A stretch of DNA of 64,000 nt, from positions 3,136,001 to 3,200,000 of the forward strand of contig OZ245002.1 in assembly GCA_965223415.1 (NCBI GenBank). The letters run 5' to 3'. Below the pieces are notes generated by a model. It had not been told where the DNA came from. It saw only the letters and a list, made by a program, of their open reading frames with translations, and did not search any database. Numbering within the stretch: the first letter of the stretch is position 1; every line of letters begins with the position of its first letter. Below, piece after piece: positions 1-64,000 of this stretch. The position numbers were made by a program, and so were the translations under genes. This DNA comes from Myxococcota bacterium (lineage in GTDB: Bacteria > Myxococcota_A > UBA9160 > UBA6930).

Positions 1-2
1 TC

Positions 3-1187
3 GTGAAGATCGAGCCGCCCCGCGGCGATACCTACCGGCTCCAGAACCGCAGCTCGGTTCCCGGCGAGGGGCGCGACTTCGCCATCTGCAACCGGGGCAA
101 GCGCAGCCTGTGCCTCGACCTGGGGCACCCCGAGAGCCAGGAGGTGGTCGACCGGCTCGTGGTCGGGGCCGACGTGGTGCTCGTCTCCTTCAAGCCGACG
201 GACCTGGAGCGCTACGGCCTCGGCTACGAGCGGCTGCGCGCCCTGCATCCGGAGCTCGTCTATCTCGAGAACACGCCCTACGGCCGCAAGGGGCCTCACG
301 GCGAGGACGGCGGCTACGACGTGGTCGCCATGGGGCTGTCGGGCCTCTCGGCGGTGGTCGCGACGCCCCAGGGCGACACGCCGCGCTTTGTGCGGCCAGC
401 CTTTGCGGACATCGGCACCGGGCTGGTCTCGGCCCTCGCCGTCGTGGCGGCGCTCCGGCACCGGGACCGCACCGGGGAAGGGCAGCGGGTGCACACCTCG
501 CTCCTGCACACGGCCCTCGGCTTCGCGGCCCCGATGATCCACCGCTTCGAGGATCTCGACGGGGATCACTGGGACGCCTTCACGTCGAAGCTGGAGACCC
601 AGCGCGGGGAGGGGGCCGGCTTCGACGCCCAGCAGGCCAGCTGGTACGAGCACTTCGACGTGTCGCCGGTCGGCAACGTCTACTTCCGTCACTATCGGAC
701 GAAGGACGGCTTCCTCTCGGTGGGCTGCCTCTCACCGCGCCTGAACGAGCGCTTCCGGGAGGCGACGGGCCTCGTCGACCCGCGGCGCACGGGCTTCCTG
801 GAGCGGGGCTCGCCGGAGGAGGCGAAGGCCCTCGTCCTCTTGCGGGACGAGGCCGAGGCGCTGCTCGCCTCGCGGACCACCGGGGAGTGGCTCGCCCGCT
901 TCCAGGAGCATGGCGTGCCCGCCGCCCGGCTCAACTTCCCGACCGAGATCTTCGATGATCCCCAGGCCCGCGCGAACGGCTACGTCGAGGAGCGCGAGCA
1001 CCCCCGGCTCGGCCGCTACCACACGGTGACGCCGCCCCTCAGGATGGAGGCGTCGCCGGTCCACACCCGAGGGCCGTCGCCCGGCCTCGGCGCCCACACC
1101 GACGCCATCCTGTCGGAAGCCGGCTTCAGCGCCGACGAGCGCGAGATGCTCATCGCCGCCGGTGTCGCAGGTCCGCAGCGACGCTAG
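3..1187 (+). CDS. CoA-transferase family III (CaiB/BaiF), 5'-truncated by window edge
   Basis: KIEPPRGD, NRGKRSLCLDL, GYD..A and C-terminal P.LGAHTDAIL motifs. Confidence 0.92.
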   Translation: MKIEPPRGDTYRLQNRSSVPGEGRDFAICNRGKRSLCLDLGHPESQEVVDRLVVGADVVLVSFKPTDLERYGLGYERLRALHPELVYLENTPYGRKGPHGEDGGYDVVAMGLSGLSAVVATPQGDTPRFVRPAFADIGTGLVSALAVVAALRHRDRTGEGQRVHTSLLHTALGFAAPMIHRFEDLDGDHWDAFTSKLETQRGEGAGFDAQQASWYEHFDVSPVGNVYFRHYRTKDGFLSVGCLSPRLNERFREATGLVDPRRTGFLERGSPEEAKALVLLRDEAEALLASRTTGEWLARFQEHGVPAARLNFPTEIFDDPQARANGYVEEREHPRLGRYHTVTPPLRMEASPVHTRGPSPGLGAHTDAILSEAGFSADEREMLIAAGVAGPQRR

Positions 1188-1225
1188 GTGCGCCAACAAC
1201 CTAACAAACGGAACCGGCCCCCAAC

Positions 1226-2344
1226 TTAACGGTCGAGGACGTCGGTGGCGATGAGCTCTTCGAGGTAGGGGGGGTTCCACCAGGAGAGCTGCATCTCCTT
1301 GGCGCGGCGGAAGTACATCTGGGTGTCGTACTCGATGGTGAAGGCGACGCCGCCCCAGATCTGGGCGCACTTCCGGGTCACCCACTGGTAGGTGTTGCAG
1401 GCGAAGAGCTTGGCCATCGGGGCGAGCCGGACGATGGATCGGCCCTGGGCCCGGTTCCAGGCGGCCTCGTGGACGAGCACCCGCCCGCCGTCGATGTGGG
1501 TCGAGGCGTCGGCCATGTAGTGGGCCAGGGCCTGGAAGGCGCCCAGGGGCTTGTCGAACTGCTTGCGCACCTTGGCGTACTCGACGGTGCCTTCGAGGCA
1601 CCTGGCCGCGCCGCCGATGGCCTGGGCGGCCTGCAGGATGAGGCCGTCGTGGAGCACCCGGCTCCAGGTGTCCCAACCCGTCCCCGCCGCCCCGAGGCGG
1701 GCGCTGGCCGGCACGCGCACGTCGGAGAAGTCGACCCGGTAGTGGGGCTCGTTCGACTGGGAGAGGACCTGGGTGAGCTTCATGCCGTCGCTCGCCGGGT
1801 CGACGAGCAGGAGCTCCACGCCGTCGTCGCTGCGGGCCAGCACGACGAGCCGGTCGGCGGAGCTGGCGTAGTTCACGTGGCGCTTCACACCTGTGAGGAC
1901 GTACGCGTCGCCCTCCCGCTTGGCGGTGAGCTTCACGCCCTCCGGGCCGAAGCCGCGATCGGGCTCGAGCCACGCCGGCGTCAGGATCGCCTCGCCGCCG
2001 GCGATCTTCGCGAGCCACTCCTCCTGCTGGGCCTCGCTGCCCGCTTCGAGGAGCAGCCCGGCCGAGAGCACGGCGCTCACGAAGTGCGGGGTCGGCGCCA
2101 TGGCCCGGCCCAGCTCCTCGTAGATCAGCGCCGCCTCGAGCATCCCGAGGCCGCCGCCGCCGTGGCTCTCGGGGATCAGTACGCCCGTGAGCCCGGCCTC
2201 CGCCATCTGCTTCCAGAGAGCGTCCGGATAGCCCTTCGGGTCGTTCTCCATCTCGCGGACCACGTCCACCGGGCAGTGCTCGTCGAGCAGCGCCCGGCTC
2301 ATGTCCTGGATCATCTGCTGCTCTTCGCTGAGCGTGAGGTCCAT
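1226..2344 (-). CDS. Acyl-CoA dehydrogenase family protein
   Basis: Starts MDLTLSEEQQMI at the ATG at 2344 (inside the longer ORF); R.QFDKPLGAFQAL and QIWGGVAFT.EY motifs. Confidence 0.9.
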   Translation of the reverse strand: MDLTLSEEQQMIQDMSRALLDEHCPVDVVREMENDPKGYPDALWKQMAEAGLTGVLIPESHGGGGLGMLEAALIYEELGRAMAPTPHFVSAVLSAGLLLEAGSEAQQEEWLAKIAGGEAILTPAWLEPDRGFGPEGVKLTAKREGDAYVLTGVKRHVNYASSADRLVVLARSDDGVELLLVDPASDGMKLTQVLSQSNEPHYRVDFSDVRVPASARLGAAGTGWDTWSRVLHDGLILQAAQAIGGAARCLEGTVEYAKVRKQFDKPLGAFQALAHYMADASTHIDGGRVLVHEAAWNRAQGRSIVRLAPMAKLFACNTYQWVTRKCAQIWGGVAFTIEYDTQMYFRRAKEMQLSWWNPPYLEELIATDVLDR

Positions 2345-2352
2345 GGGGTCCC

Positions 2353-3534
2353 CTAGAAGTTCTTGGGCAGGCCGAGGTGGCGCCGCGCGATGATGTTCTT
2401 CTGGATCTCGGAGCCGCCGCCGCCGACCGTCTCGTTCATGGTCGCCCGGTAGGCGCCCTCGAAGCGGCCGCGGATCGGCGCCTCGTCCTGGCCCTCGCGG
2501 ATGGTCCCCTCGACCCCGGTGAGGTCCAGGGCCTCGTCGCAGACCCGCTGGGAGAGGGTGGTGGTGAAGAGCTTGTATTGGGACGAAGGGATGGTCGGCG
2601 GCTTCCCCCCGGCCATCGCAGCGCACACGAAGCGGGTGCTGAGGGCCTTCGCCACTGCCGTATCCGTGACGATGTTGGCGATCGTCCGGCGCACGTTCGG
2701 GTCCTCGCGCAGGGGCTCGTCGTCGCGCGTCGCGGTCTTGACCCACTCGACCAGCACGCGCGTGCGGTCGGCGATGGGCGACAGGGTGAACATGGTGAAG
2801 CGCTCGAGATCGAGGGCCTCGGAGATCATCTGGAAGCCCTGGCCGCGCTTGCCGACCAGGTACGCGTCCGGCACGAAGACGTCGGTGAAGAACACCTGGT
2901 TCGTCGTGTCCTTGCCGATCGTCGGCAGGCTCTGGATCTCGAGGCCCTCGTGGTCCATCGGGATCAGGAAGAGGGAGAGGCCGTCGTGCTTCGGCTTGTC
3001 CGGGTCGGTGCGGGCGCCCACCCAGTACCAGTCGGCGAAGTGGGCGGAGGTGGTCCACATCTTCTGGCCGTTCAAGAGCCAGCCGCCGTCCACCTTCTCG
3101 GCCTTGAGCTGCATGTTCGCGGCGTCCGAGCCGGCCTCGGGCTCGCTGTAGCCCACCGCGAACTCGACCTCGGCGGCGAGGATCTTCGGCAGGAACTCCT
3201 GCTTCAGGAAGTCGCTGCCGTGGCGGATCAGGGTCTTGCCGATGATGCCGACGCCCTTGCCGATCTGCGGCGCCGCGTGGCGGGAGAGCGCCTCGTTCAG
3301 GATGAACTCGTAGACGCCCTCGATCTCCTGGCCGCCGTACTCCTTCGGCCACGACATCCCGAGCCAGCCCTTGGCGGCGAGCTTCTTCATGAACGCCCGG
3401 CGCTCCGGGGTGTCCGCGAGCTGGGTGAAGTTCTCGCGGGTCGGGTCCATCACGACCGGGTCGTGATTTTCGACGAGCCAGGCCTCGACCTCGTCGGCGA
3501 ATTTCTGCTCTTCGGGGGAGAAATCGAAGTCCAC
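2353..3534 (-). CDS. Acyl-CoA dehydrogenase family protein (probable partner of the downstream ACAD)
   Basis: GYSEPEAGSD, NGQKMWTT and GGGSEIQKNII motifs. Confidence 0.92.
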   Translation of the reverse strand: MDFDFSPEEQKFADEVEAWLVENHDPVVMDPTRENFTQLADTPERRAFMKKLAAKGWLGMSWPKEYGGQEIEGVYEFILNEALSRHAAPQIGKGVGIIGKTLIRHGSDFLKQEFLPKILAAEVEFAVGYSEPEAGSDAANMQLKAEKVDGGWLLNGQKMWTTSAHFADWYWVGARTDPDKPKHDGLSLFLIPMDHEGLEIQSLPTIGKDTTNQVFFTDVFVPDAYLVGKRGQGFQMISEALDLERFTMFTLSPIADRTRVLVEWVKTATRDDEPLREDPNVRRTIANIVTDTAVAKALSTRFVCAAMAGGKPPTIPSSQYKLFTTTLSQRVCDEALDLTGVEGTIREGQDEAPIRGRFEGAYRATMNETVGGGGSEIQKNIIARRHLGLPKNF

Positions 3535-3558
3535 GGCGTCCTCCTCGGAATGCAGGGA

Positions 3559-3587
3559 ATCATATACGATACGGACCGTATTGTAAA
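3559..3587 (-). promoter_or_regulatory. Sigma70-type promoter with overlapping palindromic operator for the ACAD pair
   Basis: Minus strand reads TTTACA-N17-TATGAT; palindrome TACGATACGG-A-CCGTATTGTA (3565-3585) covers the spacer. Confidence 0.75.
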
Positions 3588-3623
3588 CGAGCCCCGTGGG
3601 GACCGTGGAGTCCGCGGGCGCTC

Positions 3624-4058
3624 CTACTCCGGCGGGCGGACCGTCACGTAGACGGCGCCGAGCAGGCAGCGGCCGGTGACCACCAGCAGCAGCGGCTCGC
3701 CTTCCGCGGACACCGGGCTGTCCCCCTCCGGCTCGCCGGTGATCATCCGGCGCACGATCGAGCGCACCCGCGGCCGCTCGCCGCGCTGCCTCACCTCGCC
3801 GAACATGCAGCGCACGCCCTCCAGGCGGATCTCCGCGTCCGGCGGGACGATCAGGTCGATCTGTCCCATCAAGGCGTCGCAGCGCACCTCGACGATGCCG
3901 TCGCTCGGCAGCTCCGCGTCGCGGAAGTCGAGGGTCACCTCGCCCATCAGCGCGCGGGCCAGGATCTTCTCGGCCGCGATCCAGGGCCCCGAGCGCTCGA
4001 GCGCGCCGAGCATTCCGCGAACGACGTCGCGGGTGATCGGAACGGGGAGGTCGCTCAC
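3624..4058 (-). CDS. LiaF/DUF1707-C-like hypothetical protein
   Basis: ALMGEVTLDFRDA...ALMGQIDLIVPP pattern; GTG start overlaps the upstream TGA. Confidence 0.65.
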   Translation of the reverse strand: MSDLPVPITRDVVRGMLGALERSGPWIAAEKILARALMGEVTLDFRDAELPSDGIVEVRCDALMGQIDLIVPPDAEIRLEGVRCMFGEVRQRGERPRVRSIVRRMITGEPEGDSPVSAEGEPLLLVVTGRCLLGAVYVTVRPPE

Positions 4059-5413
4059 CCCGTGAGCCTCTGCATGCGCGCGCCGCGCAGCTCCTTCGCC
4101 ACCGGATCGACCAGGAACTCCTGGCGCTGGACCCGTCGGATGAAGTAGCGGAGGAGCTCTGCGTCCCGCTCGCCGGTGTTCTTCGCCACCAGCTCCTCCA
4201 ACGCGGCGTCCCGTTCCTGCCACGACCCGGGGCGCCGGCCGAGCAGGGCGCCGGCCTCGTCCAGATCCTCCGCCTCCAGGGCCGCGCCGTAGCGGTCCGC
4301 CCGGCGCAGGAACTCCGCGCCCCGTTGCACGGACTCGAGCTGATAGGCCTCGTAGGGATCCTCCCGCTCGAGCTTCGCGAGCCGCGCCTGCAGCACGTCG
4401 TGCCCGATCGCCCAGGGCGAGAGGGTCTCCTCGGGCAGCTCGGCCGGTGGCACCTCCAGGCCTTCCAGGTGCGCCATCAGCTCGAGGGGACAGCGGGCGT
4501 AGACCAGGTACCAGACCAGGTACTGGAGGAAGTCCGTCGCCGGCGTCGGCGCCGCCACCTGCACGGCGGTGGCCAGGGGCGTCACCATGCCGAAGCGGAT
4601 CGCGTGGTAGAGGACCGCCCGGCGATCGACCGCGAGGCCCGCGTGCTTCTCATAGGTGCGGACCGCGTCCTCCAGGTCGCCCAGCGGCTCGCTGAGGTCG
4701 CGGTTGAGCAGGCCCCCCAGGTCGGCCACCGGGTCGCCCACGTAGGCCAGCTCCACGTCGATCACCGCCGTCACCCGCCCCTGGTCGAACAGGAACTGGC
4801 CCGAGTCGCCGACGACGAAGGAGGTCTGCTCGCGATCTCGCGGCACGTTGCGGCGAAGCCAGTCCACGCCGAACTCGATCAGCGGCTCCGGGCGCTGCTT
4901 CGTGCTCCGGAAGGAGGCGACCCACACGTCGAGATCGCCGAGGCCGCGCTCCTCCGGCGTCTCCGGGATCGTGAAGCCCGCCGCGCGGAAGTCGGCCAGA
5001 TCGATGCGGTGGATCTGCGCCAGGATCTCCATGTAGTGATCGCGCACCGCCTTGCGCTCCGCCTCGCTCTCGGCGGTGGCGAGGTTGAAGCGCCCCGGCG
5101 CCTTGTCCATCACGATCGCGTCCGGCACGTCGCAGTAGCCGTAGACGTGGGGAACGGGCACGCCGTGCTTCTCCATGAGCTGCAGGCAGGCGCACTCGTG
5201 GCGGAGCTGGTCGGCGCCGCCGGCGGCCTCGGGGCGGGCGCCGCGCACGTAGATGGGCACGCGGCTGCCGTCCTTCCGCTCCACCTCCAGGAACCAGGCG
5301 GGACGCCAGCGGGGCTGGCGCTCGGCGGCGACGATGGGCCCGCCCACCTTCGCCTCGACGAAGTCGAAGGCGGCTTGCCAATCCGGGGCCAGGTCGTCGC
5401 GGGGAGAAGCCAT
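4055..5413 (-). CDS. Aminoglycoside phosphotransferase (APH)-family protein
   Basis: GVPVPHVYG, VVGDSGQFLF and VIDVELAYVGDP.ADL kinase-like motifs. Confidence 0.85.
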   Translation of the reverse strand: MASPRDDLAPDWQAAFDFVEAKVGGPIVAAERQPRWRPAWFLEVERKDGSRVPIYVRGARPEAAGGADQLRHECACLQLMEKHGVPVPHVYGYCDVPDAIVMDKAPGRFNLATAESEAERKAVRDHYMEILAQIHRIDLADFRAAGFTIPETPEERGLGDLDVWVASFRSTKQRPEPLIEFGVDWLRRNVPRDREQTSFVVGDSGQFLFDQGRVTAVIDVELAYVGDPVADLGGLLNRDLSEPLGDLEDAVRTYEKHAGLAVDRRAVLYHAIRFGMVTPLATAVQVAAPTPATDFLQYLVWYLVYARCPLELMAHLEGLEVPPAELPEETLSPWAIGHDVLQARLAKLEREDPYEAYQLESVQRGAEFLRRADRYGAALEAEDLDEAGALLGRRPGSWQERDAALEELVAKNTGERDAELLRYFIRRVQRQEFLVDPVAKELRGARMQRLTG

Positions 5414-5459
5414 GGCCCAGTGCTACCGCAGGCCTCGGGCCGGGGCTACAGGGCCCGCA

Positions 5460-7997
5460 TCAGCGCATCGCCGTCTGGATCCGCGGCACGAAGAAGAACT
5501 CGCCGGGCTCCGCGTCGCCGTGCTTCATCTCCCGGTACTCGGGCACCTGGTCGTAGGGGATCATCGACTTCGCCCGGTAGGACACGCGGGCCGCCACGGC
5601 CTGGTGGAGCTGGCTGCCCCACATGATCTGGTTGTTGGCGCGCAGCACCGAGAGCAGCGCCTCCGCGAAGATCGAGTGCCGGCCGCCGCCGCCGTCGGGG
5701 ATCGGGATCAGCCCGCCCGCGGTGAGCGCCATCCGCACCCGCCGCTTGGCCATGGTGGACATCCAGTGGAGGCGCTCCTTCGAGGTGCGCGCGCCCTCGA
5801 TGGAGATGGCGACGTTGCGGGTGATCACGCCCGAGTAGCAGGAATCGGCCACGATCAGCACGTGCTTCGCGTTCATGGCGCCGACCTGGCGGGTCATCTC
5901 GTCGGTCGAGAGCCACAGCGCCGGGTTGTCGTGCTCCGCGTCGACGGGCAGCCAGTAGCCGCTGTGGGAGCCCTCGTCCAGGTGACCGTGGCCCGCGTAG
6001 TAGACCAGCAGGTTGTCCTTCGAGGTGAGCTTCTTGCGCAGCTGGGCCAGGGCCGTCATCAGCTGGTAGCGGTCGGCATCGAGGAGCGTCGTCACCTCGA
6101 AGCCGTAGCGGTTCGTGAGCACCTGGCCGATCTCCCGCGCGTCGGCGTGGGGTGTCTCCAGGTCGGGCATGTGCGCGTAGTTCTGGTTGCCGATCACGAG
6201 CGCGTGGTAGCTGCCGAACTCGATGCCCGGCGAATCGTCCGGCGGCGGCGCGGCCACCGGCGGGAGCCCGCGCCGCACGACGAAGCTGCGGCTCGACTGC
6301 TTGCCCTGCCGGTCGATCGCCACCAGGGTGACCCGCGTGCCCTCGTCGCCCACCTTCACGACGGGCCGGAACACCAGGCTCTCGTCGGTCTCGACCGGCT
6401 CGCCGTTCAGGGTCAGCGCCTCGAGGCCGGCGGGCGCGATCACCTGGCCGACGATCCGGCGCTCGGCCTCCTCGGCGGTCACCGATTCCTCGCCCCGGGA
6501 GGCCAGCGGCGGAAGCTGGGGATCGACCACGTGGATGGTCGGGCCGGCGATGTCGAGCTTCACCTGGCGCTCGGCTTCGGCGAGCTCCTGCTGGCGGCGG
6601 GCCAGGGCCGCCTCCAGCTCGTCGATCTGGGAGGCGAGCGCCTCCGAGCGCTGGGTCAGGCCCGCGAGGCGCTCTTCCTCGCTGCGGATCTCGGAAGCCC
6701 GCGCGGCGAGCTGCTCCTCCAGCGCGGCGAGCTCGCCGGTCCGGCCCTCGAGCTGCGCCGCCTGCTCCTCCGAGCGGCTCGCCAGGCCCTCGAAGCGCTC
6801 GCGCTCCTGGGCCAGCGCCTCGCGCTCGGCGGCCACGCCGCTGCGCTCCTCCTCGAGGGCGGCACGCTGGCCGTCGAGCTCGGCGCGGGCATCTTCCAGG
6901 GCCTTGCGATCGGCGTCGGTCTGCTGGGAGCGGGCGAAGCGCGCCTCGGCCTCGGCCTCGCGCTCCGTCACGCCGAGCAGCCGGTCGCTCGCAGCGCGAT
7001 CGCGCTCCGCCAGCCGGGCCTGCTCCCGGTCGAGCTCGGCGGCGCGCTCGCGAAGCGCCTGCTTCTCCTGGCGCAGCGATTCCTCCCGGGCGGCCAGGTA
7101 GCTGCGGTCATCCTCGAGCTTGGCGCGATCCCGGTCGAGCTCGCGCCGCTCGCTCTCGATCCCCGCGCGGTCGGCGGCCAGGTCGCCAGCGCCGGTGGCG
7201 GGCGCCTCGCCTTGCGAGGTCGGAGCCTCCGTCAAGCCAGCGAGCTCCTTCTCGAGCCGGCGCACGTCGAGGCGCAGGCGATCCGCCTCGTGCTTGCTCT
7301 CGGAGAGCTGGCTCTCGAGCTGGCTCACGTCCGTGCCGGCCCCTGGCGCCATCACGACGCGGCCTTCCAGCTCGTCGATCCCGTAGGAGTCGAGGTAGAG
7401 GCCGAGGGCGCGCTTCGGGTCCCGCGCGACGCCCAGCCCGCGTTCGTGGAGCCGCGCCAGGGCGCGCTTCGCCTGCCGGTGCCCCTGGCCCGCCGCGCGC
7501 TCGTACCAGCCGGCGGCCTGCCCGTAGTCGGGCGGCGTGCCGAGCCCCTGCTCGTAGATCTCGCCCGCGTAGTACTGGGCCGTCGGGTCGCCCTGCTCCG
7601 CGCGCTCGGTCCAGAACGCCAGCCGCTCCGAGTAGCCGGCCGGATCGTAGGCGACGTACTCTCCGCCGCGGATCTCGCAGTCGAGCTGGCTCGTGCTCAC
7701 GACCCGGGGAGGTGCCACGTAGATGGCCTTGCGACCGAGCTTCCGGGTCGTGCCGCGCAAGAGGCAGTCCACGATCTTGAGCCGGTCGATCGCGGCGGCG
7801 GCCGAGGTGGCCGGGCCGGAGGAGGCGGAGGGCGTGAGCTCCAGCGCCGGCGCGGACGCGACAGACCCGCTCGCCGCCGGGGGATCCAGCGCCACGATCG
7901 AGCGGGTCGCCACCGGCTTGCCACCCGCGCAGGCCAGCAGGGCCAGGGCCGCGAGGAGCGACAGGAAGGACAGGGCGGCGGTTCGGTGCTGGGCCAT
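5460..7997 (-). CDS. Lipoprotein with SEL1 repeats, long coiled coil and C-terminal caspase-like (C14) domain
   Basis: Signal with lipobox LLAC; SEL1 repeats (AQYYAGEIYEQGLG, A.WYERAAGQG); long E/R/A-rich helix; ALVIGNQNY, YYAGHG and ADSCYSG dyad motifs. Confidence 0.88.
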   Translation of the reverse strand: MAQHRTAALSFLSLLAALALLACAGGKPVATRSIVALDPPAASGSVASAPALELTPSASSGPATSAAAAIDRLKIVDCLLRGTTRKLGRKAIYVAPPRVVSTSQLDCEIRGGEYVAYDPAGYSERLAFWTERAEQGDPTAQYYAGEIYEQGLGTPPDYGQAAGWYERAAGQGHRQAKRALARLHERGLGVARDPKRALGLYLDSYGIDELEGRVVMAPGAGTDVSQLESQLSESKHEADRLRLDVRRLEKELAGLTEAPTSQGEAPATGAGDLAADRAGIESERRELDRDRAKLEDDRSYLAAREESLRQEKQALRERAAELDREQARLAERDRAASDRLLGVTEREAEAEARFARSQQTDADRKALEDARAELDGQRAALEEERSGVAAEREALAQERERFEGLASRSEEQAAQLEGRTGELAALEEQLAARASEIRSEEERLAGLTQRSEALASQIDELEAALARRQQELAEAERQVKLDIAGPTIHVVDPQLPPLASRGEESVTAEEAERRIVGQVIAPAGLEALTLNGEPVETDESLVFRPVVKVGDEGTRVTLVAIDRQGKQSSRSFVVRRGLPPVAAPPPDDSPGIEFGSYHALVIGNQNYAHMPDLETPHADAREIGQVLTNRYGFEVTTLLDADRYQLMTALAQLRKKLTSKDNLLVYYAGHGHLDEGSHSGYWLPVDAEHDNPALWLSTDEMTRQVGAMNAKHVLIVADSCYSGVITRNVAISIEGARTSKERLHWMSTMAKRRVRMALTAGGLIPIPDGGGGRHSIFAEALLSVLRANNQIMWGSQLHQAVAARVSYRAKSMIPYDQVPEYREMKHGDAEPGEFFFVPRIQTAMR

Positions 7998-8841
7998 GAT
8001 GGTGACTCTGCTCTGGTTGGGTGCGTTCGGTTGCGTCGCGTCCCCCTCCGAGCACGCCGAGCATCGTGCCGGGGAGATGGGACTCTCCGCAAGGACCATT
8101 CGCGGGGGTCCGTTCCTCCACCGGGTCTTTGTTGCGCCGCGGACCTCCGCGGCTCGGGAGCAGGGTCGCTCCACGGGCCCCTTCGGATCACGCGGACCTG
8201 GATCACCTGCCGATCGCTTGCACGTCTATCTCGGCGGCGACGGCTCCCCCCGTGGGGCGCTACGCCATCGCCCGCCCGACCCGACGCCGCGGCAGCTCCT
8301 GGTGCTCGAGCTGATGGCCCACGACCCCAACCCGAGCCTCCTTCTGGGGCGCCCATGTTATCACGGGGTCGAGACCTGCGAGCCGGTCCACTGGACCCTG
8401 GGCCGCTACTCCGAGGCCGTCGTCGAGAGCCTGGTGGCCGCCTTCAAGCGGGTCGTGTCACCCGACCGACCGGTCGTCCTGATCGGCCACAGCGGCGGCG
8501 GCACCCTCGCGATGCTGATGGCCCCGCGGCTCCCGCAGGTGGAGGCGGTGGTGACCGTCGCCGGCAACCTGGACGTGGCGGCCTTCACGGAGCATCACGG
8601 GTTCGGGGCGTTCACGGGGTCGCTGGACCCGGCGGCGTTGCCGCCGCTGCCGGAGCGGGTGCGGCAGATGCACCTGGTCGGCGGGCGGGACGAGGTGGTT
8701 CCGCCGGCGATCGTGGAGGCGGCCATTCGGCGGCAGCCGGGAGCGCGAAGGGTCAATTCGCCGGAGAACGGGCACAACGAGGGGTGGGTGACCGTCTGGC
8801 CCAACGTTCTCGAGGTGCTCGAGGATGAGCTCGGCGGGTAG
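7996..8841 (+). CDS. Exported alpha/beta hydrolase (putative lipoprotein)
   Basis: MMVTLLWLGAFGC signal-like start; HVYLGGDG, LGRPCY, GHSGGG nucleophile elbow, G..D..V and late His; start codon uncertain. Confidence 0.75.
   Translation: MMVTLLWLGAFGCVASPSEHAEHRAGEMGLSARTIRGGPFLHRVFVAPRTSAAREQGRSTGPFGSRGPGSPADRLHVYLGGDGSPRGALRHRPPDPTPRQLLVLELMAHDPNPSLLLGRPCYHGVETCEPVHWTLGRYSEAVVESLVAAFKRVVSPDRPVVLIGHSGGGTLAMLMAPRLPQVEAVVTVAGNLDVAAFTEHHGFGAFTGSLDPAALPPLPERVRQMHLVGGRDEVVPPAIVEAAIRRQPGARRVNSPENGHNEGWVTVWPNVLEVLEDELGG
8163..8191 (-). promoter_or_regulatory. Putative ECF promoter motif copy 1 (inside the hydrolase ORF, pointing to the SEL1-caspase gene)
   Basis: GTGATCCG-N15-CGACCC. Confidence 0.65.
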
Positions 8842-8889
8842 CAGCTTCATCCGGAGCGTCTCGGACGCCGAGACCGAGCAGGCCTTCGA

Positions 8890-9180
8890 GGGGTGGTGAC
8901 GGTGCTGAGCCGGCCTGCGGTGTCGTAGCCCAGGTCGACGGTCTTGCCGTCCGGGCGGGCCACCTGGGTGAGGTTCTTGTCCAGGTCGCAGGTGAAGAAG
9001 GTTCGCGGGTCGTTCGGGTCCACCGGCGGGGGGTCGTACTCGCCTTCCTGGTCGAGGAGCGTGTAGCGGAAGACGTGGGCGGGCTGGCCGGGGGGCGTGA
9101 GGCTGGTGAGGTTGCCGCGCAGGTCGTAGGTGAAGTCGATGAAGCGGCTGTCGGGCAGCGTCTGGCGCGTGACGCCGCAG
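8890..9180 (-). pseudogene. RHS/YD-repeat fragment
   Basis: QTLPDSRFIDFTYDLRGNLTSLTPPG...LTQVARPDGKTVDLGYDTAGRLSTVTTP; flanking translation does not look RHS-like; ends approximate. Confidence 0.7.
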
Positions 9181-9513
9181 GCAATGCCGCAGACGGCACC
9201 GACCAGCCCTCCAAACAGCCGTTCCCTACGTGTCATCAGTCCTCGCAGAAGCAGCCCGTCGCGGGATCGTCCTCCTGGTAGACGACCGTGGGCCCGGCGG
9301 AGCACACGTTCGCGTGCCCTCCGAGGACGAGGAGAGGGGCAGGATGGCAGTGGCGCCGTAGCGAGCGGCATGGCCACCTAGCGAAGGGGAGCCACGCACA
9401 TTAGTCGGCGGTCGAGGAGTAGTTCAACCGCAATGAGCGGCAAACACGCTCGGATTCCGACGGAAACCGCCGGATCGCGTCAGACCTACCCCATTCGGGG
9501 GATACGATCCGCC

Positions 9514-10926
9514 CTAGAAGTCGAACCTCGCGCCGACGGTCAACGCGTACTGGTCGACGTAGCTGTCGCCGAGCCGCGTATCGAAGTCGATGAAGGCGAC
9601 CATGCCGCTGGTCAGCACCATGCTCACGCCGGCGCCGACGTTGAACACGTCGCGGTCCGGGCTCTGGGCGCGGAGGCTCAGGCGGGTGCGGTTCAGGTCG
9701 GCAGTGAAGCGGGCGTTGATCGTGCGGGAGTCGTTCTCGAACTCGTGCTCCCACTCGCCGCGCAGGTAGGGCGTGACGATGCCGCTGCCGGTCGAGATGT
9801 CGTAGCTGAGGGTCACGCCGAGGTCCGTCGTCAGGGACGTGATCGACTGGCCCTCGTAGGTGAGGTTCAGGCCCTGAGCACCGCTCTCCCGGGCGCCGTC
9901 GGTATCGACGCCGATGTAGTTCACCTGCAGGTAGGGGTCGATGCCGAGGGCGCCGCTGTCGAGGTTGGCCCCGGCGGCGACGCTCAGGCCCCACTGGTCG
10001 CCGCTCGGGTCGCTGCGCGCCGTCCGGTTCACCGTCGGGTAGACGATGCTGCGCTCGAGGCTGTAGTCCAGGTAGGAGTAGGTCGCGATCGCGTCGACGT
10101 AGAAGGCGTCCTGCTGCCAGGTGCCGTAGGCGGAGAGGCCGTAGGCGTTGCGGTCGAGCTCGCCGGCGCCCCCGTCGAAATCGTTGTCGACGCGGGAGTA
10201 GTTGAACGCCAGGCCGCCCACGAGCGGCTCGCTGAACCGGTAGTCGACACCGACCACCGCGCCGAGGGCGTCGAAGTCGAAGCCGACCTCCTCGTCCCGG
10301 CCGTCGAAGTCGCCCCAGGAGTACAGGCCGTTGCCCCAGAGCCCCCACTTGCCGAGCAGGTCCTGATCCCCCGCGGCGGACCGCTCGCGCAGGGCGCGCT
10401 CGATGTCCTCGCCCTGCAGCGAGCCCCCGTAGGCGTCCCGCAGGTCGAGGCCCGCGAACTGGATGCGCGGGCCGCCTTCGCGCAGGGCCACGAGCCGGTT
10501 GCCGATCACCTCCAGGTTGCGGATGGAGGTCTGGGTCGAGAGGGTGCCGGAGGCCGCCGCCTGGCCGTGGGCCAGGTCCTCGAGGGCCTCGTTGATCTCC
10601 GGGTCCGAGATGTCGAGCAGGCCCGGCACGACGAGCTCGCTGCAGCGATCGAAGAGGTCCTGGGTATCCGCCCCCCAGCCGCGGGTGCCGACGATCGGTG
10701 CCAGGTCGCCGCAGGTGGTGAGGACGAAGTCGCCGCTCAGGCTCTGGAGGCGGCTCTGGCCGCCGAGGGAACCCAGACTCCGCGGAGAGGGCGCCTGCCC
10801 TGCGGGAGCCCCGCCACCGCCACCGCCTCCACCACCGCCGCCCTGGCCGTAGGCCCCGCCGGCGAGGAAGATGCTCGCGATGATGAGCAGGAGCTGAATC
10901 CGGATCGCCCGCGCGCGGACCACCAT
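9514..10926 (-). CDS. Autotransporter beta-barrel outer-membrane protein with a very short passenger
   Basis: Signal peptide, Gly linker, WGLWGNG barrel start, VGVDYRF, PYL.GEWEHEF and terminal ARFDF. Confidence 0.88.
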   Translation of the reverse strand: MVVRARAIRIQLLLIIASIFLAGGAYGQGGGGGGGGGGGAPAGQAPSPRSLGSLGGQSRLQSLSGDFVLTTCGDLAPIVGTRGWGADTQDLFDRCSELVVPGLLDISDPEINEALEDLAHGQAAASGTLSTQTSIRNLEVIGNRLVALREGGPRIQFAGLDLRDAYGGSLQGEDIERALRERSAAGDQDLLGKWGLWGNGLYSWGDFDGRDEEVGFDFDALGAVVGVDYRFSEPLVGGLAFNYSRVDNDFDGGAGELDRNAYGLSAYGTWQQDAFYVDAIATYSYLDYSLERSIVYPTVNRTARSDPSGDQWGLSVAAGANLDSGALGIDPYLQVNYIGVDTDGARESGAQGLNLTYEGQSITSLTTDLGVTLSYDISTGSGIVTPYLRGEWEHEFENDSRTINARFTADLNRTRLSLRAQSPDRDVFNVGAGVSMVLTSGMVAFIDFDTRLGDSYVDQYALTVGARFDF

Positions 10927-10969
10927 GTTGACCTCCCTGGGACGACCTCGGCCCGGGCCGTCGCGGGGG

Positions 10970-10999
10970 ATCCTATACCGGGGAAATCCCCAGTGTCAA
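10970..10999 (-). promoter_or_regulatory. Sigma70-like promoter with palindromic operator upstream of the autotransporter
   Basis: Minus strand TTGACA-N18-TAGGAT; near-palindrome GGGGAAATCCCC at 10980-10991 in the spacer. Confidence 0.5.
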
Positions 11000-11139
11000 A
11001 GGGGGTTACGTCGGATCCTGCGTGGAGATGGGGCACTCCGCCGCCAGGCCCAGTGCCCAGAGACCGGCCAGGCCGAGCCCCAGCAGGAGCCGGGTCGAGC
11101 GCTCCGCCACCAGCCCGGCGCCGTCCCTGGCGCCCGGAA

Positions 11140-11454
11140 GCCCCGCCGGGCGGCGATCTCGAGGGGCTCCTCGAGGAAGCGCTCGACGATCTGCGCCTCG
11201 CCCTCGACTCCTTGCCCCCGGACCAGGCGGACCCGCTGACCCTGCTCGGCCTCCTGCGGCCGCGCCTGGAGCGACGGGTGCGGAGCGCGTCGCTCCGTCT
11301 CGACTGGCGGGTGAGCGACGCCGGGGAGGGCCGGGGCATGGCCAATTTTCGCCACCGCGCCGAGGAGCTCGGCGCCGACCTGCGGATCGAGTCGACCGAC
11401 GCGGGGACGCGCCTGCGGATGGTCTTTCCCGGGCCTGCCGCTACCGCCCCATGA
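11140..11454 (+). pseudogene. Internally deleted NarX/UhpB-type histidine kinase remnant
   Basis: LEEALDDLRLALDSL...LRLDWRV runs directly into GRGMANFRHRAEELGADLRIES..GTRL; no H, N or G1 box and no clear start. Confidence 0.55.
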
Positions 11455-11770
11455 AGCGGAGGTGATCCTCGCCCTGGAGGTGGTCGGGCTCGACCCAGTA
11501 GTCGCCGCGAACCGCAGGCAGGAGGATGTCCCGGGCGGCCTGGTCGTCGCCGCCCAGGACCAGCCAGGCGCCCGTGCCGAGCACCGCTCCGCCCGCGGCG
11601 GTGAACGCCTTGATCGGCGTGTAGAGCAGGCTGGCGCCCACGGCGGCGATCCACCAGCCGGCGCCTTCCGTTTCGGCGGCGGCAGGCCGGGGGTGAGCGA
11701 CGAGCACGAGCGCCAGCAGGGCGGCGCAGAGGAGGCCCAGGGGCCTTCGGTTGGTTCGGAGTCGGCGCAT
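11441..11770 (-). CDS. Small exported/membrane hypothetical protein
   Basis: Signal peptide ending AAA, Gly/Ala-rich hydrophobic hairpin, RGDYWV.P.HL.G tail. Confidence 0.7.
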   Translation of the reverse strand: MRRLRTNRRPLGLLCAALLALVLVAHPRPAAAETEGAGWWIAAVGASLLYTPIKAFTAAGGAVLGTGAWLVLGGDDQAARDILLPAVRGDYWVEPDHLQGEDHLRFMGR

Positions 11771-11875
11771 CGGAGGTCCTTCCTGTCGGGTTCGGAGGTC
11801 GGGGTTCCGAGAGAAGGGGTGGGCCCCGATCCCGCGAGGGGACCGGGGCCCGGGGTGGGGGAGGGAGCGGACGAG

Positions 11876-12199
11876 CTAGCGGTTGCGGCCGGAGACGGCG
11901 CCCACGGTGCCGACGTTCGACACGGCGGTCGCGCGGTTGGCCGTGGCCTTGGTCGTGATGTCCCGGCTGCGGGTCTTGATCTTGACGTCGCCCTCGAGGC
12001 GCGAACCGGCCATCACGGAACCCACGTGGGCCTCGGCGAGCGCGCGGTTGGCACTGGCCTCGGTGTAGATGTTCCGGGTCCGGGCGTCGATGTCGATGTC
12101 CTTGCTCTTGGTGAAGAGGTCGCCCAGGAAGGCCTGCGCGCTCGCGGCGTAGCCGAGGACCAGGGCGGAGGTGACGAGGATCTGGAAGAAGCGGCGCAT
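11876..12199 (-). CDS. Small secreted two-repeat protein, copy A (107 aa)
   Basis: AAGGAG RBS; 23-aa signal ending AQA; paralogous to the two adjacent genes. Confidence 0.88.
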   Translation of the reverse strand: MRRFFQILVTSALVLGYAASAQAFLGDLFTKSKDIDIDARTRNIYTEASANRALAEAHVGSVMAGSRLEGDVKIKTRSRDITTKATANRATAVSNVGTVGAVSGRNR

Positions 12200-12259
12200 G
12201 ATGTTGATCTCCTTGGATCGGTTGGGTTGAGGTGGATCGCAACGCGCGATCACGGAGAG

Positions 12260-12288
12260 GGGTCGCGCTGGCGCGCGCTTCGGATCAC
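12260..12288 (-). promoter_or_regulatory. Putative ECF promoter motif copy 2 (copy A gene)
   Basis: GTGATCCG-N15-CGACCC. Confidence 0.75.
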
Positions 12289-12310
12289 GAACCGGCAGGA
12301 AACCGTCGCC

Positions 12311-12351
12311 AAAAAAGAGAAGCGGCGCCGATCCCGGAGGATCGGCGCCGC
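12311..12351 (-). terminator. Intrinsic terminator after copy B
   Basis: 13-bp stem GCGGCGCCGATCC/GGATCGGCGCCGC followed on the minus strand by TTCTCTTTTTT. Confidence 0.8.
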
Positions 12352-12378
12352 CCTTGGGGGTCGGCTGGCGAGCGGGAG

Positions 12379-12702
12379 CTAGCGGTCGCGGCCCGAGACC
12401 GCGCCCACCACGCCCACGTTCGTCACGGCTGTCGCGTTGTTCGCGCTGGCCTTCGTCGTGATGTCGCCGGTGCGCACCTTGATCTTGACGTCGCCCTCGA
12501 GCCGGGCGCCGGCCATCACCGAACCCACGTGGGTCTCGGCGAGCGCGCGGTTGGCACTGGCCTCGGTGAAGATGTCGCCGGTGCGGGCGTCGATGTCGAT
12601 GTCCTTGCTCTTGGTGACGAGGTCGCCCAGGAAGGCGGACGCGCTGGCGGCGTAGCCCAGGACGAGGGCGGAGGTAATGAGGATCTGGAAGAAGCGGCGC
12701 AT
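12379..12702 (-). CDS. Small secreted two-repeat protein, copy B (107 aa, 16 substitutions vs A)
   Basis: AGGAG RBS, signal peptide ending ASA, same repeats. Confidence 0.88.
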   Translation of the reverse strand: MRRFFQILITSALVLGYAASASAFLGDLVTKSKDIDIDARTGDIFTEASANRALAETHVGSVMAGARLEGDVKIKVRTGDITTKASANNATAVTNVGVVGAVSGRDR

Positions 12703-12769
12703 GATGGTGATCTCCTAGGGATCTGAAGGGTGGATTGGATGGACCGCGGCCCTGCGGTCCATCGCTGAG

Positions 12770-12798
12770 GAGTCGGCGCTGGCTCTGTCTCGGATCAC
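12770..12798 (-). promoter_or_regulatory. Putative ECF promoter motif copy 3 (copy B gene)
   Basis: GTGATCCG-N15-CGACTC. Confidence 0.75.
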
Positions 12799-12838
12799 GC
12801 GTGACGCAGAAACGCAAGATCCGACCCCGGAATGGGAA

Positions 12839-12868
12839 GCGGCGCCGACCCCGGAGGATCGGCGCCGC
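12839..12868 (-). terminator. Hairpin/terminator after copy A'
   Basis: Same stem as 12322-12351 with one substitution; weak U tract. Confidence 0.6.
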
Positions 12869-12894
12869 CTTGGGGGTCGGCTGGGGAGCGGGAG

Positions 12895-13218
12895 CTAGCG
12901 GTTGCGGCCGGAGACGGCGCCCACGGTGCCGACGTTCGACACGGCGGTCGCGCGGTTGGCCGTGGCCTTGGTCGTGATGTCCCGGCTGCGGGTCTTGATC
13001 TTGACGTCGCCCTCGAGGCGCGAACCGGCCATCACGGAACCCACGTGGGCCTCGGCGAGCGCGCGGTTGGCACTGGCCTCGGTGTAGATGTTCCGGGTCC
13101 GGGCGTCGATGTCGATGTCCTTGCTCTTGGTGAAGAGGTCGCCCAGGAAGGCCTGAGCGCTCGCGGCGTAGCCGAGGACCAGGGCGGAGGTGACGAGGAT
13201 CTGGAAGAAGCGGCGCAT
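12895..13218 (-). CDS. Small secreted two-repeat protein, copy A' (107 aa, same protein as A)
   Basis: AAGGAG RBS, ATG at 13218. Confidence 0.88.
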   Translation of the reverse strand: MRRFFQILVTSALVLGYAASAQAFLGDLFTKSKDIDIDARTRNIYTEASANRALAEAHVGSVMAGSRLEGDVKIKTRSRDITTKATANRATAVSNVGTVGAVSGRNR

Positions 13219-13278
13219 GATGTTGATCTCCTTGGATCGGTTGGGTTGAGGTGGATCGCAACGCGCGATCACGGAGAG

Positions 13279-13307
13279 GGGTCGCGCTGCCCCGGGGGCC
13301 GGATCAC
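13279..13307 (-). promoter_or_regulatory. Putative ECF promoter motif copy 4 (copy A' gene)
   Basis: GTGATCCG-N15-CGACCC. Confidence 0.75.
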
Positions 13308-13379
13308 CGACCGGCAAGAAAATCCGCCCGGATCGTTGTATGAAAGGGGGCCCACGGCGGGATGGAGGGCGGAGGGTCG

Positions 13380-14273
13380 ATGGCGGAAGGCGCGGCAGCG
13401 GTCGGCGATCTCCTCGACCGCGCCGTCGCGGGCCAGGAGACCGCCCTCCTCCAGCTGGCTCGGCGAGTCACCTCCCTCATCGAGGGATGGGGCGCCTACA
13501 CCGTCCAGAGCGACTGGCGGATCCTCACCCAGGAGGCCACCCAGCAGGCCCTGGACGGCTGGCGGAGCAGCCGCCGGGAGGCCCAGGCCGCCCAGTTCCT
13601 GGAGGGGATCGTCCGAAACCGCTTCTGGGGCGAGGTGTTGGACGAGATGTCCCAGAACAACCCGCGGGCCGGCGAGCTCCTCTTCCCCACCATCCGCCGG
13701 CTCCTGGCCCGCTGGGACGGCTCCCGGCGCTTCGAGGCCAGCTGGGACGACGTCGTCCAGGAGGCCACCCACCAGCTCTGGGAGCGCTGGGCTACTGGCG
13801 AGGTGGAGCGGCCCTGGTCCCTCCTGTGCACCATCGCCAAGCGGCGCTTCCTCGATCAGACCCGGAGGGCCAAGGCCACGGAGGATCCGGAGATCCTGGA
13901 CGACCTCTCTGAAGAGGGCGAGGAATCCCCCGGGGGAGAGGTGTTCGCCCAGCAAGCGCTGGACGTGCTAGAGCCCGAGGAGCGGGGCATCGTCGTGCGG
14001 ATGGACATCGAGGGGCAGACCCGCGTCGAGATCGCGAGGGAGCTCGAGATGACCGAGGGCCAGGTGCTCTCGATCCGGCGCGCCGGGCTTCGGCGGATCT
14101 GGCGCTGGGCGGGGGCCGACCTTCCGCCGGAGATCCGGGACGTCTGGGAGGCGATGTTCAAGGGCGCCAAGCGGGCGGGCCCGGAGCAGGTGGCCGCCCA
14201 GCTGGGAATCACCCCCGGGGAAGTCGAGCAGCGGGTCGAGCAGGCCCGGGTGCTCCTGGGGCTGGCGGGATGA
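13380..14273 (+). CDS. ECF-type sigma70 factor with apparently duplicated sigma2 and sigma4 domains (297 aa)
   Basis: DDVVQEAT...LCTIAKRRFLD (sigma2) and LEPEER..V....EG.T..EIARELEMTEGQV.S...RAGLRRI (sigma4), each with an additional diverged copy; GGAGGG RBS. Confidence 0.85.
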   Translation: MAEGAAAVGDLLDRAVAGQETALLQLARRVTSLIEGWGAYTVQSDWRILTQEATQQALDGWRSSRREAQAAQFLEGIVRNRFWGEVLDEMSQNNPRAGELLFPTIRRLLARWDGSRRFEASWDDVVQEATHQLWERWATGEVERPWSLLCTIAKRRFLDQTRRAKATEDPEILDDLSEEGEESPGGEVFAQQALDVLEPEERGIVVRMDIEGQTRVEIARELEMTEGQVLSIRRAGLRRIWRWAGADLPPEIRDVWEAMFKGAKRAGPEQVAAQLGITPGEVEQRVEQARVLLGLAG

Positions 14274-14296
14274 GGGGTCCGGAATTTCGCGATCGG

Positions 14297-14326
14297 GTGA
14301 TCCGAATGGGGGGGGTGGCGCGACCT
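14297..14326 (+). promoter_or_regulatory. Putative ECF promoter motif copy 5 (anti-sigma gene)
   Basis: GTGATCCG-N16-CGACCT; the spacer contains a G8 run. Confidence 0.6.
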
Positions 14327-14364
14327 TGGTGCGAATGCCCCCACCTCATCTCGGGAGTGAGCCG

Positions 14365-15159
14365 ATGAGCGAACCCAATGACCCTCGCCTCGAGGGCGAC
14401 GACGCCTTCGAGGACGAGCTCGACCGCGCCACCGTCCTGCGGCTGCGCGGCGAGGACCCCCGCGCCGACCGCTGGCAGCCGGAGGACCAGGATCTGGTCC
14501 AGTTCGCGCGGAACCCCCGCGCCCTGGCGCCGGAGCTGCGCGCGCGGATCGACGCCTACCTGGAGAAGCACCCGGCCGAGCGCGACGCCCTGGCCGCCTT
14601 CGAGGTGCTCGCGCCGGCCCCGCCGGTGGCCGAGGCCGCCGAGGCGCCGTCGCTCCTGGCCCGCCTCACCTCTTCCCTCGCCGCCCTGGTGCCCGCTCCC
14701 CGGGCCGTCGCCTCCGCCGCGGCGCTCTTCCTGGTGGCCGGCGTGGGCTTCCTCCTGACCCAGGAGCCGGACGAGCCCGTCTGGCGGGGCCCGGACACGC
14801 CGATCGAGGATCCGATCGGCGGCCCGGACACCGGGCACCCGCCCCTCGACCTGGCCGAGATCGAGCTGGTCCCCGGCGTCGTGATGCCCCTGGAGGCCGC
14901 CTCCCTGCCCACGGCGGGCGAGGTGCTGCTGATCCTCGTCCTGCCCGGTGAGCCCCCGGAGGCGCCCGTCGAGCTGACCCTCCTCCGGGAAGGCGCCGCC
15001 GAGCCCCTGGCCCAGCGGAGCGCCCCCGCCTCCGAGGGGCCCGCCCCCGCCGTCCAGCTGCGTGTACCCGCCGAAGACCTCGAGCCCGGCGCCTACCGGG
15101 TGGAGGTCTTCGAAGGGCCTGCCGTCCCGCCGGTCGAGTTCCTCTTCGAGGTGAGGTGA
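14365..15159 (+). CDS. Putative single-pass membrane anti-sigma factor
   Basis: Directly downstream of the sigma gene; ASD-like helices (PEDQDLVQFA...LRARIDAYLEKHP), one TM helix, C-terminal beta domain (L.PGAYRVEV). Confidence 0.65.
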   Translation: MSEPNDPRLEGDDAFEDELDRATVLRLRGEDPRADRWQPEDQDLVQFARNPRALAPELRARIDAYLEKHPAERDALAAFEVLAPAPPVAEAAEAPSLLARLTSSLAALVPAPRAVASAAALFLVAGVGFLLTQEPDEPVWRGPDTPIEDPIGGPDTGHPPLDLAEIELVPGVVMPLEAASLPTAGEVLLILVLPGEPPEAPVELTLLREGAAEPLAQRSAPASEGPAPAVQLRVPAEDLEPGAYRVEVFEGPAVPPVEFLFEVR

Positions 15160-15184
15160 TCCGGGCGCCCCCGTCGGGCGACTC
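15156..15184 (+). promoter_or_regulatory. Putative ECF promoter motif copy 6
   Basis: GTGATCCG-N15-CGACTC. Confidence 0.75.
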
Positions 15185-15239
15185 TCCCCAAGAGAGCCCG
15201 CGGGAATCCCCCCGCGGCTCCCGCCCGGAAGGAACGGCC

Positions 15240-15554
15240 ATGCTGAAGCGCATCCTCTCCATCCTCGCCCTGACCGGGGTCGCCTGCGGCGGCACGCCGT
15301 CGGCGGCCGACGACGGCAAGCCGGTCACGGTCTGCCGGCACGACGCCCAGGGCACCGTGGCCGTCACGAACATCGGCAGCGTGGGCCCCGGCTCCGGCAG
15401 CACGCGGGTTCGCGTCGTGACCGGCAACCGGACGACCGTTGTCGATCCCGAGGGGGAGTGCGTCTTCACCGACGAGCCGCCGCGCCGCCATCCCCTCCGA
15501 GGGGGGGAGGCGAACTTCCCCCGGACGCCCGACGCTTCCGAGGTGCGGAGGTGA
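15240..15554 (+). CDS. Small exported protein with AVTNIGSV motif
   Basis: AAGGA RBS; signal with possible lipobox GVAC; two further Cys. Confidence 0.7.
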   Translation: MLKRILSILALTGVACGGTPSAADDGKPVTVCRHDAQGTVAVTNIGSVGPGSGSTRVRVVTGNRTTVVDPEGECVFTDEPPRRHPLRGGEANFPRTPDASEVRR

Positions 15555-15579
15555 TCCGAGTCGCCGCCTCGCGCGACTC
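15551..15579 (+). promoter_or_regulatory. Putative ECF promoter motif copy 7 (CsgG-like operon)
   Basis: GTGATCCG-N15-CGACTC. Confidence 0.75.
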
Positions 15580-15616
15580 CTCTCGGGGCACGCAGCCCCC
15601 AGCAAAGGAGACCGAC

Positions 15617-15913
15617 ATGGGACGCAAACTCGCCGCCTTCGCCATCATTCCGATGATGCTCTTCGCGGGATCCGCCACCGCGAAGATCAACGAGGGCAAC
15701 ACCTCCGCCAAGAGCAAGCTGAACGTCCTGAAGGCCAAGACGTCGCACCGCCTCAAGGCCGATGAGGGGCAGGACCCCTGCAACCAGAGCCTGAACGCGG
15801 GCAACGTGATCATTCCCGAGGGCACCCGCGCTCCCCGCGAGGTGACCGTCGTGATCGAGGGAGACGTGACCAATGTTGGTTCGATCGTTGGCTCCGCGCG
15901 CTGCCGCCGCTAG
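15617..15913 (+). CDS. Small secreted protein with two Cys and GDVTNVGSI motif
   Basis: AAGGAG RBS; signal ending ATA. Confidence 0.78.
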   Translation: MGRKLAAFAIIPMMLFAGSATAKINEGNTSAKSKLNVLKAKTSHRLKADEGQDPCNQSLNAGNVIIPEGTRAPREVTVVIEGDVTNVGSIVGSARCRR

Positions 15914-17453
15914 CCGCCTCTTCATGGCCGCCGCCCTGGCGCTGCTCTTCGGAGCCTGCGCCACTCCCGGCAACCAGGCTGCCTACACCAGCCGCACGCC
16001 GGGGCTCGACCCCCAGACGACCCGCACGGTCTACTCCGGCGCGCTGGCCTGCATGGACGACCTGCTCCAGTCCTACGGGCCCCAGGGCACGATCATCACC
16101 AGCGTCGGCATCCCGGACGCGACCGGTCAGGTCCAGGTGGGCTCCCGCGACATGCTGATGTCGGCGATCTCCGACATGACACGGCGGAGCGGTGCCTTCA
16201 CCTACGTCGACCTCGACGTCACTCGCGAGGAGTCGCTGGCCATCCACGGCAACTCGCCGGACAAGACCTCGCTCTGGCCCACGTACCTGATCCGCGGGAC
16301 GATCTCGGGCCTCGACGAGAGCGTCATCGACGTGTCGAAGGGCCTGAGCTTCGGCGTGGAGCTCAGTGAGAACGATGCCGCCGCGGCCTACGCCAACAGC
16401 CGCACCTCGTCGGTGGTGTCCCTCGACCTTTTCATCGTGCGCTCGAAGGACCTGGTGCTCCTGCCCGGCCTCAAGGCGAGCAACTCGCTGGCGATCAGCC
16501 GCGCGGGCTCGGCCAGTGAAGCCGGGATCACGATCAAGCAGGTGGGCCTCGACTTCAGCGTCGAGCAGGAGGAGTCCGAGAGCCTGGCTCACGCGGTGCG
16601 CACGCTGATCGAGCTCGGCACTGTCGAGCTGATCGGCAAGTTCGCCCAGGTGCCCTACTGGCGCTGTCTCCAGGTCGAGGGGACGAACCCCGTGGTGATG
16701 AAGGAGGCGGCCGACTGGTACGCCGACATGGACGAGGACGAGAAGATCCTCTTCAGCCAGCGCGTGCTGATCGCGCGGGGCGAGTTCGCCGGGCCCGCCA
16801 CCGGCGAGCTGGACGCCGCCACCAAGGCCGCCATCGTCCGCTACCAGCAGGTGAACGGGCTGATCCCGACCGGTCGGCTCTCCTTCGAGCTCTACCACTC
16901 GATGCTCGGCAACGATCGCCCTGCCGAGGTGGGGGAGCCGGTCACGTTCATCGAGCAGGACGAGACGCCCGACCCGGTGGCGGACCAGGTGCCCGTGCGC
17001 GAGCCCCTGCTCCTGACGCTCACGTCGGCGCGTGGATCCCAGCCGAGCTTCGCGCCGAACGAGATGCTGAGCATCCAGGTCGGCGCGTCGCGGGACGCCT
17101 ACGTGTACTGCTACTACCGGGACGGCGCCGATCGCATCTCGCGCATCTACCCGAACCAGTTCCAGCCCGATCCCTATCTGCCGGCGGGCCAGTACGTAAC
17201 GGTTCCGCCCGTCGACGCCGCGGGACACCCCACGCGCTTCGGCATCCGCTTCGAGCATCCCGGCGCGGCGGAGGAGGTCGCCTGCCTCGCCTCGGACCGG
17301 GAGGTCGGCATCTGGCTGCCCCGGACGCTGAAGCAGCGGGATCTCGCCCCGCTGCCCGTCGGGAGCCTGGCCGAGCTCGAGGCCGCCTTCGAAGAGCTCG
17401 ACGGCGAAGGCCTCGTCCGCGCGCGGCTGCCCATCGAAGTGACCCGCGAGTAG
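15873..17453 (+). CDS. CsgG/HfaB-like lipoprotein with peptidoglycan-binding and DUF4384-like domains
   Basis: Lipobox FGAC; IPDATGQ...DMLMSAI...F.YVD and LIRGTISGLD...VSLDL (CsgG fold-like); TGELDAATKAAIVRYQQVNGLIPTG (PG_binding_1); DAYVYCYY..G...RIYPN (DUF4384-like); alternative start 15924. Confidence 0.78.
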   Translation: MLVRSLAPRAAAASRLFMAAALALLFGACATPGNQAAYTSRTPGLDPQTTRTVYSGALACMDDLLQSYGPQGTIITSVGIPDATGQVQVGSRDMLMSAISDMTRRSGAFTYVDLDVTREESLAIHGNSPDKTSLWPTYLIRGTISGLDESVIDVSKGLSFGVELSENDAAAAYANSRTSSVVSLDLFIVRSKDLVLLPGLKASNSLAISRAGSASEAGITIKQVGLDFSVEQEESESLAHAVRTLIELGTVELIGKFAQVPYWRCLQVEGTNPVVMKEAADWYADMDEDEKILFSQRVLIARGEFAGPATGELDAATKAAIVRYQQVNGLIPTGRLSFELYHSMLGNDRPAEVGEPVTFIEQDETPDPVADQVPVREPLLLTLTSARGSQPSFAPNEMLSIQVGASRDAYVYCYYRDGADRISRIYPNQFQPDPYLPAGQYVTVPPVDAAGHPTRFGIRFEHPGAAEEVACLASDREVGIWLPRTLKQRDLAPLPVGSLAELEAAFEELDGEGLVRARLPIEVTRE

Positions 17454-17513
17454 CGCGGCTGCTCATCTGCACCCGCGAGCAACCCCTCACCCATCCTTCC
17501 TGGAGACACGATC

Positions 17514-18068
17514 ATGAGCTTCCGAATGCGACGGCCGGCGTGGGTCGCTGGCCTGATCCTGGGTCTGCTGCTGGGCCTTCCGCTCGGCGCAGCCGCCCAG
17601 GACACCCTCCCGACCGCCCCGGTCCGGATGTACGACGAGCCCCTCTCGGCCGACGAGCTGGCCCAGAAGCTCTTTCCGCCCAAGCTCCGCTCGATCGTCC
17701 CGGTCGAGGAGCAGCCGAAGCCCGAGGTGATCGGCTACGCGATCCAGTTCGGCTTCGACTCGGCGGAGCTCCTGCCCGCGGCGAAGCCCTACCTGGACGA
17801 GCTCGGCAAGATGATGAACCTGGAGCGGCTCTCGAGCGCGAGCCTGGTCGTCGAAGGCCACACGGACGCGATCGGCTCCGAGGACTACAACCTCGACCTG
17901 TCGCTGCGACGGGCCCAGGCCGTGGCCGGCTACCTGGCGAAGGCGCACCGCATCGACCCGAACCGCCTCGTGACCCAGGGCCGCGGCGAGAGCCGGCCGC
18001 TGCCGGACCGGGCGCCGACCGATGGCCAGAACCGCCGCGTCCAGTTCGGCGGCCTCGGCGCTCGTTAG
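17514..18068 (+). CDS. OmpA-family peptidoglycan-binding protein
   Basis: IQFGFDSA, VEGHTDAIGS..YN..LS.RRA..V and NRRV motifs; signal peptide. Confidence 0.92.
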   Translation: MSFRMRRPAWVAGLILGLLLGLPLGAAAQDTLPTAPVRMYDEPLSADELAQKLFPPKLRSIVPVEEQPKPEVIGYAIQFGFDSAELLPAAKPYLDELGKMMNLERLSSASLVVEGHTDAIGSEDYNLDLSLRRAQAVAGYLAKAHRIDPNRLVTQGRGESRPLPDRAPTDGQNRRVQFGGLGAR

Positions 18069-18084
18069 GTCAGGGAGCCTACCC

Positions 18085-20292
18085 GTGGTCCGTAGCCTCC
18101 TGGTTGCCCTCGCCGCACTCGCGGCCCTGTTCGGTAGCGTCGCTCCCGGCTGGGCCGCGAAGCGGGCCCTGATCGTCGGGATCAACGACTACCGGGGCGA
18201 GAACAGCGGTGGGCGCTGGCGCGACCTCCGCGGCGCCGTGAACGACGCCGAGGCCATGCGCTCGCTGCTGGTCTCCCGCTTCGGCTTCGCGGGGGACGAC
18301 GTGGTGCTGCTGCGCGACGCCGAGGCGACCCGGGAGCGCATCCTCGCCGAGATCGAGGGGCACCTGGTCGCTCCGGCGAAGCCCGGCGACGTCGCCTTCT
18401 TCCACTTCGCCGGTCACGGCTCCCAGGTGCGCAACGCCCAGGGCCAGGAGCTCGATCGGCTGGACGAGACGATCGTCCCCGCCGATTCGCGGCTGGGCGC
18501 GCCGGACATCCGCGACAAGGAGCTGCGGGTCCGCTTCAACGACGTGCTCGACCGGGGTGCCGACCTGGTCGCCGTCTTCGACAGCTGCAGCAGCGGCTCC
18601 ATCCTGCGCTCGCTCCAGGCGGTGCGCTTCCTGCCGCCGGGCGACGCGCCGGCTCCCGCCCTGGCGCCGGAGCGCCGGGCGCCGCCGGAGGAGCGCGGCG
18701 CGCTGCTGCTCTCCGCCGCCTCGAGCGGGCTGCCTGCCGCCGAGACGAAGGACGCCGCCGGCCGGCCTCGCGGCGCCCTGAGCTTCGCCCTGATCCGCGC
18801 CCTGCGGGAGGCGGCGCTGGACGAGCCCGCGGACCAGCTCTTCCTGCGCGTGCGCAGCGCGCTGCTGGCCGAGGACCTGGGCCAGGCCCCGGTGCTCGCC
18901 GCCACCTCCGAGCGTCGCGCCCGCCCGCTGCTCGGCGGGGAGGCGCAGGCGGCGGGCGCGACCCGGGTCGGCGTCCTGCGCGTCCGCAGCGACGGCCTCG
19001 TCGAACTCGACGCCGGCGCGGCCAGCGGCCTGAACCCGGGGGCCGAGCTGGTCTCGAACCGCATTGGCGATACGCGCCGGCTGCGCGTGGTCGAGGTGCC
19101 GGGCGTCGCCCTGGCCCTGGCCCGGGTGAGCGGCGGCGATGCGGCGTCGCTCCAGCCGGGCGATCTCTTCCGTCTCGACCGTTGGAGCGCCCCGGACGGC
19201 GCCGCGCTGCGCATCCTGCTGCCCGAAGCGGCGCCGCCCGCCCAGGGGAAGGCGCTTCACGCCGCCGCCGCGGCACTGCGCGTCGAGGCCGCCGCCCGGG
19301 GCGTGACCTGGGTCGAGGATCCGACCACCCAGCGCCCGACCCACCGCCTGGTGTGGCGGGCGGCCGGCGGCTGGATGCTTCGCGGGCCCGACGCCGAGCA
19401 GCCCGTCGGTGCGCTCGACCCGGCGCGCGCCGCCTCCCTCGTCTCCGGGCTGCCGCAGGGCGCGAGCCTGCTCGTGGAACTTCCCCCCGCCCCGGGCCTG
19501 CGCCGCGCCCTCGCCGAGCGGGCCGCGGCCGCCGGAGGCTCCATCGAGCTGGTCGGCCCGGAGGCGGCCCACTTCGCGCTCGTCGGCGTCCTGCGCGGCG
19601 ACGGCGTTCACCACGCCTGGGTGCGGCCCGGGGCTTCGCTTCGCCGTGAGGTCGGCGGGCTCCCGCCGCGCAGCGACTGGACGAAAGCCCAGGGTGCGAG
19701 CGCTGCCCTCGGCGCCTCCCTCGACGCGCTGCTGCGCATCCGCTCGTGGCTGACGCTTCCGGCGCCGCCCGACGAGGGGCGCTTCCCCTACCGCCTCGCC
19801 CTGCGCCGCGAGAGTGACGGCCGCCGCGTTCCCGGCGGCGCCGTGCGCGCCGGCGAGCGCTACCGCATCGCCCTCGAGGCCGAGCGCCCGGGGCCGCGCT
19901 CATCGATCGAGCCGCGCTACGTCTACGTCTTCGCCATCGACGCCTTCGGCCGCCAGGCGCTGGTGTTCCCGACCGCTGACCGCGGCAACGCCGAGAACCG
20001 CATGCCGCCCCCGGGCGCCCTCGGCGCCCCCGCGCCGCCGGTGCTTCCCGTCGGCTCGATCGAGATCGCGCCGCCCTTCGGCCACGAGACCCTGGTCATG
20101 GTCACCAGCGCCACGCCCTTGGCCGACCCCCGGGTCCTCGAGGGCCGCGGCGTCCGCACCCGCACCGGCTCCGCCCTCGAGCAGCTGCTCGGCTGGGTCG
20201 GTACCCCGTCCCGCGCGCCCCGTACCGCCACCCCCACCAGCTGGGGCATCCAGCGGCTCTCCCTCGTGAGCCTGCCCCGTCAAGGAGAGTGA
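18085..20292 (+). CDS. Secreted caspase-like (C14, metacaspase-type) protease with C-terminal DUF4384-like domain
   Basis: Signal ending GWA; KRALIVGINDY, LRGAVNDA, FAGHGSQ, DETIVPAD and FDSCSSG; YVYVFAID.FG....VFP tail. Confidence 0.88.
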   Translation: MVRSLLVALAALAALFGSVAPGWAAKRALIVGINDYRGENSGGRWRDLRGAVNDAEAMRSLLVSRFGFAGDDVVLLRDAEATRERILAEIEGHLVAPAKPGDVAFFHFAGHGSQVRNAQGQELDRLDETIVPADSRLGAPDIRDKELRVRFNDVLDRGADLVAVFDSCSSGSILRSLQAVRFLPPGDAPAPALAPERRAPPEERGALLLSAASSGLPAAETKDAAGRPRGALSFALIRALREAALDEPADQLFLRVRSALLAEDLGQAPVLAATSERRARPLLGGEAQAAGATRVGVLRVRSDGLVELDAGAASGLNPGAELVSNRIGDTRRLRVVEVPGVALALARVSGGDAASLQPGDLFRLDRWSAPDGAALRILLPEAAPPAQGKALHAAAAALRVEAAARGVTWVEDPTTQRPTHRLVWRAAGGWMLRGPDAEQPVGALDPARAASLVSGLPQGASLLVELPPAPGLRRALAERAAAAGGSIELVGPEAAHFALVGVLRGDGVHHAWVRPGASLRREVGGLPPRSDWTKAQGASAALGASLDALLRIRSWLTLPAPPDEGRFPYRLALRRESDGRRVPGGAVRAGERYRIALEAERPGPRSSIEPRYVYVFAIDAFGRQALVFPTADRGNAENRMPPPGALGAPAPPVLPVGSIEIAPPFGHETLVMVTSATPLADPRVLEGRGVRTRTGSALEQLLGWVGTPSRAPRTATPTSWGIQRLSLVSLPRQGE

Positions 20293-20293
20293 G

Positions 20294-20581
20294 ATGTTCC
20301 GCAAGCTCGCCCTGATCCTGCTCGCCTGCGGCGCGCTCGCCCTCCCGGCCAGCGCCCAGCCGCCCTGCAACACCAGCAAGGGCTCGACCCAGGCGATGGA
20401 GTGTCTGGCGAAGAAGCTCCACGATCTCGAGTCGGAGCTGCGACGCGCCATCGTCCTGTTCGAGCGCCACCACTGCCCGGAGGGCTGGATCGCCCTCGAG
20501 GAGGCCAAGGTAGGGGAGATCCGCGGGACGTTCCGGAACCCGAGCTTCCCGCTGGTCTACTGCAAGAAGCTCGACGGCTAG
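20294..20581 (+). CDS. Small secreted Cys-containing protein
   Basis: AGGAG RBS; signal ending ASA; AIVLF...CPEGW...LVYCKK. Confidence 0.75.
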   Translation: MFRKLALILLACGALALPASAQPPCNTSKGSTQAMECLAKKLHDLESELRRAIVLFERHHCPEGWIALEEAKVGEIRGTFRNPSFPLVYCKKLDG

Positions 20582-20592
20582 CGCGGGGCAGA

Positions 20593-21117
20593 ATGCGATA
20601 CCGCGAAGCCATCCGGGCGGACGCGGAGGCCGTCGCGGCGCTTCACGCCGAGAGCTGGCGCGCCCACTACCGCGGGGCCTACCGCGACGGGTACCTGGAT
20701 GGGGACGTCGTCTCCGACCGTCGCAGGGTCTGGGAGGAGCGCTTCGCGTCCCCGCCGCCGAATCAGCACGTCGTCCTGGCGGAAGGCGCCGGCGCGCTGG
20801 TCGGCTTCGCATGCGTCTACGGCGGGGAGGACGAGCGATGGGGATCGCTGCTCGACAACCTGCACGTCCGCCCCGGGCAGCAGGGGCGCGGCGTCGGCGC
20901 CGCGCTGGTCGCGGAGGTGGCCGCATGGTGTCGCCGGCGGTTCCCGAACGCGGGGCTCTACCTGTGGGTGCTGGCGGAGAACGAGGGCGCGCAGCGCTTC
21001 TACGCGCGCCTCGGCGCCAGCGATCGCGGAGGGGAGCGCTCCGAGCCGCCGGGTGGAGGGGAGATCCACGGCCGACGCTATGCGTGGGACGGGATCCCGG
21101 ACCTTCCGCGGCCCTGA
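20593..21117 (+). CDS. GNAT-family N-acetyltransferase
   Basis: LHVRPGQQGRGVG and LWVLAEN..A.RFY..LG motifs. Confidence 0.9.
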   Translation: MRYREAIRADAEAVAALHAESWRAHYRGAYRDGYLDGDVVSDRRRVWEERFASPPPNQHVVLAEGAGALVGFACVYGGEDERWGSLLDNLHVRPGQQGRGVGAALVAEVAAWCRRRFPNAGLYLWVLAENEGAQRFYARLGASDRGGERSEPPGGGEIHGRRYAWDGIPDLPRP

Positions 21118-21213
21118 GGCCGAAACGGGAACCGCGCCGGCCCTGGGGAGGGACCGGCGCGGTTCTTTCGTGGAGCCAACCGGGAGGCGGAGGAACCAGA
21201 CCTCCCGCGGCTG

Positions 21214-21405
21214 CTACACGGGAAGGCTGTAGGAGGGGGTCGGGGTCCGGGGCGCCCGCGGCGGCTCGCCGGACATGCGGTCGAAGCGTCCCGCCCCGGC
21301 GAAGGAGCGCCGGCAGCCCGTGCACTCGGGGTCCCGTTCGCCGACGACGGTCAGGCAGTGCAGGCAGTAGCAGGGAGAGGTCTCGTTCGGGTTCGGGAAC
21401 GTCAT
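21214..21405 (-). CDS. Small CxxC...CxxC (zinc-ribbon-like) protein, 63 aa
   Basis: AGGAGG RBS; CLHC...CTGC; preceded by the promoter motif. Confidence 0.65.
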   Translation of the reverse strand: MTFPNPNETSPCYCLHCLTVVGERDPECTGCRRSFAGAGRFDRMSGEPPRAPRTPTPSYSLPV

Positions 21406-21426
21406 GATGTCGGGCCTCCTGCCGAG

Positions 21427-21455
21427 GAGTCGAGCGACGAGCCGATCCGGATCAC
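21427..21455 (-). promoter_or_regulatory. Putative ECF promoter motif copy 8
   Basis: GTGATCCG-N15-CGACTC. Confidence 0.75.
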
Positions 21456-21478
21456 CCGGATGGCCGGCGCTTCGGAAT

Positions 21479-21817
21479 TCAGGCCGCGAAGGGCGCGCCC
21501 TCGCGAATCGAGTCGACGACGTCGGCGAACGCCGGGTCGAAGGCGTCGACGTGGTCGGACCACCAGCGGAGCACGCCCGGGGTGAGGACCAGCCACGCCA
21601 GGACCCGATGGATCTGGGTCCAGACCGTCTCGTCGAGGGCGCTCCGCTGGAGGTGGATCTCCTGGCACAGGGAGAAGAGGCCCCGCAGGTGGGCACTCAG
21701 GCGCCGGGCGTCCTCGTCGGACAGGCACTCGGACCCGGCGAGCTCGGCCAGCAGCCGGTGCAGGTCCGGGTTGAGCTGGAGCCGGCGAAGCAGTCGGTGG
21801 CTGGCGAGGCGTCCCAT
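21479..21817 (-). CDS. Hypothetical helical protein
   Basis: GGAG RBS; PGVLRWW....AFDPAFADVVD tail; preceded by the promoter motif. Confidence 0.6.
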   Translation of the reverse strand: MGRLASHRLLRRLQLNPDLHRLLAELAGSECLSDEDARRLSAHLRGLFSLCQEIHLQRSALDETVWTQIHRVLAWLVLTPGVLRWWSDHVDAFDPAFADVVDSIREGAPFAA

Positions 21818-21862
21818 ATCGGTGTCTCCGTGGGGCGGGCCATCCGCGGCCCGCGTGCCCAG

Positions 21863-21891
21863 GGGTCGGGACAGGCGCGGTTTCGGATCAC
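21863..21891 (-). promoter_or_regulatory. Putative ECF promoter motif copy 9
   Basis: GTGATCCG-N15-CGACCC. Confidence 0.72.
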
Positions 21892-21925
21892 CGCGGAAGC
21901 GGGGCCTCCGGAGTGGCCCGAAGCG

Positions 21926-21954
21926 GTGATCCGGGGCGCTCTCGTGCGCGACTC
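21926..21954 (+). promoter_or_regulatory. Putative ECF promoter motif copy 10 (divergent from copy 9)
   Basis: GTGATCCG-N15-CGACTC. Confidence 0.75.
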
Positions 21955-21974
21955 CTGGTCACAGGAGCCCCGCC

Positions 21975-22658
21975 ATGCTGCGAACCCACGACCGACCGCA
22001 TCCCCCGCAGAGCCGGATCGCCCCCGAGGCGCGCCCGATCGTCCTGCTCCACGGCTTCGCCTCGACGCCTCGGGTGATGGGCCCCCTGGCCCGCCACCTC
22101 GGCCGTGCCCGGGGCAGCGAGACGGTCTGCGCCGAGGTCTCCTCCACCCGCGACCTGCGGGCCCAGGCCCACGCCGTGCTGCGCACGGTGAAGGAGCTGG
22201 CGATCCGCTCCGGAGGGCCGGTGGACGCGGTGGCCCACTCGATGGGCGGCCTGATCGCCACCTACGCGATGAAGGCCCTCGACCGGGGGCGCCACATCGC
22301 CACCGTCGTCACCTTGGGGACGCCCCACGGGGGAGCCCCCCTGGCCAGGATGGGCGCCCTGCTGAAGAACGAATTCGCCATCGTTCTCGGGCAGATGCAG
22401 CCCGGCGCCGGATTCCTTGCGGAGCTCGAGGGCCTTCCGGTCCCGGAGCGCTCCCGGCTCGTCTCGGTGGCCGGCCGCCGCGATCTGGTGGTCCCCTCCG
22501 ACTCGTCCCGCGTCGCGGCGGGCGAGCGCCAGCGGACCCTGTGGGTCGACGGGGCCACTCACAGCACGCTGTTGATCAGTCGCTCGGTCATGCGCCTGGT
22601 CGCGGCGGTTCTCGACCGGCCCGCGGCCGAGCCCGCCCGGGCCCTGGCGGCGGCCTGA
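21975..22658 (+). CDS. Lipase/esterase-type alpha/beta hydrolase
   Basis: VLLHGF, AHSMGG, TLGTPHGG, D.VVP and late His. Confidence 0.88.
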   Translation: MLRTHDRPHPPQSRIAPEARPIVLLHGFASTPRVMGPLARHLGRARGSETVCAEVSSTRDLRAQAHAVLRTVKELAIRSGGPVDAVAHSMGGLIATYAMKALDRGRHIATVVTLGTPHGGAPLARMGALLKNEFAIVLGQMQPGAGFLAELEGLPVPERSRLVSVAGRRDLVVPSDSSRVAAGERQRTLWVDGATHSTLLISRSVMRLVAAVLDRPAAEPARALAAA

Positions 22659-22672
22659 AAAAGCCGGGCCGG

Positions 22673-22701
22673 GTGATCCGGGCCGGGGCCCACCGCGACT
22701 C
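22673..22701 (+). promoter_or_regulatory. Putative ECF promoter motif copy 11
   Basis: GTGATCCG-N15-CGACTC. Confidence 0.75.
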
Positions 22702-22721
22702 CTCGGTGGGAGGACACGACG

Positions 22722-22904
22722 ATGACGCTTTCAGCCCTTTCCAACAGCGCGAACCAGCCCGTTCCCACCACCCTGCTCGAGCTCGTCACGGCGCTCCAGG
22801 AGCTGACCGACAACGAGGAGCTGACCGAGCTGCTGGCCCGCGATCTCGTCAACTCCGGACGCGTGGTCCTCACCGGCAACTTCCGAGGCTGCACACTGAA
22901 CTAG
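22722..22904 (+). CDS. Small hypothetical protein (60 aa)
   Basis: GGAGG RBS; TTLLELV.A..E.TD...SGRVVLTGNFRG; typical codon usage. Confidence 0.7.
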   Translation: MTLSALSNSANQPVPTTLLELVTALQELTDNEELTELLARDLVNSGRVVLTGNFRGCTLN

Positions 22905-22945
22905 CGCCCGGTACGGTTCGCCCCCTCGCACCGAGGAGGCCCCCC

Positions 22946-23755
22946 GTGACCGACGCCGTCCTGCTCACCACCGATCGCGGCATCGCCGACGTCAAGCTCA
23001 ACCGCCCGGAGGCCTACAACGCCCTCAACGACGAGATCTTCGAGGGCCTGCTCGCCGCCGGAGCCGCCATCCGGAAGGATCCCTCGGTCCGCGTCGTCCT
23101 CCTCTCCGGCGTCGGCCGCGGCTTCTGCTCCGGCCTCGACATGTCGAACTTCGGCGACATGCTGGGCGGCGAGCTCACGGCCGAGGGTGTGGCCGATGCC
23201 TACGACGACCTGAGCCCCGCCGGTGCCAACCGCGCCCAGCAGCTCGGCTGGCAGTTCCAGGAGCTCCCCGTGCCGGTGATCGCCGCGATCCACGGCGCCG
23301 CCATGGGCGGGGGGCTGAACGTCGCCCTCGGCGCGGACATTCGCATCGTGGCGCCGGACGCGAAGCTCGGCTTCGTCGAGATCACCTGGGGGCTGCTCCC
23401 GGACATGGGCGCCACCCAGGCCCTGCGCCGGCTCGTGCCCCTCGATCGCGCGATGGAGCTGGTGCTTTCCGGCCGCATCCTGCGGGGGGACGAGGCGGTC
23501 GCCGCCGGTCTGGCGACCCGGCTGAGCGAGACGCCCTACGAGGACGCCCGGGCCCTGGCGGAGCAGATGGCGAGGCACAATCCCGATGCCCTCCGGCGCG
23601 GCAAGCGCCTGCTGGCCGGGTCGGCCTTCACCTCCGTGCGCGAGGGCCTGATCGCCGAGTCGAACGCGTCGCGGGAAATGCTCGGCACGCCGAACCAGCT
23701 CGAGGCGGTGAAGGCGCGCCTCGAAGGACGCGAACCCCGCTTCGAGATCGCGTAG
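22946..23755 (+). CDS. Enoyl-CoA hydratase/isomerase
   Basis: LNRPEAYNAL, FCSGLD, PVIAAIHG.AMGGG and EITWGLLPD. Confidence 0.92.
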   Translation: MTDAVLLTTDRGIADVKLNRPEAYNALNDEIFEGLLAAGAAIRKDPSVRVVLLSGVGRGFCSGLDMSNFGDMLGGELTAEGVADAYDDLSPAGANRAQQLGWQFQELPVPVIAAIHGAAMGGGLNVALGADIRIVAPDAKLGFVEITWGLLPDMGATQALRRLVPLDRAMELVLSGRILRGDEAVAAGLATRLSETPYEDARALAEQMARHNPDALRRGKRLLAGSAFTSVREGLIAESNASREMLGTPNQLEAVKARLEGREPRFEIA

Positions 23756-23791
23756 GATGGCGGCCGGGGGCGTGAGCTGCGAGGAGACGCC

Positions 23792-24214
23792 ATGAGCATC
23801 CTGGACCGATATCGGGCCTACGCCGACGCCTTCGAGGAGAGCTACGAGGACGACGACTGGTCGCGGATCGAGGAGTACTTCACCGCCGACGCCGTCTACG
23901 AGGGCGAGCCCGAGAACGCGGTCGGCCGCGAAGCGGTACTGGCCAAGCTGAAGGGCGGCGTCGACGGCTTCGACCGCAACATGGACAGCCGCACGCCGGA
24001 CTTCCAGACGCCCACCGTGGACGGCGACACCCTCACCATGAAGTGGACGGTCACCTACACGAAGGCCGGGGCGCCGGACCTGGCGATCTCCGGGATCGAG
24101 ACGGCCGTCTTCGAGGGCGACCGCATCAAGCTGCTGCGCGACGATTTCGACCCGGAGGCCCAGAAGGCCATGGGCGAGTGGATGGCCGCCCACGGAGCGC
24201 GGCTCCAGGGCTAG
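23792..24214 (+). CDS. NTF2/SnoaL-like protein
   Basis: FTADAVYE...GREAV...F.GDRI..LRD pattern. Confidence 0.75.
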   Translation: MSILDRYRAYADAFEESYEDDDWSRIEEYFTADAVYEGEPENAVGREAVLAKLKGGVDGFDRNMDSRTPDFQTPTVDGDTLTMKWTVTYTKAGAPDLAISGIETAVFEGDRIKLLRDDFDPEAQKAMGEWMAAHGARLQG

Positions 24215-24220
24215 CCGGGC

Positions 24221-24760
24221 TCAGGAGCGACGTCGCGGCAGGGGGATCACCGCTGCAAGCTTCTGGGCGGGGAAGGCCTCGCCCTTCACGAAGGCGCCGA
24301 TGCCCGCGTCGATGATGCCGAAGAAGTTGCCGAGGGCGGCCAGGCGTTCCTCGGCGAAGCGTCCTTCCGGAAGACTCGACGGGCCGGCCGCCGCATCCTC
24401 CCGGAGCGTCCGGCCGGTCTCGCCCACCACGTCGAGCACTTGGCGCACGGTCCAGCGGAAGCGGCGCTCGAAGATCTCCTGGAAAGCGCGGAAGAAGTCG
24501 GTCGCCGCCTCGTAGTGGTCCCGGCGGGAGCCGGGCACGCTGCGGCGCTTCACCAGGTGCCACTCGGCCAGGGTACGCACGTTGATCGAGACATTGCTCT
24601 TGCTCTGGTCGAGGGCCGCGGCGATCTCGTCGAGGGAGAGGGGGCCTTCGGTGAGGTAGAGCAGGGCGAAGATGCGCCCCTGCTGTTGGGTGAGGATCCC
24701 GGAGGTGGCCGAGGCGGCGCCGATGCCGTCGACGAAGGCGGCGACCGTGTCGTCAAGCAT
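24221..24760 (-). CDS. GbsR/MarR-family transcriptional regulator
   Basis: GRIFALLYL..PLSLDEI...L..SKSNVS...G.RRDHY. Confidence 0.88.
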   Translation of the reverse strand: MLDDTVAAFVDGIGAASATSGILTQQQGRIFALLYLTEGPLSLDEIAAALDQSKSNVSINVRTLAEWHLVKRRSVPGSRRDHYEAATDFFRAFQEIFERRFRWTVRQVLDVVGETGRTLREDAAAGPSSLPEGRFAEERLAALGNFFGIIDAGIGAFVKGEAFPAQKLAAVIPLPRRRS

Positions 24761-25535
24761 GGCGGACCCTCCTCTGGCGGCGGGCGGCGCGCTCCGCGGA
24801 CGCCGCGGCGAGCGCTCCTCCCCCGGCGACGGCGACGACGATCGGAAGGCCGCCGAAGGCGAAGACGTGCTCGTGCACCTGGCGCAGGGCGAAGGCCAGC
24901 AGCAGTCCCACACCGAGGGCGAGCCACGGCTGCTCGCCCCAGACGAGGCGCTGGCGGCCCGAGAGGATCGCCGCGAAGGGGAGCCCGGACGTCTGCTCGA
25001 GGTAGGCCTCGTAGGGGGCCCCGAGCTTGCGGCGCAGCTTGCGATCCTGGTGCACCGCGCCGATCACCGCGTGGGCGGCGAGGCCCGCGAAGAAGGTGGC
25101 GCTCGCGAGCGACGGTGCCAGCGGGACGTGGCCGAGACCGAAGAGGGCGACGCCGGCGAAGAAGCCGTGGCGGGTGATGCGGGCCAGGCCCCGGGGCGCG
25201 TCGGTCCGGTGGACGAAGAGCGCCATCGGCGAGCGGGCGTACTCGGCGAGGCTCCCGGCGCCGAGGGCGAAGCCGGCGGCGATCGCGGCGATCCCGAGCC
25301 CGCGCACGAGGGGGTCGCCCGCCGCGCCCGGTCCGGGCCAGCCCTCGTGGCGGACTGCCGCCGTGGTGACGACCCAGATCCCGAAGGTCAGCGTGGCGAC
25401 GAGGGAAAAGAGATCGACGAAGCGGCGCTCGCCCAGGCGGGCGACGAGCCGGTCGCGGACCGGGGCCGTGCCCAGGCCCACGTGGGTGCCGAAGAAGAGG
25501 GCGAAGCCGAGGAGGACGAGCAGGGCGGGCTGCAT
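24753..25535 (-). CDS. NnrU-family membrane protein
   Basis: F.GTH, R..LV..LGE, RITRH, QD.K and TS.LPF.A. Confidence 0.8.
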   Translation of the reverse strand: MQPALLVLLGFALFFGTHVGLGTAPVRDRLVARLGERRFVDLFSLVATLTFGIWVVTTAAVRHEGWPGPGAAGDPLVRGLGIAAIAAGFALGAGSLAEYARSPMALFVHRTDAPRGLARITRHGFFAGVALFGLGHVPLAPSLASATFFAGLAAHAVIGAVHQDRKLRRKLGAPYEAYLEQTSGLPFAAILSGRQRLVWGEQPWLALGVGLLLAFALRQVHEHVFAFGGLPIVVAVAGGGALAAASAERAARRQRRVRHA

Positions 25536-25642
25536 GGGGACTCCCGGGGCGCGTTGATATCCTGAATGTTTAGCATATTTTGAACACACCGCAAGACCCC
25601 AACGCTAGACAATCCCGCCTCGGGGGCCCAATCTCGGTCCCC

Positions 25643-27118
25643 GTGACGAGCCAACCCACCTCCGACTTCCCCATCGCCATCCTCGGGGCCGGCTTCGCCG
25701 GCATCGGGACCGCCATCCGCCTCAAGAAGGCGGGCATCCACTCCTTCACGATCTTCGAGCGGGCCGGGGACGTGGGCGGCACCTGGCGCGACAACACCTA
25801 CCCGGGAGCGGCCTGCGACGTCCCCTCCCACGCCTACTCCCTCTCCTTCGAGCAGAGCTCCACCTGGAGCCGACGCTTCGCCGAGTCCGGCGAGATCCAC
25901 GACTACCTGCGTCGCATCACGGACAAGTGGAAGCTGCGCGACCACGTGCGGCTGAACACCGAGATCGTGGACGCGCGCTGGGACGAGCAGGCGGGGACGT
26001 GGACGCTCACCACCGACACCGACGAGACCTTCACCGCGCGGGTCGTCGTCTCCGGCGTCGGCGGGCTGGTGGATCCGTCCCTTCCAGACATCAAGGGGCT
26101 CCAGAGCTACACCGGCGAGGTCTTCCACACCGCGCGCTGGAACCACGACTACGACCTGGCCGGGCGCCGCGTGGCGGTGATCGGCACCGGGGCGAGCGCC
26201 GTGCAGGTGGTGCCGTCCATCGCCCGCGAGGTGGCCCAGCTCGACGTCTACCAGCGCACGCCTGCCTGGGTCGTGCCGAAGCGCGACAAGGTCTACTCCG
26301 AGCGCTTGAAGGCGCTGCTCGCGCGCTTCCCGATCCTGCTCCGCGCCAGCCGCGCCTTCAAGTACTGGATGAGCGAGCTCTTCGGTCCGATCGTCTTCCT
26401 CGACGACGCGCGCCTCTCCCGGATCGGCGAGCTGGGCTCCCTCGCCCACCTTCGGGCCCAGGTGAAGGACCCGGAGCTGCGCGAGAAGCTGCGGCCGAGC
26501 TTCCGATTCGGCTGCAAGCGCATCCTGATCTCCGACGACTACTGGGCCAGCTTCGAGCGGCCGAACGCCCTGCTGGTCACGGACCCGATCGAGGAGATCA
26601 AGGCCACCGGCATCGAGACGAAAGACGGCACCTTCCGCGAGGTGGACGCGATCGTCCTCGCCACCGGCTTCGCGCTGGGTCTGGCGAGCGCGCCGTTTCC
26701 GATCACCGGCCGGGGCGGCCGCACGCTGGACGAGGCCTGGCAGGAGGGCGCCGTCGCCTACAAGGGCATGAGCGTCCACGGCTTCCCCAACTGGTTCATC
26801 CTGATGGGGCCGAACACGGGCCCGGGCCACACCTCGGTCCTGGTCTACACCGAGGCGCAGATCGCCCACACCCTGACCGCGATCCAGAAGCTCCGGAAGG
26901 AAGGCCTCAAGTCTGTCGACGTCCGCCAGGACGTTCAGGATCGCTACAACGAGCGCATCCAGGGGCGCATGAAGCACATGGTGTGGTCGTCGGGCTGCAA
27001 CAGCTGGTACCTCTCGCCGGACGGGAGCAACCACTCGCTCTACCCGGGCTTCGCCGCGGAGTACGTCCTGCGGGCGAAGCCGTTCCGGGCGCGCGACTAC
27101 GAGATCGCGGCCTTCTGA
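25643..27118 (+). CDS. Flavin-containing monooxygenase (BVMO-type)
   Basis: GAGFAG, GGTWRDNTYPGAACD, F.G..FHTARW-like fingerprint, IGTGASA and ATGF. Confidence 0.93.
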   Translation: MTSQPTSDFPIAILGAGFAGIGTAIRLKKAGIHSFTIFERAGDVGGTWRDNTYPGAACDVPSHAYSLSFEQSSTWSRRFAESGEIHDYLRRITDKWKLRDHVRLNTEIVDARWDEQAGTWTLTTDTDETFTARVVVSGVGGLVDPSLPDIKGLQSYTGEVFHTARWNHDYDLAGRRVAVIGTGASAVQVVPSIAREVAQLDVYQRTPAWVVPKRDKVYSERLKALLARFPILLRASRAFKYWMSELFGPIVFLDDARLSRIGELGSLAHLRAQVKDPELREKLRPSFRFGCKRILISDDYWASFERPNALLVTDPIEEIKATGIETKDGTFREVDAIVLATGFALGLASAPFPITGRGGRTLDEAWQEGAVAYKGMSVHGFPNWFILMGPNTGPGHTSVLVYTEAQIAHTLTAIQKLRKEGLKSVDVRQDVQDRYNERIQGRMKHMVWSSGCNSWYLSPDGSNHSLYPGFAAEYVLRAKPFRARDYEIAAF

Positions 27119-27132
27119 CGTAGGTTTCTTCC

Positions 27133-28860
27133 ATGGCCGACTTCGACGTCCTGATCCGCGGCGGCACGGTGGTGGACGGCACCGGCGTTCCGGCCGCGCC
27201 GGCGGACGTCGGCATCCGGGAAGGTCGCGTCGCCGAGATCGGTCGGATCGATGCGGCCCGCGGCGAACGGGTCCTGGACGCGGACGGTCTCGTCGTCGCG
27301 CCGGGCTTCGTCGACCTGCACACCCACTACGACGCCCAGATCCAGTGGGACCCGTGGTGCTCGATCTCGGGCTGGCACGGCGTGACCTCGGTGGCCCTCG
27401 GCAACTGCGGCTTCGGGTTCGCACCGGTGCGACCCGCCGAGCGCGACCGCGCCATGCTCACCATGTCGCGCACCGAGGCGATCCCCTTCGAGTCGATGAA
27501 GGCGGGCATGATCTGGGACTGGGAGACCTTCCCGGAGTGGCTCGACACCTTGGAGCGCATTCCGAAGGGAGTCAACTGCCTCACCTATGCACCCCTCTCG
27601 CCGATCCTCGTCTACGGGATGGGGCTCGAGGCCGCCAAGTCGCGGGCGGCTCGCGACGACGAGCGGGTCGCCATGCAGCGGCTGCTCGCCGAGGCCATGG
27701 AGGCCGGCGCCTGCGGCTGGTCCGCCCAGCGCAACGGCCAGCACTCCATCCAGGCCGACTTCGACGGCACGCCCATGGTGACCGACACCATGAGCGAGAC
27801 CGATCTCATGGCCTTCGCCGACACCCTGGCGCGCTGCGGCGAGGGCTTCATCCAGATCACCCAGACCAGCGAGGGCGATCTCGAGAAGGACATGGCGGTC
27901 ACGGAGCGCCTCGCCGAGGTGAGTGGGCGGCCCGTGCTCTACAACGTGGTGCTCGCCGTCGACGAGGCGCCCTGGGTGCACCGCAAGTTCGTCGACTGGC
28001 TCGCGGACTGCCATCACCGGGGCCTCCAGGTCTACGGCCAGGCGAACAGCATCCGCGCTCCGTTCCAGATGACCCTCGAGGACTGGAACCTCTTCGACAC
28101 CGCGCCGGCCTGGAACCGGGCGCTCACCGGCACCCTCGAGGAGAAGAAGCAGAAGCTGCGGGATCCGGAGCTGCGCCGGGCCATGGCCCGGGACGCCGAC
28201 GAGGGACGCATCGTCTCCGTCCTCCTCGGCGGCACCATCGACGGCTACGTCTTCCAGGGCGCCACGAACGCGCCGACCCTCGACGCCCACATCGGGCGCA
28301 CCGTCGGCGAGATCGCCGCCGACCTCGGCCAGCATCCGGTCGAGTGCATGCTCCAGCTCGCCCTGGAGAGCGACCTCAAGGCGGGCTTCCTCACCGGCAG
28401 TGTGACCAGCTGCAACGCCGAGTACGTGGCCGAGCTGCTGGCCTCGCCCTACGTCTTCCCCGGCGTCTCCGACGGCGGCGCCCACACCAAGTTCCTGACC
28501 GCCGGCTCCTACACCACCGACACCCTGGAGTGGCTCGTGCGGGACGAGGGCCGCATGACCCTCGAGCAGGCCCACTACAAGCTCTCCTGGCTGCCGGCGC
28601 GGGCGGCGGGCTTCCGCCACCGCGGCGCGCTGCTCGAAGGAGCTCCCGCCGACGTGGTCGTCTACGACCTCACCCGCCTTCGCCGCCTCCCCGAGTGGTG
28701 GGGCTCGGAGATCGTCCACGACTTCCCCGGCGGCGAGTGGCGCCGCGTGCAGCGCGCCGAGGGCTACCACTGGACGCTCGTCAACGGCGAGATCACCTTC
28801 GAGGACGGGGCGTGCACGGGGGCCACGCCGGGGCGGTTGCTGCGGCACGGGCGGGGTTGA
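27133..28860 (+). CDS. N-acyl-D-amino-acid deacylase-like amidohydrolase
   Basis: PGFVDLHTHYD, HGVTSV..GNCG and SDGGAH. Confidence 0.9.
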   Translation: MADFDVLIRGGTVVDGTGVPAAPADVGIREGRVAEIGRIDAARGERVLDADGLVVAPGFVDLHTHYDAQIQWDPWCSISGWHGVTSVALGNCGFGFAPVRPAERDRAMLTMSRTEAIPFESMKAGMIWDWETFPEWLDTLERIPKGVNCLTYAPLSPILVYGMGLEAAKSRAARDDERVAMQRLLAEAMEAGACGWSAQRNGQHSIQADFDGTPMVTDTMSETDLMAFADTLARCGEGFIQITQTSEGDLEKDMAVTERLAEVSGRPVLYNVVLAVDEAPWVHRKFVDWLADCHHRGLQVYGQANSIRAPFQMTLEDWNLFDTAPAWNRALTGTLEEKKQKLRDPELRRAMARDADEGRIVSVLLGGTIDGYVFQGATNAPTLDAHIGRTVGEIAADLGQHPVECMLQLALESDLKAGFLTGSVTSCNAEYVAELLASPYVFPGVSDGGAHTKFLTAGSYTTDTLEWLVRDEGRMTLEQAHYKLSWLPARAAGFRHRGALLEGAPADVVVYDLTRLRRLPEWWGSEIVHDFPGGEWRRVQRAEGYHWTLVNGEITFEDGACTGATPGRLLRHGRG

Positions 28861-28884
28861 TCGCGACCGGGTGGGCCACGCGCG

Positions 28885-29028
28885 GCCTGGGTTCGGTTGG
28901 GACTGGAGACGGCCGGGGAGGTGCGGGCTGCCTTTTTTGCCTGTGGGCGGCGCGCCCCCTCTGCACTCACAGGCAAGAAGGCTGCCCGCACCGCCACGGC
29001 CACCTCCCGTCCCAACCCAACCCAAGGC
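28885..29028. repeat. Long imperfect inverted repeat (REP/MITE-like)
   Basis: Arms of about 60 bp: GGGTTCGGTTGGGAC...GTGCGGGCTGCCTT...GCCTGTG vs CACAGGC...AAGGCTGCCCGCAC...GTCCCAACCCAACCC. Confidence 0.75.
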
Positions 29029-29095
29029 CCGCACCACCGCCCCGCCGCGATCGACTGCCCTGGCGCGCCTCCGCACTCCACCCCACCATCCCCCC

Positions 29096-30262
29096 ATGGA
29101 CTTCGCTTGGGGTCAAGAGCTCGAATCCATCCGCCGCGAGGCCACCCGCCTCTGCGAGCCCTTCGACGACGACTACTGGAGTGGCTGCGACGAGAAGCAC
29201 GAGTTCCCCTGGGCGTTCTATCGGGCGTTCGCCGAACAGGGGTGGATCGGCATCCTCGTCCCTGAGGCGTACGGGGGTGCGGGGCTCGGCACCCTCCACG
29301 CCGGAGCGCTCCTGAATGCGGTGGCCGCCAGCGCCGGCGCGCAGAACGCGGCATCCACGCTCCACCTCTCGATCTTCGGCATGGGGCCGGTCATCCATCA
29401 TGGCTCCGAGGACCTGAAGCACCGCAGCCTGCCCCCGACGGCCAGCGGGGAGCTCCACGTGTCCTTCGGCGTCACGGAGGACGACGCCGGCACCGACACC
29501 AGCCGCATCCGCACCTTCGCCCGCCGGGACGGCGACCGCTTCGTCGTGAACGGCAAGAAGGTGTGGAACACGAAGGCCCAGCAGGCCCAGAAGATCCTGC
29601 TCCTCGCGCGGACGACGCCGCGGGAGGAGTGCGCCCGCCCCCTCGACGGCATGACGCTCTTCCTCGCGGACCTGGATCCCGCTTACGTCGAGATCCGCGA
29701 GATTCCCAAGCTGGGCCGCAATGCGGTCAACTCCAACGAGGTGTACATCGAGGAGCTGCCGGTTCCGGTGGAGGACGTCGTCGGCGAGGTGGGGCGCGGC
29801 TTCTACCACCTGCTGGACGGCCTCAACCCGGAGCGCATCGTGATCTCGGCCGAGGCGGTGGGCATCGGTCGGCGCGCCCTTGAGGTGGCCGCTCGTTATG
29901 CGAAGGAGCGGATCGTCTTCGACCGCCCGATCGGGAAGAACCAGGCCATCGCGCATCCCCTGGCGGACTCGCTCTCGGAGCTGGAGGCGGCCGATCTCCT
30001 GTGGCAGAAGGCGGCCTGGGCCTACGACGCTGGGGAGCCGGCGGGTCCGCTCGCGAACATGGCGAAGCTTCGCGCCAGCGAGGCCGCCTTCACGGCCTGT
30101 GACCGCGCGCTCCAGACCTTCGGGGGCTTCGGCTACGCCCGGGAGTTCCACGTCGAGCGCTACTGGCGGGAGGCGCGGCTGGCGCGCATCGCTCCGATCT
30201 CGAACGAGATGGTGCGCAGCTACCTCGCCGAGCACGTGCTCGGGCTTCCGCGGAGCCACTGA
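29096..30262 (+). CDS. Acyl-CoA dehydrogenase
   Basis: FGVTE.DAGTD, NGKKVW, ERI, R.VFDRPIGKNQAI and FGGFGY. Confidence 0.92.
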   Translation: MDFAWGQELESIRREATRLCEPFDDDYWSGCDEKHEFPWAFYRAFAEQGWIGILVPEAYGGAGLGTLHAGALLNAVAASAGAQNAASTLHLSIFGMGPVIHHGSEDLKHRSLPPTASGELHVSFGVTEDDAGTDTSRIRTFARRDGDRFVVNGKKVWNTKAQQAQKILLLARTTPREECARPLDGMTLFLADLDPAYVEIREIPKLGRNAVNSNEVYIEELPVPVEDVVGEVGRGFYHLLDGLNPERIVISAEAVGIGRRALEVAARYAKERIVFDRPIGKNQAIAHPLADSLSELEAADLLWQKAAWAYDAGEPAGPLANMAKLRASEAAFTACDRALQTFGGFGYAREFHVERYWREARLARIAPISNEMVRSYLAEHVLGLPRSH

Positions 30263-30267
30263 CCCGG

Positions 30268-31584
30268 TCAGGTGCCTCGGCGGATCTGGCGATCGGTGCG
30301 CCGGTCGACGACGCCGAAGATGCCGGTCAGGAGCTTCGTGCTGAGCCACATCAGGGGCTCGGGCAGGCCCGGCGGCTCGCGGCGCGCCAGGGCCTCCGCC
30401 GCCGGGTGGGTGCGGCCCGCAATCTGCTCCGCCAGCAGCGCGCCCATGAGGTTGGCCTGGGCGACGCCGTGCCCCGCATAGCCGAGGCCGTAGTGGACGT
30501 TTCCCCGGGCGCCCGTGCGCCCGAGGGCGGGCAGGAAGTCGAGGTTGAGGCCGATCCAGCCGCCCCAGAAGTGGGCGACCGGGTGGCTGCCGAGCTCCGG
30601 GAAGCGCTCGCGGAAGGCGGACTCGATCGTGCGGAACATCTCCGGCTGGTGCCCCTCGGCGAGGGCGCGGCCGAAGGCGTAGCGAATCGTCTTCGAGCCG
30701 CCGACGATCGTGCCGCGGGGTGTGAGCTGGTAGCTCTCGAGGGTCTCGTGGGCGGTGTAGACGCCCTCGCGTCCCGGCCAGCCGAGGGCCTCCCGCTGGC
30801 TCGCGTCCAAGGGCGCGGTCTCGAAGAGCGAGACGCGGAGGGGCGTGACGAGGCGCTTCTTCCAGCCGGTGGCCGGCGTGTAGGCGTTGGTGGCCAACAC
30901 CGCGTGGTCGGCGGCGATCTCGCCGCCCTCCGTTCGCACGCGGATCGGCGCGCCATCGACGAGCTCGCGCATGGGCGAGCCCTCGAAGAGCCGAACGCCC
31001 GCGGCGATCGCCGCCCGGCGCAGGCCCATCACGAAGCGCCCGGGGTGGAGCGTGCCCCCGCACTCCTCCAGCACGCCGCTCCGGAAGGCGGGCGGCAGAC
31101 CGCGCTCGCGCATCTCTCCCTCGGAGAGGAAGCGCACCTCGGCGCCGAGGCTGCGGGCGGCGTCCGCCGCCCGCTCCAGGCGCGGCGCCTGCTTCGGATG
31201 CACGCCCGCCATGACGTTGCCGCACGGGGCGTAGTCGCAGTCGATGCCGTGCTTGCGCATCGTCTCCTCGGCGTGGCCGACCGCCTCGTCGGCGAAGCGC
31301 ACCAGCCGTGCCGCGCGTTCCCGGCCGAAGAGCCGGAGCAGGGTCGGGATGTCCTTGCCGATGGTCGGCGTGAGGTGCCCCGCGTTCCGGCCGCTTGCTC
31401 CAGAGCCGGCGAAGTCCTGCTCGACGAGGGCGACGTCGGCGCCCTCGGCGCGCAGGGCGAGGGCCGTGGAGAGGCCCGTGTAGCCGCCGCCTATGATCAC
31501 CACGTCGACCCGAAGGCTCTCGCCCAGCGCAGGCTGGCGATCCGCCGGCGGCTCCACCCAGGGGCTGATCTCGAGGTAGGTCAC
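30268..31584 (-). CDS. FAD-dependent amine oxidoreductase (PuuB/DAO-like)
   Basis: IIGGGYTGLS, GASGRNAG, ATNAY and GY.GHGV. Confidence 0.9.
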   Translation of the reverse strand: MTYLEISPWVEPPADRQPALGESLRVDVVIIGGGYTGLSTALALRAEGADVALVEQDFAGSGASGRNAGHLTPTIGKDIPTLLRLFGRERAARLVRFADEAVGHAEETMRKHGIDCDYAPCGNVMAGVHPKQAPRLERAADAARSLGAEVRFLSEGEMRERGLPPAFRSGVLEECGGTLHPGRFVMGLRRAAIAAGVRLFEGSPMRELVDGAPIRVRTEGGEIAADHAVLATNAYTPATGWKKRLVTPLRVSLFETAPLDASQREALGWPGREGVYTAHETLESYQLTPRGTIVGGSKTIRYAFGRALAEGHQPEMFRTIESAFRERFPELGSHPVAHFWGGWIGLNLDFLPALGRTGARGNVHYGLGYAGHGVAQANLMGALLAEQIAGRTHPAAEALARREPPGLPEPLMWLSTKLLTGIFGVVDRRTDRQIRRGT

Positions 31585-32927
31585 GGCGACGCCTCCTCGA
31601 CCGCTTCCCCGACGATGGCGACGATCTCGTCGATCTCCTCCCGGCTCGCGATGAGCGGCGGCGAGACGGGCGTGCACTCCCACAGCGCCCGGAGGATCAG
31701 GCCCTTCGCGAGTGCGCGGCTGGCGATGGAGGCCGGGAACGACATGGGGGTCTCGCCCACGGGCTCCGTCGTGCCGGGGCGAGCCCACTCCACCGCGGTG
31801 AACATGCCGGCCCCGCGGATCTCGCCCACCAGGGGATGGGAGCCGAGCGTCGCCTTCAGACGCTCCAGGAGGTAGGCCCCCACCTCGGCGCTGTTGGCGA
31901 CCAGGCCTTCGCGCTCGACGATGTCGAGGTTGGCGTGGGCCGCCGTGCAGCAGGCTGCGTGGTTGTTGTAGGTGAGGCCGACCATGAAGGGCAGGCCGTG
32001 GGGTGCGCAATCGCGGATCGTCTCGTACACACCGCCCGTGACGCCCACGGCGCCGAGGGGCAGGTATCCGCTCGTGATGCCCTTGGCGAAGCTCACCAGG
32101 TCCGGGCGCACGCGGTAGGTCTCCATGCCGAACCAGCTCCCGGTGCGCCCGAAGCCGGTGATCACCTCGTCCAGAATGAGCAGCACGCCGTGGCGATCGC
32201 AGACGTCGCGAAGACGGTCGAAGTAGTCGTCGGGCGGCGGGATGACGCCGCCGGTGCCCATCACGGGCTCGGCGATGATCGCGGCGACCGTGTCGGCCCC
32301 CTCGCGCTCGATGGCCAGCTCGATGGCGTCGGCGCACGCGATGTCGCAGGACGGCAGCGTCTGGCCCAGCTCGCAGCGGAAGCAGTAGGGCGCCGGCACC
32401 TGCACGTGGAGGGGATCCGGCTCCTCGAAGATGTGATAGGCGGGAAGCCGGGTGGCGGATCCCGCCGCGCGGGTGATGCCGTGGTAGGAGTGGGCGCGGG
32501 AGAGGATCTTGCGCCGCCCGGGCTCGCCGCGCACCGCGTGGTAGAGCCGGGCGATGCGGAAGTTCGTCTCGTTGGCATCGGAGCCGCCGGTGGTGAACAG
32601 GAAGTGGTCGAGTTCGCTTCCGGCGGGCATGCGCTTGGCGAGGCGCTCCGCCAGGCGGATGGCCGGCTCCGTCGCGTAGTCCCAGAAGCCCGGGTAGTAG
32701 GCGATCTCGCGCATCTGGGCCGCCACCGCCTCGGCGATCTCGGTGCGGCCGTGGCCCACGTTCACGTTCCACAGGCCCGACAAGCCGTCGATGAGCGTGC
32801 GACCGTCGGCGAGCCGGATGCGGATACCCTCTCCGCCTTCGACGATCTTCGGCCCCTTCTTTTCGTGGCTGCGAAGCTCGGTGATCGGGTGGATCAGGTG
32901 CGCGCGGTCGAGGTCGGCCAGATCCAT
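31581..32927 (-). CDS. Class III PLP-dependent aminotransferase
   Basis: DGLSGLWNVNVGHG, EPVMG.GG, DEVITGFGRTG and AKGITSGY. Confidence 0.93.
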   Translation of the reverse strand: MDLADLDRAHLIHPITELRSHEKKGPKIVEGGEGIRIRLADGRTLIDGLSGLWNVNVGHGRTEIAEAVAAQMREIAYYPGFWDYATEPAIRLAERLAKRMPAGSELDHFLFTTGGSDANETNFRIARLYHAVRGEPGRRKILSRAHSYHGITRAAGSATRLPAYHIFEEPDPLHVQVPAPYCFRCELGQTLPSCDIACADAIELAIEREGADTVAAIIAEPVMGTGGVIPPPDDYFDRLRDVCDRHGVLLILDEVITGFGRTGSWFGMETYRVRPDLVSFAKGITSGYLPLGAVGVTGGVYETIRDCAPHGLPFMVGLTYNNHAACCTAAHANLDIVEREGLVANSAEVGAYLLERLKATLGSHPLVGEIRGAGMFTAVEWARPGTTEPVGETPMSFPASIASRALAKGLILRALWECTPVSPPLIASREEIDEIVAIVGEAVEEASP

Positions 32928-32940
32928 GGCTCCTCCAGTT

Positions 32941-32977
32941 CTTTACAGATGTCCAATTTTATCGTACATTCGGACGA
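32941..32977 (+). promoter_or_regulatory. Divergent control region: promoter plus two TetR-like operators
   Basis: TTTACA-N17-TACATT ends 7 nt before the tetR ATG; imperfect palindromes CTTTACAGATGTCCAA and TCGTACATTCGGACGA. Confidence 0.6.
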
Positions 32978-33583
32978 ATGCAATCCGGGCCCGAGCCGAC
33001 GCCGACCTTGCCGCGGGGCGAGCGGAGCCGAAGGGCCATCCTGGAGGCCACCCTACGGGTGATCGCTCGCGGCGGGGTGGACGCCGTGACCCATCGCCGG
33101 GTGGCTGCGGAGGCGGGGGTCTCCCACGGCACGACGACCTACCACTTCGCCTCCCGCGACGAGATCGTCCTCGAGGCGTTCCGCTACTACATCGGGACCA
33201 TCTCGACGCTGATGGCCTCGGCCGGCGCCGAGCTGCGGGAGCCGACGCCCGAGGCGATCGTCGACTTCCTGGTCGAGCTGGTGCGGCGCGAGTTCACGGA
33301 CCCGGAGCTTCTGCTCGCCGAGTACGAGCTGATCCTGTTCGCCGCGCGGAACGAGGCCCTCGCGCGGGAGTACCGTGCGTGGCAGCGAGGACTCGACGCC
33401 CAGCTCGCGGCAGCTCTCGAGGCCTGCGGTGCGCCGCGACCGGTGGAGGCGGCGCGCCTGATCAGCTCGGTGCACCGCGCCTTCGAGCTCGAGCGGCTCA
33501 CCCTGCCCGACACGCCGGCCGAGGACCTGCGCCGTCGGCTCGAGCTGCTGCTTCCGGGCCTGCTGGCCCCCGGCTTGGAGTAA
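32978..33583 (+). CDS. TetR-family regulator
   Basis: ILEATLRVIARGG...HRRVAAEAGVS.GTTTYHF. Confidence 0.93.
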   Translation: MQSGPEPTPTLPRGERSRRAILEATLRVIARGGVDAVTHRRVAAEAGVSHGTTTYHFASRDEIVLEAFRYYIGTISTLMASAGAELREPTPEAIVDFLVELVRREFTDPELLLAEYELILFAARNEALAREYRAWQRGLDAQLAAALEACGAPRPVEAARLISSVHRAFELERLTLPDTPAEDLRRRLELLLPGLLAPGLE

Positions 33584-33584
33584 C

Positions 33585-34811
33585 GTGCGACTCGTGGACC
33601 AGGAGACCTGGGCGAAGCACATCCGCGCGCAGATGGACTACGAGCGGCAGCGGGAGGGCCCGCCCGAGGGCTTTCCGGCCCTGCCGCCGATTCCGACGGG
33701 GCGCTACGTCGACCCGGACTTCTTCGCCCTGGAGCAGGAGCACCTCTGGAAGAAGGTCTGGCTGCTGGTCGGCCGCGACGAGGATTTCGAGGGGCCCGGC
33801 AGCTTCCGCACCTTCGAGCGAACCGGGTCTCCGCTGGTCGTCGTGCGCGGGAACGACGGCGTGCTGCGCGGCTTCTTCAACACCTGCCAACACCGGGGCG
33901 CCCCGGTCGTGCGCGAGCCCTGTGGCACGACGAAGCGGCTCCGCTGCCAGTACCACAGCTGGACCTACGATCTCGACGGCGCCCTCCTCCAGGTGCCCGA
34001 TCGGCGCGACTTCACCGAGCTCGACCAGGCGGGTCGCGCCCTCAAGCCGGTTCGCTGCGAGGTGTACGAGGGCTGGGTGTTCGTGAATGAGGATCCGGCG
34101 GCGCTTCCGCTGCGCGAGTGGCTCGGGCCGATCGCGGACGAGTGGTCGCCGCTCCACGGCGCGGAGCTGCGGGTCACGGGCCGCCGGGCCGAGCGCGTGC
34201 CCGCCAACTGGAAGATCGTCGCAGACGCCTTCCTCGAGACCTATCACGTGAAGACGATCCACCCCCAGACCGTCTCGAAGCTCCTCGACCACCGGGGCGC
34301 CGCCATGACGCTCTACCGCAACGGCCATTCGCGGATGGTCACGCCCAAGTGGGAGCAGGCGCTAGCGCGCCAGCGGGAGCAGGCCACGGCGCTTCCCTCG
34401 ATCCCGGGCCTCGACCCGCTCTGGTCCGAGACGAACCCGGCCTACAGCCTCTTCCCGAACCTCATCACACCCCTCGACACGATCGGCTTCCCCTTCATCC
34501 TGTTCTGGCCGGTCGACGCAGAGACGACCGACGTCGAGTGGACCTTCTACGGCCCGCCGCCAGAGACGCCGGAGGTGGAGAAGCTCTGGGAGCTCTTCGT
34601 GCAGGTCTTCGACGGGGTCATGAACGAGGACTTCACGAACCTGGCGCCCATGCACCGCTCCGTGGCCTCGGGAGGCCTCGCGTCGATTCCGCTCAGCTAC
34701 CAGGAGCGCCGTATCTACCATCTCCACGAGGAGATCGACCGCGTCATCGGCCCGGAACGAATCCCCGAAGCCCTGCAGATCGCCCCACGCCTCGAGCCCT
34801 TTTGGACGTGA
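33585..34811 (+). CDS. Rieske non-heme iron oxygenase alpha subunit
   Basis: CQHRG...CQYHSW Rieske ligands; NWK, E.YH...IH and ED. Confidence 0.92.
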   Translation: MRLVDQETWAKHIRAQMDYERQREGPPEGFPALPPIPTGRYVDPDFFALEQEHLWKKVWLLVGRDEDFEGPGSFRTFERTGSPLVVVRGNDGVLRGFFNTCQHRGAPVVREPCGTTKRLRCQYHSWTYDLDGALLQVPDRRDFTELDQAGRALKPVRCEVYEGWVFVNEDPAALPLREWLGPIADEWSPLHGAELRVTGRRAERVPANWKIVADAFLETYHVKTIHPQTVSKLLDHRGAAMTLYRNGHSRMVTPKWEQALARQREQATALPSIPGLDPLWSETNPAYSLFPNLITPLDTIGFPFILFWPVDAETTDVEWTFYGPPPETPEVEKLWELFVQVFDGVMNEDFTNLAPMHRSVASGGLASIPLSYQERRIYHLHEEIDRVIGPERIPEALQIAPRLEPFWT

Positions 34812-34838
34812 AGAAGCGGGGCTCTGAGCCCCGTTTCT
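34812..34838. terminator. Hairpin between convergent genes
   Basis: AGAAGCGGGGCTC-T-GAGCCCCGTTTCT. Confidence 0.6.
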
Positions 34839-35604
34839 AGACTCCAGGGTGGGCGGCGAGCATGCCGCCGTCGACCAGGTAGGTGGCGCCGGTGCAGAAG
34901 GCGGATTCGTCCGAGGCCAGGAACACGGCCATGGCGGCGATGTCGGTGCCCAGGCCCATGCGGCCGAGGGGAGACATGTTCTCGAAGGCCTCGCGGATCT
35001 CCGGGGAGGCGTCGGCGAGGGGGAGGGTGAGGCCCGACTCGACGGCGCCGGGGGCGATCGCGTTGCAGCGGATGCCGACGCCGGCCCGCGCGCAGTGCAC
35101 CGCCACGGCGCGCGTCAGGCTGCACACCGCTCCCTTGCTGGCCGAGTAGGTCGGGTCGGAGGGGATGGAGGCGAAGGCGGAGGTGGATGCCACGTTGATG
35201 AGCGAGCCGCCGGCGCCCTCCGGGTTGCGGCGCATGGCGGCGACGCCGCGCTGACAGCCGAGCATCACGCCGGTCAGGTTGACGTCGAGCACGCGGTGCC
35301 ATTCCTCCAGCTCGAGCTGCTCGATGTCCTGGCGACCGACGATGCCGGCGTTGTTCATCAGCACGTCGAGGCGACCGAAGCGCTCCCGGGTCGCGGCCAC
35401 GACCGCGTCCCAGTCGTCCGCCCGGGAAACGTCCTGGGGGAGGAACACCGCGTCGGACTCCCTCGCCACGGCTTCGCCCTTCTCCTGCTGCACGTCCGTG
35501 AAGACGACCCGAGCGCCTTCCTCCACGAAGCGCCGCACCGTGGCCTCGCCCATGCCGGAGGCTCCGCCCGTCACCAGGGCGACCTTGTCGCGCAGTCGAT
35601 CCAT
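34837..35604 (-). CDS. SDR-family oxidoreductase
   Basis: TGGASGMG, NNAG and YSASK. Confidence 0.93.
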   Translation of the reverse strand: MDRLRDKVALVTGGASGMGEATVRRFVEEGARVVFTDVQQEKGEAVARESDAVFLPQDVSRADDWDAVVAATRERFGRLDVLMNNAGIVGRQDIEQLELEEWHRVLDVNLTGVMLGCQRGVAAMRRNPEGAGGSLINVASTSAFASIPSDPTYSASKGAVCSLTRAVAVHCARAGVGIRCNAIAPGAVESGLTLPLADASPEIREAFENMSPLGRMGLGTDIAAMAVFLASDESAFCTGATYLVDGGMLAAHPGV

Positions 35605-35643
35605 GGGCCCAGGTTATCGCAGTGGATGTGCCACCATACGGAG

Positions 35644-37461
35644 ATGGTCACGCGACTCGCCTTCTCCTGCGTCCTCCTGCTCGCCGGCTCATCCGGCGCC
35701 GAGACCACCTACTCGCCTCATGCCGGCGCCTCGTTCGCGCGCGACGTCTACTGGGGCGATACCCATCTCCATTCCCATCTCTCCCTCGACGCGAACATGA
35801 TGGGCAATCGGAGCCTGAGCCCTTCGGATGCCTTCCGCTTCGCCCGCGGCGAGCAGATCACCGCCCACAACGGCATGGCCGTGAAGCTGCGGCGTCCCCT
35901 CGACTTCCTCGTCGTCTCGGACCATGCCGAGTACCTGGGCGTCATGGAGGGCCTCGGCCGCGGCGACGAGCTGCTGCTCCAGAACGAGACGGCCCGTCGT
36001 TGGGGTGCGGCCCTGGCGAAGGGCGAGCCGACCCCCTTCCAGGAGTTCGCCGATTCGCTCATGCGCAACCAGAGCGCCATCGAGCACCCGGACTTCTATC
36101 GCTCGGTCTGGAAGCAGGTCGTCGAGAACGCGGATTCCTTCGACGATCCCGGTCACTTCACGGCGTTCATCGGCTACGAGTGGACGTCGACACCCCAGGG
36201 CAACAACCTCCACCGCATCGTGCTGTTCCGCGACGGTGGTGACAAGGCCGGGCAGGTCCTTCCCTTCAGCTCCCTCGACAGCGACGACCCGGAGGACCTG
36301 TGGGCCTTCCTGGCGCGCTACGAGCAGGAGACCGGCGGCCAGGCCTTCTCGATCCCCCACAACTCCAACCTGAGCGGCGGGCTCATGTTCCCGGACGCCC
36401 GCCCGGACGGGCAGCCCCTCGGCCGCGACTACGCGGAGCTGCGCGCCCGCTGGGAGCCGATCGTCGAGGCGACCCAGTACAAGGGCGACAGCGAGACCCA
36501 CCCCTACCTCTCTCCGGAGGACGAGCTCGCCGACTACGAGACCTGGGACCAGGCCAACATCGGCATGAACGCGAAGCACGAGGACGCCTGGTTCCGCCAC
36601 GAGTACGTGCGCTCGGCCCTGAAGCTGGGCCTCGGCATCGAGGCGAGCGTCGGCGCCAACCCCTACCGCTTCGGCCTGATCGGCAGCACCGACGCCCACA
36701 CCTCGTTGGCCACTGCCGACGAGGACGACTTCTGGGGCAAGTTCACCAACGACGAGCCCTCCCCGAAGCGTTGGAGCCAGCCGCTGGTGCCGAATTCGGA
36801 ACTCCCGTGGATGGTCTACGAGTGGCAGATGGCCGCCTCGGGCTACGCGGCGGTGTGGGCGACCGAGAACACCCGGGCCGCTCTCTTCGATGCCATGCGC
36901 CGCCGGGAGACCTACGCCACCACCGGGCCTCGCATGGTGGTGCGCCTCTTCGGCGGCTGGGGCTTCGAGGAGGCGGATGCGCACACGCCGGACCTGGCTC
37001 GCCGGGGCTACGCCAAGGGCGTGCCCATGGGCGGCGTCCTGCCGGCTCGGGAGGGTGATGCGGCCCCGACTTTCCTGGTCTCGGCGCTCAAGGATCCCGA
37101 GGGCGCCAACCTGGCCCGCGTCCAGGTCGTGAAGGGCTGGCGGGCCGCCGACGGCAGCCTGCACGAGAAGGTCCACGACGTCGCCGTCGCCGACGGCGCC
37201 GACGACACCACCGTCGACGTGGCCGACGCCAGCTACACGAACACGATCGGCTCCGTGCAGCTGACCACGGTGTGGCGGGACCCGGAGTTCGATCCCGCCC
37301 AGCCCGCCTTCTACTACCTGCGGGTGGTCGAGATCCCGACGCCCCGCTGGACCTCCCACGATGCCAAGGCCTTCGGGATCGAGCTGCCGCCGGAGGTGCC
37401 TCGCACCACCCGGGAGCGGGCCTACACGTCGCCGATCTGGTACTCGCCGTCGGCGCCGTGA
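35644..37461 (+). CDS. DUF3604 protein (secreted, PHP-like), paralog 1
   Basis: WGDTHLH, PLDF..VSDHAEY, YEWTS, NLHR, IPHNSN, STDAH, YATTGPR and ERAYTSPIWY. Confidence 0.88.
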   Translation: MVTRLAFSCVLLLAGSSGAETTYSPHAGASFARDVYWGDTHLHSHLSLDANMMGNRSLSPSDAFRFARGEQITAHNGMAVKLRRPLDFLVVSDHAEYLGVMEGLGRGDELLLQNETARRWGAALAKGEPTPFQEFADSLMRNQSAIEHPDFYRSVWKQVVENADSFDDPGHFTAFIGYEWTSTPQGNNLHRIVLFRDGGDKAGQVLPFSSLDSDDPEDLWAFLARYEQETGGQAFSIPHNSNLSGGLMFPDARPDGQPLGRDYAELRARWEPIVEATQYKGDSETHPYLSPEDELADYETWDQANIGMNAKHEDAWFRHEYVRSALKLGLGIEASVGANPYRFGLIGSTDAHTSLATADEDDFWGKFTNDEPSPKRWSQPLVPNSELPWMVYEWQMAASGYAAVWATENTRAALFDAMRRRETYATTGPRMVVRLFGGWGFEEADAHTPDLARRGYAKGVPMGGVLPAREGDAAPTFLVSALKDPEGANLARVQVVKGWRAADGSLHEKVHDVAVADGADDTTVDVADASYTNTIGSVQLTTVWRDPEFDPAQPAFYYLRVVEIPTPRWTSHDAKAFGIELPPEVPRTTRERAYTSPIWYSPSAP

Positions 37462-37491
37462 CGCTATGCTCCGGCGCTTCAAGGAGGCTCC

Positions 37492-38895
37492 ATGTCCGAC
37501 TTCACGCTCACCGTCGCCGGCGAAGCCGCGCCCACCCACGCCACCCTCGACGTGGTCAACCCGGCCACGGGCAAGCCCTTCGCCGCCTGCCCCGATGCCA
37601 CGCAGGGGCAGCTGGACACGGCGCTTTCCGCCGCCCAGGATGCCTTCCGCACCTGGCGCGAGGACGAAGCGGCCCGCCGCGCCGCCCTCGGCGCCTGCGC
37701 AGGGGCCCTCCAGGCCGCCGCGCCGGAGATCGGCCGCGTCCTCACCCAGGAGCAGGGCAAGCCCCTCGAGGCCGCTGTGAACGAGGTGATGGGCGCCGCC
37801 GGTTGGTTCGGCCTGACGGCAGGCCTGCCCCTCGAGAACGAGGTCCTCCAGGACGACGACGAGCTGCGCATCGAGCTGCACCGGAAGCCCCTCGGCGTGG
37901 TCGGCGCGATCACGCCGTGGAACTTCCCGATCATCCTCGCGGTGTGGAAGATCGCGCCGGCGCTGCTGGCCGGGAACACCCTCGTGCTCAAGCCCTCGCC
38001 TTTCACGCCACTCTCGAGCCTGAAGATGGGCGAGGTGCTGCGCGAGACCCTCCCGCCCGGCGTGTTCAGCGTTCTGTCCGGCGGCGACGACCTCGGCAAG
38101 TGGATCTGCGAGCACCCGGCGGTGCGCAAGATCTCCTTCACCGGCTCCGTCGCCACCGGGAAGAAGATCCAGGAGACCGCGGCGCCGGACCTGAAGCGCG
38201 TCACCCTCGAGCTCGGTGGCAACGATCCCGCCATCGTGCTGGGCGACGTGGACCCGAAGGCCGTGGCGAAGAAGGTCTTCGAGGCGGCCTTCGCCAACTC
38301 GGGCCAGGTGTGCGTCGCGGTGAAGCGCCTCTACGTCGACGAGTCCATCTACGGGGACGTGCTCTCCGAGGTGACCGAGCTGGCCAGGGGCGCGAAGTTC
38401 GGCGACGGCTTCGAGGAGGGCGTCCAGTACGGCCCCATCAACAATGAGCCCCAGTTCGAGCGCGTGCGGGAGCTGGTGGACGACGCCAGGGCCTCCGGTG
38501 GGAAGGTCCTGACCGGGGGCGAGCCGATGGGCCGCGACGGCTTCTTCTATGCGCCCACCATCGTGAGCGACGTGGCCGAGGGCGTGCGCCTCGTGGACGA
38601 GGAGCAATTCGGGCCCGCGCTTCCGGTGATGCCCTTCCGCGACGTGGACGACGCCATCGAGCGTGCCAACGGAACGCACTTCGGCCTCGGTGGCTCGGTC
38701 TGGACCTCCGACACGCGTCGCGGCGCCGACCTGGCCCGCCGTCTGGAGTGCGGCACCGGCTGGGTGAACCAGCACCTGAACCTGGTGCCGAACGCGCCCT
38801 TCGGCGGCTCCAAGTGGTCGGGCATCGGCTACGAGAACGGTCCGTGGGGGCTGGCCGCCTTCACCGAGCTGCAGGTGATCAATATCGCCAAGTGA
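37492..38895 (+). CDS. Aldehyde dehydrogenase
   Basis: ITPWNFP, FTGS, LELGGND, F.NSGQVC and EQFGP. Confidence 0.95.
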   Translation: MSDFTLTVAGEAAPTHATLDVVNPATGKPFAACPDATQGQLDTALSAAQDAFRTWREDEAARRAALGACAGALQAAAPEIGRVLTQEQGKPLEAAVNEVMGAAGWFGLTAGLPLENEVLQDDDELRIELHRKPLGVVGAITPWNFPIILAVWKIAPALLAGNTLVLKPSPFTPLSSLKMGEVLRETLPPGVFSVLSGGDDLGKWICEHPAVRKISFTGSVATGKKIQETAAPDLKRVTLELGGNDPAIVLGDVDPKAVAKKVFEAAFANSGQVCVAVKRLYVDESIYGDVLSEVTELARGAKFGDGFEEGVQYGPINNEPQFERVRELVDDARASGGKVLTGGEPMGRDGFFYAPTIVSDVAEGVRLVDEEQFGPALPVMPFRDVDDAIERANGTHFGLGGSVWTSDTRRGADLARRLECGTGWVNQHLNLVPNAPFGGSKWSGIGYENGPWGLAAFTELQVINIAK

Positions 38896-39344
38896 GCCTC
38901 ATCGCCCAGAGCGTGACCATCGAGCGGCCGCCCGAGGCGGTCTTCGACTTCGCCAGCACCGCGGGTCACTGGCCCGAGTGGCATCCGGCGACCGAGTCCG
39001 TCACCGGGGCGATCGATCACCCGGCCCGGGTCGGCGAGGAGATCCTCGAGCGGATCCGCGTGGGCCCGCTGCGCAGCACCACCCGGTGGACCGTCGAGCG
39101 CTGCGAGCGGCCGGGGCTCTGGCAGATCGCCAGCGAGCATCCGCAGCGGGGGATCCGATCCCGGATTGCCTATCGATGCTCGTCGGTCACCGCCGGGACG
39201 CGCTTCGAGCGGCGCCTCGAGTACGAGCTGGGCGGCATCTTCCGGCTCCTCGATGCCCTCGTCCTGCGCCGGAGGAACCGGCGCCAGTCGCGCCGGGCTC
39301 TCGCGAACCTGAAGCGGCGGCTCGAGGGGGAGGGGGCTCGATGA
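38892..39344 (+). CDS. SRPBCC/polyketide-cyclase-family protein
   Basis: SVTIERPPEAVFDF...WPEWHP; GTG overlaps the upstream stop. Confidence 0.82.
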   Translation: MSLIAQSVTIERPPEAVFDFASTAGHWPEWHPATESVTGAIDHPARVGEEILERIRVGPLRSTTRWTVERCERPGLWQIASEHPQRGIRSRIAYRCSSVTAGTRFERRLEYELGGIFRLLDALVLRRRNRRQSRRALANLKRRLEGEGAR

Positions 39345-39365
39345 GGTCGGGCCGGCTTCGGGAAG

Positions 39366-40259
39366 TCAGTCCTTCCGCTCGCGGGCTTCCGCCACGGTCT
39401 CCCGCATCCGATCCGCGACCTCGGGGCCCAGGCCCAACGAAGCCAGCTCGGCCACCACGTCGGTCTCGGGTGCTTCGGCCGCCTCGTCGACCGCTTCGTA
39501 GGCGAAGCGGTCCGCCAGGGCGAGCACCCGGGCGAGCCGCTCGCAGGTCGGCCCGCTCTCGGAGGGGTCGTGATGAACTGCGATGGCCTCCGCCAGGTGG
39601 GCCGGCAGGGCCCAGCCCTGGGCGAGCCGCGCACCCAGGGCGGCGTGCAGGGAGCCCAGGAGTCGCTCCAGCGTGGCGCTGCGGACCTTGCGGCGGCCCC
39701 GGGAGCGGCGGCGCACGTCGCCGGCGAAAGAGAGGATCACGGCGCGGCCGACGTCGTGGAGCAGCCCGCCCAGGAAGCCCAGGTCGGGATCCTCGCCGGC
39801 CTCCGCTGCCAGCTCCTGGGCCACCGCGGCGCAGAGCTGCACGTGCTGCCAGAGCGCTTCCACCTCCTTCTCGAAGCCCGGAGCCCGGAACACCCGCGCC
39901 TGGAGCGCCGCGGCGAAGACCGCGTTGCGCGCGTCGCGCAGTCCCATGCGCACGATGGCATCCTCGAGCGCGTGCACCGGCTCGAGACCGCGATAGAAGG
40001 CGCCGTTGGCGACCGAGAGGATCCGGCTCGAGAGCGCCGGGTCGCGCTCCACCGCCGCGGCCAGGTCCGGAACGCCGCAGTCCGGGTCCTCCATCAGCCG
40101 CTGGACGCGGAGCGCCGTCTCCGGCATCGGTGGCAGGCTGACGCCCTGGTCGCCGATGGCCTCCGCGAGCAGACCGAAGAGCTCCCGGTCGCCTTCGTCC
40201 CGGGTTCGCGAGAGGTCCTGCAGCAGCTCGGTGGCCAATCGAGCCATCACCCGGTCCAT
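39366..40259 (-). CDS. HDOD-domain protein
   Basis: LPPMP, DPAL..RIL.VAN, GLLHDVG and H..LGA.L..W.LP; start uncertain. Confidence 0.85.
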   Translation of the reverse strand: MDRVMARLATELLQDLSRTRDEGDRELFGLLAEAIGDQGVSLPPMPETALRVQRLMEDPDCGVPDLAAAVERDPALSSRILSVANGAFYRGLEPVHALEDAIVRMGLRDARNAVFAAALQARVFRAPGFEKEVEALWQHVQLCAAVAQELAAEAGEDPDLGFLGGLLHDVGRAVILSFAGDVRRRSRGRRKVRSATLERLLGSLHAALGARLAQGWALPAHLAEAIAVHHDPSESGPTCERLARVLALADRFAYEAVDEAAEAPETDVVAELASLGLGPEVADRMRETVAEARERKD

Positions 40260-40413
40260 CGTCTGCCCCGCATCGCTGACCGCTTCCACGAGGGCGGCAA
40301 CGGCGCTCCGGCGCCGGTGCTTGAGGCCGATGAGCCGCCTCCCGCGCCTCCCAGGCCGCTTCCTGGAGGCTTCGCACCGCGCGTCCCCGGGGCTTCGCCC
40401 CAACCGTTCGGGT

Positions 40414-41619
40414 TCAGGTCCCGATCGGCTTCGAGGGGGTGAAGCGCACAGGCATCTCCTCGATCCCCACGATGAAGTTCGACGGACGCAGCGGCAGCGG
40501 CTCGTCGGTGGCCAGCTCCAGGTCCGGGAGCCTGCGGTGCAGCTCCTCGAACATGATCCGCAGCTCGAGCCGGGCCAGGCTGGCGCCAAGGCAGTGATGG
40601 GTGCCGTAGCCGCCGAAGGCGACGTGGTTGTTGGGCGCGCGGCCGGTGTCGAAACGATCGGGCTCGTCGAAGGCGCGCGAATCGCGGTTGGCGGACGGGT
40701 AAAGGAGCAGCAGCTTGTCCCCCTCGCGGATGCGCTGGCCGCGCAGCTCCGTGTCCCGGGTGGCCGTGCGGTTCATGTTCTTGATCGGCGACACCCAGCG
40801 CAGCAGCTCTTCCACCGCCGTCGGCAGGAGCGAGGGGTCGGCGGCCAGGCGAGCTCGCTGGTCCGGGTGCTGCATCAGGGCGAGGGCGCCCTCGGTGATG
40901 ACGTGGCGGGTCGTCTCGTCGCCGCCCACCAGGATCAGCAGGGACTCGTGGGCGATCTCGTCGTCGCTGAGCCGGTCGCCTTCGATCTCCGCGTGGACGA
41001 GCACCGAGACCAGGTCGTCGGTCGGCTTCGCCTTGCGCCCGGCGATGGTTTCGGCGGCGTAGCTGAAGTACTCGGTGCCGGCCTTGCCGGCCGCCTCGAT
41101 CTCCTCCTGGGTGGCCGTCGACGAGGTGGCCTGGAGCATCGTCTCGGACCAGCGCAGCAGGGTCTCGAAATCCTCGGGCGGCATGCCCAGCATGTCGCCG
41201 ATCATGATGAGGGGAAGGGGCGCGGCGATGTCGCGCACGAACTCGCACTCGCCGCGCTCGCAGACCGCGTCGATGAGGCGGGTGCAGATCTCGCGAACCT
41301 TCGGCTCGTGATCCTCGAGCCGCCTCGGCGTGAAACCCCGGTTCACCAGGTTGCGGCGCCGCTTGTGCTCCGGATCGTCCATGTTGATCATGGACGGCAC
41401 CCAGCTGTCCGGCCGCGAGCCCTTGCCGGAGCAGAAGAGCTCCGGCGTCTTCGAGACCTGCATCACGTCCTCGTGGAGCGAGACTCCCCAGATCTCGCTG
41501 GAGGGGTCCCAGTACACGGCCGCGTTCTCCCGCATCCAGGCGAAGTGCTCGAGCGGGCGGTCCGTGTAGAAGCCCCCGTCGAGCAGCCGGATCTCCTCGC
41601 GAACGGGATGGTCGGGCAC
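40414..41619 (-). CDS. Cytochrome P450 (CYP142-like)
   Basis: MDDPEH..RR, I-helix GGDETT, EELLR and heme motif FGGYGTHHCLG. Confidence 0.92.
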   Translation of the reverse strand: MPDHPVREEIRLLDGGFYTDRPLEHFAWMRENAAVYWDPSSEIWGVSLHEDVMQVSKTPELFCSGKGSRPDSWVPSMINMDDPEHKRRRNLVNRGFTPRRLEDHEPKVREICTRLIDAVCERGECEFVRDIAAPLPLIMIGDMLGMPPEDFETLLRWSETMLQATSSTATQEEIEAAGKAGTEYFSYAAETIAGRKAKPTDDLVSVLVHAEIEGDRLSDDEIAHESLLILVGGDETTRHVITEGALALMQHPDQRARLAADPSLLPTAVEELLRWVSPIKNMNRTATRDTELRGQRIREGDKLLLLYPSANRDSRAFDEPDRFDTGRAPNNHVAFGGYGTHHCLGASLARLELRIMFEELHRRLPDLELATDEPLPLRPSNFIVGIEEMPVRFTPSKPIGT

Positions 41620-41623
41620 CGTT

Positions 41624-41995
41624 TCACCCACCCATCACGAAGGCGACGAGCTTGTTGCCGTCGAGGTCGCGGAAGTAGCCGCCGTAGAAGACGTCCCCGC
41701 GCTGGCCGGGAGGCCCTTCGTCGCTGGCGCCCAGCTCGATCGCCTTGGCGTAGATGCGGTCCACGGCCTCCTTCGAGCCCGCGTTGAGCGCGGCCATCGT
41801 GCCGTTGCCCGGCGAGGCGGGCTTGCCGTCGTAGGGCGTGCAGACGGCGATGATCGGCTGGTCCGGCCCCGCGGCGTAGAAGCGCATGCGGTCGTCGGCC
41901 ATGACGCGCTTGCCACCGAGCTCCGCGAGCAGGGCATCGTAGAAGGCCTCCGCCTTGTCCAGGTCGTTCGTGCCGAGGGTGATGTAGCCGATCAT
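41624..41995 (-). CDS. VOC/glyoxalase-family protein
   Basis: MIGYITLGTNDL..A..FYD and YFRDLDGNK. Confidence 0.9.
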   Translation of the reverse strand: MIGYITLGTNDLDKAEAFYDALLAELGGKRVMADDRMRFYAAGPDQPIIAVCTPYDGKPASPGNGTMAALNAGSKEAVDRIYAKAIELGASDEGPPGQRGDVFYGGYFRDLDGNKLVAFVMGG

Positions 41996-42065
41996 GAGTC
42001 TCCTCCGGTGGCCGAGCGACGCCGGGGCTGGCCACGGGCCCGAGTGTGCACCACCTTTCCGCCCC

Positions 42066-43265
42066 ATGCCTGGACCTCTCGCCGGATTTCGCGTGATCGA
42101 CGTGAGCGAAGTGATCTCGGGCCCCCTCGCCGCCATGATCCTCGCCGACCAGGGCGCCGAGGTGATCAAGGTCGAGCCGCCCGGCCACGGAGAGGAGAGC
42201 CGCCAGATCGCCAGCTACCGCGCCGGCATGGCGGCCCTCTACGCCAACTGCAACCACGGCAAGCGGTCGATCGGCCTCGACCTGAAGCAGCCCGAGGGCC
42301 GGGACGTGCTGTACGACCTGGTGCGTGGTGCGGACGTGTTCGTGCAGAACTGGCGGCCGGGCGCCGCCGAACGCCTGGGCCTGGGCGAGGACGACCTGCG
42401 CGCACTGAACCCGGAGATCGTCTACGCCTCGGTCACCGGCTACGGCGACGGGGGTCCCTACGCCGAGCGGCGGGGTTACGATCCCATCTTCCAGTGTCTC
42501 ACTGGCTACGTCCATGCCCAGACGAACCCGGAGATCCCCATCCCCGACCTGGTGCGAAACGCCGTGGTCGACAAGGCGACGTCGCACCAGCTCGCCCAGG
42601 GCGTCACCGCGGCGCTCCTCGCCCGCGAGCGCGGGGCCGGTGGCCAGCACGTGCGGGTGGCCATGCTCGACGCCGGCCTCTCCTTCTTCTGGCCCGACGG
42701 CATGATGCGCCACACCCTTGTTGGGGACGGTGTCGAGAACCCGATGGCGCCGGGCGAGCGCTACCAGATGTCATCGACCTCCGACGGGCAGCTCGCGGTG
42801 TGGATGGGCACCGCGGACCAGATGCGGGACGGCCTACGCGCGGTCGGTCGCCACGACCTGGCCGACGATCCGAGCCAACGGGGCAGGGCGATGCTGGAAG
42901 AGGCGAGCCAGACGGCCCGTGCCGAGGCGATGAATGCCGGTCTCGCGGCGCTCACGACCGCAGAGGCCTACGAGCGCCTCGTTGCCCACCAGATTCCCTG
43001 TGCCCCGGTGCTGACCCACGAGCAGGTGCTGCGGGATCCCCAGATCTCCCACAACGACGGCGTCCTCGAGGGTGAGCACCCGGTGTACGGCGGCTACCGA
43101 CGGGCGCGCCCGCCGCTGCGCTTCTCGGTCACGGTTCCCGAGCGTGGCGGCGCGCCGGCCCTCTACGGCGAGCACACGGACGAGATCCTCGCCGAGCTCG
43201 GCCGCTCGGAGGCCGAGCGCGCGGCGCTGCGCGAGAAGGGCGTCGTTCCGACGCCCCGCTCGTGA
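42066..43265 (+). CDS. CoA-transferase family III
   Basis: GP.A..ILADQGA.VIKVEPP, N.GKRSI.LDLK and NWRPG. Confidence 0.92.
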   Translation: MPGPLAGFRVIDVSEVISGPLAAMILADQGAEVIKVEPPGHGEESRQIASYRAGMAALYANCNHGKRSIGLDLKQPEGRDVLYDLVRGADVFVQNWRPGAAERLGLGEDDLRALNPEIVYASVTGYGDGGPYAERRGYDPIFQCLTGYVHAQTNPEIPIPDLVRNAVVDKATSHQLAQGVTAALLARERGAGGQHVRVAMLDAGLSFFWPDGMMRHTLVGDGVENPMAPGERYQMSSTSDGQLAVWMGTADQMRDGLRAVGRHDLADDPSQRGRAMLEEASQTARAEAMNAGLAALTTAEAYERLVAHQIPCAPVLTHEQVLRDPQISHNDGVLEGEHPVYGGYRRARPPLRFSVTVPERGGAPALYGEHTDEILAELGRSEAERAALREKGVVPTPRS

Positions 43266-43341
43266 GGTCCGCCGCCCAGGCGGCAGTCGGGCGTCTCGCG
43301 GTCGTGGCGCCGTCCCACCGCTCTGGGCCACCATCGCGGCG

Positions 43342-43782
43342 ATGGAGCACTGGGAGCTCGTCGCGCGGGAGAGCATCCGCGACCTGGTGGCCCGCTACAA
43401 CGCGAACGGCGACGGCGGCCGCTTCGATCCGATGCTCGAGCTGTTCGCGGACGAGGCGGTCCTGGAGGTGCCGGGCCAGGTGTGTCGGGGGCACGACCAG
43501 ATCCGCCGCTTCTTCGAAGGCGTCGCCGCGAACACCGGCGGCGACGGCGCCCGGGCGGCCTTCATCCGGCACTTCACCGCCACTCACCAGATCGACGTCC
43601 AGGGCCCCGACGAGGCCACCGGACGCAGCTACTACGCCGTCCTCACCGATCGCGGGCTCGACCACTGGGGCCGCTATCTCGACACCTATCGCCGCATCGG
43701 CGGGCGGTGGCGCTTCTGGCACCGGAAGGTGACCACCGACGCCGCCGTTTCCGGCGGCTGGGCAGAGGGGAACGAGGAATGA
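43342..43782 (+). CDS. SnoaL-like/NTF2-family protein
   Basis: ARESIRDLVARY, LFADEA and GRY.D.Y...GRWRF..R. Confidence 0.85.
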   Translation: MEHWELVARESIRDLVARYNANGDGGRFDPMLELFADEAVLEVPGQVCRGHDQIRRFFEGVAANTGGDGARAAFIRHFTATHQIDVQGPDEATGRSYYAVLTDRGLDHWGRYLDTYRRIGGRWRFWHRKVTTDAAVSGGWAEGNEE

Positions 43783-44999
43783 CCGACGTGATGAAGGGCG
43801 TGCGAATCCTGGAGGTGGCGGAGCACACCTTCGTGCCGGCGGCCTCCGCCGTGCTCTCGGACTGGGGCGCGGACGTGATCAAGGTGGAGCACGCCGTGCG
43901 CGGCGACGCCATGCGGGCGCTCGGGCGCACCGGCGTGATGGATCTCTCCAAAGGCGTCCACGTGCTGAACGAGCACTCGAACCGGGGCAAGCGCTCGATC
44001 GGCCTCGACCTCGCGAAGCCCGAGGGCCTGGAGGTGCTCCATGCCCTGGCGAAGACCGCCGACGTCTTCCTCACGAACAAGCTGCCGGGCACCCTCGCCA
44101 AGCTGCGCATCGACGTCGCCGACCTGCGCTCCCACAACCCGAAGATCATCTACGTGCGCGGCACGTCCTTCGGCGCCCGCGGTCCGGAGCGGGACCGCGG
44201 GGGCTACGACATGACCGCCTTCTGGTGCCGGGCGGGAAGCGCCGCCAGCGCCACGCCGGCCGAGCTGCCCGGCCCGATCCCCCAGCCCGGGCCCGCCTAC
44301 GGCGATTCGATGGGCGGCATGACCATCGCCGGCGGCATCGCCGCCGCGCTCTTCAAGCGCGAGAAGACCGGCGAGCCCTCGGTGGTGGACGTGTCCCTGC
44401 TCGCGGCGGGCACCTGGGCGATGTCCGCCGGCATCGCGCTCTCCCTCCAAATGGGGCGCCCCTGGGCCACGCCGATGCCCGGCGGCAGCCAGTCCGCGAA
44501 CCCGCTGGTCGGCATCTACGAGACGAAGGACGGCCGCTACGTCAGCCTGGTGATGCTCCAGGGCTTCGTCTACTGGCCGGATCTCTGCGCGCACCTGGAC
44601 CGCCCGGAGCTCGCCACGGACCCGCGCTTCGACGACGCCGAGAAGCTCGGCGCCAACGCTGGGGAAGCCGTGGCGATCCTGCGGGAGGTCTTCCGCGAGC
44701 GCACGCTGGCCGAGTGGACCGAGCGCTTCCGGACCCTGAAGGGCCAGTGGGCGCCGGTCCAGAACACCCTGGAGGTCGTCGAGGATCCCCAGGTCCGGGC
44801 CAACGGCTACCTGGTGGGCACGACCACCCGGGAGGGAACGCCCTTCGACCTGATCGCGACGCCGGTCCAGTTCGACGAGGCGCCCGCCCCGACGGCGCGG
44901 GCACCCGAGTTCAACGAGCACGGCGACGAGATCCTTCGGGAGCTCGGTCTCGACATGGATCGCATCCTCGAGCTGAAGGCCGCCGGCGCCGTGACCTAG
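43779..44999 (+). CDS. CoA-transferase family III
   Basis: DWGADVIKVE, NRGKRSIGLDL and GYD. Confidence 0.92.
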   Translation: MTDVMKGVRILEVAEHTFVPAASAVLSDWGADVIKVEHAVRGDAMRALGRTGVMDLSKGVHVLNEHSNRGKRSIGLDLAKPEGLEVLHALAKTADVFLTNKLPGTLAKLRIDVADLRSHNPKIIYVRGTSFGARGPERDRGGYDMTAFWCRAGSAASATPAELPGPIPQPGPAYGDSMGGMTIAGGIAAALFKREKTGEPSVVDVSLLAAGTWAMSAGIALSLQMGRPWATPMPGGSQSANPLVGIYETKDGRYVSLVMLQGFVYWPDLCAHLDRPELATDPRFDDAEKLGANAGEAVAILREVFRERTLAEWTERFRTLKGQWAPVQNTLEVVEDPQVRANGYLVGTTTREGTPFDLIATPVQFDEAPAPTARAPEFNEHGDEILRELGLDMDRILELKAAGAVT

Positions 45000-45003
45000 C
45001 GGT

Positions 45004-45072
45004 ACAAGGGGACGTTCCTTTTCGTCTCACCGCCTCCGACCGGCCGTGAGACAGAAAGGAACGTCCCTTTGT
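45004..45072. repeat. 27-bp-arm inverted repeat (REP-like or terminator)
   Basis: ACAAGGGGACGTTCCTTTTCGTCTCAC ... GTGAGACAGAAAGGAACGTCCCTTTGT. Confidence 0.7.
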
Positions 45073-45093
45073 CTCAACGGCTACGTTGGGTTC

Positions 45094-47067
45094 GTGCACG
45101 AGCCTGCGCTGCTCCGGGAGCTGGTGGTGCTGCTGGCATTCGCCGCGGCCGGGGCTGCCGTGTTCGAGCGGATCGGACTGCCCTCCATCGCCGGCTTCCT
45201 GGTGATGGGGGCGGTTGGGGGCCCGGGCGGTCTCGCCCTCGCCGCGGATCCCGACGACGTGCGCGCGATCGCCGAGCTTGGCGTGGTGTTCCTGCTCTTC
45301 GAGATCGGACTGGAGCTGCCCGTCGATAGGGTGCGCATCCTGCTGCGCACGGGTCTCGCCGCCGGCGCGCTGCAGGTGGGGGGCACGCTGGCGGCGGTCA
45401 GCGGCCTCGCCGTGGCGGCGGGGCTGCCGGGTCGAACCGCCCTCGTGCTGGGGGCCCTCGTCGCCATGTCCAGCACCGCGCTGGTGATCCGCATGCTCGC
45501 CGATCGAGGCGAGATCGACGCGCCCCACGGGCAGCTCAGCGTCTCGATCCTGCTGGTGCAGGATCTCTGCATCGTCCCCTTCCTGCTGGCGATCCCCATC
45601 CTCGCCGCCGACGGCCCGATCCGCGCCTGGCCGGTGGCCGGGGCCATGGCGCGGGCCGGGGTCGCCGTGGCCGCCTTCTTCCTGGCGGCCCGCTTCGTGC
45701 TGCCGCGTCTGCTGGCCGGGGCCGCGGCGATCCGCTCCCGCGAGGTTTTCACCCTGGTCGCGATCCTGGCAGTGATCGGCGCCGCCACCGCCGCCGAAGG
45801 CCTGGGGCTCACCCTGGCGGTCGGCGCCTTCCTGGCGGGGCTCGTGCTCTCGAGCTCGCCCTGGGGACCCCAGCTGATCTCCGAGGTGCTGCCGGTCCGG
45901 GGTCTCCTGCTCGGCGTGTTCTTCACCGCTATCGGCATGCTGCTCGACTTCCGGGAGGCCTGGGAGCACGCCGACACGGTGCTCCTCCTGCTCGCCGCGG
46001 CGATCGGGCTGAAGGCCGTCATCACCGCGTTCTCCGTCGGCGCGGTGCTGCGCACCGGCGCGCGCATCGGCGTGCTGGCCGGCGTGGCCCTCGCCCAGAC
46101 CGGGGAGTTCTCCTTCGTGCTCGCCCAGGTGGCCTCCGACGCGGAGCTGCTCGGGCCCGAGCTCACCCAGGCCTTCGTGGCGGCCTCGGTGATCAGCCTG
46201 ATCGCGACGCCGTTCCTGATCCGGGGCGGCGAAGGCATCGCGACCCGCTTGACCGGAGCGGCCGCTGCTCCAGCCGAGAGCGGGGCCGGCACGGAGGAGC
46301 TTCGCGGTCACGCGATCGTGGTCGGTTACGGCCTCGCCGGCCGCAATCTCGCGCGCGTCATGAAGGCGGTGGGCGTCCCCGTGGCCGGGGTCGAGGCCAA
46401 TCCGGTAGCCGCCGTCGAGGCGCGACGGGCCGGCGCCAACGTGATCTGGGGCGACGCGACTCGGGTGGGCCTGCTCGAGCAGCTCCACGTCGAGCGTGCG
46501 CGGCTGCTGGTCGTCGCCGTCAACGACCCGGTGGCCGGACGCCAGGTGGTGAGCCGCGCCCGCCAGCTCGCCCCGGAGCTCGTGGTGCTGGCGCGCACGC
46601 GCTACGTGCTGGAGGTCGACGAGCTCGAATCCGCCGGCGCCAGTCGCGTGGTGGCCGAGGAGCTCGAGGGGGCGATCGACCTGGTGGCGCAGACCCTGCA
46701 CGAGCTGGAGGTGCCGGAGGGCTCGGTGGCGCGCTTCTGCGCCGAGCTGCGCGCCGAAGGCTATGCGCTGCTCCGCGAGCCCGCCGCCCTGGCCCTCGAC
46801 CCGTGGCTCACCGAGCTGCTGGAGCAGGTCTCCACCGAGTGGATCGAGCTGCCGGAGGATTTCGCTCCGGAGCGCTCCCTCGTCGAGCTCGATCTCCGCG
46901 CGCGCACCGGCATCAACGTGCTGGCGGTCGACCGCGGAGGCACGACCACGCCCAACCCGGAAGCCGACTACCGGCTGCGTCCCGGCGATCGCCTGCTCGC
47001 CTTCGGGAGCGGCGAGGCCCTGGCCCGGGCCTGCGCTTCCCTGGGCGCGCTGCGGGACGGATCGTAG
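45094..47067 (+). CDS. CPA2 cation:proton antiporter with TrkA-N and TrkA-C domains (Kef-like)
   Basis: AELGVVFLLF.IGLE, SSTA, QD, Q.GEFSF, VVGYG..G and NP.ADY.L.PGD. Confidence 0.92.
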   Translation: MHEPALLRELVVLLAFAAAGAAVFERIGLPSIAGFLVMGAVGGPGGLALAADPDDVRAIAELGVVFLLFEIGLELPVDRVRILLRTGLAAGALQVGGTLAAVSGLAVAAGLPGRTALVLGALVAMSSTALVIRMLADRGEIDAPHGQLSVSILLVQDLCIVPFLLAIPILAADGPIRAWPVAGAMARAGVAVAAFFLAARFVLPRLLAGAAAIRSREVFTLVAILAVIGAATAAEGLGLTLAVGAFLAGLVLSSSPWGPQLISEVLPVRGLLLGVFFTAIGMLLDFREAWEHADTVLLLLAAAIGLKAVITAFSVGAVLRTGARIGVLAGVALAQTGEFSFVLAQVASDAELLGPELTQAFVAASVISLIATPFLIRGGEGIATRLTGAAAAPAESGAGTEELRGHAIVVGYGLAGRNLARVMKAVGVPVAGVEANPVAAVEARRAGANVIWGDATRVGLLEQLHVERARLLVVAVNDPVAGRQVVSRARQLAPELVVLARTRYVLEVDELESAGASRVVAEELEGAIDLVAQTLHELEVPEGSVARFCAELRAEGYALLREPAALALDPWLTELLEQVSTEWIELPEDFAPERSLVELDLRARTGINVLAVDRGGTTTPNPEADYRLRPGDRLLAFGSGEALARACASLGALRDGS

Positions 47068-47157
47068 CCGCCCAATGGCACCCCGGCGCGGAGCCGGATT
47101 GGCCCTTTCGCCGGCATCGCTCTTCCGCCAGCCTCGAGCCGCGCCCAGGAGGCGAAC

Positions 47158-47817
47158 GTGAAGCTCTACTCGGGCCCCCTCAGCCTGTTCACCGCCAAGG
47201 TTCGCATCGCCCTCGCCGAGAAAGGCCTCGCCTACGACCGCATCGAGGTGGGCTGGAGCCTCGCGGACCGCTATCTGCCCCATCACCCGGACGTGGTCGC
47301 GCTCAACCCGAAGGCGGAGGTGCCGGTGCTCGTGGACGGTGAGGAGGTCGTCTACGACTCGACCCTCATCCTCTCTTACCTGGAAGATGCCTACCCGGAG
47401 ACGCCACTCCTGCCCGCCGATCCGGCCGGCCGTGCCCGCGCGCGCCAGCTCGAGGCCTGGGCTGACGAGATCCTGTTTCCCTCGGTGTGGGACGTGATCG
47501 AGGAGGCCTTCTATCCGTCGTCGCAAGGCGGCCGGGACCCAGAGCGGCTGGAGGCGGCGCGGGCCGGAATCGCCCGGCACCACGCGAGCCTCGACAAGGA
47601 GCTCACCGGCCGGACCTGGCTGTGCGGCGAGCGCTTCACGATCGCCGACATCGGCGCCTTCGTGATGACGAGTGCGGTGGCCAGCATGGGCGTGCCGCCG
47701 ATCCCCGAACACGCGCACCTGACCACGTGGCTCGCCCGCTGCGGAGAGCGGCCTCCCATCCGCGACGAGATGGCGGGCATGATCGCCGCCAGCCAGGCGG
47801 CCGTGGCCGGGGGCTAG
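47158..47817 (+). CDS. Glutathione S-transferase family protein
   Basis: KVRIALAEKGL, LNP.AEVPVL, DS..I..YL and FTIADI. Confidence 0.92.
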   Translation: MKLYSGPLSLFTAKVRIALAEKGLAYDRIEVGWSLADRYLPHHPDVVALNPKAEVPVLVDGEEVVYDSTLILSYLEDAYPETPLLPADPAGRARARQLEAWADEILFPSVWDVIEEAFYPSSQGGRDPERLEAARAGIARHHASLDKELTGRTWLCGERFTIADIGAFVMTSAVASMGVPPIPEHAHLTTWLARCGERPPIRDEMAGMIAASQAAVAGG

Positions 47818-49082
47818 GGCCCCTCGACCCGCACCGTTTCGACGATCTCGCGCGTGAGGAGGCCGGGAACCCGATCCGGTCGTTCTCCCGGCCCGAGCTC
47901 CGGGCGGGCCAGCCTGGCGTAGGCCTCGGCAACCCGCGCGAGACCCTCGGCCACGACGCGGTGCCCCCGGGCGTTGAAGTGGGGGTCGTTGCGGAACCGG
48001 AGCATCCAGGGCTCCACGCCGGGCGGCGCGCCGATCTCGCGGACGTCGACGCCCTGGGCCATCAGCGCCCGGTAGTCGAGGCGAGCGTAGGACTGGCGTC
48101 GCATCATGACGAAGAAGCTCGCGCCGTCGCGTTCCACCTCCCGGGCGAGACGCGAGAGCAGGGCCGAGGTCAGCGCCGCGCCGTCGGCCAGGCCCGGCGG
48201 GTCCCCGTCTCCCACGCCGGCCGCGACGAGGCGCCCGCCTGCGGGCCTCGACGCCTGCTGTGCCGACGGATAGGCGAGGTCGCGAAGGAAGGTCACCACG
48301 CCGGGCAAGCGCCCCACGGCCTGGGCCGTGAAGGTGAAGAGCGCCGACCGGTCGGCCGCGCGGGTCTGCAGGAAGCACGCGAAGCGATGCCCGGCCCCGT
48401 CGAAGCGGTGCGGCTCGTAGTGCTCGTCGAGCATCCAGGCGGTGCACAGGGGGTAGCGCGGCACGGGGACGCCCACCGGCACGAGCTGGCCGTTCTCCCG
48501 CAGGGCGAAGCCCGCCTTGCCGAAGGGACGGCGCATGCGGTGGAGGGTGACGTTGTCGTTCGGATCGTTGCCGTTGAACACGAGGAGGACGAGATCGGGC
48601 TGGAGCTCTCGTCCCAGTCGGCGGTAGGTCAGCAGCTGCTGGTCCGTGCCGTAGCCGCGGACGCCCGCGTTGATCACGCGCACGGGCACGTCCAGTCGCC
48701 GCGCCAGCCGGGCCTCCATCAACGCCGTGAACGCCTCCTCGTAGGGGACCTCGAAGCCCACGGTCGACGAATCTCCCAGCGCGAGCACCCGGTACTCGGC
48801 CGGGGCCTTGGGTGCGACCTCCGGGCCGCGCAGGCCCAGGCGGTTGATCTCGATCCGCGTCTCGAACTCCACCGGGAACGGCCGCGGTCCCACGTAGCTG
48901 CCCCGAGCGCCGGGCTCGTGGACCCAGCCGAGCTCCTCGTCGTGGATCCAGAAGAGCGACGGCTTCGAGTAGGTGTCGTAGATGGCCGTGAAGCCGGCCA
49001 GGCGAAGACCGGCCTCCGCCAAGCCGCAGGAAAACAGCAACGCGCCGAGAGCGAGGGCGACCGTACCCAGCCGGTTTCGCAT
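47814..49082 (-). CDS. SGNH/GDSL hydrolase family membrane-anchored protein
   Basis: LGDS, NAGVRGYG, GND and DPHFN..GH. Confidence 0.88.
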   Translation of the reverse strand: MRNRLGTVALALGALLFSCGLAEAGLRLAGFTAIYDTYSKPSLFWIHDEELGWVHEPGARGSYVGPRPFPVEFETRIEINRLGLRGPEVAPKAPAEYRVLALGDSSTVGFEVPYEEAFTALMEARLARRLDVPVRVINAGVRGYGTDQQLLTYRRLGRELQPDLVLLVFNGNDPNDNVTLHRMRRPFGKAGFALRENGQLVPVGVPVPRYPLCTAWMLDEHYEPHRFDGAGHRFACFLQTRAADRSALFTFTAQAVGRLPGVVTFLRDLAYPSAQQASRPAGGRLVAAGVGDGDPPGLADGAALTSALLSRLAREVERDGASFFVMMRRQSYARLDYRALMAQGVDVREIGAPPGVEPWMLRFRNDPHFNARGHRVVAEGLARVAEAYARLARPELGPGERPDRVPGLLTREIVETVRVEGP

Positions 49083-49119
49083 GGGGCGAAGTGTAGGAGA
49101 GGGCTCGCCCGCCCTCTCC

Positions 49120-50310
49120 TCAGGGGAGCTCCGGGTCCTCTTCCATCTCGAGGTGCAGGCGGTCGCCCTCGTAGGGATGGCGCGCCGCGATCTCGAGGTC
49201 GAGCTCGACGCCGAGGCCGGGCTCCGCTGGCGGCAGCACGTAGCCTTCTTCGAAGCGAATCGGCTTGCGGAGCAGCTCCGCGTGGAAGCCGTCCCAGCGA
49301 CGGATGCCCTCGAGGAGGAGGAAGTTCGGCGTGCAGGCCGCGAGCTGGAGGTTGGCTGCGCCGACCACGGGACCGCAGTAGAGATGCGGTGCGATCTGGG
49401 CGTAGTGGACCTCGGCCAGAGCGGCGATCTTCTTGGCCTCGAGCAGGCCGCCGACCCGGCCGGTGTTCATCTGCAGGATCGAGGCGGCGCCGCTCTCGAG
49501 CACGCGGGCGAACTCGTGCCTGCCCGTCAGGCGCTCGCCGGTGGCCACGGGGATCGTCGTGCCCCGGGCCACCTGGGCCATGGCCTCGGGGCGCTCCGGC
49601 GGCACCGGCTCCTCGAGCCACAAGGGGTCGTAGGGCTCGAGGCGTCGGGCCAGTCGTAGGGCGGCGGAGGGGGTCATCTGGCCGTGGGTCCCGATCAGGA
49701 GGTCGCAGCGCGGGCCCACTGCCTCGCGACAGGCCCGGACCATCTCCTCCGCCTGCTCCATGGCGAGGAGCGCCGGCTGGCGCGGATCGAAGGCCCCGTA
49801 CGCGCCCAGCGGGTCGAGCTTCAGCGCCGTGAACCCCTGCTCCGCGTAGGCGCTGGCGCGCTCGGCGGCCAGTGACGGATCCCGGTAGACGTCCGCCGTG
49901 TCGCCGGGCTCGGGATAGAGGTAGGAGTAGGCGCGCAGACGCTCGCGAACGAGACCGCCGAGGAGCGCGTGAACCGGGCGGTCGACCTCCTTGCCGACGA
50001 TGTCCCAGCAGGCCATCTCGATGCCGCTCAGCACCCCCAGGAGGCACGGGTCCGGCCGTTGGCTGTAGCCGCTCGAGTAGATCGTCCGCCACAGCTGCTC
50101 GATGCGGAACGGGTCCCGGCCCACGACGCGGCGGGCGCACACGTCCTCGATCATCCGCGTGACCACGTCCGGGCCGAAGGGCAGGGAGTAGACCTCGCCG
50201 ACGCCCTCGACGCCGCCGTCGGTGACGAGCCGCAGGAAGACGAAGTAGCGCCCCCCGAAGCCCGGCGGGGGATTGCCCACCACGTGGGTGTGGACCTCGG
50301 CGATCTTCAT
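49120..50310 (-). CDS. Mandelate racemase/enolase-superfamily acid-sugar dehydratase
   Basis: E.ACWDI.GK, KLD, WLEEP, ATGER and APH. Confidence 0.9.
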   Translation of the reverse strand: MKIAEVHTHVVGNPPPGFGGRYFVFLRLVTDGGVEGVGEVYSLPFGPDVVTRMIEDVCARRVVGRDPFRIEQLWRTIYSSGYSQRPDPCLLGVLSGIEMACWDIVGKEVDRPVHALLGGLVRERLRAYSYLYPEPGDTADVYRDPSLAAERASAYAEQGFTALKLDPLGAYGAFDPRQPALLAMEQAEEMVRACREAVGPRCDLLIGTHGQMTPSAALRLARRLEPYDPLWLEEPVPPERPEAMAQVARGTTIPVATGERLTGRHEFARVLESGAASILQMNTGRVGGLLEAKKIAALAEVHYAQIAPHLYCGPVVGAANLQLAACTPNFLLLEGIRRWDGFHAELLRKPIRFEEGYVLPPAEPGLGVELDLEIAARHPYEGDRLHLEMEEDPELP

Positions 50311-50361
50311 GGGGGCAGCGTACCGCGCGTGGGTGGCGGGGCGATTCGCTACGGTGCCCCC

Positions 50362-52251
50362 GTGCCGGAGCCGCCCGTCCCCGCTACCTCCGCTGCGCCC
50401 CGCGTCCTGTGGGTGCTGCGCGGCCTGCTGCTGATCTTCGTGCTCCATCTCGTGTTCGGCGACGACCCGTTCCGGGAGGGCATCGCCGAACGCGAGGCCA
50501 AGGGGCAGCGCCTGCGTCCCCAGGACTACGCGGCCACCTACACCTGGTGGATGGCGCTGGTGAATGCGCTGGCGGTGACCGCGGCGTTGGCGACCTGGCG
50601 CCGCTGGTGGGGCCCGGCGGCGTCCCCCGAGAACCCGCGCTTCGCCGCGCCGGAGCCCCGTCCGTCGCGCTGGCTGGTGGCCGGTGTCGCCCTCGCCATG
50701 CTCGGGCTGGCCGTGACCGCCGCGCCGCGTCTGTCCCACTCCCTGTGGGAGGACGAGAAGTACATGGTGGTGCGTTCGATCGCCGGCCAGTACTCGGTCC
50801 AGGAAGACGGAAGCCTCGAGTTCGGCGACGTCCCCTGGCGCGACACCTTCTTCTACTACCGCAAGCCCAACAACCACGTTCCCTACTCCGTGGCGGCGCG
50901 GCTCTTCCACGGGGCGTGGGCCGCGGTCGCCGGCCCCGCCCACGAGCTGGTCGACGAGCGGGTCGTCCGCGCCCCCGCGCTGCTGGCGGGCCTGGCTGGC
51001 CTCGGGAGCCTCGCCTGGCTGCTCTGGCGGCTCGGGTTGCCCCTGGCGGGCCTCGCGGGAGCCTGGCTCCTCGCCGTCCATCCCTGGTACCTGCGCTACG
51101 CCAGCGAGGTGAGAGGCTACGCGTTCCTGCTCGCGCTCCTCCCGGCCTTGGTGATCACCGGCCTGCGCGCCCTCGAGCGGGGAAGCTGGGGGCGTTGGGC
51201 GACCTTCGCCCTCGTGGAGGGGCTCGTGCTCTGGACGTATCCGGGCGCGCTCTTCGTCCTGGTCGTCGCGAACCTCTTCTTGGCCATCGAGGTGCTGCGA
51301 CTTCGCGGTGCGGACCGCAGCGTCCAGCTGACCCGCTTCCTCGTCGCGAACACCGCCGCAGGCCTCGCCTGGCTGCAGATGAACCTGCCGAACATGATGC
51401 AGTTCCTGCCCTACACCGACAGCTGGAAGGGCGAGGTCTCCGTGAAGCTGCTGCGACAGGTCGGGAGCTACCTGGTGATGGGCATGCCCTGGCACTGGCG
51501 GCGCGAGGGCTTCGTCTCCCTGGAGACCCAGCTCGAGGCCGCGCCGCTCCTGCTGGTCCTGGTGCTCGTGGGGGCTTTCGTCGCGCTCCTGCTCGGCGCC
51601 GGACGACTCGCCCGCAGCGGGAGCGCCGGGCTCGCCACCCTCGCCATCCTGTTGATCCCCGCTCCCCTCACCGTGCTGCTGGCGGCGGTGCGCGGCGACC
51701 ACCTCTACCCCTGGTACCTGATCCATGCGCTCCCGGGCGTGACCCTGCTCATCGCGGCGGGCATCACCCTGCCCGCTGCCTGGGGCCGGAAGGGCCGATG
51801 GGCGGCGGCCGGGCTGGCCGCCGTGGCGCTCTGCGCATACTTCGCCGCGACCCAGCCCATGCGGAGCATCGTGCGGGAGCGGGCGCTCCAGCCCACCCGG
51901 GACATGGTGAGGACCGTGCGCCCCAACCCCGACGTCCTCGCCGTGGAGCACGGGGAGATCCTGACGGGCGCGGTCTACGGTCCGCCCCGCTACTACGACC
52001 CCCGCTCCGTCGACCTGCCGACGGCCGAGGCCGTCGCCGAGCTGATGCAGGAGGCGGATCGAAGGGGCCTTCCGCTCTACGTCACCTACAACCGCCCCGG
52101 CCTGGCGGCGAAGCGGCGCCCCGAGGCCCGGGCGATGCTCGACCGCGAGGACCTTTTCAAACGCATCGCCGTGTTGGAGGGCGTGGAGCCGAAGTCCCAG
52201 CACGTGGTCTTCCGCTACCGGCCCGGCGCCTTCCGGCCCGGCGCCGAGTAG
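50362..52251 (+). CDS. GT-C fold (PMT/ArnT-like) integral membrane glycosyltransferase
   Basis: SLW.DE, NNH..YS, R.PA.LAG, YASEVRGY and many TM helices. Confidence 0.75.
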   Translation: MPEPPVPATSAAPRVLWVLRGLLLIFVLHLVFGDDPFREGIAEREAKGQRLRPQDYAATYTWWMALVNALAVTAALATWRRWWGPAASPENPRFAAPEPRPSRWLVAGVALAMLGLAVTAAPRLSHSLWEDEKYMVVRSIAGQYSVQEDGSLEFGDVPWRDTFFYYRKPNNHVPYSVAARLFHGAWAAVAGPAHELVDERVVRAPALLAGLAGLGSLAWLLWRLGLPLAGLAGAWLLAVHPWYLRYASEVRGYAFLLALLPALVITGLRALERGSWGRWATFALVEGLVLWTYPGALFVLVVANLFLAIEVLRLRGADRSVQLTRFLVANTAAGLAWLQMNLPNMMQFLPYTDSWKGEVSVKLLRQVGSYLVMGMPWHWRREGFVSLETQLEAAPLLLVLVLVGAFVALLLGAGRLARSGSAGLATLAILLIPAPLTVLLAAVRGDHLYPWYLIHALPGVTLLIAAGITLPAAWGRKGRWAAAGLAAVALCAYFAATQPMRSIVRERALQPTRDMVRTVRPNPDVLAVEHGEILTGAVYGPPRYYDPRSVDLPTAEAVAELMQEADRRGLPLYVTYNRPGLAAKRRPEARAMLDREDLFKRIAVLEGVEPKSQHVVFRYRPGAFRPGAE

Positions 52252-52289
52252 CCCCCCCGGGCTACCCTCGCCGGCCCAAGGAGGACCCG

Positions 52290-53255
52290 ATGGATCGCTT
52301 CGAGGATCGGATCGCCGTGATCACCGGCGGCGGCACCGGCATGGGCCGCGAGCTCGCCCGACAGCTGGCCGCCGAGGGCTGTCACGTCGCGATGTGCGAC
52401 GTCTCCGAGGAGACGATGGCCCAGACGAAAGCGCTGTGTGAGGCGGAGGCGCCCCGGGGCGTGCGCGTGACGACCCACCTGGCCGACGTCTCGATCGAGA
52501 AGCAGGTGTCGGCCTTCCGCGACGCGGTGGTCGCCGAGCACGAGACCGACTGCGTGCACCTCGTCTTCAACAACGCCGGCATCGGTGGCGCGGGAAGCAT
52601 GGTCCTCGACGACCGCGAAGAGTGGGACAAGACCTTCGCGGTGTGCTGGAACGGCGTCTACTACGGAACGCGCGCTTTCCTCCCGCTTCTCCTGGCCGCC
52701 GACGAGGGGCACCTGATCAACACCAGCAGCGTGAACGGCTTCTGGGCGTCCCTCGGGCCGATGACCGCCCACACCTCCTACAGCGCGGCGAAGTTCGCGG
52801 TGAAGGGGTTCACCGAGGCGTTGGTGAACGACTTTCGTCTGAACGCGCCCCATCTGAAGGCCTCGCTGGTGATGCCCGGGCACATCGGCACCTCGATCGT
52901 GATCAACTCGGGCAAGATCTTGGGGCGGGATCCCAAGGAGATGAGCGACGACGAGATCGAGCAGGCGCGGGAGCGCATGGCGCGCCTGGGCTTCGACCCG
53001 GGCGGCGCCACGAACGACGAGATCCGTCAGGCCCTCCAGCAGCGTGCGGAGGACTTCCGGGACAACGCACCGCTCACTGCGGCCCAGGCGGCGGGCATCA
53101 TCCTGGACGGCGTACGCAAGGAGCGTTGGCGCATCCTGGTCGGCGAGGACGCGGAGGCCCTCGACCGGCTCGTGCGCGAGAACCCGGAGGAGGCCTACGA
53201 GCCCTCCTTCATGGAGAAGCTCCTGGCGGCCACGAACTGGCAGCTCGGCCAGTGA
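52290..53255 (+). CDS. SDR-family oxidoreductase
   Basis: TGGGTGMG, NNAG and YSAAK. Confidence 0.92.
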   Translation: MDRFEDRIAVITGGGTGMGRELARQLAAEGCHVAMCDVSEETMAQTKALCEAEAPRGVRVTTHLADVSIEKQVSAFRDAVVAEHETDCVHLVFNNAGIGGAGSMVLDDREEWDKTFAVCWNGVYYGTRAFLPLLLAADEGHLINTSSVNGFWASLGPMTAHTSYSAAKFAVKGFTEALVNDFRLNAPHLKASLVMPGHIGTSIVINSGKILGRDPKEMSDDEIEQARERMARLGFDPGGATNDEIRQALQQRAEDFRDNAPLTAAQAAGIILDGVRKERWRILVGEDAEALDRLVRENPEEAYEPSFMEKLLAATNWQLGQ

Positions 53256-54511
53256 GCGACCGGCCCGCCGGGATTCGCATCGAGGATCTCGCCGACCCGG
53301 TCCTCACCCCCCTCCAGCAGGCCGCCCGGGACGCCGCGGAGAAGATCCCGGTCGAGTTCACCCGCGAGGCGGTGCTCCGGGAGGCGATGGAGAAGACCGG
53401 CCTCTCGGACTTCGGTCTCCGGGACTTCGAGGAGCGCCTCGACGTCTGGTGCCGGAGCTTCGCCGAGGACGACACCCTGAGCGGCGTGGGCCGGGTCGGG
53501 TGCTATCGGGACGCGGTGCGCTACGCGGTCGCGCGGCTGCGCATGGAGGACTACGTCAAGCGGCATCCGGACGTGCTGGACGTGCCGATCCTGCGCCCCA
53601 TCATCGTCGTCGGCCTGCCGCGCTCGGGGACGACCCACCTGCTGAATCTGATGGCCGCCGATCGGCGACTGCGCTCCATGCCCTACTGGGAGAGTCTGGA
53701 GCCGGTGCCGGTCCCCGGTGAAGAGCCCGGGGAGGGCGGTGTGGATCCGCGGCGGGCCCGGTGCATCAAGGCCCACGAGCTGCAGCTGCAGCTGATGCCG
53801 CTCCTCAAGAACATGCATGACATGGCGCCGGACCACGTGCACGAGGAGATCGAGCTCCAGGGCCCGGACTTCTCCACCTACACGATCGAGTGGATCGCCC
53901 ACGTGCCGCGCTGGCGGGACTACTACTTCGCCCACGACCAGCGCCCCCACTACGCCTACCTGCGCCGGGCGCTCCAGATCCTGCAGCACCAGCGCGGGCC
54001 GGACCGCTGGGTGCTGAAGTCTCCCCAGCACCTGGAGCAGCTCGGTCCCCTGATCGAGACCTTCCCGGACGCGACCGTCGCCTTCACCCACCGCGATCCC
54101 GTGTCGGTCATCGCCTCCGCCATCACCATGAACTGCTACGGCGAGAGGCTGCGCTGCCGGAAGCCGAACCCGCCGGCGATGGCGGCCTACTGGATCGACC
54201 GCATCGAGCACCTGCTACGGCGCTGCGTCGCGGATCGGGAGCGGGTGCCCGCCGCCCAGAGCCTCGACGTGCTCTTCCACGAGTTCATGCAGGACGACCT
54301 GGCAACGGTCGACCGCATCTGCGCCCTGGCGGGGCTCGCCCGGACGGCCGAATCGAAGGCGCAGCTCGGGCGGTACATGGACGAGAACCCCCGCGGCAAG
54401 CACGGGCGCATCCTGTACGACCTGCAGGCCGACTTCGGCGTCGATCCGGAGGCCCTGCGGGAGCGCTTCCGCTTCTACTACGAGCGCTTCCCCGTGCGCG
54501 TCGAGGTCTGA
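53252..54511 (+). CDS. Sulfotransferase family protein
   Basis: GLPRSGTT (5'-PSB), LKSP.H and HRDP...S (3'-PB). Confidence 0.9.
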   Translation: MSDRPAGIRIEDLADPVLTPLQQAARDAAEKIPVEFTREAVLREAMEKTGLSDFGLRDFEERLDVWCRSFAEDDTLSGVGRVGCYRDAVRYAVARLRMEDYVKRHPDVLDVPILRPIIVVGLPRSGTTHLLNLMAADRRLRSMPYWESLEPVPVPGEEPGEGGVDPRRARCIKAHELQLQLMPLLKNMHDMAPDHVHEEIELQGPDFSTYTIEWIAHVPRWRDYYFAHDQRPHYAYLRRALQILQHQRGPDRWVLKSPQHLEQLGPLIETFPDATVAFTHRDPVSVIASAITMNCYGERLRCRKPNPPAMAAYWIDRIEHLLRRCVADRERVPAAQSLDVLFHEFMQDDLATVDRICALAGLARTAESKAQLGRYMDENPRGKHGRILYDLQADFGVDPEALRERFRFYYERFPVRVEV

Positions 54512-54512
54512 G

Positions 54513-55262
54513 TTGGCGGCCGGCGTCCGCTTCGACTTCTCTGGCGCCGCCGTGCTCGTCACCGGCGGGTCGAACGGCATCGGCGCGGGAATCGCCCAGG
54601 CGTTCCTCGCAGCGGGCGCGGAGGTCACCATCACCGGCACCCGCTCGGAGGCGGCGGGCTACGACCGCGACCTGTCCGCCTTCCGCTACCTGCCCCTCCA
54701 GGCGACGGATCGGGAGGGGCTGGAGGCGCTCGCCGGCGAGCTCCCGCACCTCGACGTGCTGGTGAACAACGCCGGCGCGAGCCTGCCCGGCGGGAGGAAC
54801 GAGGCGGTTCCCGACGTCTTCGAGGAGAGCGTGGCGATCAACCTGTTCGCGGCCTACCGGCTCTCGGTCGCCTGCAAGGAGAAGCTCGCGGCGAGTGGGC
54901 TGCCCGGTGGCGGCAGCGTGGTCAACCTGGCCTCGATGTCGTCCTACTTCGCCGTGCCCATGGTGCCCGGCTACGGCGCCGCCAAGGCGGCCATCGTGCA
55001 GATGACGAAGAACCTGGGCGTGGGCTGGGCACCGGAAGGGGTCCGGGTCAACGCCGTGGCACCGGGGCTCATCGAGTCGAACATGACCTCGGTGATGAAG
55101 GGCGTCGAGGTGCTCGAGAAACCCCAGATCGACCGCACCCCCATGGGCCGCTGGGGCACGCCGGAGGACGTCGCGCCCACCGTGCTCTTCCTGTGCAGCG
55201 AGGCGGCCCGCTTCGTGACCGGCCAGACCTGGAACGTCGACGGGGGCTACTCCGCCGCGTGA
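54513..55262 (+). CDS. SDR-family oxidoreductase
   Basis: TGGSNGIG, NNAG and YGAAK; TTG start. Confidence 0.9.
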   Translation: MAAGVRFDFSGAAVLVTGGSNGIGAGIAQAFLAAGAEVTITGTRSEAAGYDRDLSAFRYLPLQATDREGLEALAGELPHLDVLVNNAGASLPGGRNEAVPDVFEESVAINLFAAYRLSVACKEKLAASGLPGGGSVVNLASMSSYFAVPMVPGYGAAKAAIVQMTKNLGVGWAPEGVRVNAVAPGLIESNMTSVMKGVEVLEKPQIDRTPMGRWGTPEDVAPTVLFLCSEAARFVTGQTWNVDGGYSAA

Positions 55263-55269
55263 CCCATCG

Positions 55270-56088
55270 TTAGGAGGCGCGCTGGCGCAGCGGGTAGCCG
55301 GGCGGGCGCTTGCCGTGCTCGTCCACCAGGTCGAACTCCTCCGCCAGGTCCTCGACCCACTGGATGCTGCCCGAGCGGGCGATCAGGTCGTCGGCGCCGA
55401 GCAGCGCGGCGGCGGCGCGGCCGACGAAGAGCGGGGTCTGGGCCTTCGAGAGGTCCATGCCGGTCTGCTGGGCCGAATCCTCGATGAACTCGGTGGAGAC
55501 GGCGCCGGGATAGAGCACCACGGCCGCCACCTCCTTCGGCGCCAGCTCCTGGGCCATGTCCTTCGTCAGGCGGTCGAGGCCGGCCTTGCCCGCTCCGTAG
55601 CAGCTGGAGAAGTGGTAGGTCTGGCCGCCCGGTGAGGAGACGTTGAGGATGGCGGCACCCGGGCCGCTCTCGAACAGCAGCGGCGCGGCGTGCCAGCTGG
55701 CGACGTAGTGCGCACGCAGGCCGATGCCCACCTGGTCGTCCCAGATCTGCAGCGGGTGGTCCCAGAAGCCCCCGCCCCAGGCGGGAGGATCCGGCACCTT
55801 GTAGACGTTGTTCACCAGCACGTCGATGCGGCCCGCTTCCTCGCGGATCCGCTCGAAGAGCGCGGCGATCTGGGCGTCGTCGCCGTGGTCGCATTGGACC
55901 GGCCGCCCCTCGCCCCCGGCCTCCTTCACGAGCCGGGCCGTCTCCTCGATCGTGCGCTCGCCGGCGCCGCTGGTGCGCCCGGTGACGTACACGGTGGCGC
56001 CGCGCTCGCCGAGCGCCCGGGCGATGCCCTTGCCCACGCCCCGGCTCGCCCCGGTGACGACCGTGATCTTCCCCGCCAGGGCGCTCAC
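55270..56088 (-). CDS. SDR-family oxidoreductase (DHRS1-like)
   Basis: TGASRGVG.GIA, VYVTGR and YGAGK. Confidence 0.9.
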   Translation of the reverse strand: MSALAGKITVVTGASRGVGKGIARALGERGATVYVTGRTSGAGERTIEETARLVKEAGGEGRPVQCDHGDDAQIAALFERIREEAGRIDVLVNNVYKVPDPPAWGGGFWDHPLQIWDDQVGIGLRAHYVASWHAAPLLFESGPGAAILNVSSPGGQTYHFSSCYGAGKAGLDRLTKDMAQELAPKEVAAVVLYPGAVSTEFIEDSAQQTGMDLSKAQTPLFVGRAAAALLGADDLIARSGSIQWVEDLAEEFDLVDEHGKRPPGYPLRQRAS

Positions 56089-57944
56089 GATCCCGCCCCT
56101 GCCCGGTAGTGGATCGGCGACGTGTAGGCGCGCTCCTGGATCGAGATCGGATGCTCCGTCTCGGCCGGATCGATGCCCAGGGCGATCGCGTCCCATACGG
56201 AGTGGCGGGGCGTCGGTACCTCGAGCACGCGCACGTAGTAGAAGGCGTTCCGCGTCCCGTCGAAGTCCGGGTCCCCCCACACGGCGGACAGCACGGGTGC
56301 GCCGTGCTCGTTGGTGTAGGTGGCGGTCGACGCGTCGACGGTGTCGGGCACCGGCGGCACCTGGCCCGTGGAGTCCGGGGCGCGCTCGCCCGACCACACG
56401 ACGTCGAAGACCCGCTCGTGGGTGGCGCCCTCGCCATCGATCCAGCCCTTCACCATCTGCACGCGATCCAGGTGCGCGCTCTTCGGGTCCTTGGCCGCGT
56501 GAACGAGGAAGCGGGGGGCGCCGTCGCCGCTGCGCGGCGGCAGGTCGGCGCCCATCGGCACGCCGCCCGCGGCACCCACCCGGGCGATCTCCGCCGCCTC
56601 GGCGTCGGACGCCTCGAAGCCCCATCCGCCGAATACCCGCACGACGATCCGCGGACCGGTGGTGGCGTACACCTCCTTGCGCCGGAAGGCCTCGAGGATG
56701 GCGCTGCGGGAGTTCTCCGGCGCCCACACCGCGGCGAGGCCCGAGGCCGACATCGACCAGCCGTTCGGGCCGCCGGCTCCGCGCCAGACCGGGTTCTTGC
56801 CTTCCGGAATCGAGTCTCGCGCCAGCTTGCCCCAGAAGTTCGGCTCCTCCGCCGAGGCCACGCCGGTGTGGGCGTCGGTCGAGCCGATCAGGCCGAAGCG
56901 ATAGGGGTTGAAGCCGATCCGCTCCTCGATCGCCAGGCCGCGCAGCAGTGCGCTCCGCACGTAGTCGCCGGGCGTGGGATCGTAGGGCGGCGGGTTCTGC
57001 TGGATGTAGTGGGGGTAGGTCTCGAAGTCGGCGAAGGGATCGTCCGGAGAGACGGCGGGATGGGTCTCCGAATCGCCCTTGATCTGGGTCACCTCGACCA
57101 CCGGCTCCCAGCGGGCGCGAATCCGGGCGTACTCGGGGCCCATGGGCTCTCCGCGCAAGCTCGTCTCCGCGAACATGTAGCCCTTGGAGATGTTCGAGTT
57201 GTGGGGGATGGCCACGAATTCGGCGCCGGTCTCCTGGGTCGTCTTCTCGAGCCAGCTCCAGAGATCCTCCGGGTACATGCTGTCCGCGGAGCTCCAGGGC
57301 TGGAACTTCGACGCCACGTCGGCGCCCGCGCTCGTGAACACGACCCGGTGCAGGTTGGCGCCGGCCGGGATCGCGCTCCACTCCCAACCGATCAGGGCGG
57401 TGAAGCGGCCCGGGTCGTTGTGGGCGTCGGCGGTCCTGATCGCCTCCTGCCAGGTCGTCCGTGACATCCGATCCGCGTTCGGGATGGGCGTGCCAACGCT
57501 CTGGGCCGCCGCCGCCTCCTCGACGTCGTTCGTATCCGGCAGCAAGGAGGAGAAGACGGTCATGCCCGAGTCGTCTTCCACGGCCCCACGGAACAACGCC
57601 TCGGCGCGCCACGCGATGAAGCGGTCGACCAGGCCGAGATCCTCCCGCGGCACGCCCTCCTCGACGATCCGCCGGATCACGCCGAGGAACTCCGCGTGAT
57701 CGGCGACCACCAGGAAGTCGAGGGGCGTCTCGATCTGCACCTTCGCCCGGTGGAAGGGATGGATCACCGGCAGGCCCTTCGCGTAGCGGTAGGCCGTCGC
57801 CGGGTCGGCGGTCATGTTCCGGTTCAGGAATGCGTCGAAGGAGTTGTTGGAATGGAGGTGCGTGTCGCCCCAAAGGAGCTGCTTGGGCTCCGCGGCCAGG
57901 GGCGAGGCGAGGGCGAGGACCAGGGCGGCAGTGAGGATGCGCAT
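56085..57944 (-). CDS. DUF3604 protein, paralog 2
   Basis: Signal peptide; WGDTHLH, PLDF..VADHAE, IPHNSN, STDAH and ERAYTSPI.Y. Confidence 0.88.
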   Translation of the reverse strand: MRILTAALVLALASPLAAEPKQLLWGDTHLHSNNSFDAFLNRNMTADPATAYRYAKGLPVIHPFHRAKVQIETPLDFLVVADHAEFLGVIRRIVEEGVPREDLGLVDRFIAWRAEALFRGAVEDDSGMTVFSSLLPDTNDVEEAAAAQSVGTPIPNADRMSRTTWQEAIRTADAHNDPGRFTALIGWEWSAIPAGANLHRVVFTSAGADVASKFQPWSSADSMYPEDLWSWLEKTTQETGAEFVAIPHNSNISKGYMFAETSLRGEPMGPEYARIRARWEPVVEVTQIKGDSETHPAVSPDDPFADFETYPHYIQQNPPPYDPTPGDYVRSALLRGLAIEERIGFNPYRFGLIGSTDAHTGVASAEEPNFWGKLARDSIPEGKNPVWRGAGGPNGWSMSASGLAAVWAPENSRSAILEAFRRKEVYATTGPRIVVRVFGGWGFEASDAEAAEIARVGAAGGVPMGADLPPRSGDGAPRFLVHAAKDPKSAHLDRVQMVKGWIDGEGATHERVFDVVWSGERAPDSTGQVPPVPDTVDASTATYTNEHGAPVLSAVWGDPDFDGTRNAFYYVRVLEVPTPRHSVWDAIALGIDPAETEHPISIQERAYTSPIHYRAGAGS

Positions 57945-57975
57945 GGGCGCATCCTACGCCGTCCCCGACGCCGGT

Positions 57976-58653
57976 TCACCCGCCTGGCGCCGAGAGACCG
58001 CGCACGAAGGTCTCGACGCCGCGCTCCAGCAGCCGGTCGAAGTTGCTGCGGGCCGGGGCCTGCATCAGGGCATCCCAGGCGTCGGCCACGTCTCCGTCCA
58101 GCCGCCCCGCAACGGCGCGGTGGTAGCGCACCACGTCCTCGGCGCTCCGGCCGGCCAGGCTCCGCTCCACCCGGGCCAGGGCCGTGACCTGGTAGAGCAG
58201 GTTCTGGGAGGCCTCGATCCGCTCGGCCGCCGGAAGCCCGGACCCGGCCAGGGCGCCGAGCAGGAGCGCCGTCGCCCGGGCGTTGAAGGCGGTGAGGCCC
58301 GGCTGCTCGCCATCGAGGAGCGCCAGCTCCGGATGATCGCTGAGCGCCGTCCGGATCGCGCGACAGGCCCCGAGGCAGGCCGCTCGCCAATCCTCCGGCG
58401 AGGAGTCCACCGGATCCGGAAGAGGCGCCTGGTCGCCGAGGCGGTCGGCGAGGGCGGCCAGCAGCTCGGAGCGGCTCCCGACGTGGCCGTACAGGGCCCC
58501 GGGGTCGACGCCGAGCCGGCGGGCCACCCCACGCATGGTGACGCGGGCGCCGTCCTCCCGGGCCAGGGCCTCCGCGGCCTCCAGGATGCTGTCCCGGCCG
58601 ATGCGGGGCGGCCGGCCCACGGGACGGGGAGCGCTCTCAGCTCGTGCGGTCAT
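57976..58653 (-). CDS. TetR-family regulator
   Basis: GRPP, TMRGVARRLGV...ALY.HV.S..EL. Confidence 0.9.
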   Translation of the reverse strand: MTARAESAPRPVGRPPRIGRDSILEAAEALAREDGARVTMRGVARRLGVDPGALYGHVGSRSELLAALADRLGDQAPLPDPVDSSPEDWRAACLGACRAIRTALSDHPELALLDGEQPGLTAFNARATALLLGALAGSGLPAAERIEASQNLLYQVTALARVERSLAGRSAEDVVRYHRAVAGRLDGDVADAWDALMQAPARSNFDRLLERGVETFVRGLSAPGG

Positions 58654-58668
58654 CTCAAGGAGAGTTAA

Positions 58669-58681
58669 TCAACGGTGTTGA
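58669..58681. promoter_or_regulatory. Candidate TetR operator between divergent tetR and DUF3604 operon
   Basis: TCAAC-GGT-GTTGA palindrome in an AT-rich patch. Confidence 0.55.
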
Positions 58682-58736
58682 AAAACATCAAGGTCCTGTG
58701 CCACGATCTCCCTCCCTGCTTCTCCGGAGAACGACC

Positions 58737-60710
58737 ATGCGGGCACATCTCATCGCGCTGACGATTCTGGTAGGCCTTCTGGCGGGCGTCGGTCCCTGCC
58801 CCCCCGAGGAGCCGCCCGGCCAAGGCGGGGACCCGGGCCCGCCGCTTCCCTTCGCTCGGACCGAGGAGCGGGAGGCCTGCGCCCACTTCGACCCGCTGAA
58901 GCAGCCCTTCTTCGGAGAGACCCACATCCACACTGCGGTCTCCGCCGACGCCGTGATCAACGGAACGACGAACGGTCCGCGGGAGGCCTACGCCTTCTCC
59001 CAGGGCGCCGAGATCGAGCTGACCACGGCGACGCCGGGGCGCAAGCTCACGATCGATCGACCGCTGGACTTCGCCATGGTGTCCGACCACGCCGAGTACT
59101 TCGGTGAGACCGCGCACTGCGTCGATCCGAACTCGGTCGGCTATCTCCAGCCCCACTGCGTCGCCCTGCGCGCCGACATCGGGGCGACGAGCTTCCAGGT
59201 GCCGGGCATCCTCGTCTTCTACTTCCCCAGCCTCACGCCCTTCGCCCAGCGCTTCGACTGGTGCGGCACCGACGGCTCCATCTGCCTGAACGCTGCCGCC
59301 GGGGTGTGGCAGGACATGCAGGCGGCCGCCGAGGAAGCCTATGACCGCTCCTCTGAGTGCCGCTTCACCACCTTCCACGGCTACGAGTGGACGTCCAATC
59401 TGGCCCGCAACAACCTCCACCGCAACGTCATCTTCCGCAACGACGATGTGCCCGCCCTCCCGGTCACCGCCATCGAGGCGCCCTTCCAGGAGTCGCTCTG
59501 GGCCGGGCTCCAGACCGAGTGCCGCGACGGCCTCTCGCGATGCGAAGCGCTGGCGATCCCGCACAACTCGAACCTGAGTGGCGGCGTGATGTTCGCGCCC
59601 GTGAACGAGGACGATGGGACGCTGCTCTCCGCCGCCGATGCGATCGTGCGGGCGGCCAACGAGCCGGTGGTCGAGATCTACCAGCACAAGGGCGAGTCGG
59701 AGTGCCATCCCGGGCTCTCGGTGAACGACGAGCTGTGCGGCTTCGAGAAGCTGGACGCCACGAACCAGGGCGTCTCGCCCCCCGGCACCGTCCCGCCGCC
59801 GGCCAACATGGTGCGCAACGTGCTGATGGAGGGGCTCGCCCAGGCGGAGCAGCTCGGCGTGAACCCCTTCCAGATGGGCTTCATCGCTGCCACCGATTTC
59901 CACATGGCGAACAGCGGCGCGACCCGGGAAGAGGACTTCGCCTTCAGCGGCGGCGTCGGCAGCTTCGATGCCGATCCCGCCCAGCGCCTCCAGCTGCGCA
60001 GCGCCTTCGGCAACCAGGCCGGCTCCGGCGGGCTCGCGGTGGCCTGGGCGGAGGAGAACTCGCGGGACTCGATCTACGCGGCCTTCGAGCGGCGCGAGGT
60101 CTACGCCACCAGCGGAACCCGGCCCGTGGTGCGCACGTTCGGCGGCTTCCGGATCCGTCCGAACATGTGCGAGCGCGCCGACTTCGCCCTCGAGGGCTAC
60201 GACATCGCGGTGCCGATGGGCGGAAGCTTCGAGCCTCCGCCGGACGTGGCAGGGAAGCACCGCACGCCGAAGATCGCGGTCCTCGCCCACCAGGACCCCG
60301 GCCCCGCCGGCGAGCCGGGCACGCAGCTCCAGCGCATCCAGATCGTGAAGGGGTGGGTGGACGCGAGCGGTCAGACCCAGGAGGCGACCTACGACGTGGC
60401 CGGCGATCCGAACAACGGGGCGAGCGTCGACCTCGAGACCTGCGAGCCCCAGGGAGCGGGCTTCGCCAGCCTGTGCACCGTCTGGGAGGACCCGGACTTC
60501 GATCCCGCGGAGCGCGCCTTCTACTACGCCCGCGTGGTCGAGAACCCGACCTGTCGCTGGAACACCCACCTGTGCAACGCCCAGGGCGTCGACTGCAGCG
60601 ATCCGAACGGCGTTCCCACCGGCTTCGAGGCCTGCTGTGACGGCTCGCTTCCGGCGACGATCCAGGAACGGGCCTGGACCTCGCCGATCTGGTACGAGCC
60701 TGGGCCGTAG
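58737..60710 (+). CDS. DUF3604 protein, Cys-rich paralog 3
   Basis: FGETHIHT, PLDF..VSDHAEY, NLHR, IPHNSN and QERAWTSPIWY; many cysteines. Confidence 0.88.
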   Translation: MRAHLIALTILVGLLAGVGPCPPEEPPGQGGDPGPPLPFARTEEREACAHFDPLKQPFFGETHIHTAVSADAVINGTTNGPREAYAFSQGAEIELTTATPGRKLTIDRPLDFAMVSDHAEYFGETAHCVDPNSVGYLQPHCVALRADIGATSFQVPGILVFYFPSLTPFAQRFDWCGTDGSICLNAAAGVWQDMQAAAEEAYDRSSECRFTTFHGYEWTSNLARNNLHRNVIFRNDDVPALPVTAIEAPFQESLWAGLQTECRDGLSRCEALAIPHNSNLSGGVMFAPVNEDDGTLLSAADAIVRAANEPVVEIYQHKGESECHPGLSVNDELCGFEKLDATNQGVSPPGTVPPPANMVRNVLMEGLAQAEQLGVNPFQMGFIAATDFHMANSGATREEDFAFSGGVGSFDADPAQRLQLRSAFGNQAGSGGLAVAWAEENSRDSIYAAFERREVYATSGTRPVVRTFGGFRIRPNMCERADFALEGYDIAVPMGGSFEPPPDVAGKHRTPKIAVLAHQDPGPAGEPGTQLQRIQIVKGWVDASGQTQEATYDVAGDPNNGASVDLETCEPQGAGFASLCTVWEDPDFDPAERAFYYARVVENPTCRWNTHLCNAQGVDCSDPNGVPTGFEACCDGSLPATIQERAWTSPIWYEPGP

Positions 60711-60719
60711 GGAGCGCCG

Positions 60720-61703
60720 TTGCTCCGGCATCCGGCCCTGCACTTCGCTGTTCTCGGTGCGCTCCTGCACGTCCTGGTGCGTCTGGCGGCGCCAAGCCCC
60801 GAGCCGGCGCGGGAGCCGATCCGCGTCACGGCCGAGCAAGTCGACGGGTTGGCGGAGCGCTTCGTTCTCGCGGCCGGTCGCAGCCCGGACCCGGCCGCGC
60901 TTCGTGCGCTGGTCGACGACGAGGTCGAGCGCCAGATCCTCGTGCGCGAGGCCCGGCGGCTCGGGCTCGATCGCGGCGACCGCTCGATCGAGGTGCGTCT
61001 GGTCCAGAAGATGCGGTTCCTGGTCGGCGACGGGGAAGCGAGCGACGAGGCGCTGCTCGCGCGCGCCAGGGCGCTCGACCTGGGCCGGGAAGACCTGGTG
61101 GTCGAGCGGATGCTCGAGCAGAAGATGCGTCTGCTGCTCATGCACCCCGGCGCTCCCGAGCGGCTCACGGCGGAGGAGCTGCGCGCGTACTACGCGGCCC
61201 GCATCGAGCGCTACCAGCGAGCCCCTCGCATCGACCTCCGTCACGTCGGTTTCTCCCGCGATCGCCGTGGCGAAGCCGGCGCCCGGCGCGATGCCGAGGC
61301 ATTGGCCCGACGGCTTGCCGCGGGAGGGAGCGTCGACCGCTCGACGGGAGACCCGTCGGCCCTCGGCCGCGACCTGCGCGGCGCGGAGCCCGCCAAGCTC
61401 GAGGCGGTGTACGGCACCGGGTTCGTGCGCGGGCTGGAGGCCTGCGGGGTGGGGGCGTGGTGCGGTCCGTTCGCTTCCGGCTTCGGCTGGCATGTCGCGC
61501 GCATCGAGCGTCGCCGCGGGGGTGGACCACTGCCCTTCGAGGAGGTGCGAGAGCAGGTCGCCCGCTCCGTCGCCGCCGATCGCCGGGAGCAGAGGCTGCG
61601 CGCGGCGCTGGAACGCCTGCGCGCGGCCTATTCCGTCGAGCTGCCCGCCGCCCTTCGGCGCGCCGACCGCGCGATGCCGCGCGAGAGCGGGGACGCGGGA
61701 TGA
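60720..61703 (+). CDS. Parvulin-like peptidyl-prolyl isomerase (rotamase)
   Basis: IL.REA..LGLD..D, W.GP..SGFGWH and P.FEEVR. Confidence 0.82.
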   Translation: MLRHPALHFAVLGALLHVLVRLAAPSPEPAREPIRVTAEQVDGLAERFVLAAGRSPDPAALRALVDDEVERQILVREARRLGLDRGDRSIEVRLVQKMRFLVGDGEASDEALLARARALDLGREDLVVERMLEQKMRLLLMHPGAPERLTAEELRAYYAARIERYQRAPRIDLRHVGFSRDRRGEAGARRDAEALARRLAAGGSVDRSTGDPSALGRDLRGAEPAKLEAVYGTGFVRGLEACGVGAWCGPFASGFGWHVARIERRRGGGPLPFEEVREQVARSVAADRREQRLRAALERLRAAYSVELPAALRRADRAMPRESGDAG

Positions 61704-62698
61704 GGCGGGCGGCGCTCGCCGGCTTTGCCGTCGCATGCGGGCTCCTCGCCGGCCCGTCTCCGGCGTCGGCTCATCCCCTTGCGCCTTCCGCGCTGCGTCT
61801 GGAGGAGCGAGCGGACGGCACCACCCTCGTGCGCTTCACCCAGCCCGCGGCTCGGGTGCGCGGCAGTGAGCTCCGTCCGGTCCTCCCCGCCGGATGTCCG
61901 GCTCGGGGCACGCCGCAGGTGGAGACCACGGATACCCAAGTGGTTCGCTCCTGGTCGGTCCACTGCGAGCCCGCGGGATGGCGGGGCCGGCGGATTGCGG
62001 TGGAGGGGCTCCCGGGCTCGCGTACCGACGTCGTCGTCACCCTGGACCTCGCCGACGGGGGCCGGGAGACCGCGGTCCTCCGGGCGTCGGAGCCCGCCTT
62101 CGAGGTGCCGGCCCGCGCGGAGGCCGGCGCAGTGATCGGCACCTACACGCGCCTCGGCGTCGAGCACATCCTGACCGGCGTCGACCACCTGCTCTTCGTG
62201 CTCGGCCTGCTGATCCTGCTGGCCGGACTCGCGGAGCTGGCGAAGACGATCACCGCTTTCACCCTCGGCCACAGCGTGACCCTGGCGGCGGCGGCCCTCG
62301 GCGTCGTGGCGCCGCCCCAGGGCCCGATCGAGGTGCTCATCGCCCTCAGCGTGTTCGCGCTCGCGGTCGAGCTGGCCCGGCGCCAGGCGGGCGAGGGCTC
62401 GGGTCTCTGGCAGCGGCCGTGGCGGATGGCGGCCCTCTTCGGCCTGCTCCACGGCCTCGGCTTCGCCGGCGCCCTGCGCGAGATCGGTCTGCCCCAGGGC
62501 CAGGTGCCCGCGGCGCTGCTCTCCTTCAACGTCGGCGTCGAGCTCGGGCAGCTGGCCTTCGTCGCCGTGGCCTGGCCGTTGTGGCGCGCCGTGCGGCACA
62601 CGTCTCCCGTCTGGCGCTGGGCGCCGATCTACGGGATGGGCAGCCTGGCGGGGTTCTGGCTCTTCGGCCGCACGGCCAGTGCGCTGCTCGGAGGCTAG
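61700..62698 (+). CDS. HupE/UreJ-family membrane protein
   Basis: LGVEHIL.G.DHLLFV, TAFTLGHSVTL, FGLLHGLGFA and FNVGVELGQ. Confidence 0.9.
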   Translation: MRRAALAGFAVACGLLAGPSPASAHPLAPSALRLEERADGTTLVRFTQPAARVRGSELRPVLPAGCPARGTPQVETTDTQVVRSWSVHCEPAGWRGRRIAVEGLPGSRTDVVVTLDLADGGRETAVLRASEPAFEVPARAEAGAVIGTYTRLGVEHILTGVDHLLFVLGLLILLAGLAELAKTITAFTLGHSVTLAAAALGVVAPPQGPIEVLIALSVFALAVELARRQAGEGSGLWQRPWRMAALFGLLHGLGFAGALREIGLPQGQVPAALLSFNVGVELGQLAFVAVAWPLWRAVRHTSPVWRWAPIYGMGSLAGFWLFGRTASALLGG

Positions 62699-62755
62699 CA
62701 GCGGTCGGGCAACCCCTCGTCGCCAGGCGCTCGGGGCGGCCCTGCGGGATCCGGG

Positions 62756-63577
62756 CTAGGCCCGAGGCTGCTGCTGGCGGGCGACCCGCAACATCGGCCG
62801 GTGGATGCGCACGGGCGCGAGCCGCTTCAGCCAATCGAGCAGCATCGCGTCGCGGCCGATGCGCAGCCGCAGCTTGCCCTTCAACACCGCGGTGGCGATG
62901 CGGCGGGCGGCCCGCTCCGGGTCGACGCCCATCCGCTGGGCCATCTCGTAGTTGCGCTGGGCCGCAGTGACGTCGTCGGACTCCGCGAGGGTGGCCTGGA
63001 TCATCTCCGTACGGATCGCGCCCGGGTGGACGCTGGTGACGCCGATGCCGTCGAGGGCCCACTCCGCCCACATCGATTCGGAGAGCGCCTTCACGGCCGC
63101 CTTGGTGGCGCAGTAGGAGGACTGGCCCGGCAGGCCGACGAAGGCGGACATGCTGGAGAGGTTGACCACGTGGGCGTCCTCGGCCTTCTTCAGCTCCTCG
63201 TGGAAGAAGCGGCAGCCGTGGATCACGCCCCAGAGGTTGATGCCGATCATCCGTTCCCAGTCGGCCAGCGAGTGGGTGCCGAAGGCCTTCTGGATGGTGA
63301 TCCCGGCGTTGTTGATCAGCAGGTGGACGGCGCCGTGCGCGTCGATGACCTCGCCCGGCAGGCACGCCATGCGCTCGGCGTCGGTCACGTCGGCGAGGTG
63401 CTGGGAGACCTTCACCCCGTGCGGGGAGACGGCTTCCGCCGTCGCGGCGACGGCGTCCGGGTTCACGTCCACGAGGGCCAGGTGGCATCCCCGGGACGCC
63501 AGCTCCACGGCGAGGGCGCGCCCGAGGCCGCCACCGGCGCCGGTGACGACGGCGACGCGTTCCTTCAGGGTCTTCAA
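62756..63577 (-). CDS. SDR-family oxidoreductase
   Basis: TGAGGGLG, NNAG and YCATK; TTG start overlapping the upstream stop. Confidence 0.9.
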   Translation of the reverse strand: MKTLKERVAVVTGAGGGLGRALAVELASRGCHLALVDVNPDAVAATAEAVSPHGVKVSQHLADVTDAERMACLPGEVIDAHGAVHLLINNAGITIQKAFGTHSLADWERMIGINLWGVIHGCRFFHEELKKAEDAHVVNLSSMSAFVGLPGQSSYCATKAAVKALSESMWAEWALDGIGVTSVHPGAIRTEMIQATLAESDDVTAAQRNYEMAQRMGVDPERAARRIATAVLKGKLRLRIGRDAMLLDWLKRLAPVRIHRPMLRVARQQQPRA

Positions 63578-63999
63578 CTTCGTTCCTCCTCGGCGTCGGG
63601 GGCGAGGGCGGCGGCCAGGCGCACGACGAGGGTCTCCGCCTCGCGGCCGAGCCGTTCGGGATCGTCGTGCTCGGCCACCGCGAGCGCGGCCTCGGCCAGG
63701 GCTCCCATCAGCATGCGCGCGGCGAGATCGCTTCCGTGCCGGCGCAGCCGCTCGCTGACCGCGCGGGTGACCGCACTCGTCGCCCAGCGCTCCCGCCCGA
63801 GGACGGCGGGGCCGTCGACGAGGACGACGCGCCGGAACTCCGCATCGCGGCACAGCTCGAGGAAGGCACGCCAGGCCGAGAGCCCCCGGTCGGCGTCCGG
63901 CTCCTGGAGCGTGACCAGGATGCGCTCCTCCATGATCTCGTTGACCGCGGCAAAGAGCTCCTGCTTGCTGCCGAAGTAGTGGTAGATGGGGCGGATCGT
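63574..63999 (-). CDS. TetR-family regulator, 5'-truncated by window edge
   Basis: IYHYFGSKQELF end of the HTH; DGPAVLG..RW C-terminal domain. Confidence 0.82.
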   Translation of the reverse strand, partial: TIRPIYHYFGSKQELFAAVNEIMEERILVTLQEPDADRGLSAWRAFLELCRDAEFRRVVLVDGPAVLGRERWATSAVTRAVSERLRRHGSDLAARMLMGALAEAALAVAEHDDPERLGREAETLVVRLAAALAPDAEEERS

Positions 64000-64000
64000 C

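Follow-up and report, generated by a model that had tools for sequence, protein, structure and literature searches.

Genes and motif copies at the locus

The window analysed in this work is a 64,000-nt stretch of the 5.83-Mb genome of an uncultured Myxococcota bacterium. An ECF sigma factor of 297 aa is encoded at 13380..14273 (+), followed by a putative single-pass anti-sigma of 264 aa (14365..15159, +) whose Arg-Gly immediately outside the membrane helix is conserved. To the left are located a lipoprotein-like Sel1/coiled-coil/caspase (C14) protein (5460..7997, -), head to head with an alpha/beta hydrolase carrying an N-terminal signal-like stretch (7996..8841, +; 47% identity to the homologue in the related genome G201 over 273 columns), an autotransporter beta-barrel (9514..10926, -), and three tandem 107-aa secreted proteins (11876..13218, -), each having two 37-residue beta-rich repeats. 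To the right are two small secreted proteins of 104 aa and 98 aa (15240..15913, +), the latter conserved directly 5' of a CsgG/HfaB-like lipoprotein gene (15873..17453, +; PG-binding and DUF4384 domains), together with an OmpA-family periplasmic protein (17514..18068, +) and an exported caspase (C14)-DUF4384 protein (18085..20292, +). AGHG and DSC, the His-Cys dyad motifs of C14, are intact in both the Sel1-caspase and the 18085 protein.

Eleven copies of a bipartite promoter-like motif with a fixed spacer length were listed in the first-pass annotation, and all 11 were recovered at the same positions and strands. Exactly 11 matches to GTGATCCG-N14-17-CGAC are found in the window, where shuffled sequences had a mean of 0.16 and a maximum of 3 (0/100 shuffles get to 11). 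The spacer from GTGATCCG to CGAC is N15 in ten copies and N16 in the copy at 14297 only, as had been claimed, and YY directly follows CGAC in 11/11. GTGATCCG is found 13 times in the window; the occurrences at 45484 and 57673, outside the region, indeed lack the CGAC box. Start codons had been placed about 20-70 nt downstream, and about 165 nt for the first copy; the nearest start codon on the same strand downstream of CGAC is 22-69 nt away in ten copies and 167 nt away for the first, at 8163..8191 (-). That copy is intragenic, not intergenic, a point absent from the first-pass annotation, being antisense within the hydrolase gene 7996-8841 and upstream of the Sel1-caspase gene. In G201 a one-mismatch N16 site is present in the same hydrolase gene, 133 nt ahead of its caspase start.

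Copies at 12260..12288, 12770..12798 and 13279..13307 (all -) lead the 107-aa repeat proteins 11876-12199, 12379-12702 and 12895-13218, respectively, and the last is back to back with the upstream region of the sigma gene. These three copies are not independent, since they head tandem paralogous genes of which two units are identical at 406/415 positions; the differences between these two units lie mostly within or beside the motif spacer. The copy with the spacer one base longer (14297..14326, +) is the putative anti-sigma promoter. Two further copies overlap stop codons: the motif TGA is the anti-sigma stop at 15156..15184 (+), upstream of the 104-aa protein, and the stop of the 104-aa gene at 15551..15579 (+), from where the gene run 98-aa/CsgG-like/OmpA/caspase/95-aa is led.

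Four further motif-led genes are found at 21214..22904. The copy at 21427..21455 (-) precedes a 63-aa CxxC protein (-) and is also present at its G201 homologue, the copy at 21863..21891 (-) precedes a 112-aa ORF (-) having no homologue in the loci compared, the copy at 21926..21954 (+) precedes a PGAP1-like hydrolase (+) and is also present at the homologue in G097, and the copy at 22673..22701 (+) precedes a 60-aa ORF (+). The autotransporter gene is conserved in the loci and has no motif copy; a sigma70-like TTGACA-18-TAGGAT is found by this gene at 10999-10970. DNA contigs from public runs, which may be the source sample, cover the region with a sole mismatch, A>C in one contig.

Products of the motif-led genes

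Judged from their sequences, the motif-led genes encode secreted and cell-surface proteins and possibly form a fibre or surface-layer system. The 37-residue period of the small proteins was matched by 0/200 shuffles for both window paralogues, and the repeats are Thr/Val-rich. A structural model (pLDDT 71.5) has long strands, and its sole fold match is a weak one to the HET-s amyloid (Z 2.8, rmsd 5.9, 65 aligned). The CsgG-like gene is present in 7/225 genomes of the class, including 5/6 of those carrying the sigma described below. Its product matches DUF4384 at E 7e-15, CsgG at E 0.023 (14.4 bits, cut-off 20.8) and HfaB at E 3e-5, the latter with 23.3 bits far below the cut-off of 300; no CsgG is found among its solved structural matches.

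Tentatively, and with less than even confidence, we propose that the regulon builds a cell-surface structure from the small beta proteins, which would leave the cell via the CsgG/HfaB-like lipoprotein and form an amyloid-like fibre or coat. Small secreted beta-repeat proteins combined with such a lipoprotein resemble curli (CsgA/CsgG) and the Caulobacter holdfast anchor HfaB. However, the repeats differ from curlin, with 0 QxGxxN repeats in the small proteins of the window and no match to curlin PF07012 in this genome, and PG-binding and DUF4384 domains are additionally present in the pore-like protein.

There is an even chance that the regulon is instead a response for general envelope repair or for surface display, or else a defence module built on proteases. 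OmpA, PG-binding, hydrolase, autotransporter and caspase proteins are all present, the CsgG and HfaB matches are under their cut-offs, and many CsgG-model matches are, according to PMC3521004, paralogues outside curli systems; caspase-like proteases are furthermore described as working with sigma/anti-sigma pairs in anti-phage systems. The tandem, separately promoted small repeat proteins (three here, five in G201) suggest on the other hand a bulk structural product. In distant versions of the module, QxGxxN repeat proteins (6 and 13 repeats in G216) also lie close to this CsgG-like gene, which argues in the same direction, although they are at most possible homologues of the small proteins of the window.

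Doubled domains of the sigma factor

By its sequence, the local sigma is an ECF (group 4) factor with doubled promoter-reading domains: sigma2' (~8-84), sigma2 (85-162), a linker, sigma4 (189-243) and a sigma4-like HTH (244-295). This sigma2'-sigma2-sigma4-sigma4' architecture, on which the first-pass annotation did not remark, is found in 6/225 genomes of the class. The Pfam models for region 2 (25.3 bits, cut-off 24) and r4_2 (35.5, cut-off 25.7) and TIGR02937 (49.5, cut-off 42.9) all match, and the best NCBIfam subfamily reaches 42.7 bits against a cut-off of 202. ECF factors are defined by having no sigma3 between sigma2 and sigma4 and a linker of <50 aa (PMC7826278); the inner linker is ~26 aa with no sigma3 in between, and a weak sigma3-like match (22.8 bits, cut-off 25.3) is positioned after sigma4. 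From the minimal ECF architecture of one sigma2 and one sigma4 the protein departs by the extra sigma2 in front and the HTH behind. A likeness to sigma3 (Pfam E 1e-4) is also seen in the C-terminal HTH.

An ECF profile matches the ORF twice in sigma2, and profile-profile comparison relates outer to inner sigma2 (E 1e-4, probability 54) and inner to outer sigma4 (E 3e-6, probability 88). Model residues 7-81 align to the sigma2 of 2q1z (Z 6.7, rmsd 2.7, 75 residues). Both sigma2 copies are assigned, from the sequence comparisons, to one class-restricted ECF lineage that also holds a single-domain sister family found in 81/225 class genomes. No published description was found of the sister family, nor of the doubled form.

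The inner sigma2-sigma4 pair is most likely the one that binds polymerase and DNA, judged by conservation. In the inner region 2.3-2.4, 14/23 columns are at least 90% conserved versus 4/19 in the outer copy, and in the inner sigma4 helix 14/20 versus 4/19. The inner sigma2 retains the WDD..QE motif as well as the loop that precedes 2.4, and solved ECFs align to the inner pair. That the outer sigma2' is mainly a docking surface for the anti-sigma we consider a reading for and against which the weight is about equal.

A less probable reading, unlikely in our judgement, is that the motif is read via the outer or a mixed pair, or that the extra domains are autoinhibitory or inert and not an anti-sigma handle. 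In overall comparison the outer sigma2' is the nearer of the two to the sister family, which shares the motif, and in the tree it nests within that family; the -35 recognition helix of the inner sigma4 has diverged from that of the sister (G-Q-V-L-S-I-R-R versus G-S-L-K-R-Y-L-R), both occurring with TGATCC. Against this stand the lower conservation of the outer copies at DNA- and core-contacting regions, the lack of the acidic WDD motif in the outer sigma2', the acidic residues in the outer helix and the alignment of solved ECFs to the inner pair. Compared over the whole length, the outer sigma2' has a median of 30 bits to the sister family and the inner sigma2 one of 19 bits, so the outer copy could still share in promoter reading.

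Class I anti-sigmas bind their sigma with the N-terminal domain. The predicted sigma/anti-sigma complex has an ipSAE of 0.75 against 0.00 for the best of three controls; the mark used is reached by 116/157 solved pairs and 2/215 mismatched pairs, and the score may stem from a resemblance to sigma/anti-sigma pairs of solved structure. Between runs at least 89% of contacts are shared, with a partner pLDDT of at least 73. The predicted interface covers sigma residues 18-58, 189-241 and 265-297 and none of the inner sigma2, so that in this model the anti-sigma would dock on the outer sigma2'.

The anti-sigmas of relatives have two tandem zinc-binding units, of which the ligands are lost in the window copy. 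Among ten aligned members, the H-x3-C-x2-C motif is present as two units in six, as one in one and not at all in three (the window included). A hydrophobic helix is found in the aligned anti-sigmas; zf-HC2 is the only domain found, in 4/10 members, and no cupin domain was found in the ten.

Probable reader of the motif and proposed control

In a genome-wide matrix scan, as the first-pass annotation had suggested, the 11 window sites take ranks 1-11 (22.2-33.7 bits); the next-best site (21.8 bits) is within a gene. The matrix was built from 22 sites of other genomes selected by core pattern, and for this reason only the flanks of these training sites are independent. No high-scoring intergenic site ahead of a gene is found elsewhere in the genome. 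The GTGATCCG pattern has 21 occurrences genome-wide, 11 of them inside this 14.5 kb. TGATCC-N16-CGAC gives 95 matches, of which 11 are intergenic by gene calls and 10/11 of those are in this locus, a count including the 8163 copy as the gene caller began the hydrolase gene late; the locus holds 2,667 of the genome's 641,810 intergenic bases. At the loci of other doubled-sigma carriers the motif clusters as well, and five non-carrier genomes have 6-7 matches each, scattered only.

After the sigma stop codon, a motif copy directed into the anti-sigma gene is present in 10/11 loci examined, window included (between TGATCC and CGAC, seven exact N16, two one-mismatch N16, the window exact N17); in the divergent carrier G020 anti-sigma, motif and module are all missing. 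The sister family has the same boxes and layout, with the promoter overlapping the sigma stop codon and a double-ZAS anti-sigma (21/26 next-gene calls), but differs in having one sigma2 and one sigma4, a DUF928 periplasmic domain and an N17 spacer: among 29 called loci TGATCC-N17-CGAC after the stop is exact in 15 and one-mismatch in six, and N16 with up to one mismatch is found in 0. Between TGATCC and CGAC the doubled form would read N16 and the sister N17, a difference that would separate the regulons in genomes with both; this spacer rule is not strict, since the window's own anti-sigma promoter has N17 spacing. The spacer shift could alternatively be due to the inner linker, which is ~9 residues shorter than that of the sister (13/29 sister proteins parsed). 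The sister family was not found in this genome at E 1e-30.

With two boxes, a fixed spacer, orientation and co-location with the sigma lineage, GTGATCC and CGACYY are very probably the -35 and -10 elements of predicted promoters read by the sigma 13380-14273. The earlier proposals of ECF-type elements, a local regulon and the local sigma as candidate reader are thereby strengthened.

The first-pass annotation had left open that an unlinked ECF could read the motif. Such a reader, which might be ECF11- or ECF33-like and would make the local sigma a bystander, we now regard as very improbable. No sense copy lies ahead of the local sigma gene, as had been noted; because the self-made promoter drives the anti-sigma, this is the normal design of the family. 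There are ~21 other ECF-like proteins in the genome, and with a full-length sister profile the local sigma scores 71 bits, close to two unrelated ECFs (70 and 66; true members 123-237), so the separation of the lineage rests on domain profiles and a 90-column sigma2 tree. In this tree, of which the bootstrap is not settled, outer, inner and sister sigma2 split from 21 other ECFs of the genome with support 99/99. The 20 other scannable ECF genes have 0 copies with up to one mismatch (300 nt upstream, 150 nt downstream; one gene without a gene call was left out). Together with this branch, the scan largely removes the earlier doubt, to which are added the missing intergenic sites elsewhere, the copy after the sigma stop across relatives, and the CsgG-like modules without the doubled sigma (G216, G002, two Azospirillum plasmids), which have no intergenic copy.

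The best solved relative of the sister profile is R. sphaeroides sigma-E (2q1z, E 5e-19), of group ECF11. For this group (sigma-E/ChrR; P. syringae PSPTO_1043), Table 3 of PMC5507510 and the supplement of PMC7826278 give a -35 of GTGATC/TGATCC and a 16-nt spacer, as in the motif here. The -10 differs (CGAC in 11/11 versus CGTA), as does the anti-sigma (membrane, with two zinc units in relatives, versus the soluble ChrR cupin); the sigma of this genome is in addition not autoregulated, has doubled domains and a surface-protein regulon. ECF33 (B. japonicum EcfQ) has, according to the PMC7826278 supplement, a -10 with conserved AC and a single-pass zinc-finger anti-sigma at +1, but its -35 is TGAACCTTT, differing by one base (TGAACC), and its members are proteobacterial, self-regulated and single-domain. 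TGAACCTTT is absent from the 11 motif copies.

That the motif is bound by a regulator other than a sigma, acts as an RNA element or arose as a side effect of duplication and codon bias is scarcely credible: TGATCC..CGAC is frequent in coding DNA with 3-base periodicity and three copies come from tandem duplication, but the motif is asymmetric, has a fixed spacer length with variable spacer sequence, is oriented to starts 22-69 nt away, travels with the sigma lineage and gave no Rfam match in 5000-25000.

With the local sigma as reader, the sigma gene, not being motif-driven here, would probably use a housekeeping promoter, and the membrane anti-sigma encoded next door would hold its product. 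Once released, the sigma would fire the 11 local promoters through its inner pair, one of them yielding more anti-sigma as negative feedback. The exported caspase-like proteases might cut the anti-sigma first, at the conserved Arg-Gly, with an RseP-type cut following (this genome has an M50 protease), an idea we consider unlikely. Still less probable is the joint proposal that duplication split the jobs of the sigma, a spacing shift insulates it from its single-domain parent, a new amyloid-like fibre is exported and the exported caspases of this system cut the anti-sigma and thereby turn the system on.

A close parallel for such control is DdvS/DdvA of Myxococcus xanthus, in which a Myxococcota ECF is likewise paired with a membrane ZAS anti-sigma (CHCC type) and for which PMC11506125 proposes a caspase-like protease for the first cut and RseP for the second. 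In that system the anti-sigma includes the CHAT protease and the regulon is CBASS/CRISPR, whereas here the C14 proteases have genes of their own, the sigma has doubled domains and the regulon consists of secreted proteins. In type III-E CRISPR (Csx29/Csx30/RpoE) a caspase-like protease cleaves a sigma-binding protein, as stated in bioRxiv 2022.08.17.504292; here no CRISPR component was seen, the proteases are exported and anti-sigma cleavage is hypothetical. According to the same paper, DUF4384 is found in Csx30 and also in fusions with proteases.

Motif copies and their probable reader

Eleven copies of a bipartite promoter-like motif between positions 8163 and 22701 had been reported in the first-pass annotation, and all are recovered by the pattern GTGATCCG-N14-17-CGAC, with 11 matches in the window against a shuffle mean of 0.16. 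The remaining two occurrences of GTGATCCG in the window indeed lack the CGAC box. The source genome, a single contig of 5.83 Mb, has 21 matches to the pattern, and 11 fall within this 14.5-kb locus. Written with the shorter left box, TGATCC-N16-CGAC is found at 95 genomic sites. Our gene calls place 11 of these between genes, 10 of them in the locus; TGATCC-N17-CGAC gives 8 matches, with 4 intergenic and 1 of these in the locus. The genome-wide scan suggested by the annotation was carried out with a matrix trained on 22 sites from other genomes. Among the 88 sites of at least 15 bits (best 70 listed), the window sites take ranks 1-11, where only the flanks of the matrix give independent information, as the training sites were chosen by the core pattern.

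The distance from motif to start codon is 22-69 nt for ten copies and 167 nt for one, in agreement with the earlier estimate of about 20-70 nt and a longer first copy. This exceptional copy is antisense within the hydrolase gene and has a one-mismatch counterpart in genome G201. Three of the 11 copies head tandem paralogous genes. Near-identical GC hairpins on the minus strand, at 12320-12353 (with a T tail) and about 12840-12875, separate the tandem genes for 107-aa proteins, so each of these may be its own transcription unit. No Rfam family was matched in 5000-25000, and no tRNA was found in the window.

The locus is very probably a real, local ECF regulon. The annotation had named the local sigma factor (13380-14273, +) as the obvious candidate reader, and a copy follows the sigma stop codon, directed into the anti-sigma gene, in ten of the 11 loci examined, the window included: exact with N16 in seven, with N16 and one mismatch in two, exact with N17 in the window, and absent in G020. 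In this count L009 was dropped as a repeat of L008, and genome loci returned twice were counted once. Homologues of the window genes are likewise headed by the motif in other carriers of this sigma factor, and the scanned loci hold 39 intergenic N16 sites versus 1 N17 site (shortest-match pattern, window and one duplicate record included). Across the class, GTGATCCR-N15-CGACYY occurs 14, 11, 9, 7, 5 and 0 times in the carriers and at most 7 times in other genomes; the five non-carriers with high counts showed no motif cluster. The gene for a CsgG-like lipoprotein is present in 7 of 225 class genomes, namely five carriers, G216 and G002. No intergenic motif copy was found in the corresponding modules of G216, G002 and two Azospirillum plasmids, which are without the doubled sigma; the G216 module has an ordinary ECF. 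None of 20 other ECF genes scanned in the source genome has an adjoining copy at up to one mismatch.

The doubled sigma factor and its single-domain sisters

The sigma ORF encodes 297 amino acids, about 110 residues more than the ECF core, because both of its domains are doubled. The ECF profile matches sigma2 twice. In profile-profile comparison, residues 1-91 match the inner sigma2 (E 1e-4) and the C-terminal HTH matches the inner sigma4 (E 3e-6), while comparisons across the two domain types gave no score. As the last HTH also has a weak sigma3 score, it is named only sigma4-like. In the AlphaFold model (pLDDT 86), residues 7-81 align to sigma2 of R. sphaeroides sigma-E (Z 6.7) and residues 80-250 to several ECFs. 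Atlas searches with the sigma returned generic sigma clusters. Twenty-six relatives at 50-66% identity were found in the protein collection, one named Myxococcota, and four genome records with such relatives are labelled Myxococcota, Myxococcales or Deltaproteobacteria. Six of the 225 class genomes carry the doubled sigma, as do 3 of 401 sampled across the phylum, none of them outside the class. Longer fused forms were not found, which is weak evidence. A divergent doubled sigma (36% identity) in G020 (L023:11715-12551) stands without anti-sigma gene, motif or module; the same genome encodes 7 sister sigmas of the single-domain type. The source genome also has two pairs of adjacent ECF genes (C1:150002-151528 and 3285767-3287586).

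The sister family, defined by proteins matching the outer sigma2, was found in 81 of 225 class genomes, the source genome not among them, and in 31 of 401 phylum genomes, every one within the class. The 30 best loci (L037-L066, from 30 class genomes) were fetched, and the sigma could be called in 29. After the sister stop codon, 15 of these loci have an exact TGATCC-N17-CGAC and 6 have one with a single mismatch. In most, the TGA of the stop codon also opens the motif; the N16 form never occurs there within one mismatch. The putative sister promoter can be written TGATCC-N17-CGACT, with the stop codon as start of the -35 and the anti-sigma gene downstream. Four sister loci lack the motif, and there the anti-sigma gene is translationally coupled. 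Both sigma types co-occur in G082, G097 and G106, where the doubled locus has N16 sites and the single-domain sigma is followed by an N17 site (G082, G106) or a one-mismatch N17 site (G097).

In a sigma2 tree the outer, inner and sister domains group against 21 other ECFs of the source genome with support 99/99, values that are rough on 90 columns; the doubling may have arisen by nested insertion or by domain-wise duplication. Two findings speak against this grouping: with the full-length sister profile the local sigma reaches 71 bits and two other ECFs of the same genome reach 70 and 66, and the sister family and the inner sigma4 have different -35 helices.

ECF groups are normally defined via autoregulated promoters 5' of the sigma gene. 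A promoter over the stop codon, as in this sigma lineage, would be missed by such upstream screens. The -35 of ECF11 is common to the window motif (PMC5507510, Table 3; PMC7826278, supplement), but its -10 and its anti-sigma partner are unlike those of the window system, and the boxes of ECF33 and ECF25 differ in the covered part of that supplement; assignment to any of the three was rejected. TGATCC occurs 0 times in the covered text of the supplement, whose motif logos and Table S2 could hide a matching group. Duplicated sigma domains do not appear in the outline and the first part of section 3.5 of a review of non-canonical ECFs (PMC8999054). A published doubled ECF or tandem ZAS was not found in the mainly open-access literature covered, and for TGATCC with ECFs the same literature gave only oxidative-stress RpoE studies, as judged by title or abstract. 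Promoter type and sigma architecture are apparently undescribed. Single-domain sigma with N17 and double-domain sigma with N16, the boxes being alike, form a natural matched pair, through which the setting of spacer length by an ECF, called unexplained in the portion of bioRxiv 534826 covered, becomes directly testable.

Proposed promoter reading, anti-sigma binding and release

The inner sigma2-sigma4 pair is the likely promoter reader, since conservation of its region 2.3-2.4 and of its recognition helix is much higher than that of their outer counterparts and the inner copy retains the WDD..QE motif. This motif binds core polymerase. The relevant part of bioRxiv 534826 is consistent with that role. 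The sigma gene itself would be driven by a housekeeping promoter: as the annotation had observed, no sense copy precedes it, and five loci have instead a common TGTAT- or GGTAT-like stretch there, which may be a housekeeping -10. Read-through autoregulation is possible in G097 and G106, where a motif copy is followed by the caspase gene and then by the sigma gene.

The product of the putative anti-sigma gene (14365-15159) aligns with proteins that have two zinc units and a membrane helix. Among the genes called next to the sister sigma, 21 of 26 encode an anti-sigma with two zinc motifs, and DUF928 is present in all three scanned. A one-to-one match of the double zinc unit with the doubled sigma was rejected, as the single-domain sister has the same double unit and the window anti-sigma has lost the ligands. 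The predicted sigma/anti-sigma complex has an ipSAE of 0.75 versus 0.00 for the best control, a score which likeness to solved pairs may inflate; the mark used was attained for 116 of 157 solved pairs and for 2 of 215 mismatched ones. Contact agreement was at least 89% and partner pLDDT at least 73. The interface is predicted on sigma residues 18-58, 189-241 and 265-297, leaving the inner sigma2 untouched. If true, a sigma factor with its own docking domain for the anti-sigma would be a new regulatory design, and with its 11 natural promoters it could serve directly as an orthogonal switch.

Sigma release would occur by proteolysis of the anti-sigma, by analogy with DdvA/DdvS (PMC11506125, in part) and given that the source genome has an M50 protease and the locus two exported proteases of the C14 type with His-Cys motifs. 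The M50 protease was found by Pfam search; a strict site-2-protease regular expression gave 0 matches. Proteases of the C14 type cut after basic residues (PMC6426788, in part), and Arg-Gly stands just outside the membrane helix in all nine full-length anti-sigma rows. By eye, Arg-Gly/Arg-Ser motifs recur in linkers of OmpA, both caspases and the anti-sigma (5460-20292), possibly as caspase cut sites. A mechanistic parallel is offered by Csx30/RpoE of type III-E systems (bioRxiv 2022.08.17.504292, in part).

Products of the regulon

Genes headed by the motif encode three secreted proteins of 107 aa, each with two repeats of 37 residues, two further small secreted proteins, a CsgG/HfaB-like lipoprotein with PG-binding and DUF4384 domains, OmpA, two caspases, a PGAP1-like hydrolase and three small ORFs. 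This gene content suggests an undescribed export system of CsgG-like type whose subunits are repeat proteins. A fibre or coat is the leading specific guess, and a tentative one; a more general role in the envelope is no less probable. The 107-aa protein is modelled mainly as long strands; its sole fold match is the HET-s amyloid (Z 2.8), and atlas searches gave only leads below 0.9. The curli repeat, as defined in the covered part of PMC3521004, was not found in it, and curli membership of the window proteins was rejected on the absent curlin repeat. Homology to repeat proteins of G216, G002 and Azospirillum is not claimed, the scores being at or barely above 50 shuffles.

Repeats of curli type are present in the distant module of G216. 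Its Q/N-rich proteins (L034:876-5822), with 6 and 13 QxGxxN repeats and no Pfam curlin call, adjoin the same CsgG-like DUF4384 gene, an ordinary ECF/anti-sigma pair, two caspases and OmpA, and are candidates for an undescribed functional amyloid. The CsgG-like/OmpA module also occurs on plasmids of cultured Azospirillum (NZ_CP029832.1, L032; NC_016587.1, L033), which are tractable hosts for work on it; that of A. lipoferum 4B includes a small secreted protein with two repeats.

Between the hydrolase and autotransporter genes lies a short orphan RHS-repeat ORF (8847-9377, -), which looks like a remnant. The ORF at 11022-11465 (+) has no Pfam match and presumably resembles the C-terminal end of a histidine kinase, apparently as a gene fragment. 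Near the autotransporter start, public contigs break at a Gly-rich low-complexity run (10802-10844).

Follow-up and report, generated by a model that had tools for sequence, protein, structure and literature searches.

By definition, an ECF sigma factor has a minimal sigma2-sigma4 architecture. Known pairs of ECF (group 4) sigma factors with class I zinc-binding anti-sigma factors include sigmaE/RseA of E. coli, SigL/RslA of M. tuberculosis and SigR/RsrA of S. coelicolor. To our knowledge, where ECF sigma factors are extended, the added domains have no relation to sigma. The C-terminal extensions of ECF41/42 and region 1.1 of primary sigma factors provide the models with which an autoinhibitory arrangement can be compared. 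A further relevant system is PhyR, a separate protein that carries a receiver domain and binds NepR, and whose sigma-like domain is no longer a sigma factor but serves protein-protein interaction. This domain, which belongs to the alphaproteobacterial general stress response, consists of a degenerate sigma2 and a degenerate sigma4 (see also PMC4551977). Conserved N- or C-terminal additions to the sigma2-sigma4 core occur in some ECF groups, where they likely modulate activity (sections of PMC7826278 and PMC8999054 considered here); among the ECF groups described in these sections of PMC7826278 and in the supplement text searched, none is given a doubled architecture. The literature that we searched likewise yielded no description of a sigma2-sigma2 or sigma4-sigma4 arrangement.

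Domain map of P0001

We investigated an ECF-type sigma factor gene, P0001, located at 13380..14273 on the forward strand of the window, the whole 64,000-nucleotide stretch of Myxococcota DNA analysed here. The reading frame is open throughout and translates into 297 aa, and its identification rests on this translation, on the TIGR02937 model and on 24 relatives. The start at 13380 is consistent with the N-termini of the relatives in the family alignment; another in-frame ATG lies upstream, at 13362.

The earlier note had read the product as an ECF sigma factor with both domains doubled. We confirm the domain order sigma2'-sigma2-linker-sigma4-sigma4', in which both domains occur twice in a nested arrangement, the sigma4' half through sub-threshold matches only. 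The outer sigma2-like module sigma2' (residues 8-88; 13401..13643, forward strand, as are all features below) is a degenerate domain of four helices, supported by hhalign, alignments to ECF sigma factors, HMM matches and the structure model. It is followed by the inner, canonical sigma2 (residues 83-168; 13626..13883), placed by Pfam Sigma70_r2 and by conservation, and by an acidic, variable and disordered linker (residues 169-185; 13884..13934), recognised by its pLDDT and entropy. The inner sigma4, with a basic recognition helix (residues 186-244; 13935..14111), was placed by Pfam Sigma70_r4 and Sigma70_r4_2, and the outer sigma4-like HTH sigma4' (residues 245-297; 14112..14270), with three helices of which the last is acidic, by hhalign, sub-threshold Pfam matches and HMM.

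Only the inner pair of P0001 exceeded curated thresholds in Pfam and NCBIfam. Sigma70_r2 matched residues 103-165 with 25.4 bits (27.9 when scanned alone; cutoff 24), residues 191-240 matched Sigma70_r4_2 with 35.5 bits (cutoff 25.7) and Sigma70_r4 with 34.9 bits (cutoff 24.1), and TIGR02937 (sigma70-ECF) covered residues 116-239 with 49.5 bits (cutoff 42.9); no equivalog or subfamily model of NCBIfam reached its cutoff. Ordinary ECF sigma factors (145-240 aa) match P0001 solely over residues ~83-250, and the protein departs from the minimal two-domain architecture by ~85 extra N-terminal and ~53 extra C-terminal residues, which form the added domains. Neither Pfam nor the model places a sigma3 between sigma2 and sigma4, and neither Response_reg nor any further switch domain was detected in P0001 by Pfam or NCBIfam.

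The full-length model (pLDDT 86.6, pTM 0.54) is confident for residues 1-167 and 185-297, and finds its best fold matches in SigL, SigH, sigmaE and SigW. It is consistent with two lobes, sigma2'+sigma2 and sigma4+sigma4', whose mutual position is uncertain. The junction within the first lobe is crossed in the model by a helix (residues 70-91), in which the last helix of sigma2' runs into the first helix of the inner sigma2. The linker is predicted to be disordered (pLDDT < 50 for residues 169-185), and in the family alignment it has 0 invariant columns and the highest entropy among all segments of P0001.

Homology, conservation and origin of the outer copies

The proposed doubling of sigma2 was borne out by sequence comparison and by the fold of the model. 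BLASTP aligned residues 1-90 with 86-169 at 28% identity over 54 aa (E=0.002), and hhalign on slices of the 25-member family alignment matched sigma2' to sigma2 with E=1.2e-4, compared with E=0.32-0.49 for four mismatched domain pairs taken as controls. With 5-sequence domain alignments, which were built by reference, hhalign gave a probability of 92.4% and E=5.3e-7 over 77 columns, spanning residues 9-86 and 84-161, near to the boundaries of ~10-85 and ~86-163 suggested beforehand. The outer copy additionally aligned with the sigma2 of the ordinary-length ECF sigma factors P0049 and P0056 (34-36% identity, E=1e-10). HMMs of the sigma2' and sigma4' modules matched the sigma2 and the sigma4 region, respectively, of 9/62 and 6/62 canonical ECF sigma factors, with E-values that hold for 62 sequences only and in canonical sets which, here as for the conserved positions given below, were pre-selected as matches to P0001. 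Modelled alone, sigma2' (pLDDT 88) had ECF sigma2 domains as all of its top 6 PDB fold matches (TM 0.53-0.66), with weak Foldseek E-values (0.3-0.6) and consistent top matches.

The expectation of two Pfam Sigma70_r2 matches failed, as none of the N-modules of five family members scored, and a sequence-profile search of the PDB with the N-module returned no sigma match. Since Pfam detects 0/5 N-modules, the annotation of P0001 says no more than sigma-70 family sigma factor. Leads from the Atlas for sigma2' and sigma4', to be taken as leads only, agree with sigma homology.

For sigma4', the claim of a second sigma4-like HTH stood in its comparison by hhalign with its own sigma4 (probability 78-88%, E=1.8e-5 to 2.9e-6), but not in Pfam, where Sigma70_r4_2 on residues 245-297 reached 17.8-18 bits (E=0.002-0.003; cutoff 25.7), nor in BLASTP, which found nothing between the C-module and the inner sigma4. 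The Sigma70_r3 HTH matched residues 263-290, after sigma4, with 22.9 bits, under its cutoff of 25.3; among the C-modules of five family members it matched 5/5 and r4_2 matched 2/5, the r3 match being as good or better. A sequence-profile search of the PDB with the C-module gave generic HTH matches only, and a word-indexed protein search with residues 243-297 returned the query itself alone. Because the r3 matches are as good as those of r4_2, and BLASTP is null, the label of sigma4 is less secure than that of a sigma-type HTH.

We identified 24 relatives, in Myxococcota MAGs, that carry the architecture at full length with 48-66% identity. At least 96% of P0001 is covered by 24 of 26 relatives (lengths 290-321 aa), and clusters diverged to 36% identity still align with it end to end. 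The architecture is rare, being found in about 10 clusters among 1.84 billion representatives. Within the family alignment, 8% of columns are invariant in sigma2' versus 24% in sigma2, and 22% in sigma4' versus 39% in sigma4. The invariant residues that are kept in sigma2' (L12, L24, R28, G38, A39 and W46) and in sigma4' (G245, P249, P250, W256, F260, K261, G262, R265 and P268) suggest that the outer copies are under selection. The junctions are strongly conserved (N80, F82, W83 and G84; R238, R239, W241, R242, G245, P249 and P250).

Canonical sigma2 positions are kept at 10/23 sites in sigma2' versus 18/23 in the inner sigma2, and canonical sigma4 positions at 12/26 in sigma4' versus 20/26 in the inner sigma4. 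Of the positions kept by canonical ECF sigma factors, sigma2' has lost the E-D-V-V-Q of region 2.2, the motif for core binding, and the D..R of region 2.4; in sigma4' the losses affect polar or basic sites in the recognition helix, and hydrophobic core positions are kept in the outer copies. Across the family, the mean net charge of the recognition helix is -1.4 in the outer HTH versus +3.6 in sigma4, and that of the last sigma2 helix -1.0 in sigma2' versus +4.4 in the inner copy. Thus hhalign, invariant columns, helix charges and canonical positions all agree with the view, put forward in the earlier note, of a nested order with a more degenerate outer pair.

The DNA-level repeat reported at a distance of 76 codons is present, but does not stand as a mark of recent duplication. 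Its copies (repeat search, family D3) lie at 13529..13562, inside sigma2', and at 13757..13790, inside the inner sigma2, both on the forward strand, and are 79% identical over 34 nt at a spacing of 228 nt; overall, sigma2' and sigma2 are 46.8% identical in DNA and identical at 20/77 protein residues. The 17/18 DNA match within the repeat is no sign of recent duplication, because it follows from the shared QEAT-Q residues and codon bias: identical codons at all five shared positions are expected with P=0.15 under the codon bias of the genome. We therefore rejected the idea that this 18-mer stems from a recent duplication or from gene conversion. The QEAT match is peculiar to the window copy; in the family consensus, the outer copy reads differently at these positions.

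We propose that sigma2 and sigma4 each duplicated long ago in a small Myxococcota family. In a tree of sigma2 domains (83 columns kept; 36/62 canonical ECF sigma factors, taken at a domain i-E of 1e-4 or better), the outer copies grouped weakly with canonical P0037, P0076, P0063, P0056 and P0049 (SH-aLRT 85) and the inner copies weakly with P0042 (support 83), both values being below 95, and a single clade of 59 rows (support 93) contained the outer as well as the inner copies. The best canonical matches of the C-module (P0067, P0081, P0054 and P0068) differ from the tree partners of the N-module. Given these differing partners and the low tree supports, an origin by insertion of one ECF sigma factor into the linker of another is not claimed here.

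The downstream gene and possible roles of the outer pair

Downstream of P0001, at 14365..15159 on the forward strand, lies a gene for a 264-aa protein that is a candidate single-pass membrane anti-sigma factor, on the basis of synteny and of zf-HC2 matches in relatives. The anti-sigma gene is directly 3' of the sigma gene in 4/4 related loci, and the products in L001 and L003 match Pfam zf-HC2 with 22.6 and 23.9 bits (cutoff 22.2). Two tandem HxxxCxxC motifs occur in 16/19 distinct members of the anti-sigma family, and at least one in 17/19. The window protein has no HxxxCxxC motif and no Pfam match, and is shortened at its N-terminus, without the first module and both zinc motifs; we consider it a candidate zinc-less member of a tandem-ZAS, single-pass membrane anti-sigma family. 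The anti-sigma factor of one relative weakly resembles M. tuberculosis PDB 3hug_B (E=0.015), a chain that we take to be the anti-sigma factor RslA. Aligned with each other, the two anti-sigma modules gave E=0.0055 and a probability of 6.6% over 22 columns in hhalign, and at this probability a clear internal duplication behind them was not upheld. Our literature search found nothing relevant on tandem ZAS anti-sigma factors.

We additionally identified an octamer, GGATCACC, with 14 occurrences versus 3.0 expected. It precedes the sigma gene in the window, L001 and L002, and an inverted copy closely follows this gene in the window, L001, L003 and L004. The octamer was rejected as a -35 element of the sigma factor, and no promoter is claimed, as its distance to candidate -10 elements ranges between 13 and 34 nt and several copies can be accounted for as extended Shine-Dalgarno sequences or overlaps with stop codons. 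Conserved neighbours encode secreted repeat proteins, a CsgG-like lipoprotein, and OmpA-family and caspase-domain proteins. These neighbour genes suggest an envelope-related regulon.

Our main reading, to which we give a probability of roughly 0.55, is that the inner pair is the working sigma factor and that the outer pair forms accessory protein-protein modules which help to control it. The inner pair is read as the working sigma because the outer copies have lost core-binding and DNA-contact motifs and are less conserved. By analogy with ECF holoenzyme structures, the inner pair would bind the beta' clamp helices and the beta flap of RNA polymerase, between which the linker would thread, and would recognise promoters by their -10 and -35 elements. 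Each outer copy is predicted to pack against its inner twin, yielding an N-lobe of sigma2'+sigma2 and a C-lobe of sigma4+sigma4', and the outer copies would either widen the surface gripped by the downstream membrane anti-sigma factor, or shield the inner domains until release.

A co-doubled pair, in which two zinc-thiolate modules of the anti-sigma factor clamp different sigma lobes or domain pairs as a "double lock", is a tentative idea that we think rather unlikely; if true, two redox- or zinc-sensitive latches, or one latch and a proteolytic step, would need to open jointly, so that one ECF sigma factor would be gated by two inputs. As part of the same idea, and with similar doubt, the doubled sigma with a two-module anti-sigma factor (as in 16/19 anti-sigma factors) might be the ancestral form of the family, in which case the zinc-less, one-module anti-sigma factor of the window would represent a later simplification of the lock on this doubled sigma. 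As the window protein is without the first module and both zinc motifs, a "double lock" cannot maintain the outer domains in this genome.

An alternative of limited probability is autoinhibition in cis, in which the outer copies would cover the RNAP- and DNA-binding faces of their twins until displaced by a signal or by core, the anti-sigma factor acting as a second, independent layer. The model confidently puts each outer copy in one lobe with its twin, as such an arrangement would have it, although a twin that is always packed in this way might not be open to displacement; the strong conservation of the sigma2'/sigma2 and sigma4/sigma4' junctions also fits. ECF groups with several regulatory layers exist, and the N-terminal extension of SigC has been proposed to block DNA contact (sections of PMC7826278 considered here), but an anti-sigma gene is kept in the window and in its relatives, whereas extension-regulated ECF sigma factors are usually without one (sections of PMC8999054 considered here).

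It is improbable that sigma2' and sigma4' act as a built-in, PhyR-like decoy that competes in cis with the inner pair for the anti-sigma factor and tunes the threshold for release. Like the sigma-like domain of PhyR, the outer pair combines a degenerate sigma2 with a degenerate sigma4, and most anti-sigma factors of the family have two modules; however, P0001 contains neither a receiver nor any further switch domain, it is not obvious how a decoy fixed in cis at 1:1 could be switched, and the model has the outer copies in separate lobes, with their twins rather than together. We consider it very unlikely that the outer pair supplies additional contacts with DNA or RNAP, such as contacts of sigma4' with an extended -35 or further upstream, or confers a second promoter specificity. 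Sigma4' does contain an HTH and follows sigma4 directly, where upstream DNA would be expected to lie, but the outer counterparts of the DNA-contact helices carry a neutral to acidic charge throughout the family, the canonical polar or basic positions, the region 2.2 block and the D..R are lost, and the outer copies are less conserved, which disfavours the extra DNA contact or second specificity suggested in the earlier note. Finally, that the terminal segments are unrelated extensions, alike by chance or as generic helices, is extremely improbable and for sigma2' largely refuted, since, against the missing Pfam Sigma70_r2 and PDB profile matches of the N-module and the generic HTH matches of the C-module, the matched domain pairs reach E=5e-7 to 1e-4 versus 0.3-0.5 in the four mismatched controls, the N-module aligns better than the inner copy to ordinary ECF sigma2 (E=1e-10), and its top 6 fold matches, as modelled, are ECF sigma2 domains.

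Comparison with known systems

P0001 shares with canonical ECF/ZAS pairs an inner sigma2-linker-sigma4 that passes ECF models. In its relatives, as in these pairs, the sigma gene is directly followed by one for a single-pass membrane protein with zf-HC2 motifs, which the window copy does not show. Unlike these pairs, P0001 adds a sigma2-like domain before sigma2 and a sigma4-like domain after sigma4, and most anti-sigma factors of its family have two HxxxCxxC motifs, where canonical ones have one. Conserved N- and C-terminal additions to the core are a likeness to the extended ECF groups, as far as the sections of the sources considered here describe them; in contrast to those groups, P0001 is extended at both ends at once, with a degenerate copy of the adjacent sigma domain forming each extension, and its gene still has an anti-sigma gene beside it.

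Group 3 sigma factors (sigma2-sigma3-sigma4) are of similar length, and the P0001 model aligns with sigma32, SigB and WhiG over 230-275 columns at a low TM of ~0.2. The sub-threshold Sigma70_r3 HTH match of the C-module is a further likeness, but this r3-like match comes after sigma4, and the inter-domain segment of P0001 is a 17-residue disordered acidic stretch.

The P0001 family represents a case of modules overlooked by annotation pipelines, and could supply orthogonal parts for synthetic ECF circuits. It suggests that sigma domains can duplicate within one chain, one copy keeping sigma function and the other being reused, and offers a natural system in which to ask what sigma2 and sigma4 folds do once free of RNA polymerase and DNA binding, and whether a sigma/anti-sigma interface can double on both partners. 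Unlike in PhyR, the degenerate copies in P0001 share a chain with the working sigma, around which they are nested, without a receiver domain.

Domain content of the sigma gene product

The sigma gene (13380-14273, + strand) is open over 297 codons, with the GC pattern by codon position of a real gene (window GC 71%); its start codon at 13380 agrees with the N-termini of relatives, and an alternative in-frame ATG lies at 13362. An earlier note had read its product, P0001, as sigma2-sigma2-sigma4-sigma4, in which outer copies (sigma2' and sigma4') flank an inner sigma2 and sigma4. It had expected two Pfam sigma2 matches, and a single Sigma70_r2 was returned, on the inner copy only (residues 103-165, 25.4 bits, cutoff 24), with one above-threshold sigma4 (residues 191-240; Sigma70_r4_2 35.5 bits, Sigma70_r4 34.9 bits). 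The NCBIfam model TIGR02937 (sigma70-ECF) matched residues 116-239 (49.5 bits, cutoff 42.9). Residues 1-90 scanned alone gave no Pfam match, Pfam found Sigma70_r2 in the N-terminal modules of 0/5 family members, and residues 243-297 scanned alone gave sub-threshold HTH matches only (Sigma70_r4_2 17.8 bits, Sigma70_r3 16 bits).

The N-terminal module is homologous to sigma2, and the doubling of sigma2 stands. By-reference domain alignments, drawn from four genomic loci plus the window, matched it to the inner sigma2 in hhalign with 92.4% probability (E=5.3e-7, 77 columns), and the alignment runs end to end (residues 9-86 vs 84-161). Slices of a 25-member family alignment gave E=1.2e-4 for this pair, against E=0.32-0.49 for the mismatched control pairs N/sigma4, N/C, sigma2/C and sigma2/sigma4, and in BLASTP of residues 1-90 vs 86-169 the 54 aligned residues were 28% identical (E=0.002). 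Independent support came from P0049 (211 aa) and P0056 (190 aa), ECFs of ordinary length that were returned when 1.84 billion representatives were searched exhaustively; the single sigma2 of each aligns to the N-terminal module (34-36% identity, E=1e-10), each also gives a weaker alignment to the inner sigma2-sigma4 (23-27%, E=1e-7), and both have an ordinary sigma4 above the Pfam cutoff and a sub-cutoff Sigma70_r2 match. An HMM of 25 N-terminal modules additionally matched the sigma2 region of 9/62 canonical ECFs (domain i-E <1e-3), with E-values calculated for these 62 sequences, which were pre-selected as matches to the query. A model of the module by itself, built on a 5-sequence alignment, has four helices (pLDDT 88, pTM 0.79), and its six best PDB matches comprised only sigma2 domains of ECFs, that of S. 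coelicolor ShbA and, in five cases, region 2 chains of E. coli sigmaE (TM 0.53-0.66, probability 0.85-0.96, weak Foldseek E-values of 0.3-0.6; rmsd 3.1 Å in 5/6 and 6.5 Å for ShbA).

The C-terminal module is assigned as sigma4-like less securely than the N-terminal module as sigma2. In favour of a doubled sigma4, hhalign of slices of the 25-member alignment matched the module to the sigma4 of the same protein with 88% probability (E=2.9e-6, 19 columns), and a second comparison with 78% (E=1.8e-5) over 34 columns, pairing LPPExR with LEPEER, FKGAKR with IEGQTR, and both HTH helices. The module's HMM matched the sigma4 region of 6/62 canonical ECFs (i-E <1e-3), always at the C-terminal end of these ECFs; two of these matches, and three further ones with weaker E-values, span nearly the whole module. 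Against it, BLASTP of the module found no match to the inner sigma4, and all Pfam matches were sub-threshold (the Sigma70_r3 HTH in 5/5 members, r4_2 in 2/5). PDB profile matches were generic HTHs, and atlas feature searches, treated as leads only, returned mostly sigma4-family clusters (scores 0.84-0.87).

The inner pair and the role of the outer copies

Conservation, canonical positions and helix charge together point to the inner pair as the working sigma, with outer copies that would no longer bind core or DNA. Invariant columns make up 24% of sigma2 and 39% of sigma4, 8% of sigma2', 22% of sigma4' and 0% of the linker. As the earlier note had suspected, the outer pair is the more degenerate: of positions conserved at ≥70% by residue class in 36-37 canonical ECFs, the inner sigma2 keeps 18/23 and the outer 10/23, and the inner sigma4 20/26 and the outer 12/26. 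Hydrophobic core positions are retained in the outer copies. Binding of the beta' clamp helices by sigma-70 proteins is determined mainly by region 2.2, and sigma2' lacks the E-D-V-V-Q block of this region and the D..R positions at the sigma2 end; in sigma4' the polar or basic recognition-helix positions are lost. Mean net charge is +3.6 in the sigma4 recognition helix vs -1.4 in its sigma4' counterpart, and +4.4 in the last helix of sigma2 vs -1.0 in that of sigma2'. The outer copies are under selection, since they have invariant residues of their own, including G38, A39, W46, W256, F260, K261, G262, R265 and P268.

The full-length model of P0001 (pLDDT 86.6, pTM 0.54) places helices at 2-16, 20-36, 47-64 and 70-91 (sigma2'), 95-112, 119-138 and 145-167 (sigma2), 185-195, 199-210, 215-221 and 226-245 (sigma4), and 250-259, 268-275 and 279-292 (sigma4'), with a disordered linker at 169-185. 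Helix 70-91 is unbroken, the last helix of sigma2' continuing into the first of sigma2. High local confidence with low pTM is consistent with two lobes, sigma2'+sigma2 and sigma4+sigma4', with a flexible acidic linker connecting them.

We propose that the inner sigma2-linker-sigma4 would function as an ordinary ECF, and that the outer copies would be reused as protein-protein modules, each packed on its twin, most likely in regulation together with an anti-sigma. Autoinhibition in cis by the outer copies is possible, as is a decoy function. The extra DNA contacts raised by the earlier note are disfavoured by the charge of the outer helices (-1.4 and -1.0) and the loss of their contact positions.

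Family, origin and genomic neighbourhood

We identified 26 relatives by word-indexed protein search, one named as a Myxococcota bacterium protein; 24 are of 290-321 aa with at least 96% query coverage and 48-66% identity by alignment (50-66% in the best BLASTP segment), and the remaining two are shorter fragments. The exhaustive search found only 10 clusters at E 1e-10 or better, including full-length members as low as 36% identity, then a gap, and then ordinary ECFs (E 7e-8 or worse) matching the inner region only. The four genomic loci with the sigma gene (L001-L004) are all from Myxococcota or 'Deltaproteobacteria' MAGs.

The duplications are older than the radiation of this family. A quick-method tree of sigma2 domains (86 rows, 83 columns) recovered the outer copies (SH-aLRT 100) and the inner copies (SH-aLRT 99) each as monophyletic, and one clade (support 93) holds both with nine canonical ECFs; the branching between outer and inner copies was not resolved in this tree. 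The DNA repeat reported in the earlier note exists, as 34 nt at 79% identity, 76 codons apart, in sigma2' (13529-13562, +) and the inner sigma2 (13757-13790, +). We rejected a recent duplication as its source, because the domain copies share only 46.8% DNA identity and 20/77 protein identity, identical codons at the five shared-residue positions have P=0.15 under the window's codon usage given the shared residues, and the QEAT match is peculiar to this genome, the outer-copy family consensus differing there.

The neighbourhood (5460-20292) is cell-envelope-related by its predicted products: a caspase (Peptidase_C14)+Sel1 protein (5460-8174, -), an autotransporter beta-domain (9514-10926, -), a 526-aa lipoprotein with PG_binding_1+DUF4384 and a weak CsgG match (15873-17453), an OmpA-family protein (17514-18068) and a caspase+DUF4384 protein (18022-20292). 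In L002 and L003, too, this lipoprotein is encoded close to the sigma gene (42% identity). Between it and the anti-sigma gene lies a small ORF (15458-15913, +) with no Pfam match, a signal-peptide-like start at ~15620 and a homologue in L003 (35% identity over 133 aa).

Three tandem paralogous genes (11848-13218, minus strand) encode secreted proteins of ~106 aa with a signal peptide (MRRFFQIL...AQA), internal ANRA-x-A...VG-x-V repeats and no Pfam match. They fall within a family of 300-nt direct repeats (11848-12147, 12351-12650 and 12867-13166; 83-96% identity), with hairpin-like repeats (12314-12359 and 12831-12876) in between. In L002 and L003, homologues adjoin the sigma gene, which makes these genes candidate regulon members.

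The window contains 14 copies of the octamer GGATCACC (3.0 expected; 14 reached in 0/100 shuffles). In three genomes the octamer stands upstream of the sigma gene, and in four its reverse complement GGTGATCC stands just past the sigma stop codon; sites of the two lie at 13301-13308 and 14296-14303 in the window, 3405 and 4503 in L001, 9885 in L002, 10869 in L003 and 5499 in L004. An A/T run, unusual at 71% GC, often follows GGATCACC after 8-12 nt. Some copies, the sigma-flanking ones not among them, can be accounted for as TGA-stop overlaps or as extended Shine-Dalgarno sequences, which are complementary to the 16S 3' end. A non-coding region precedes the sigma gene in the window, L001 and L002, lying in the window and L002 between it and an oppositely oriented gene; in L003 and L004 a conserved ORF (ending ...HENGHFLFVPRV) stops almost immediately before the sigma gene.

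The candidate anti-sigma partner and known ECF systems

An anti-sigma-like gene lies directly 3' of the sigma gene in 4/4 loci; we compared the candidate in the window (14365-15159, +, 264 aa) with those of L001 (4611-5471), L003 (10962-11771) and L004 (5583-6392). The window protein, which has no Pfam match, has by eye a single-pass anti-sigma layout, with ~110 cytoplasmic residues, a hydrophobic stretch at ~112-132 and then ~130 residues. The L001 and L003 relatives exceed the Pfam zf-HC2 cutoff, L001 with two matched stretches, and that of L003 has weak similarity (E=0.015) to PDB 3hug_B, an M. tuberculosis chain that we take to be the anti-sigma RslA.

Two HxxxCxxC motifs, ~58 residues apart, are present in 16/19 distinct anti-sigma family members, in modules that weakly resemble each other; the L002 protein has the second motif only (1/19), and the window protein and P0112, a database protein, have neither (2/19). 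The window protein begins beyond the first module, and Y/H/E stands where other members have the second motif; in P0112 (50% identity to it) the first zinc module is likewise missing and the ligands of the second are gone. These two constitute a zinc-free subfamily of ZAS-type (zinc-binding) anti-sigmas. Thus, the doubled sigma is usually paired with a two-motif anti-sigma, and the window is an exception.

Full-text literature searches found nothing relevant on tandem ZAS anti-sigmas or on a sigma2-sigma2/sigma4-sigma4 architecture, which an ECF group without a published name may include. Extensions that copy sigma domains are not described in the available parts of the ECF reclassification (PMC7826278), a review of non-canonical ECFs (PMC8999054) or a paper on ECF evolution (PMC7671368). 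The best PDB matches of the whole P0001 model were the ECF sigmas SigL, SigH, sigmaE, SigW and BldN, in holoenzymes or with anti-sigmas.
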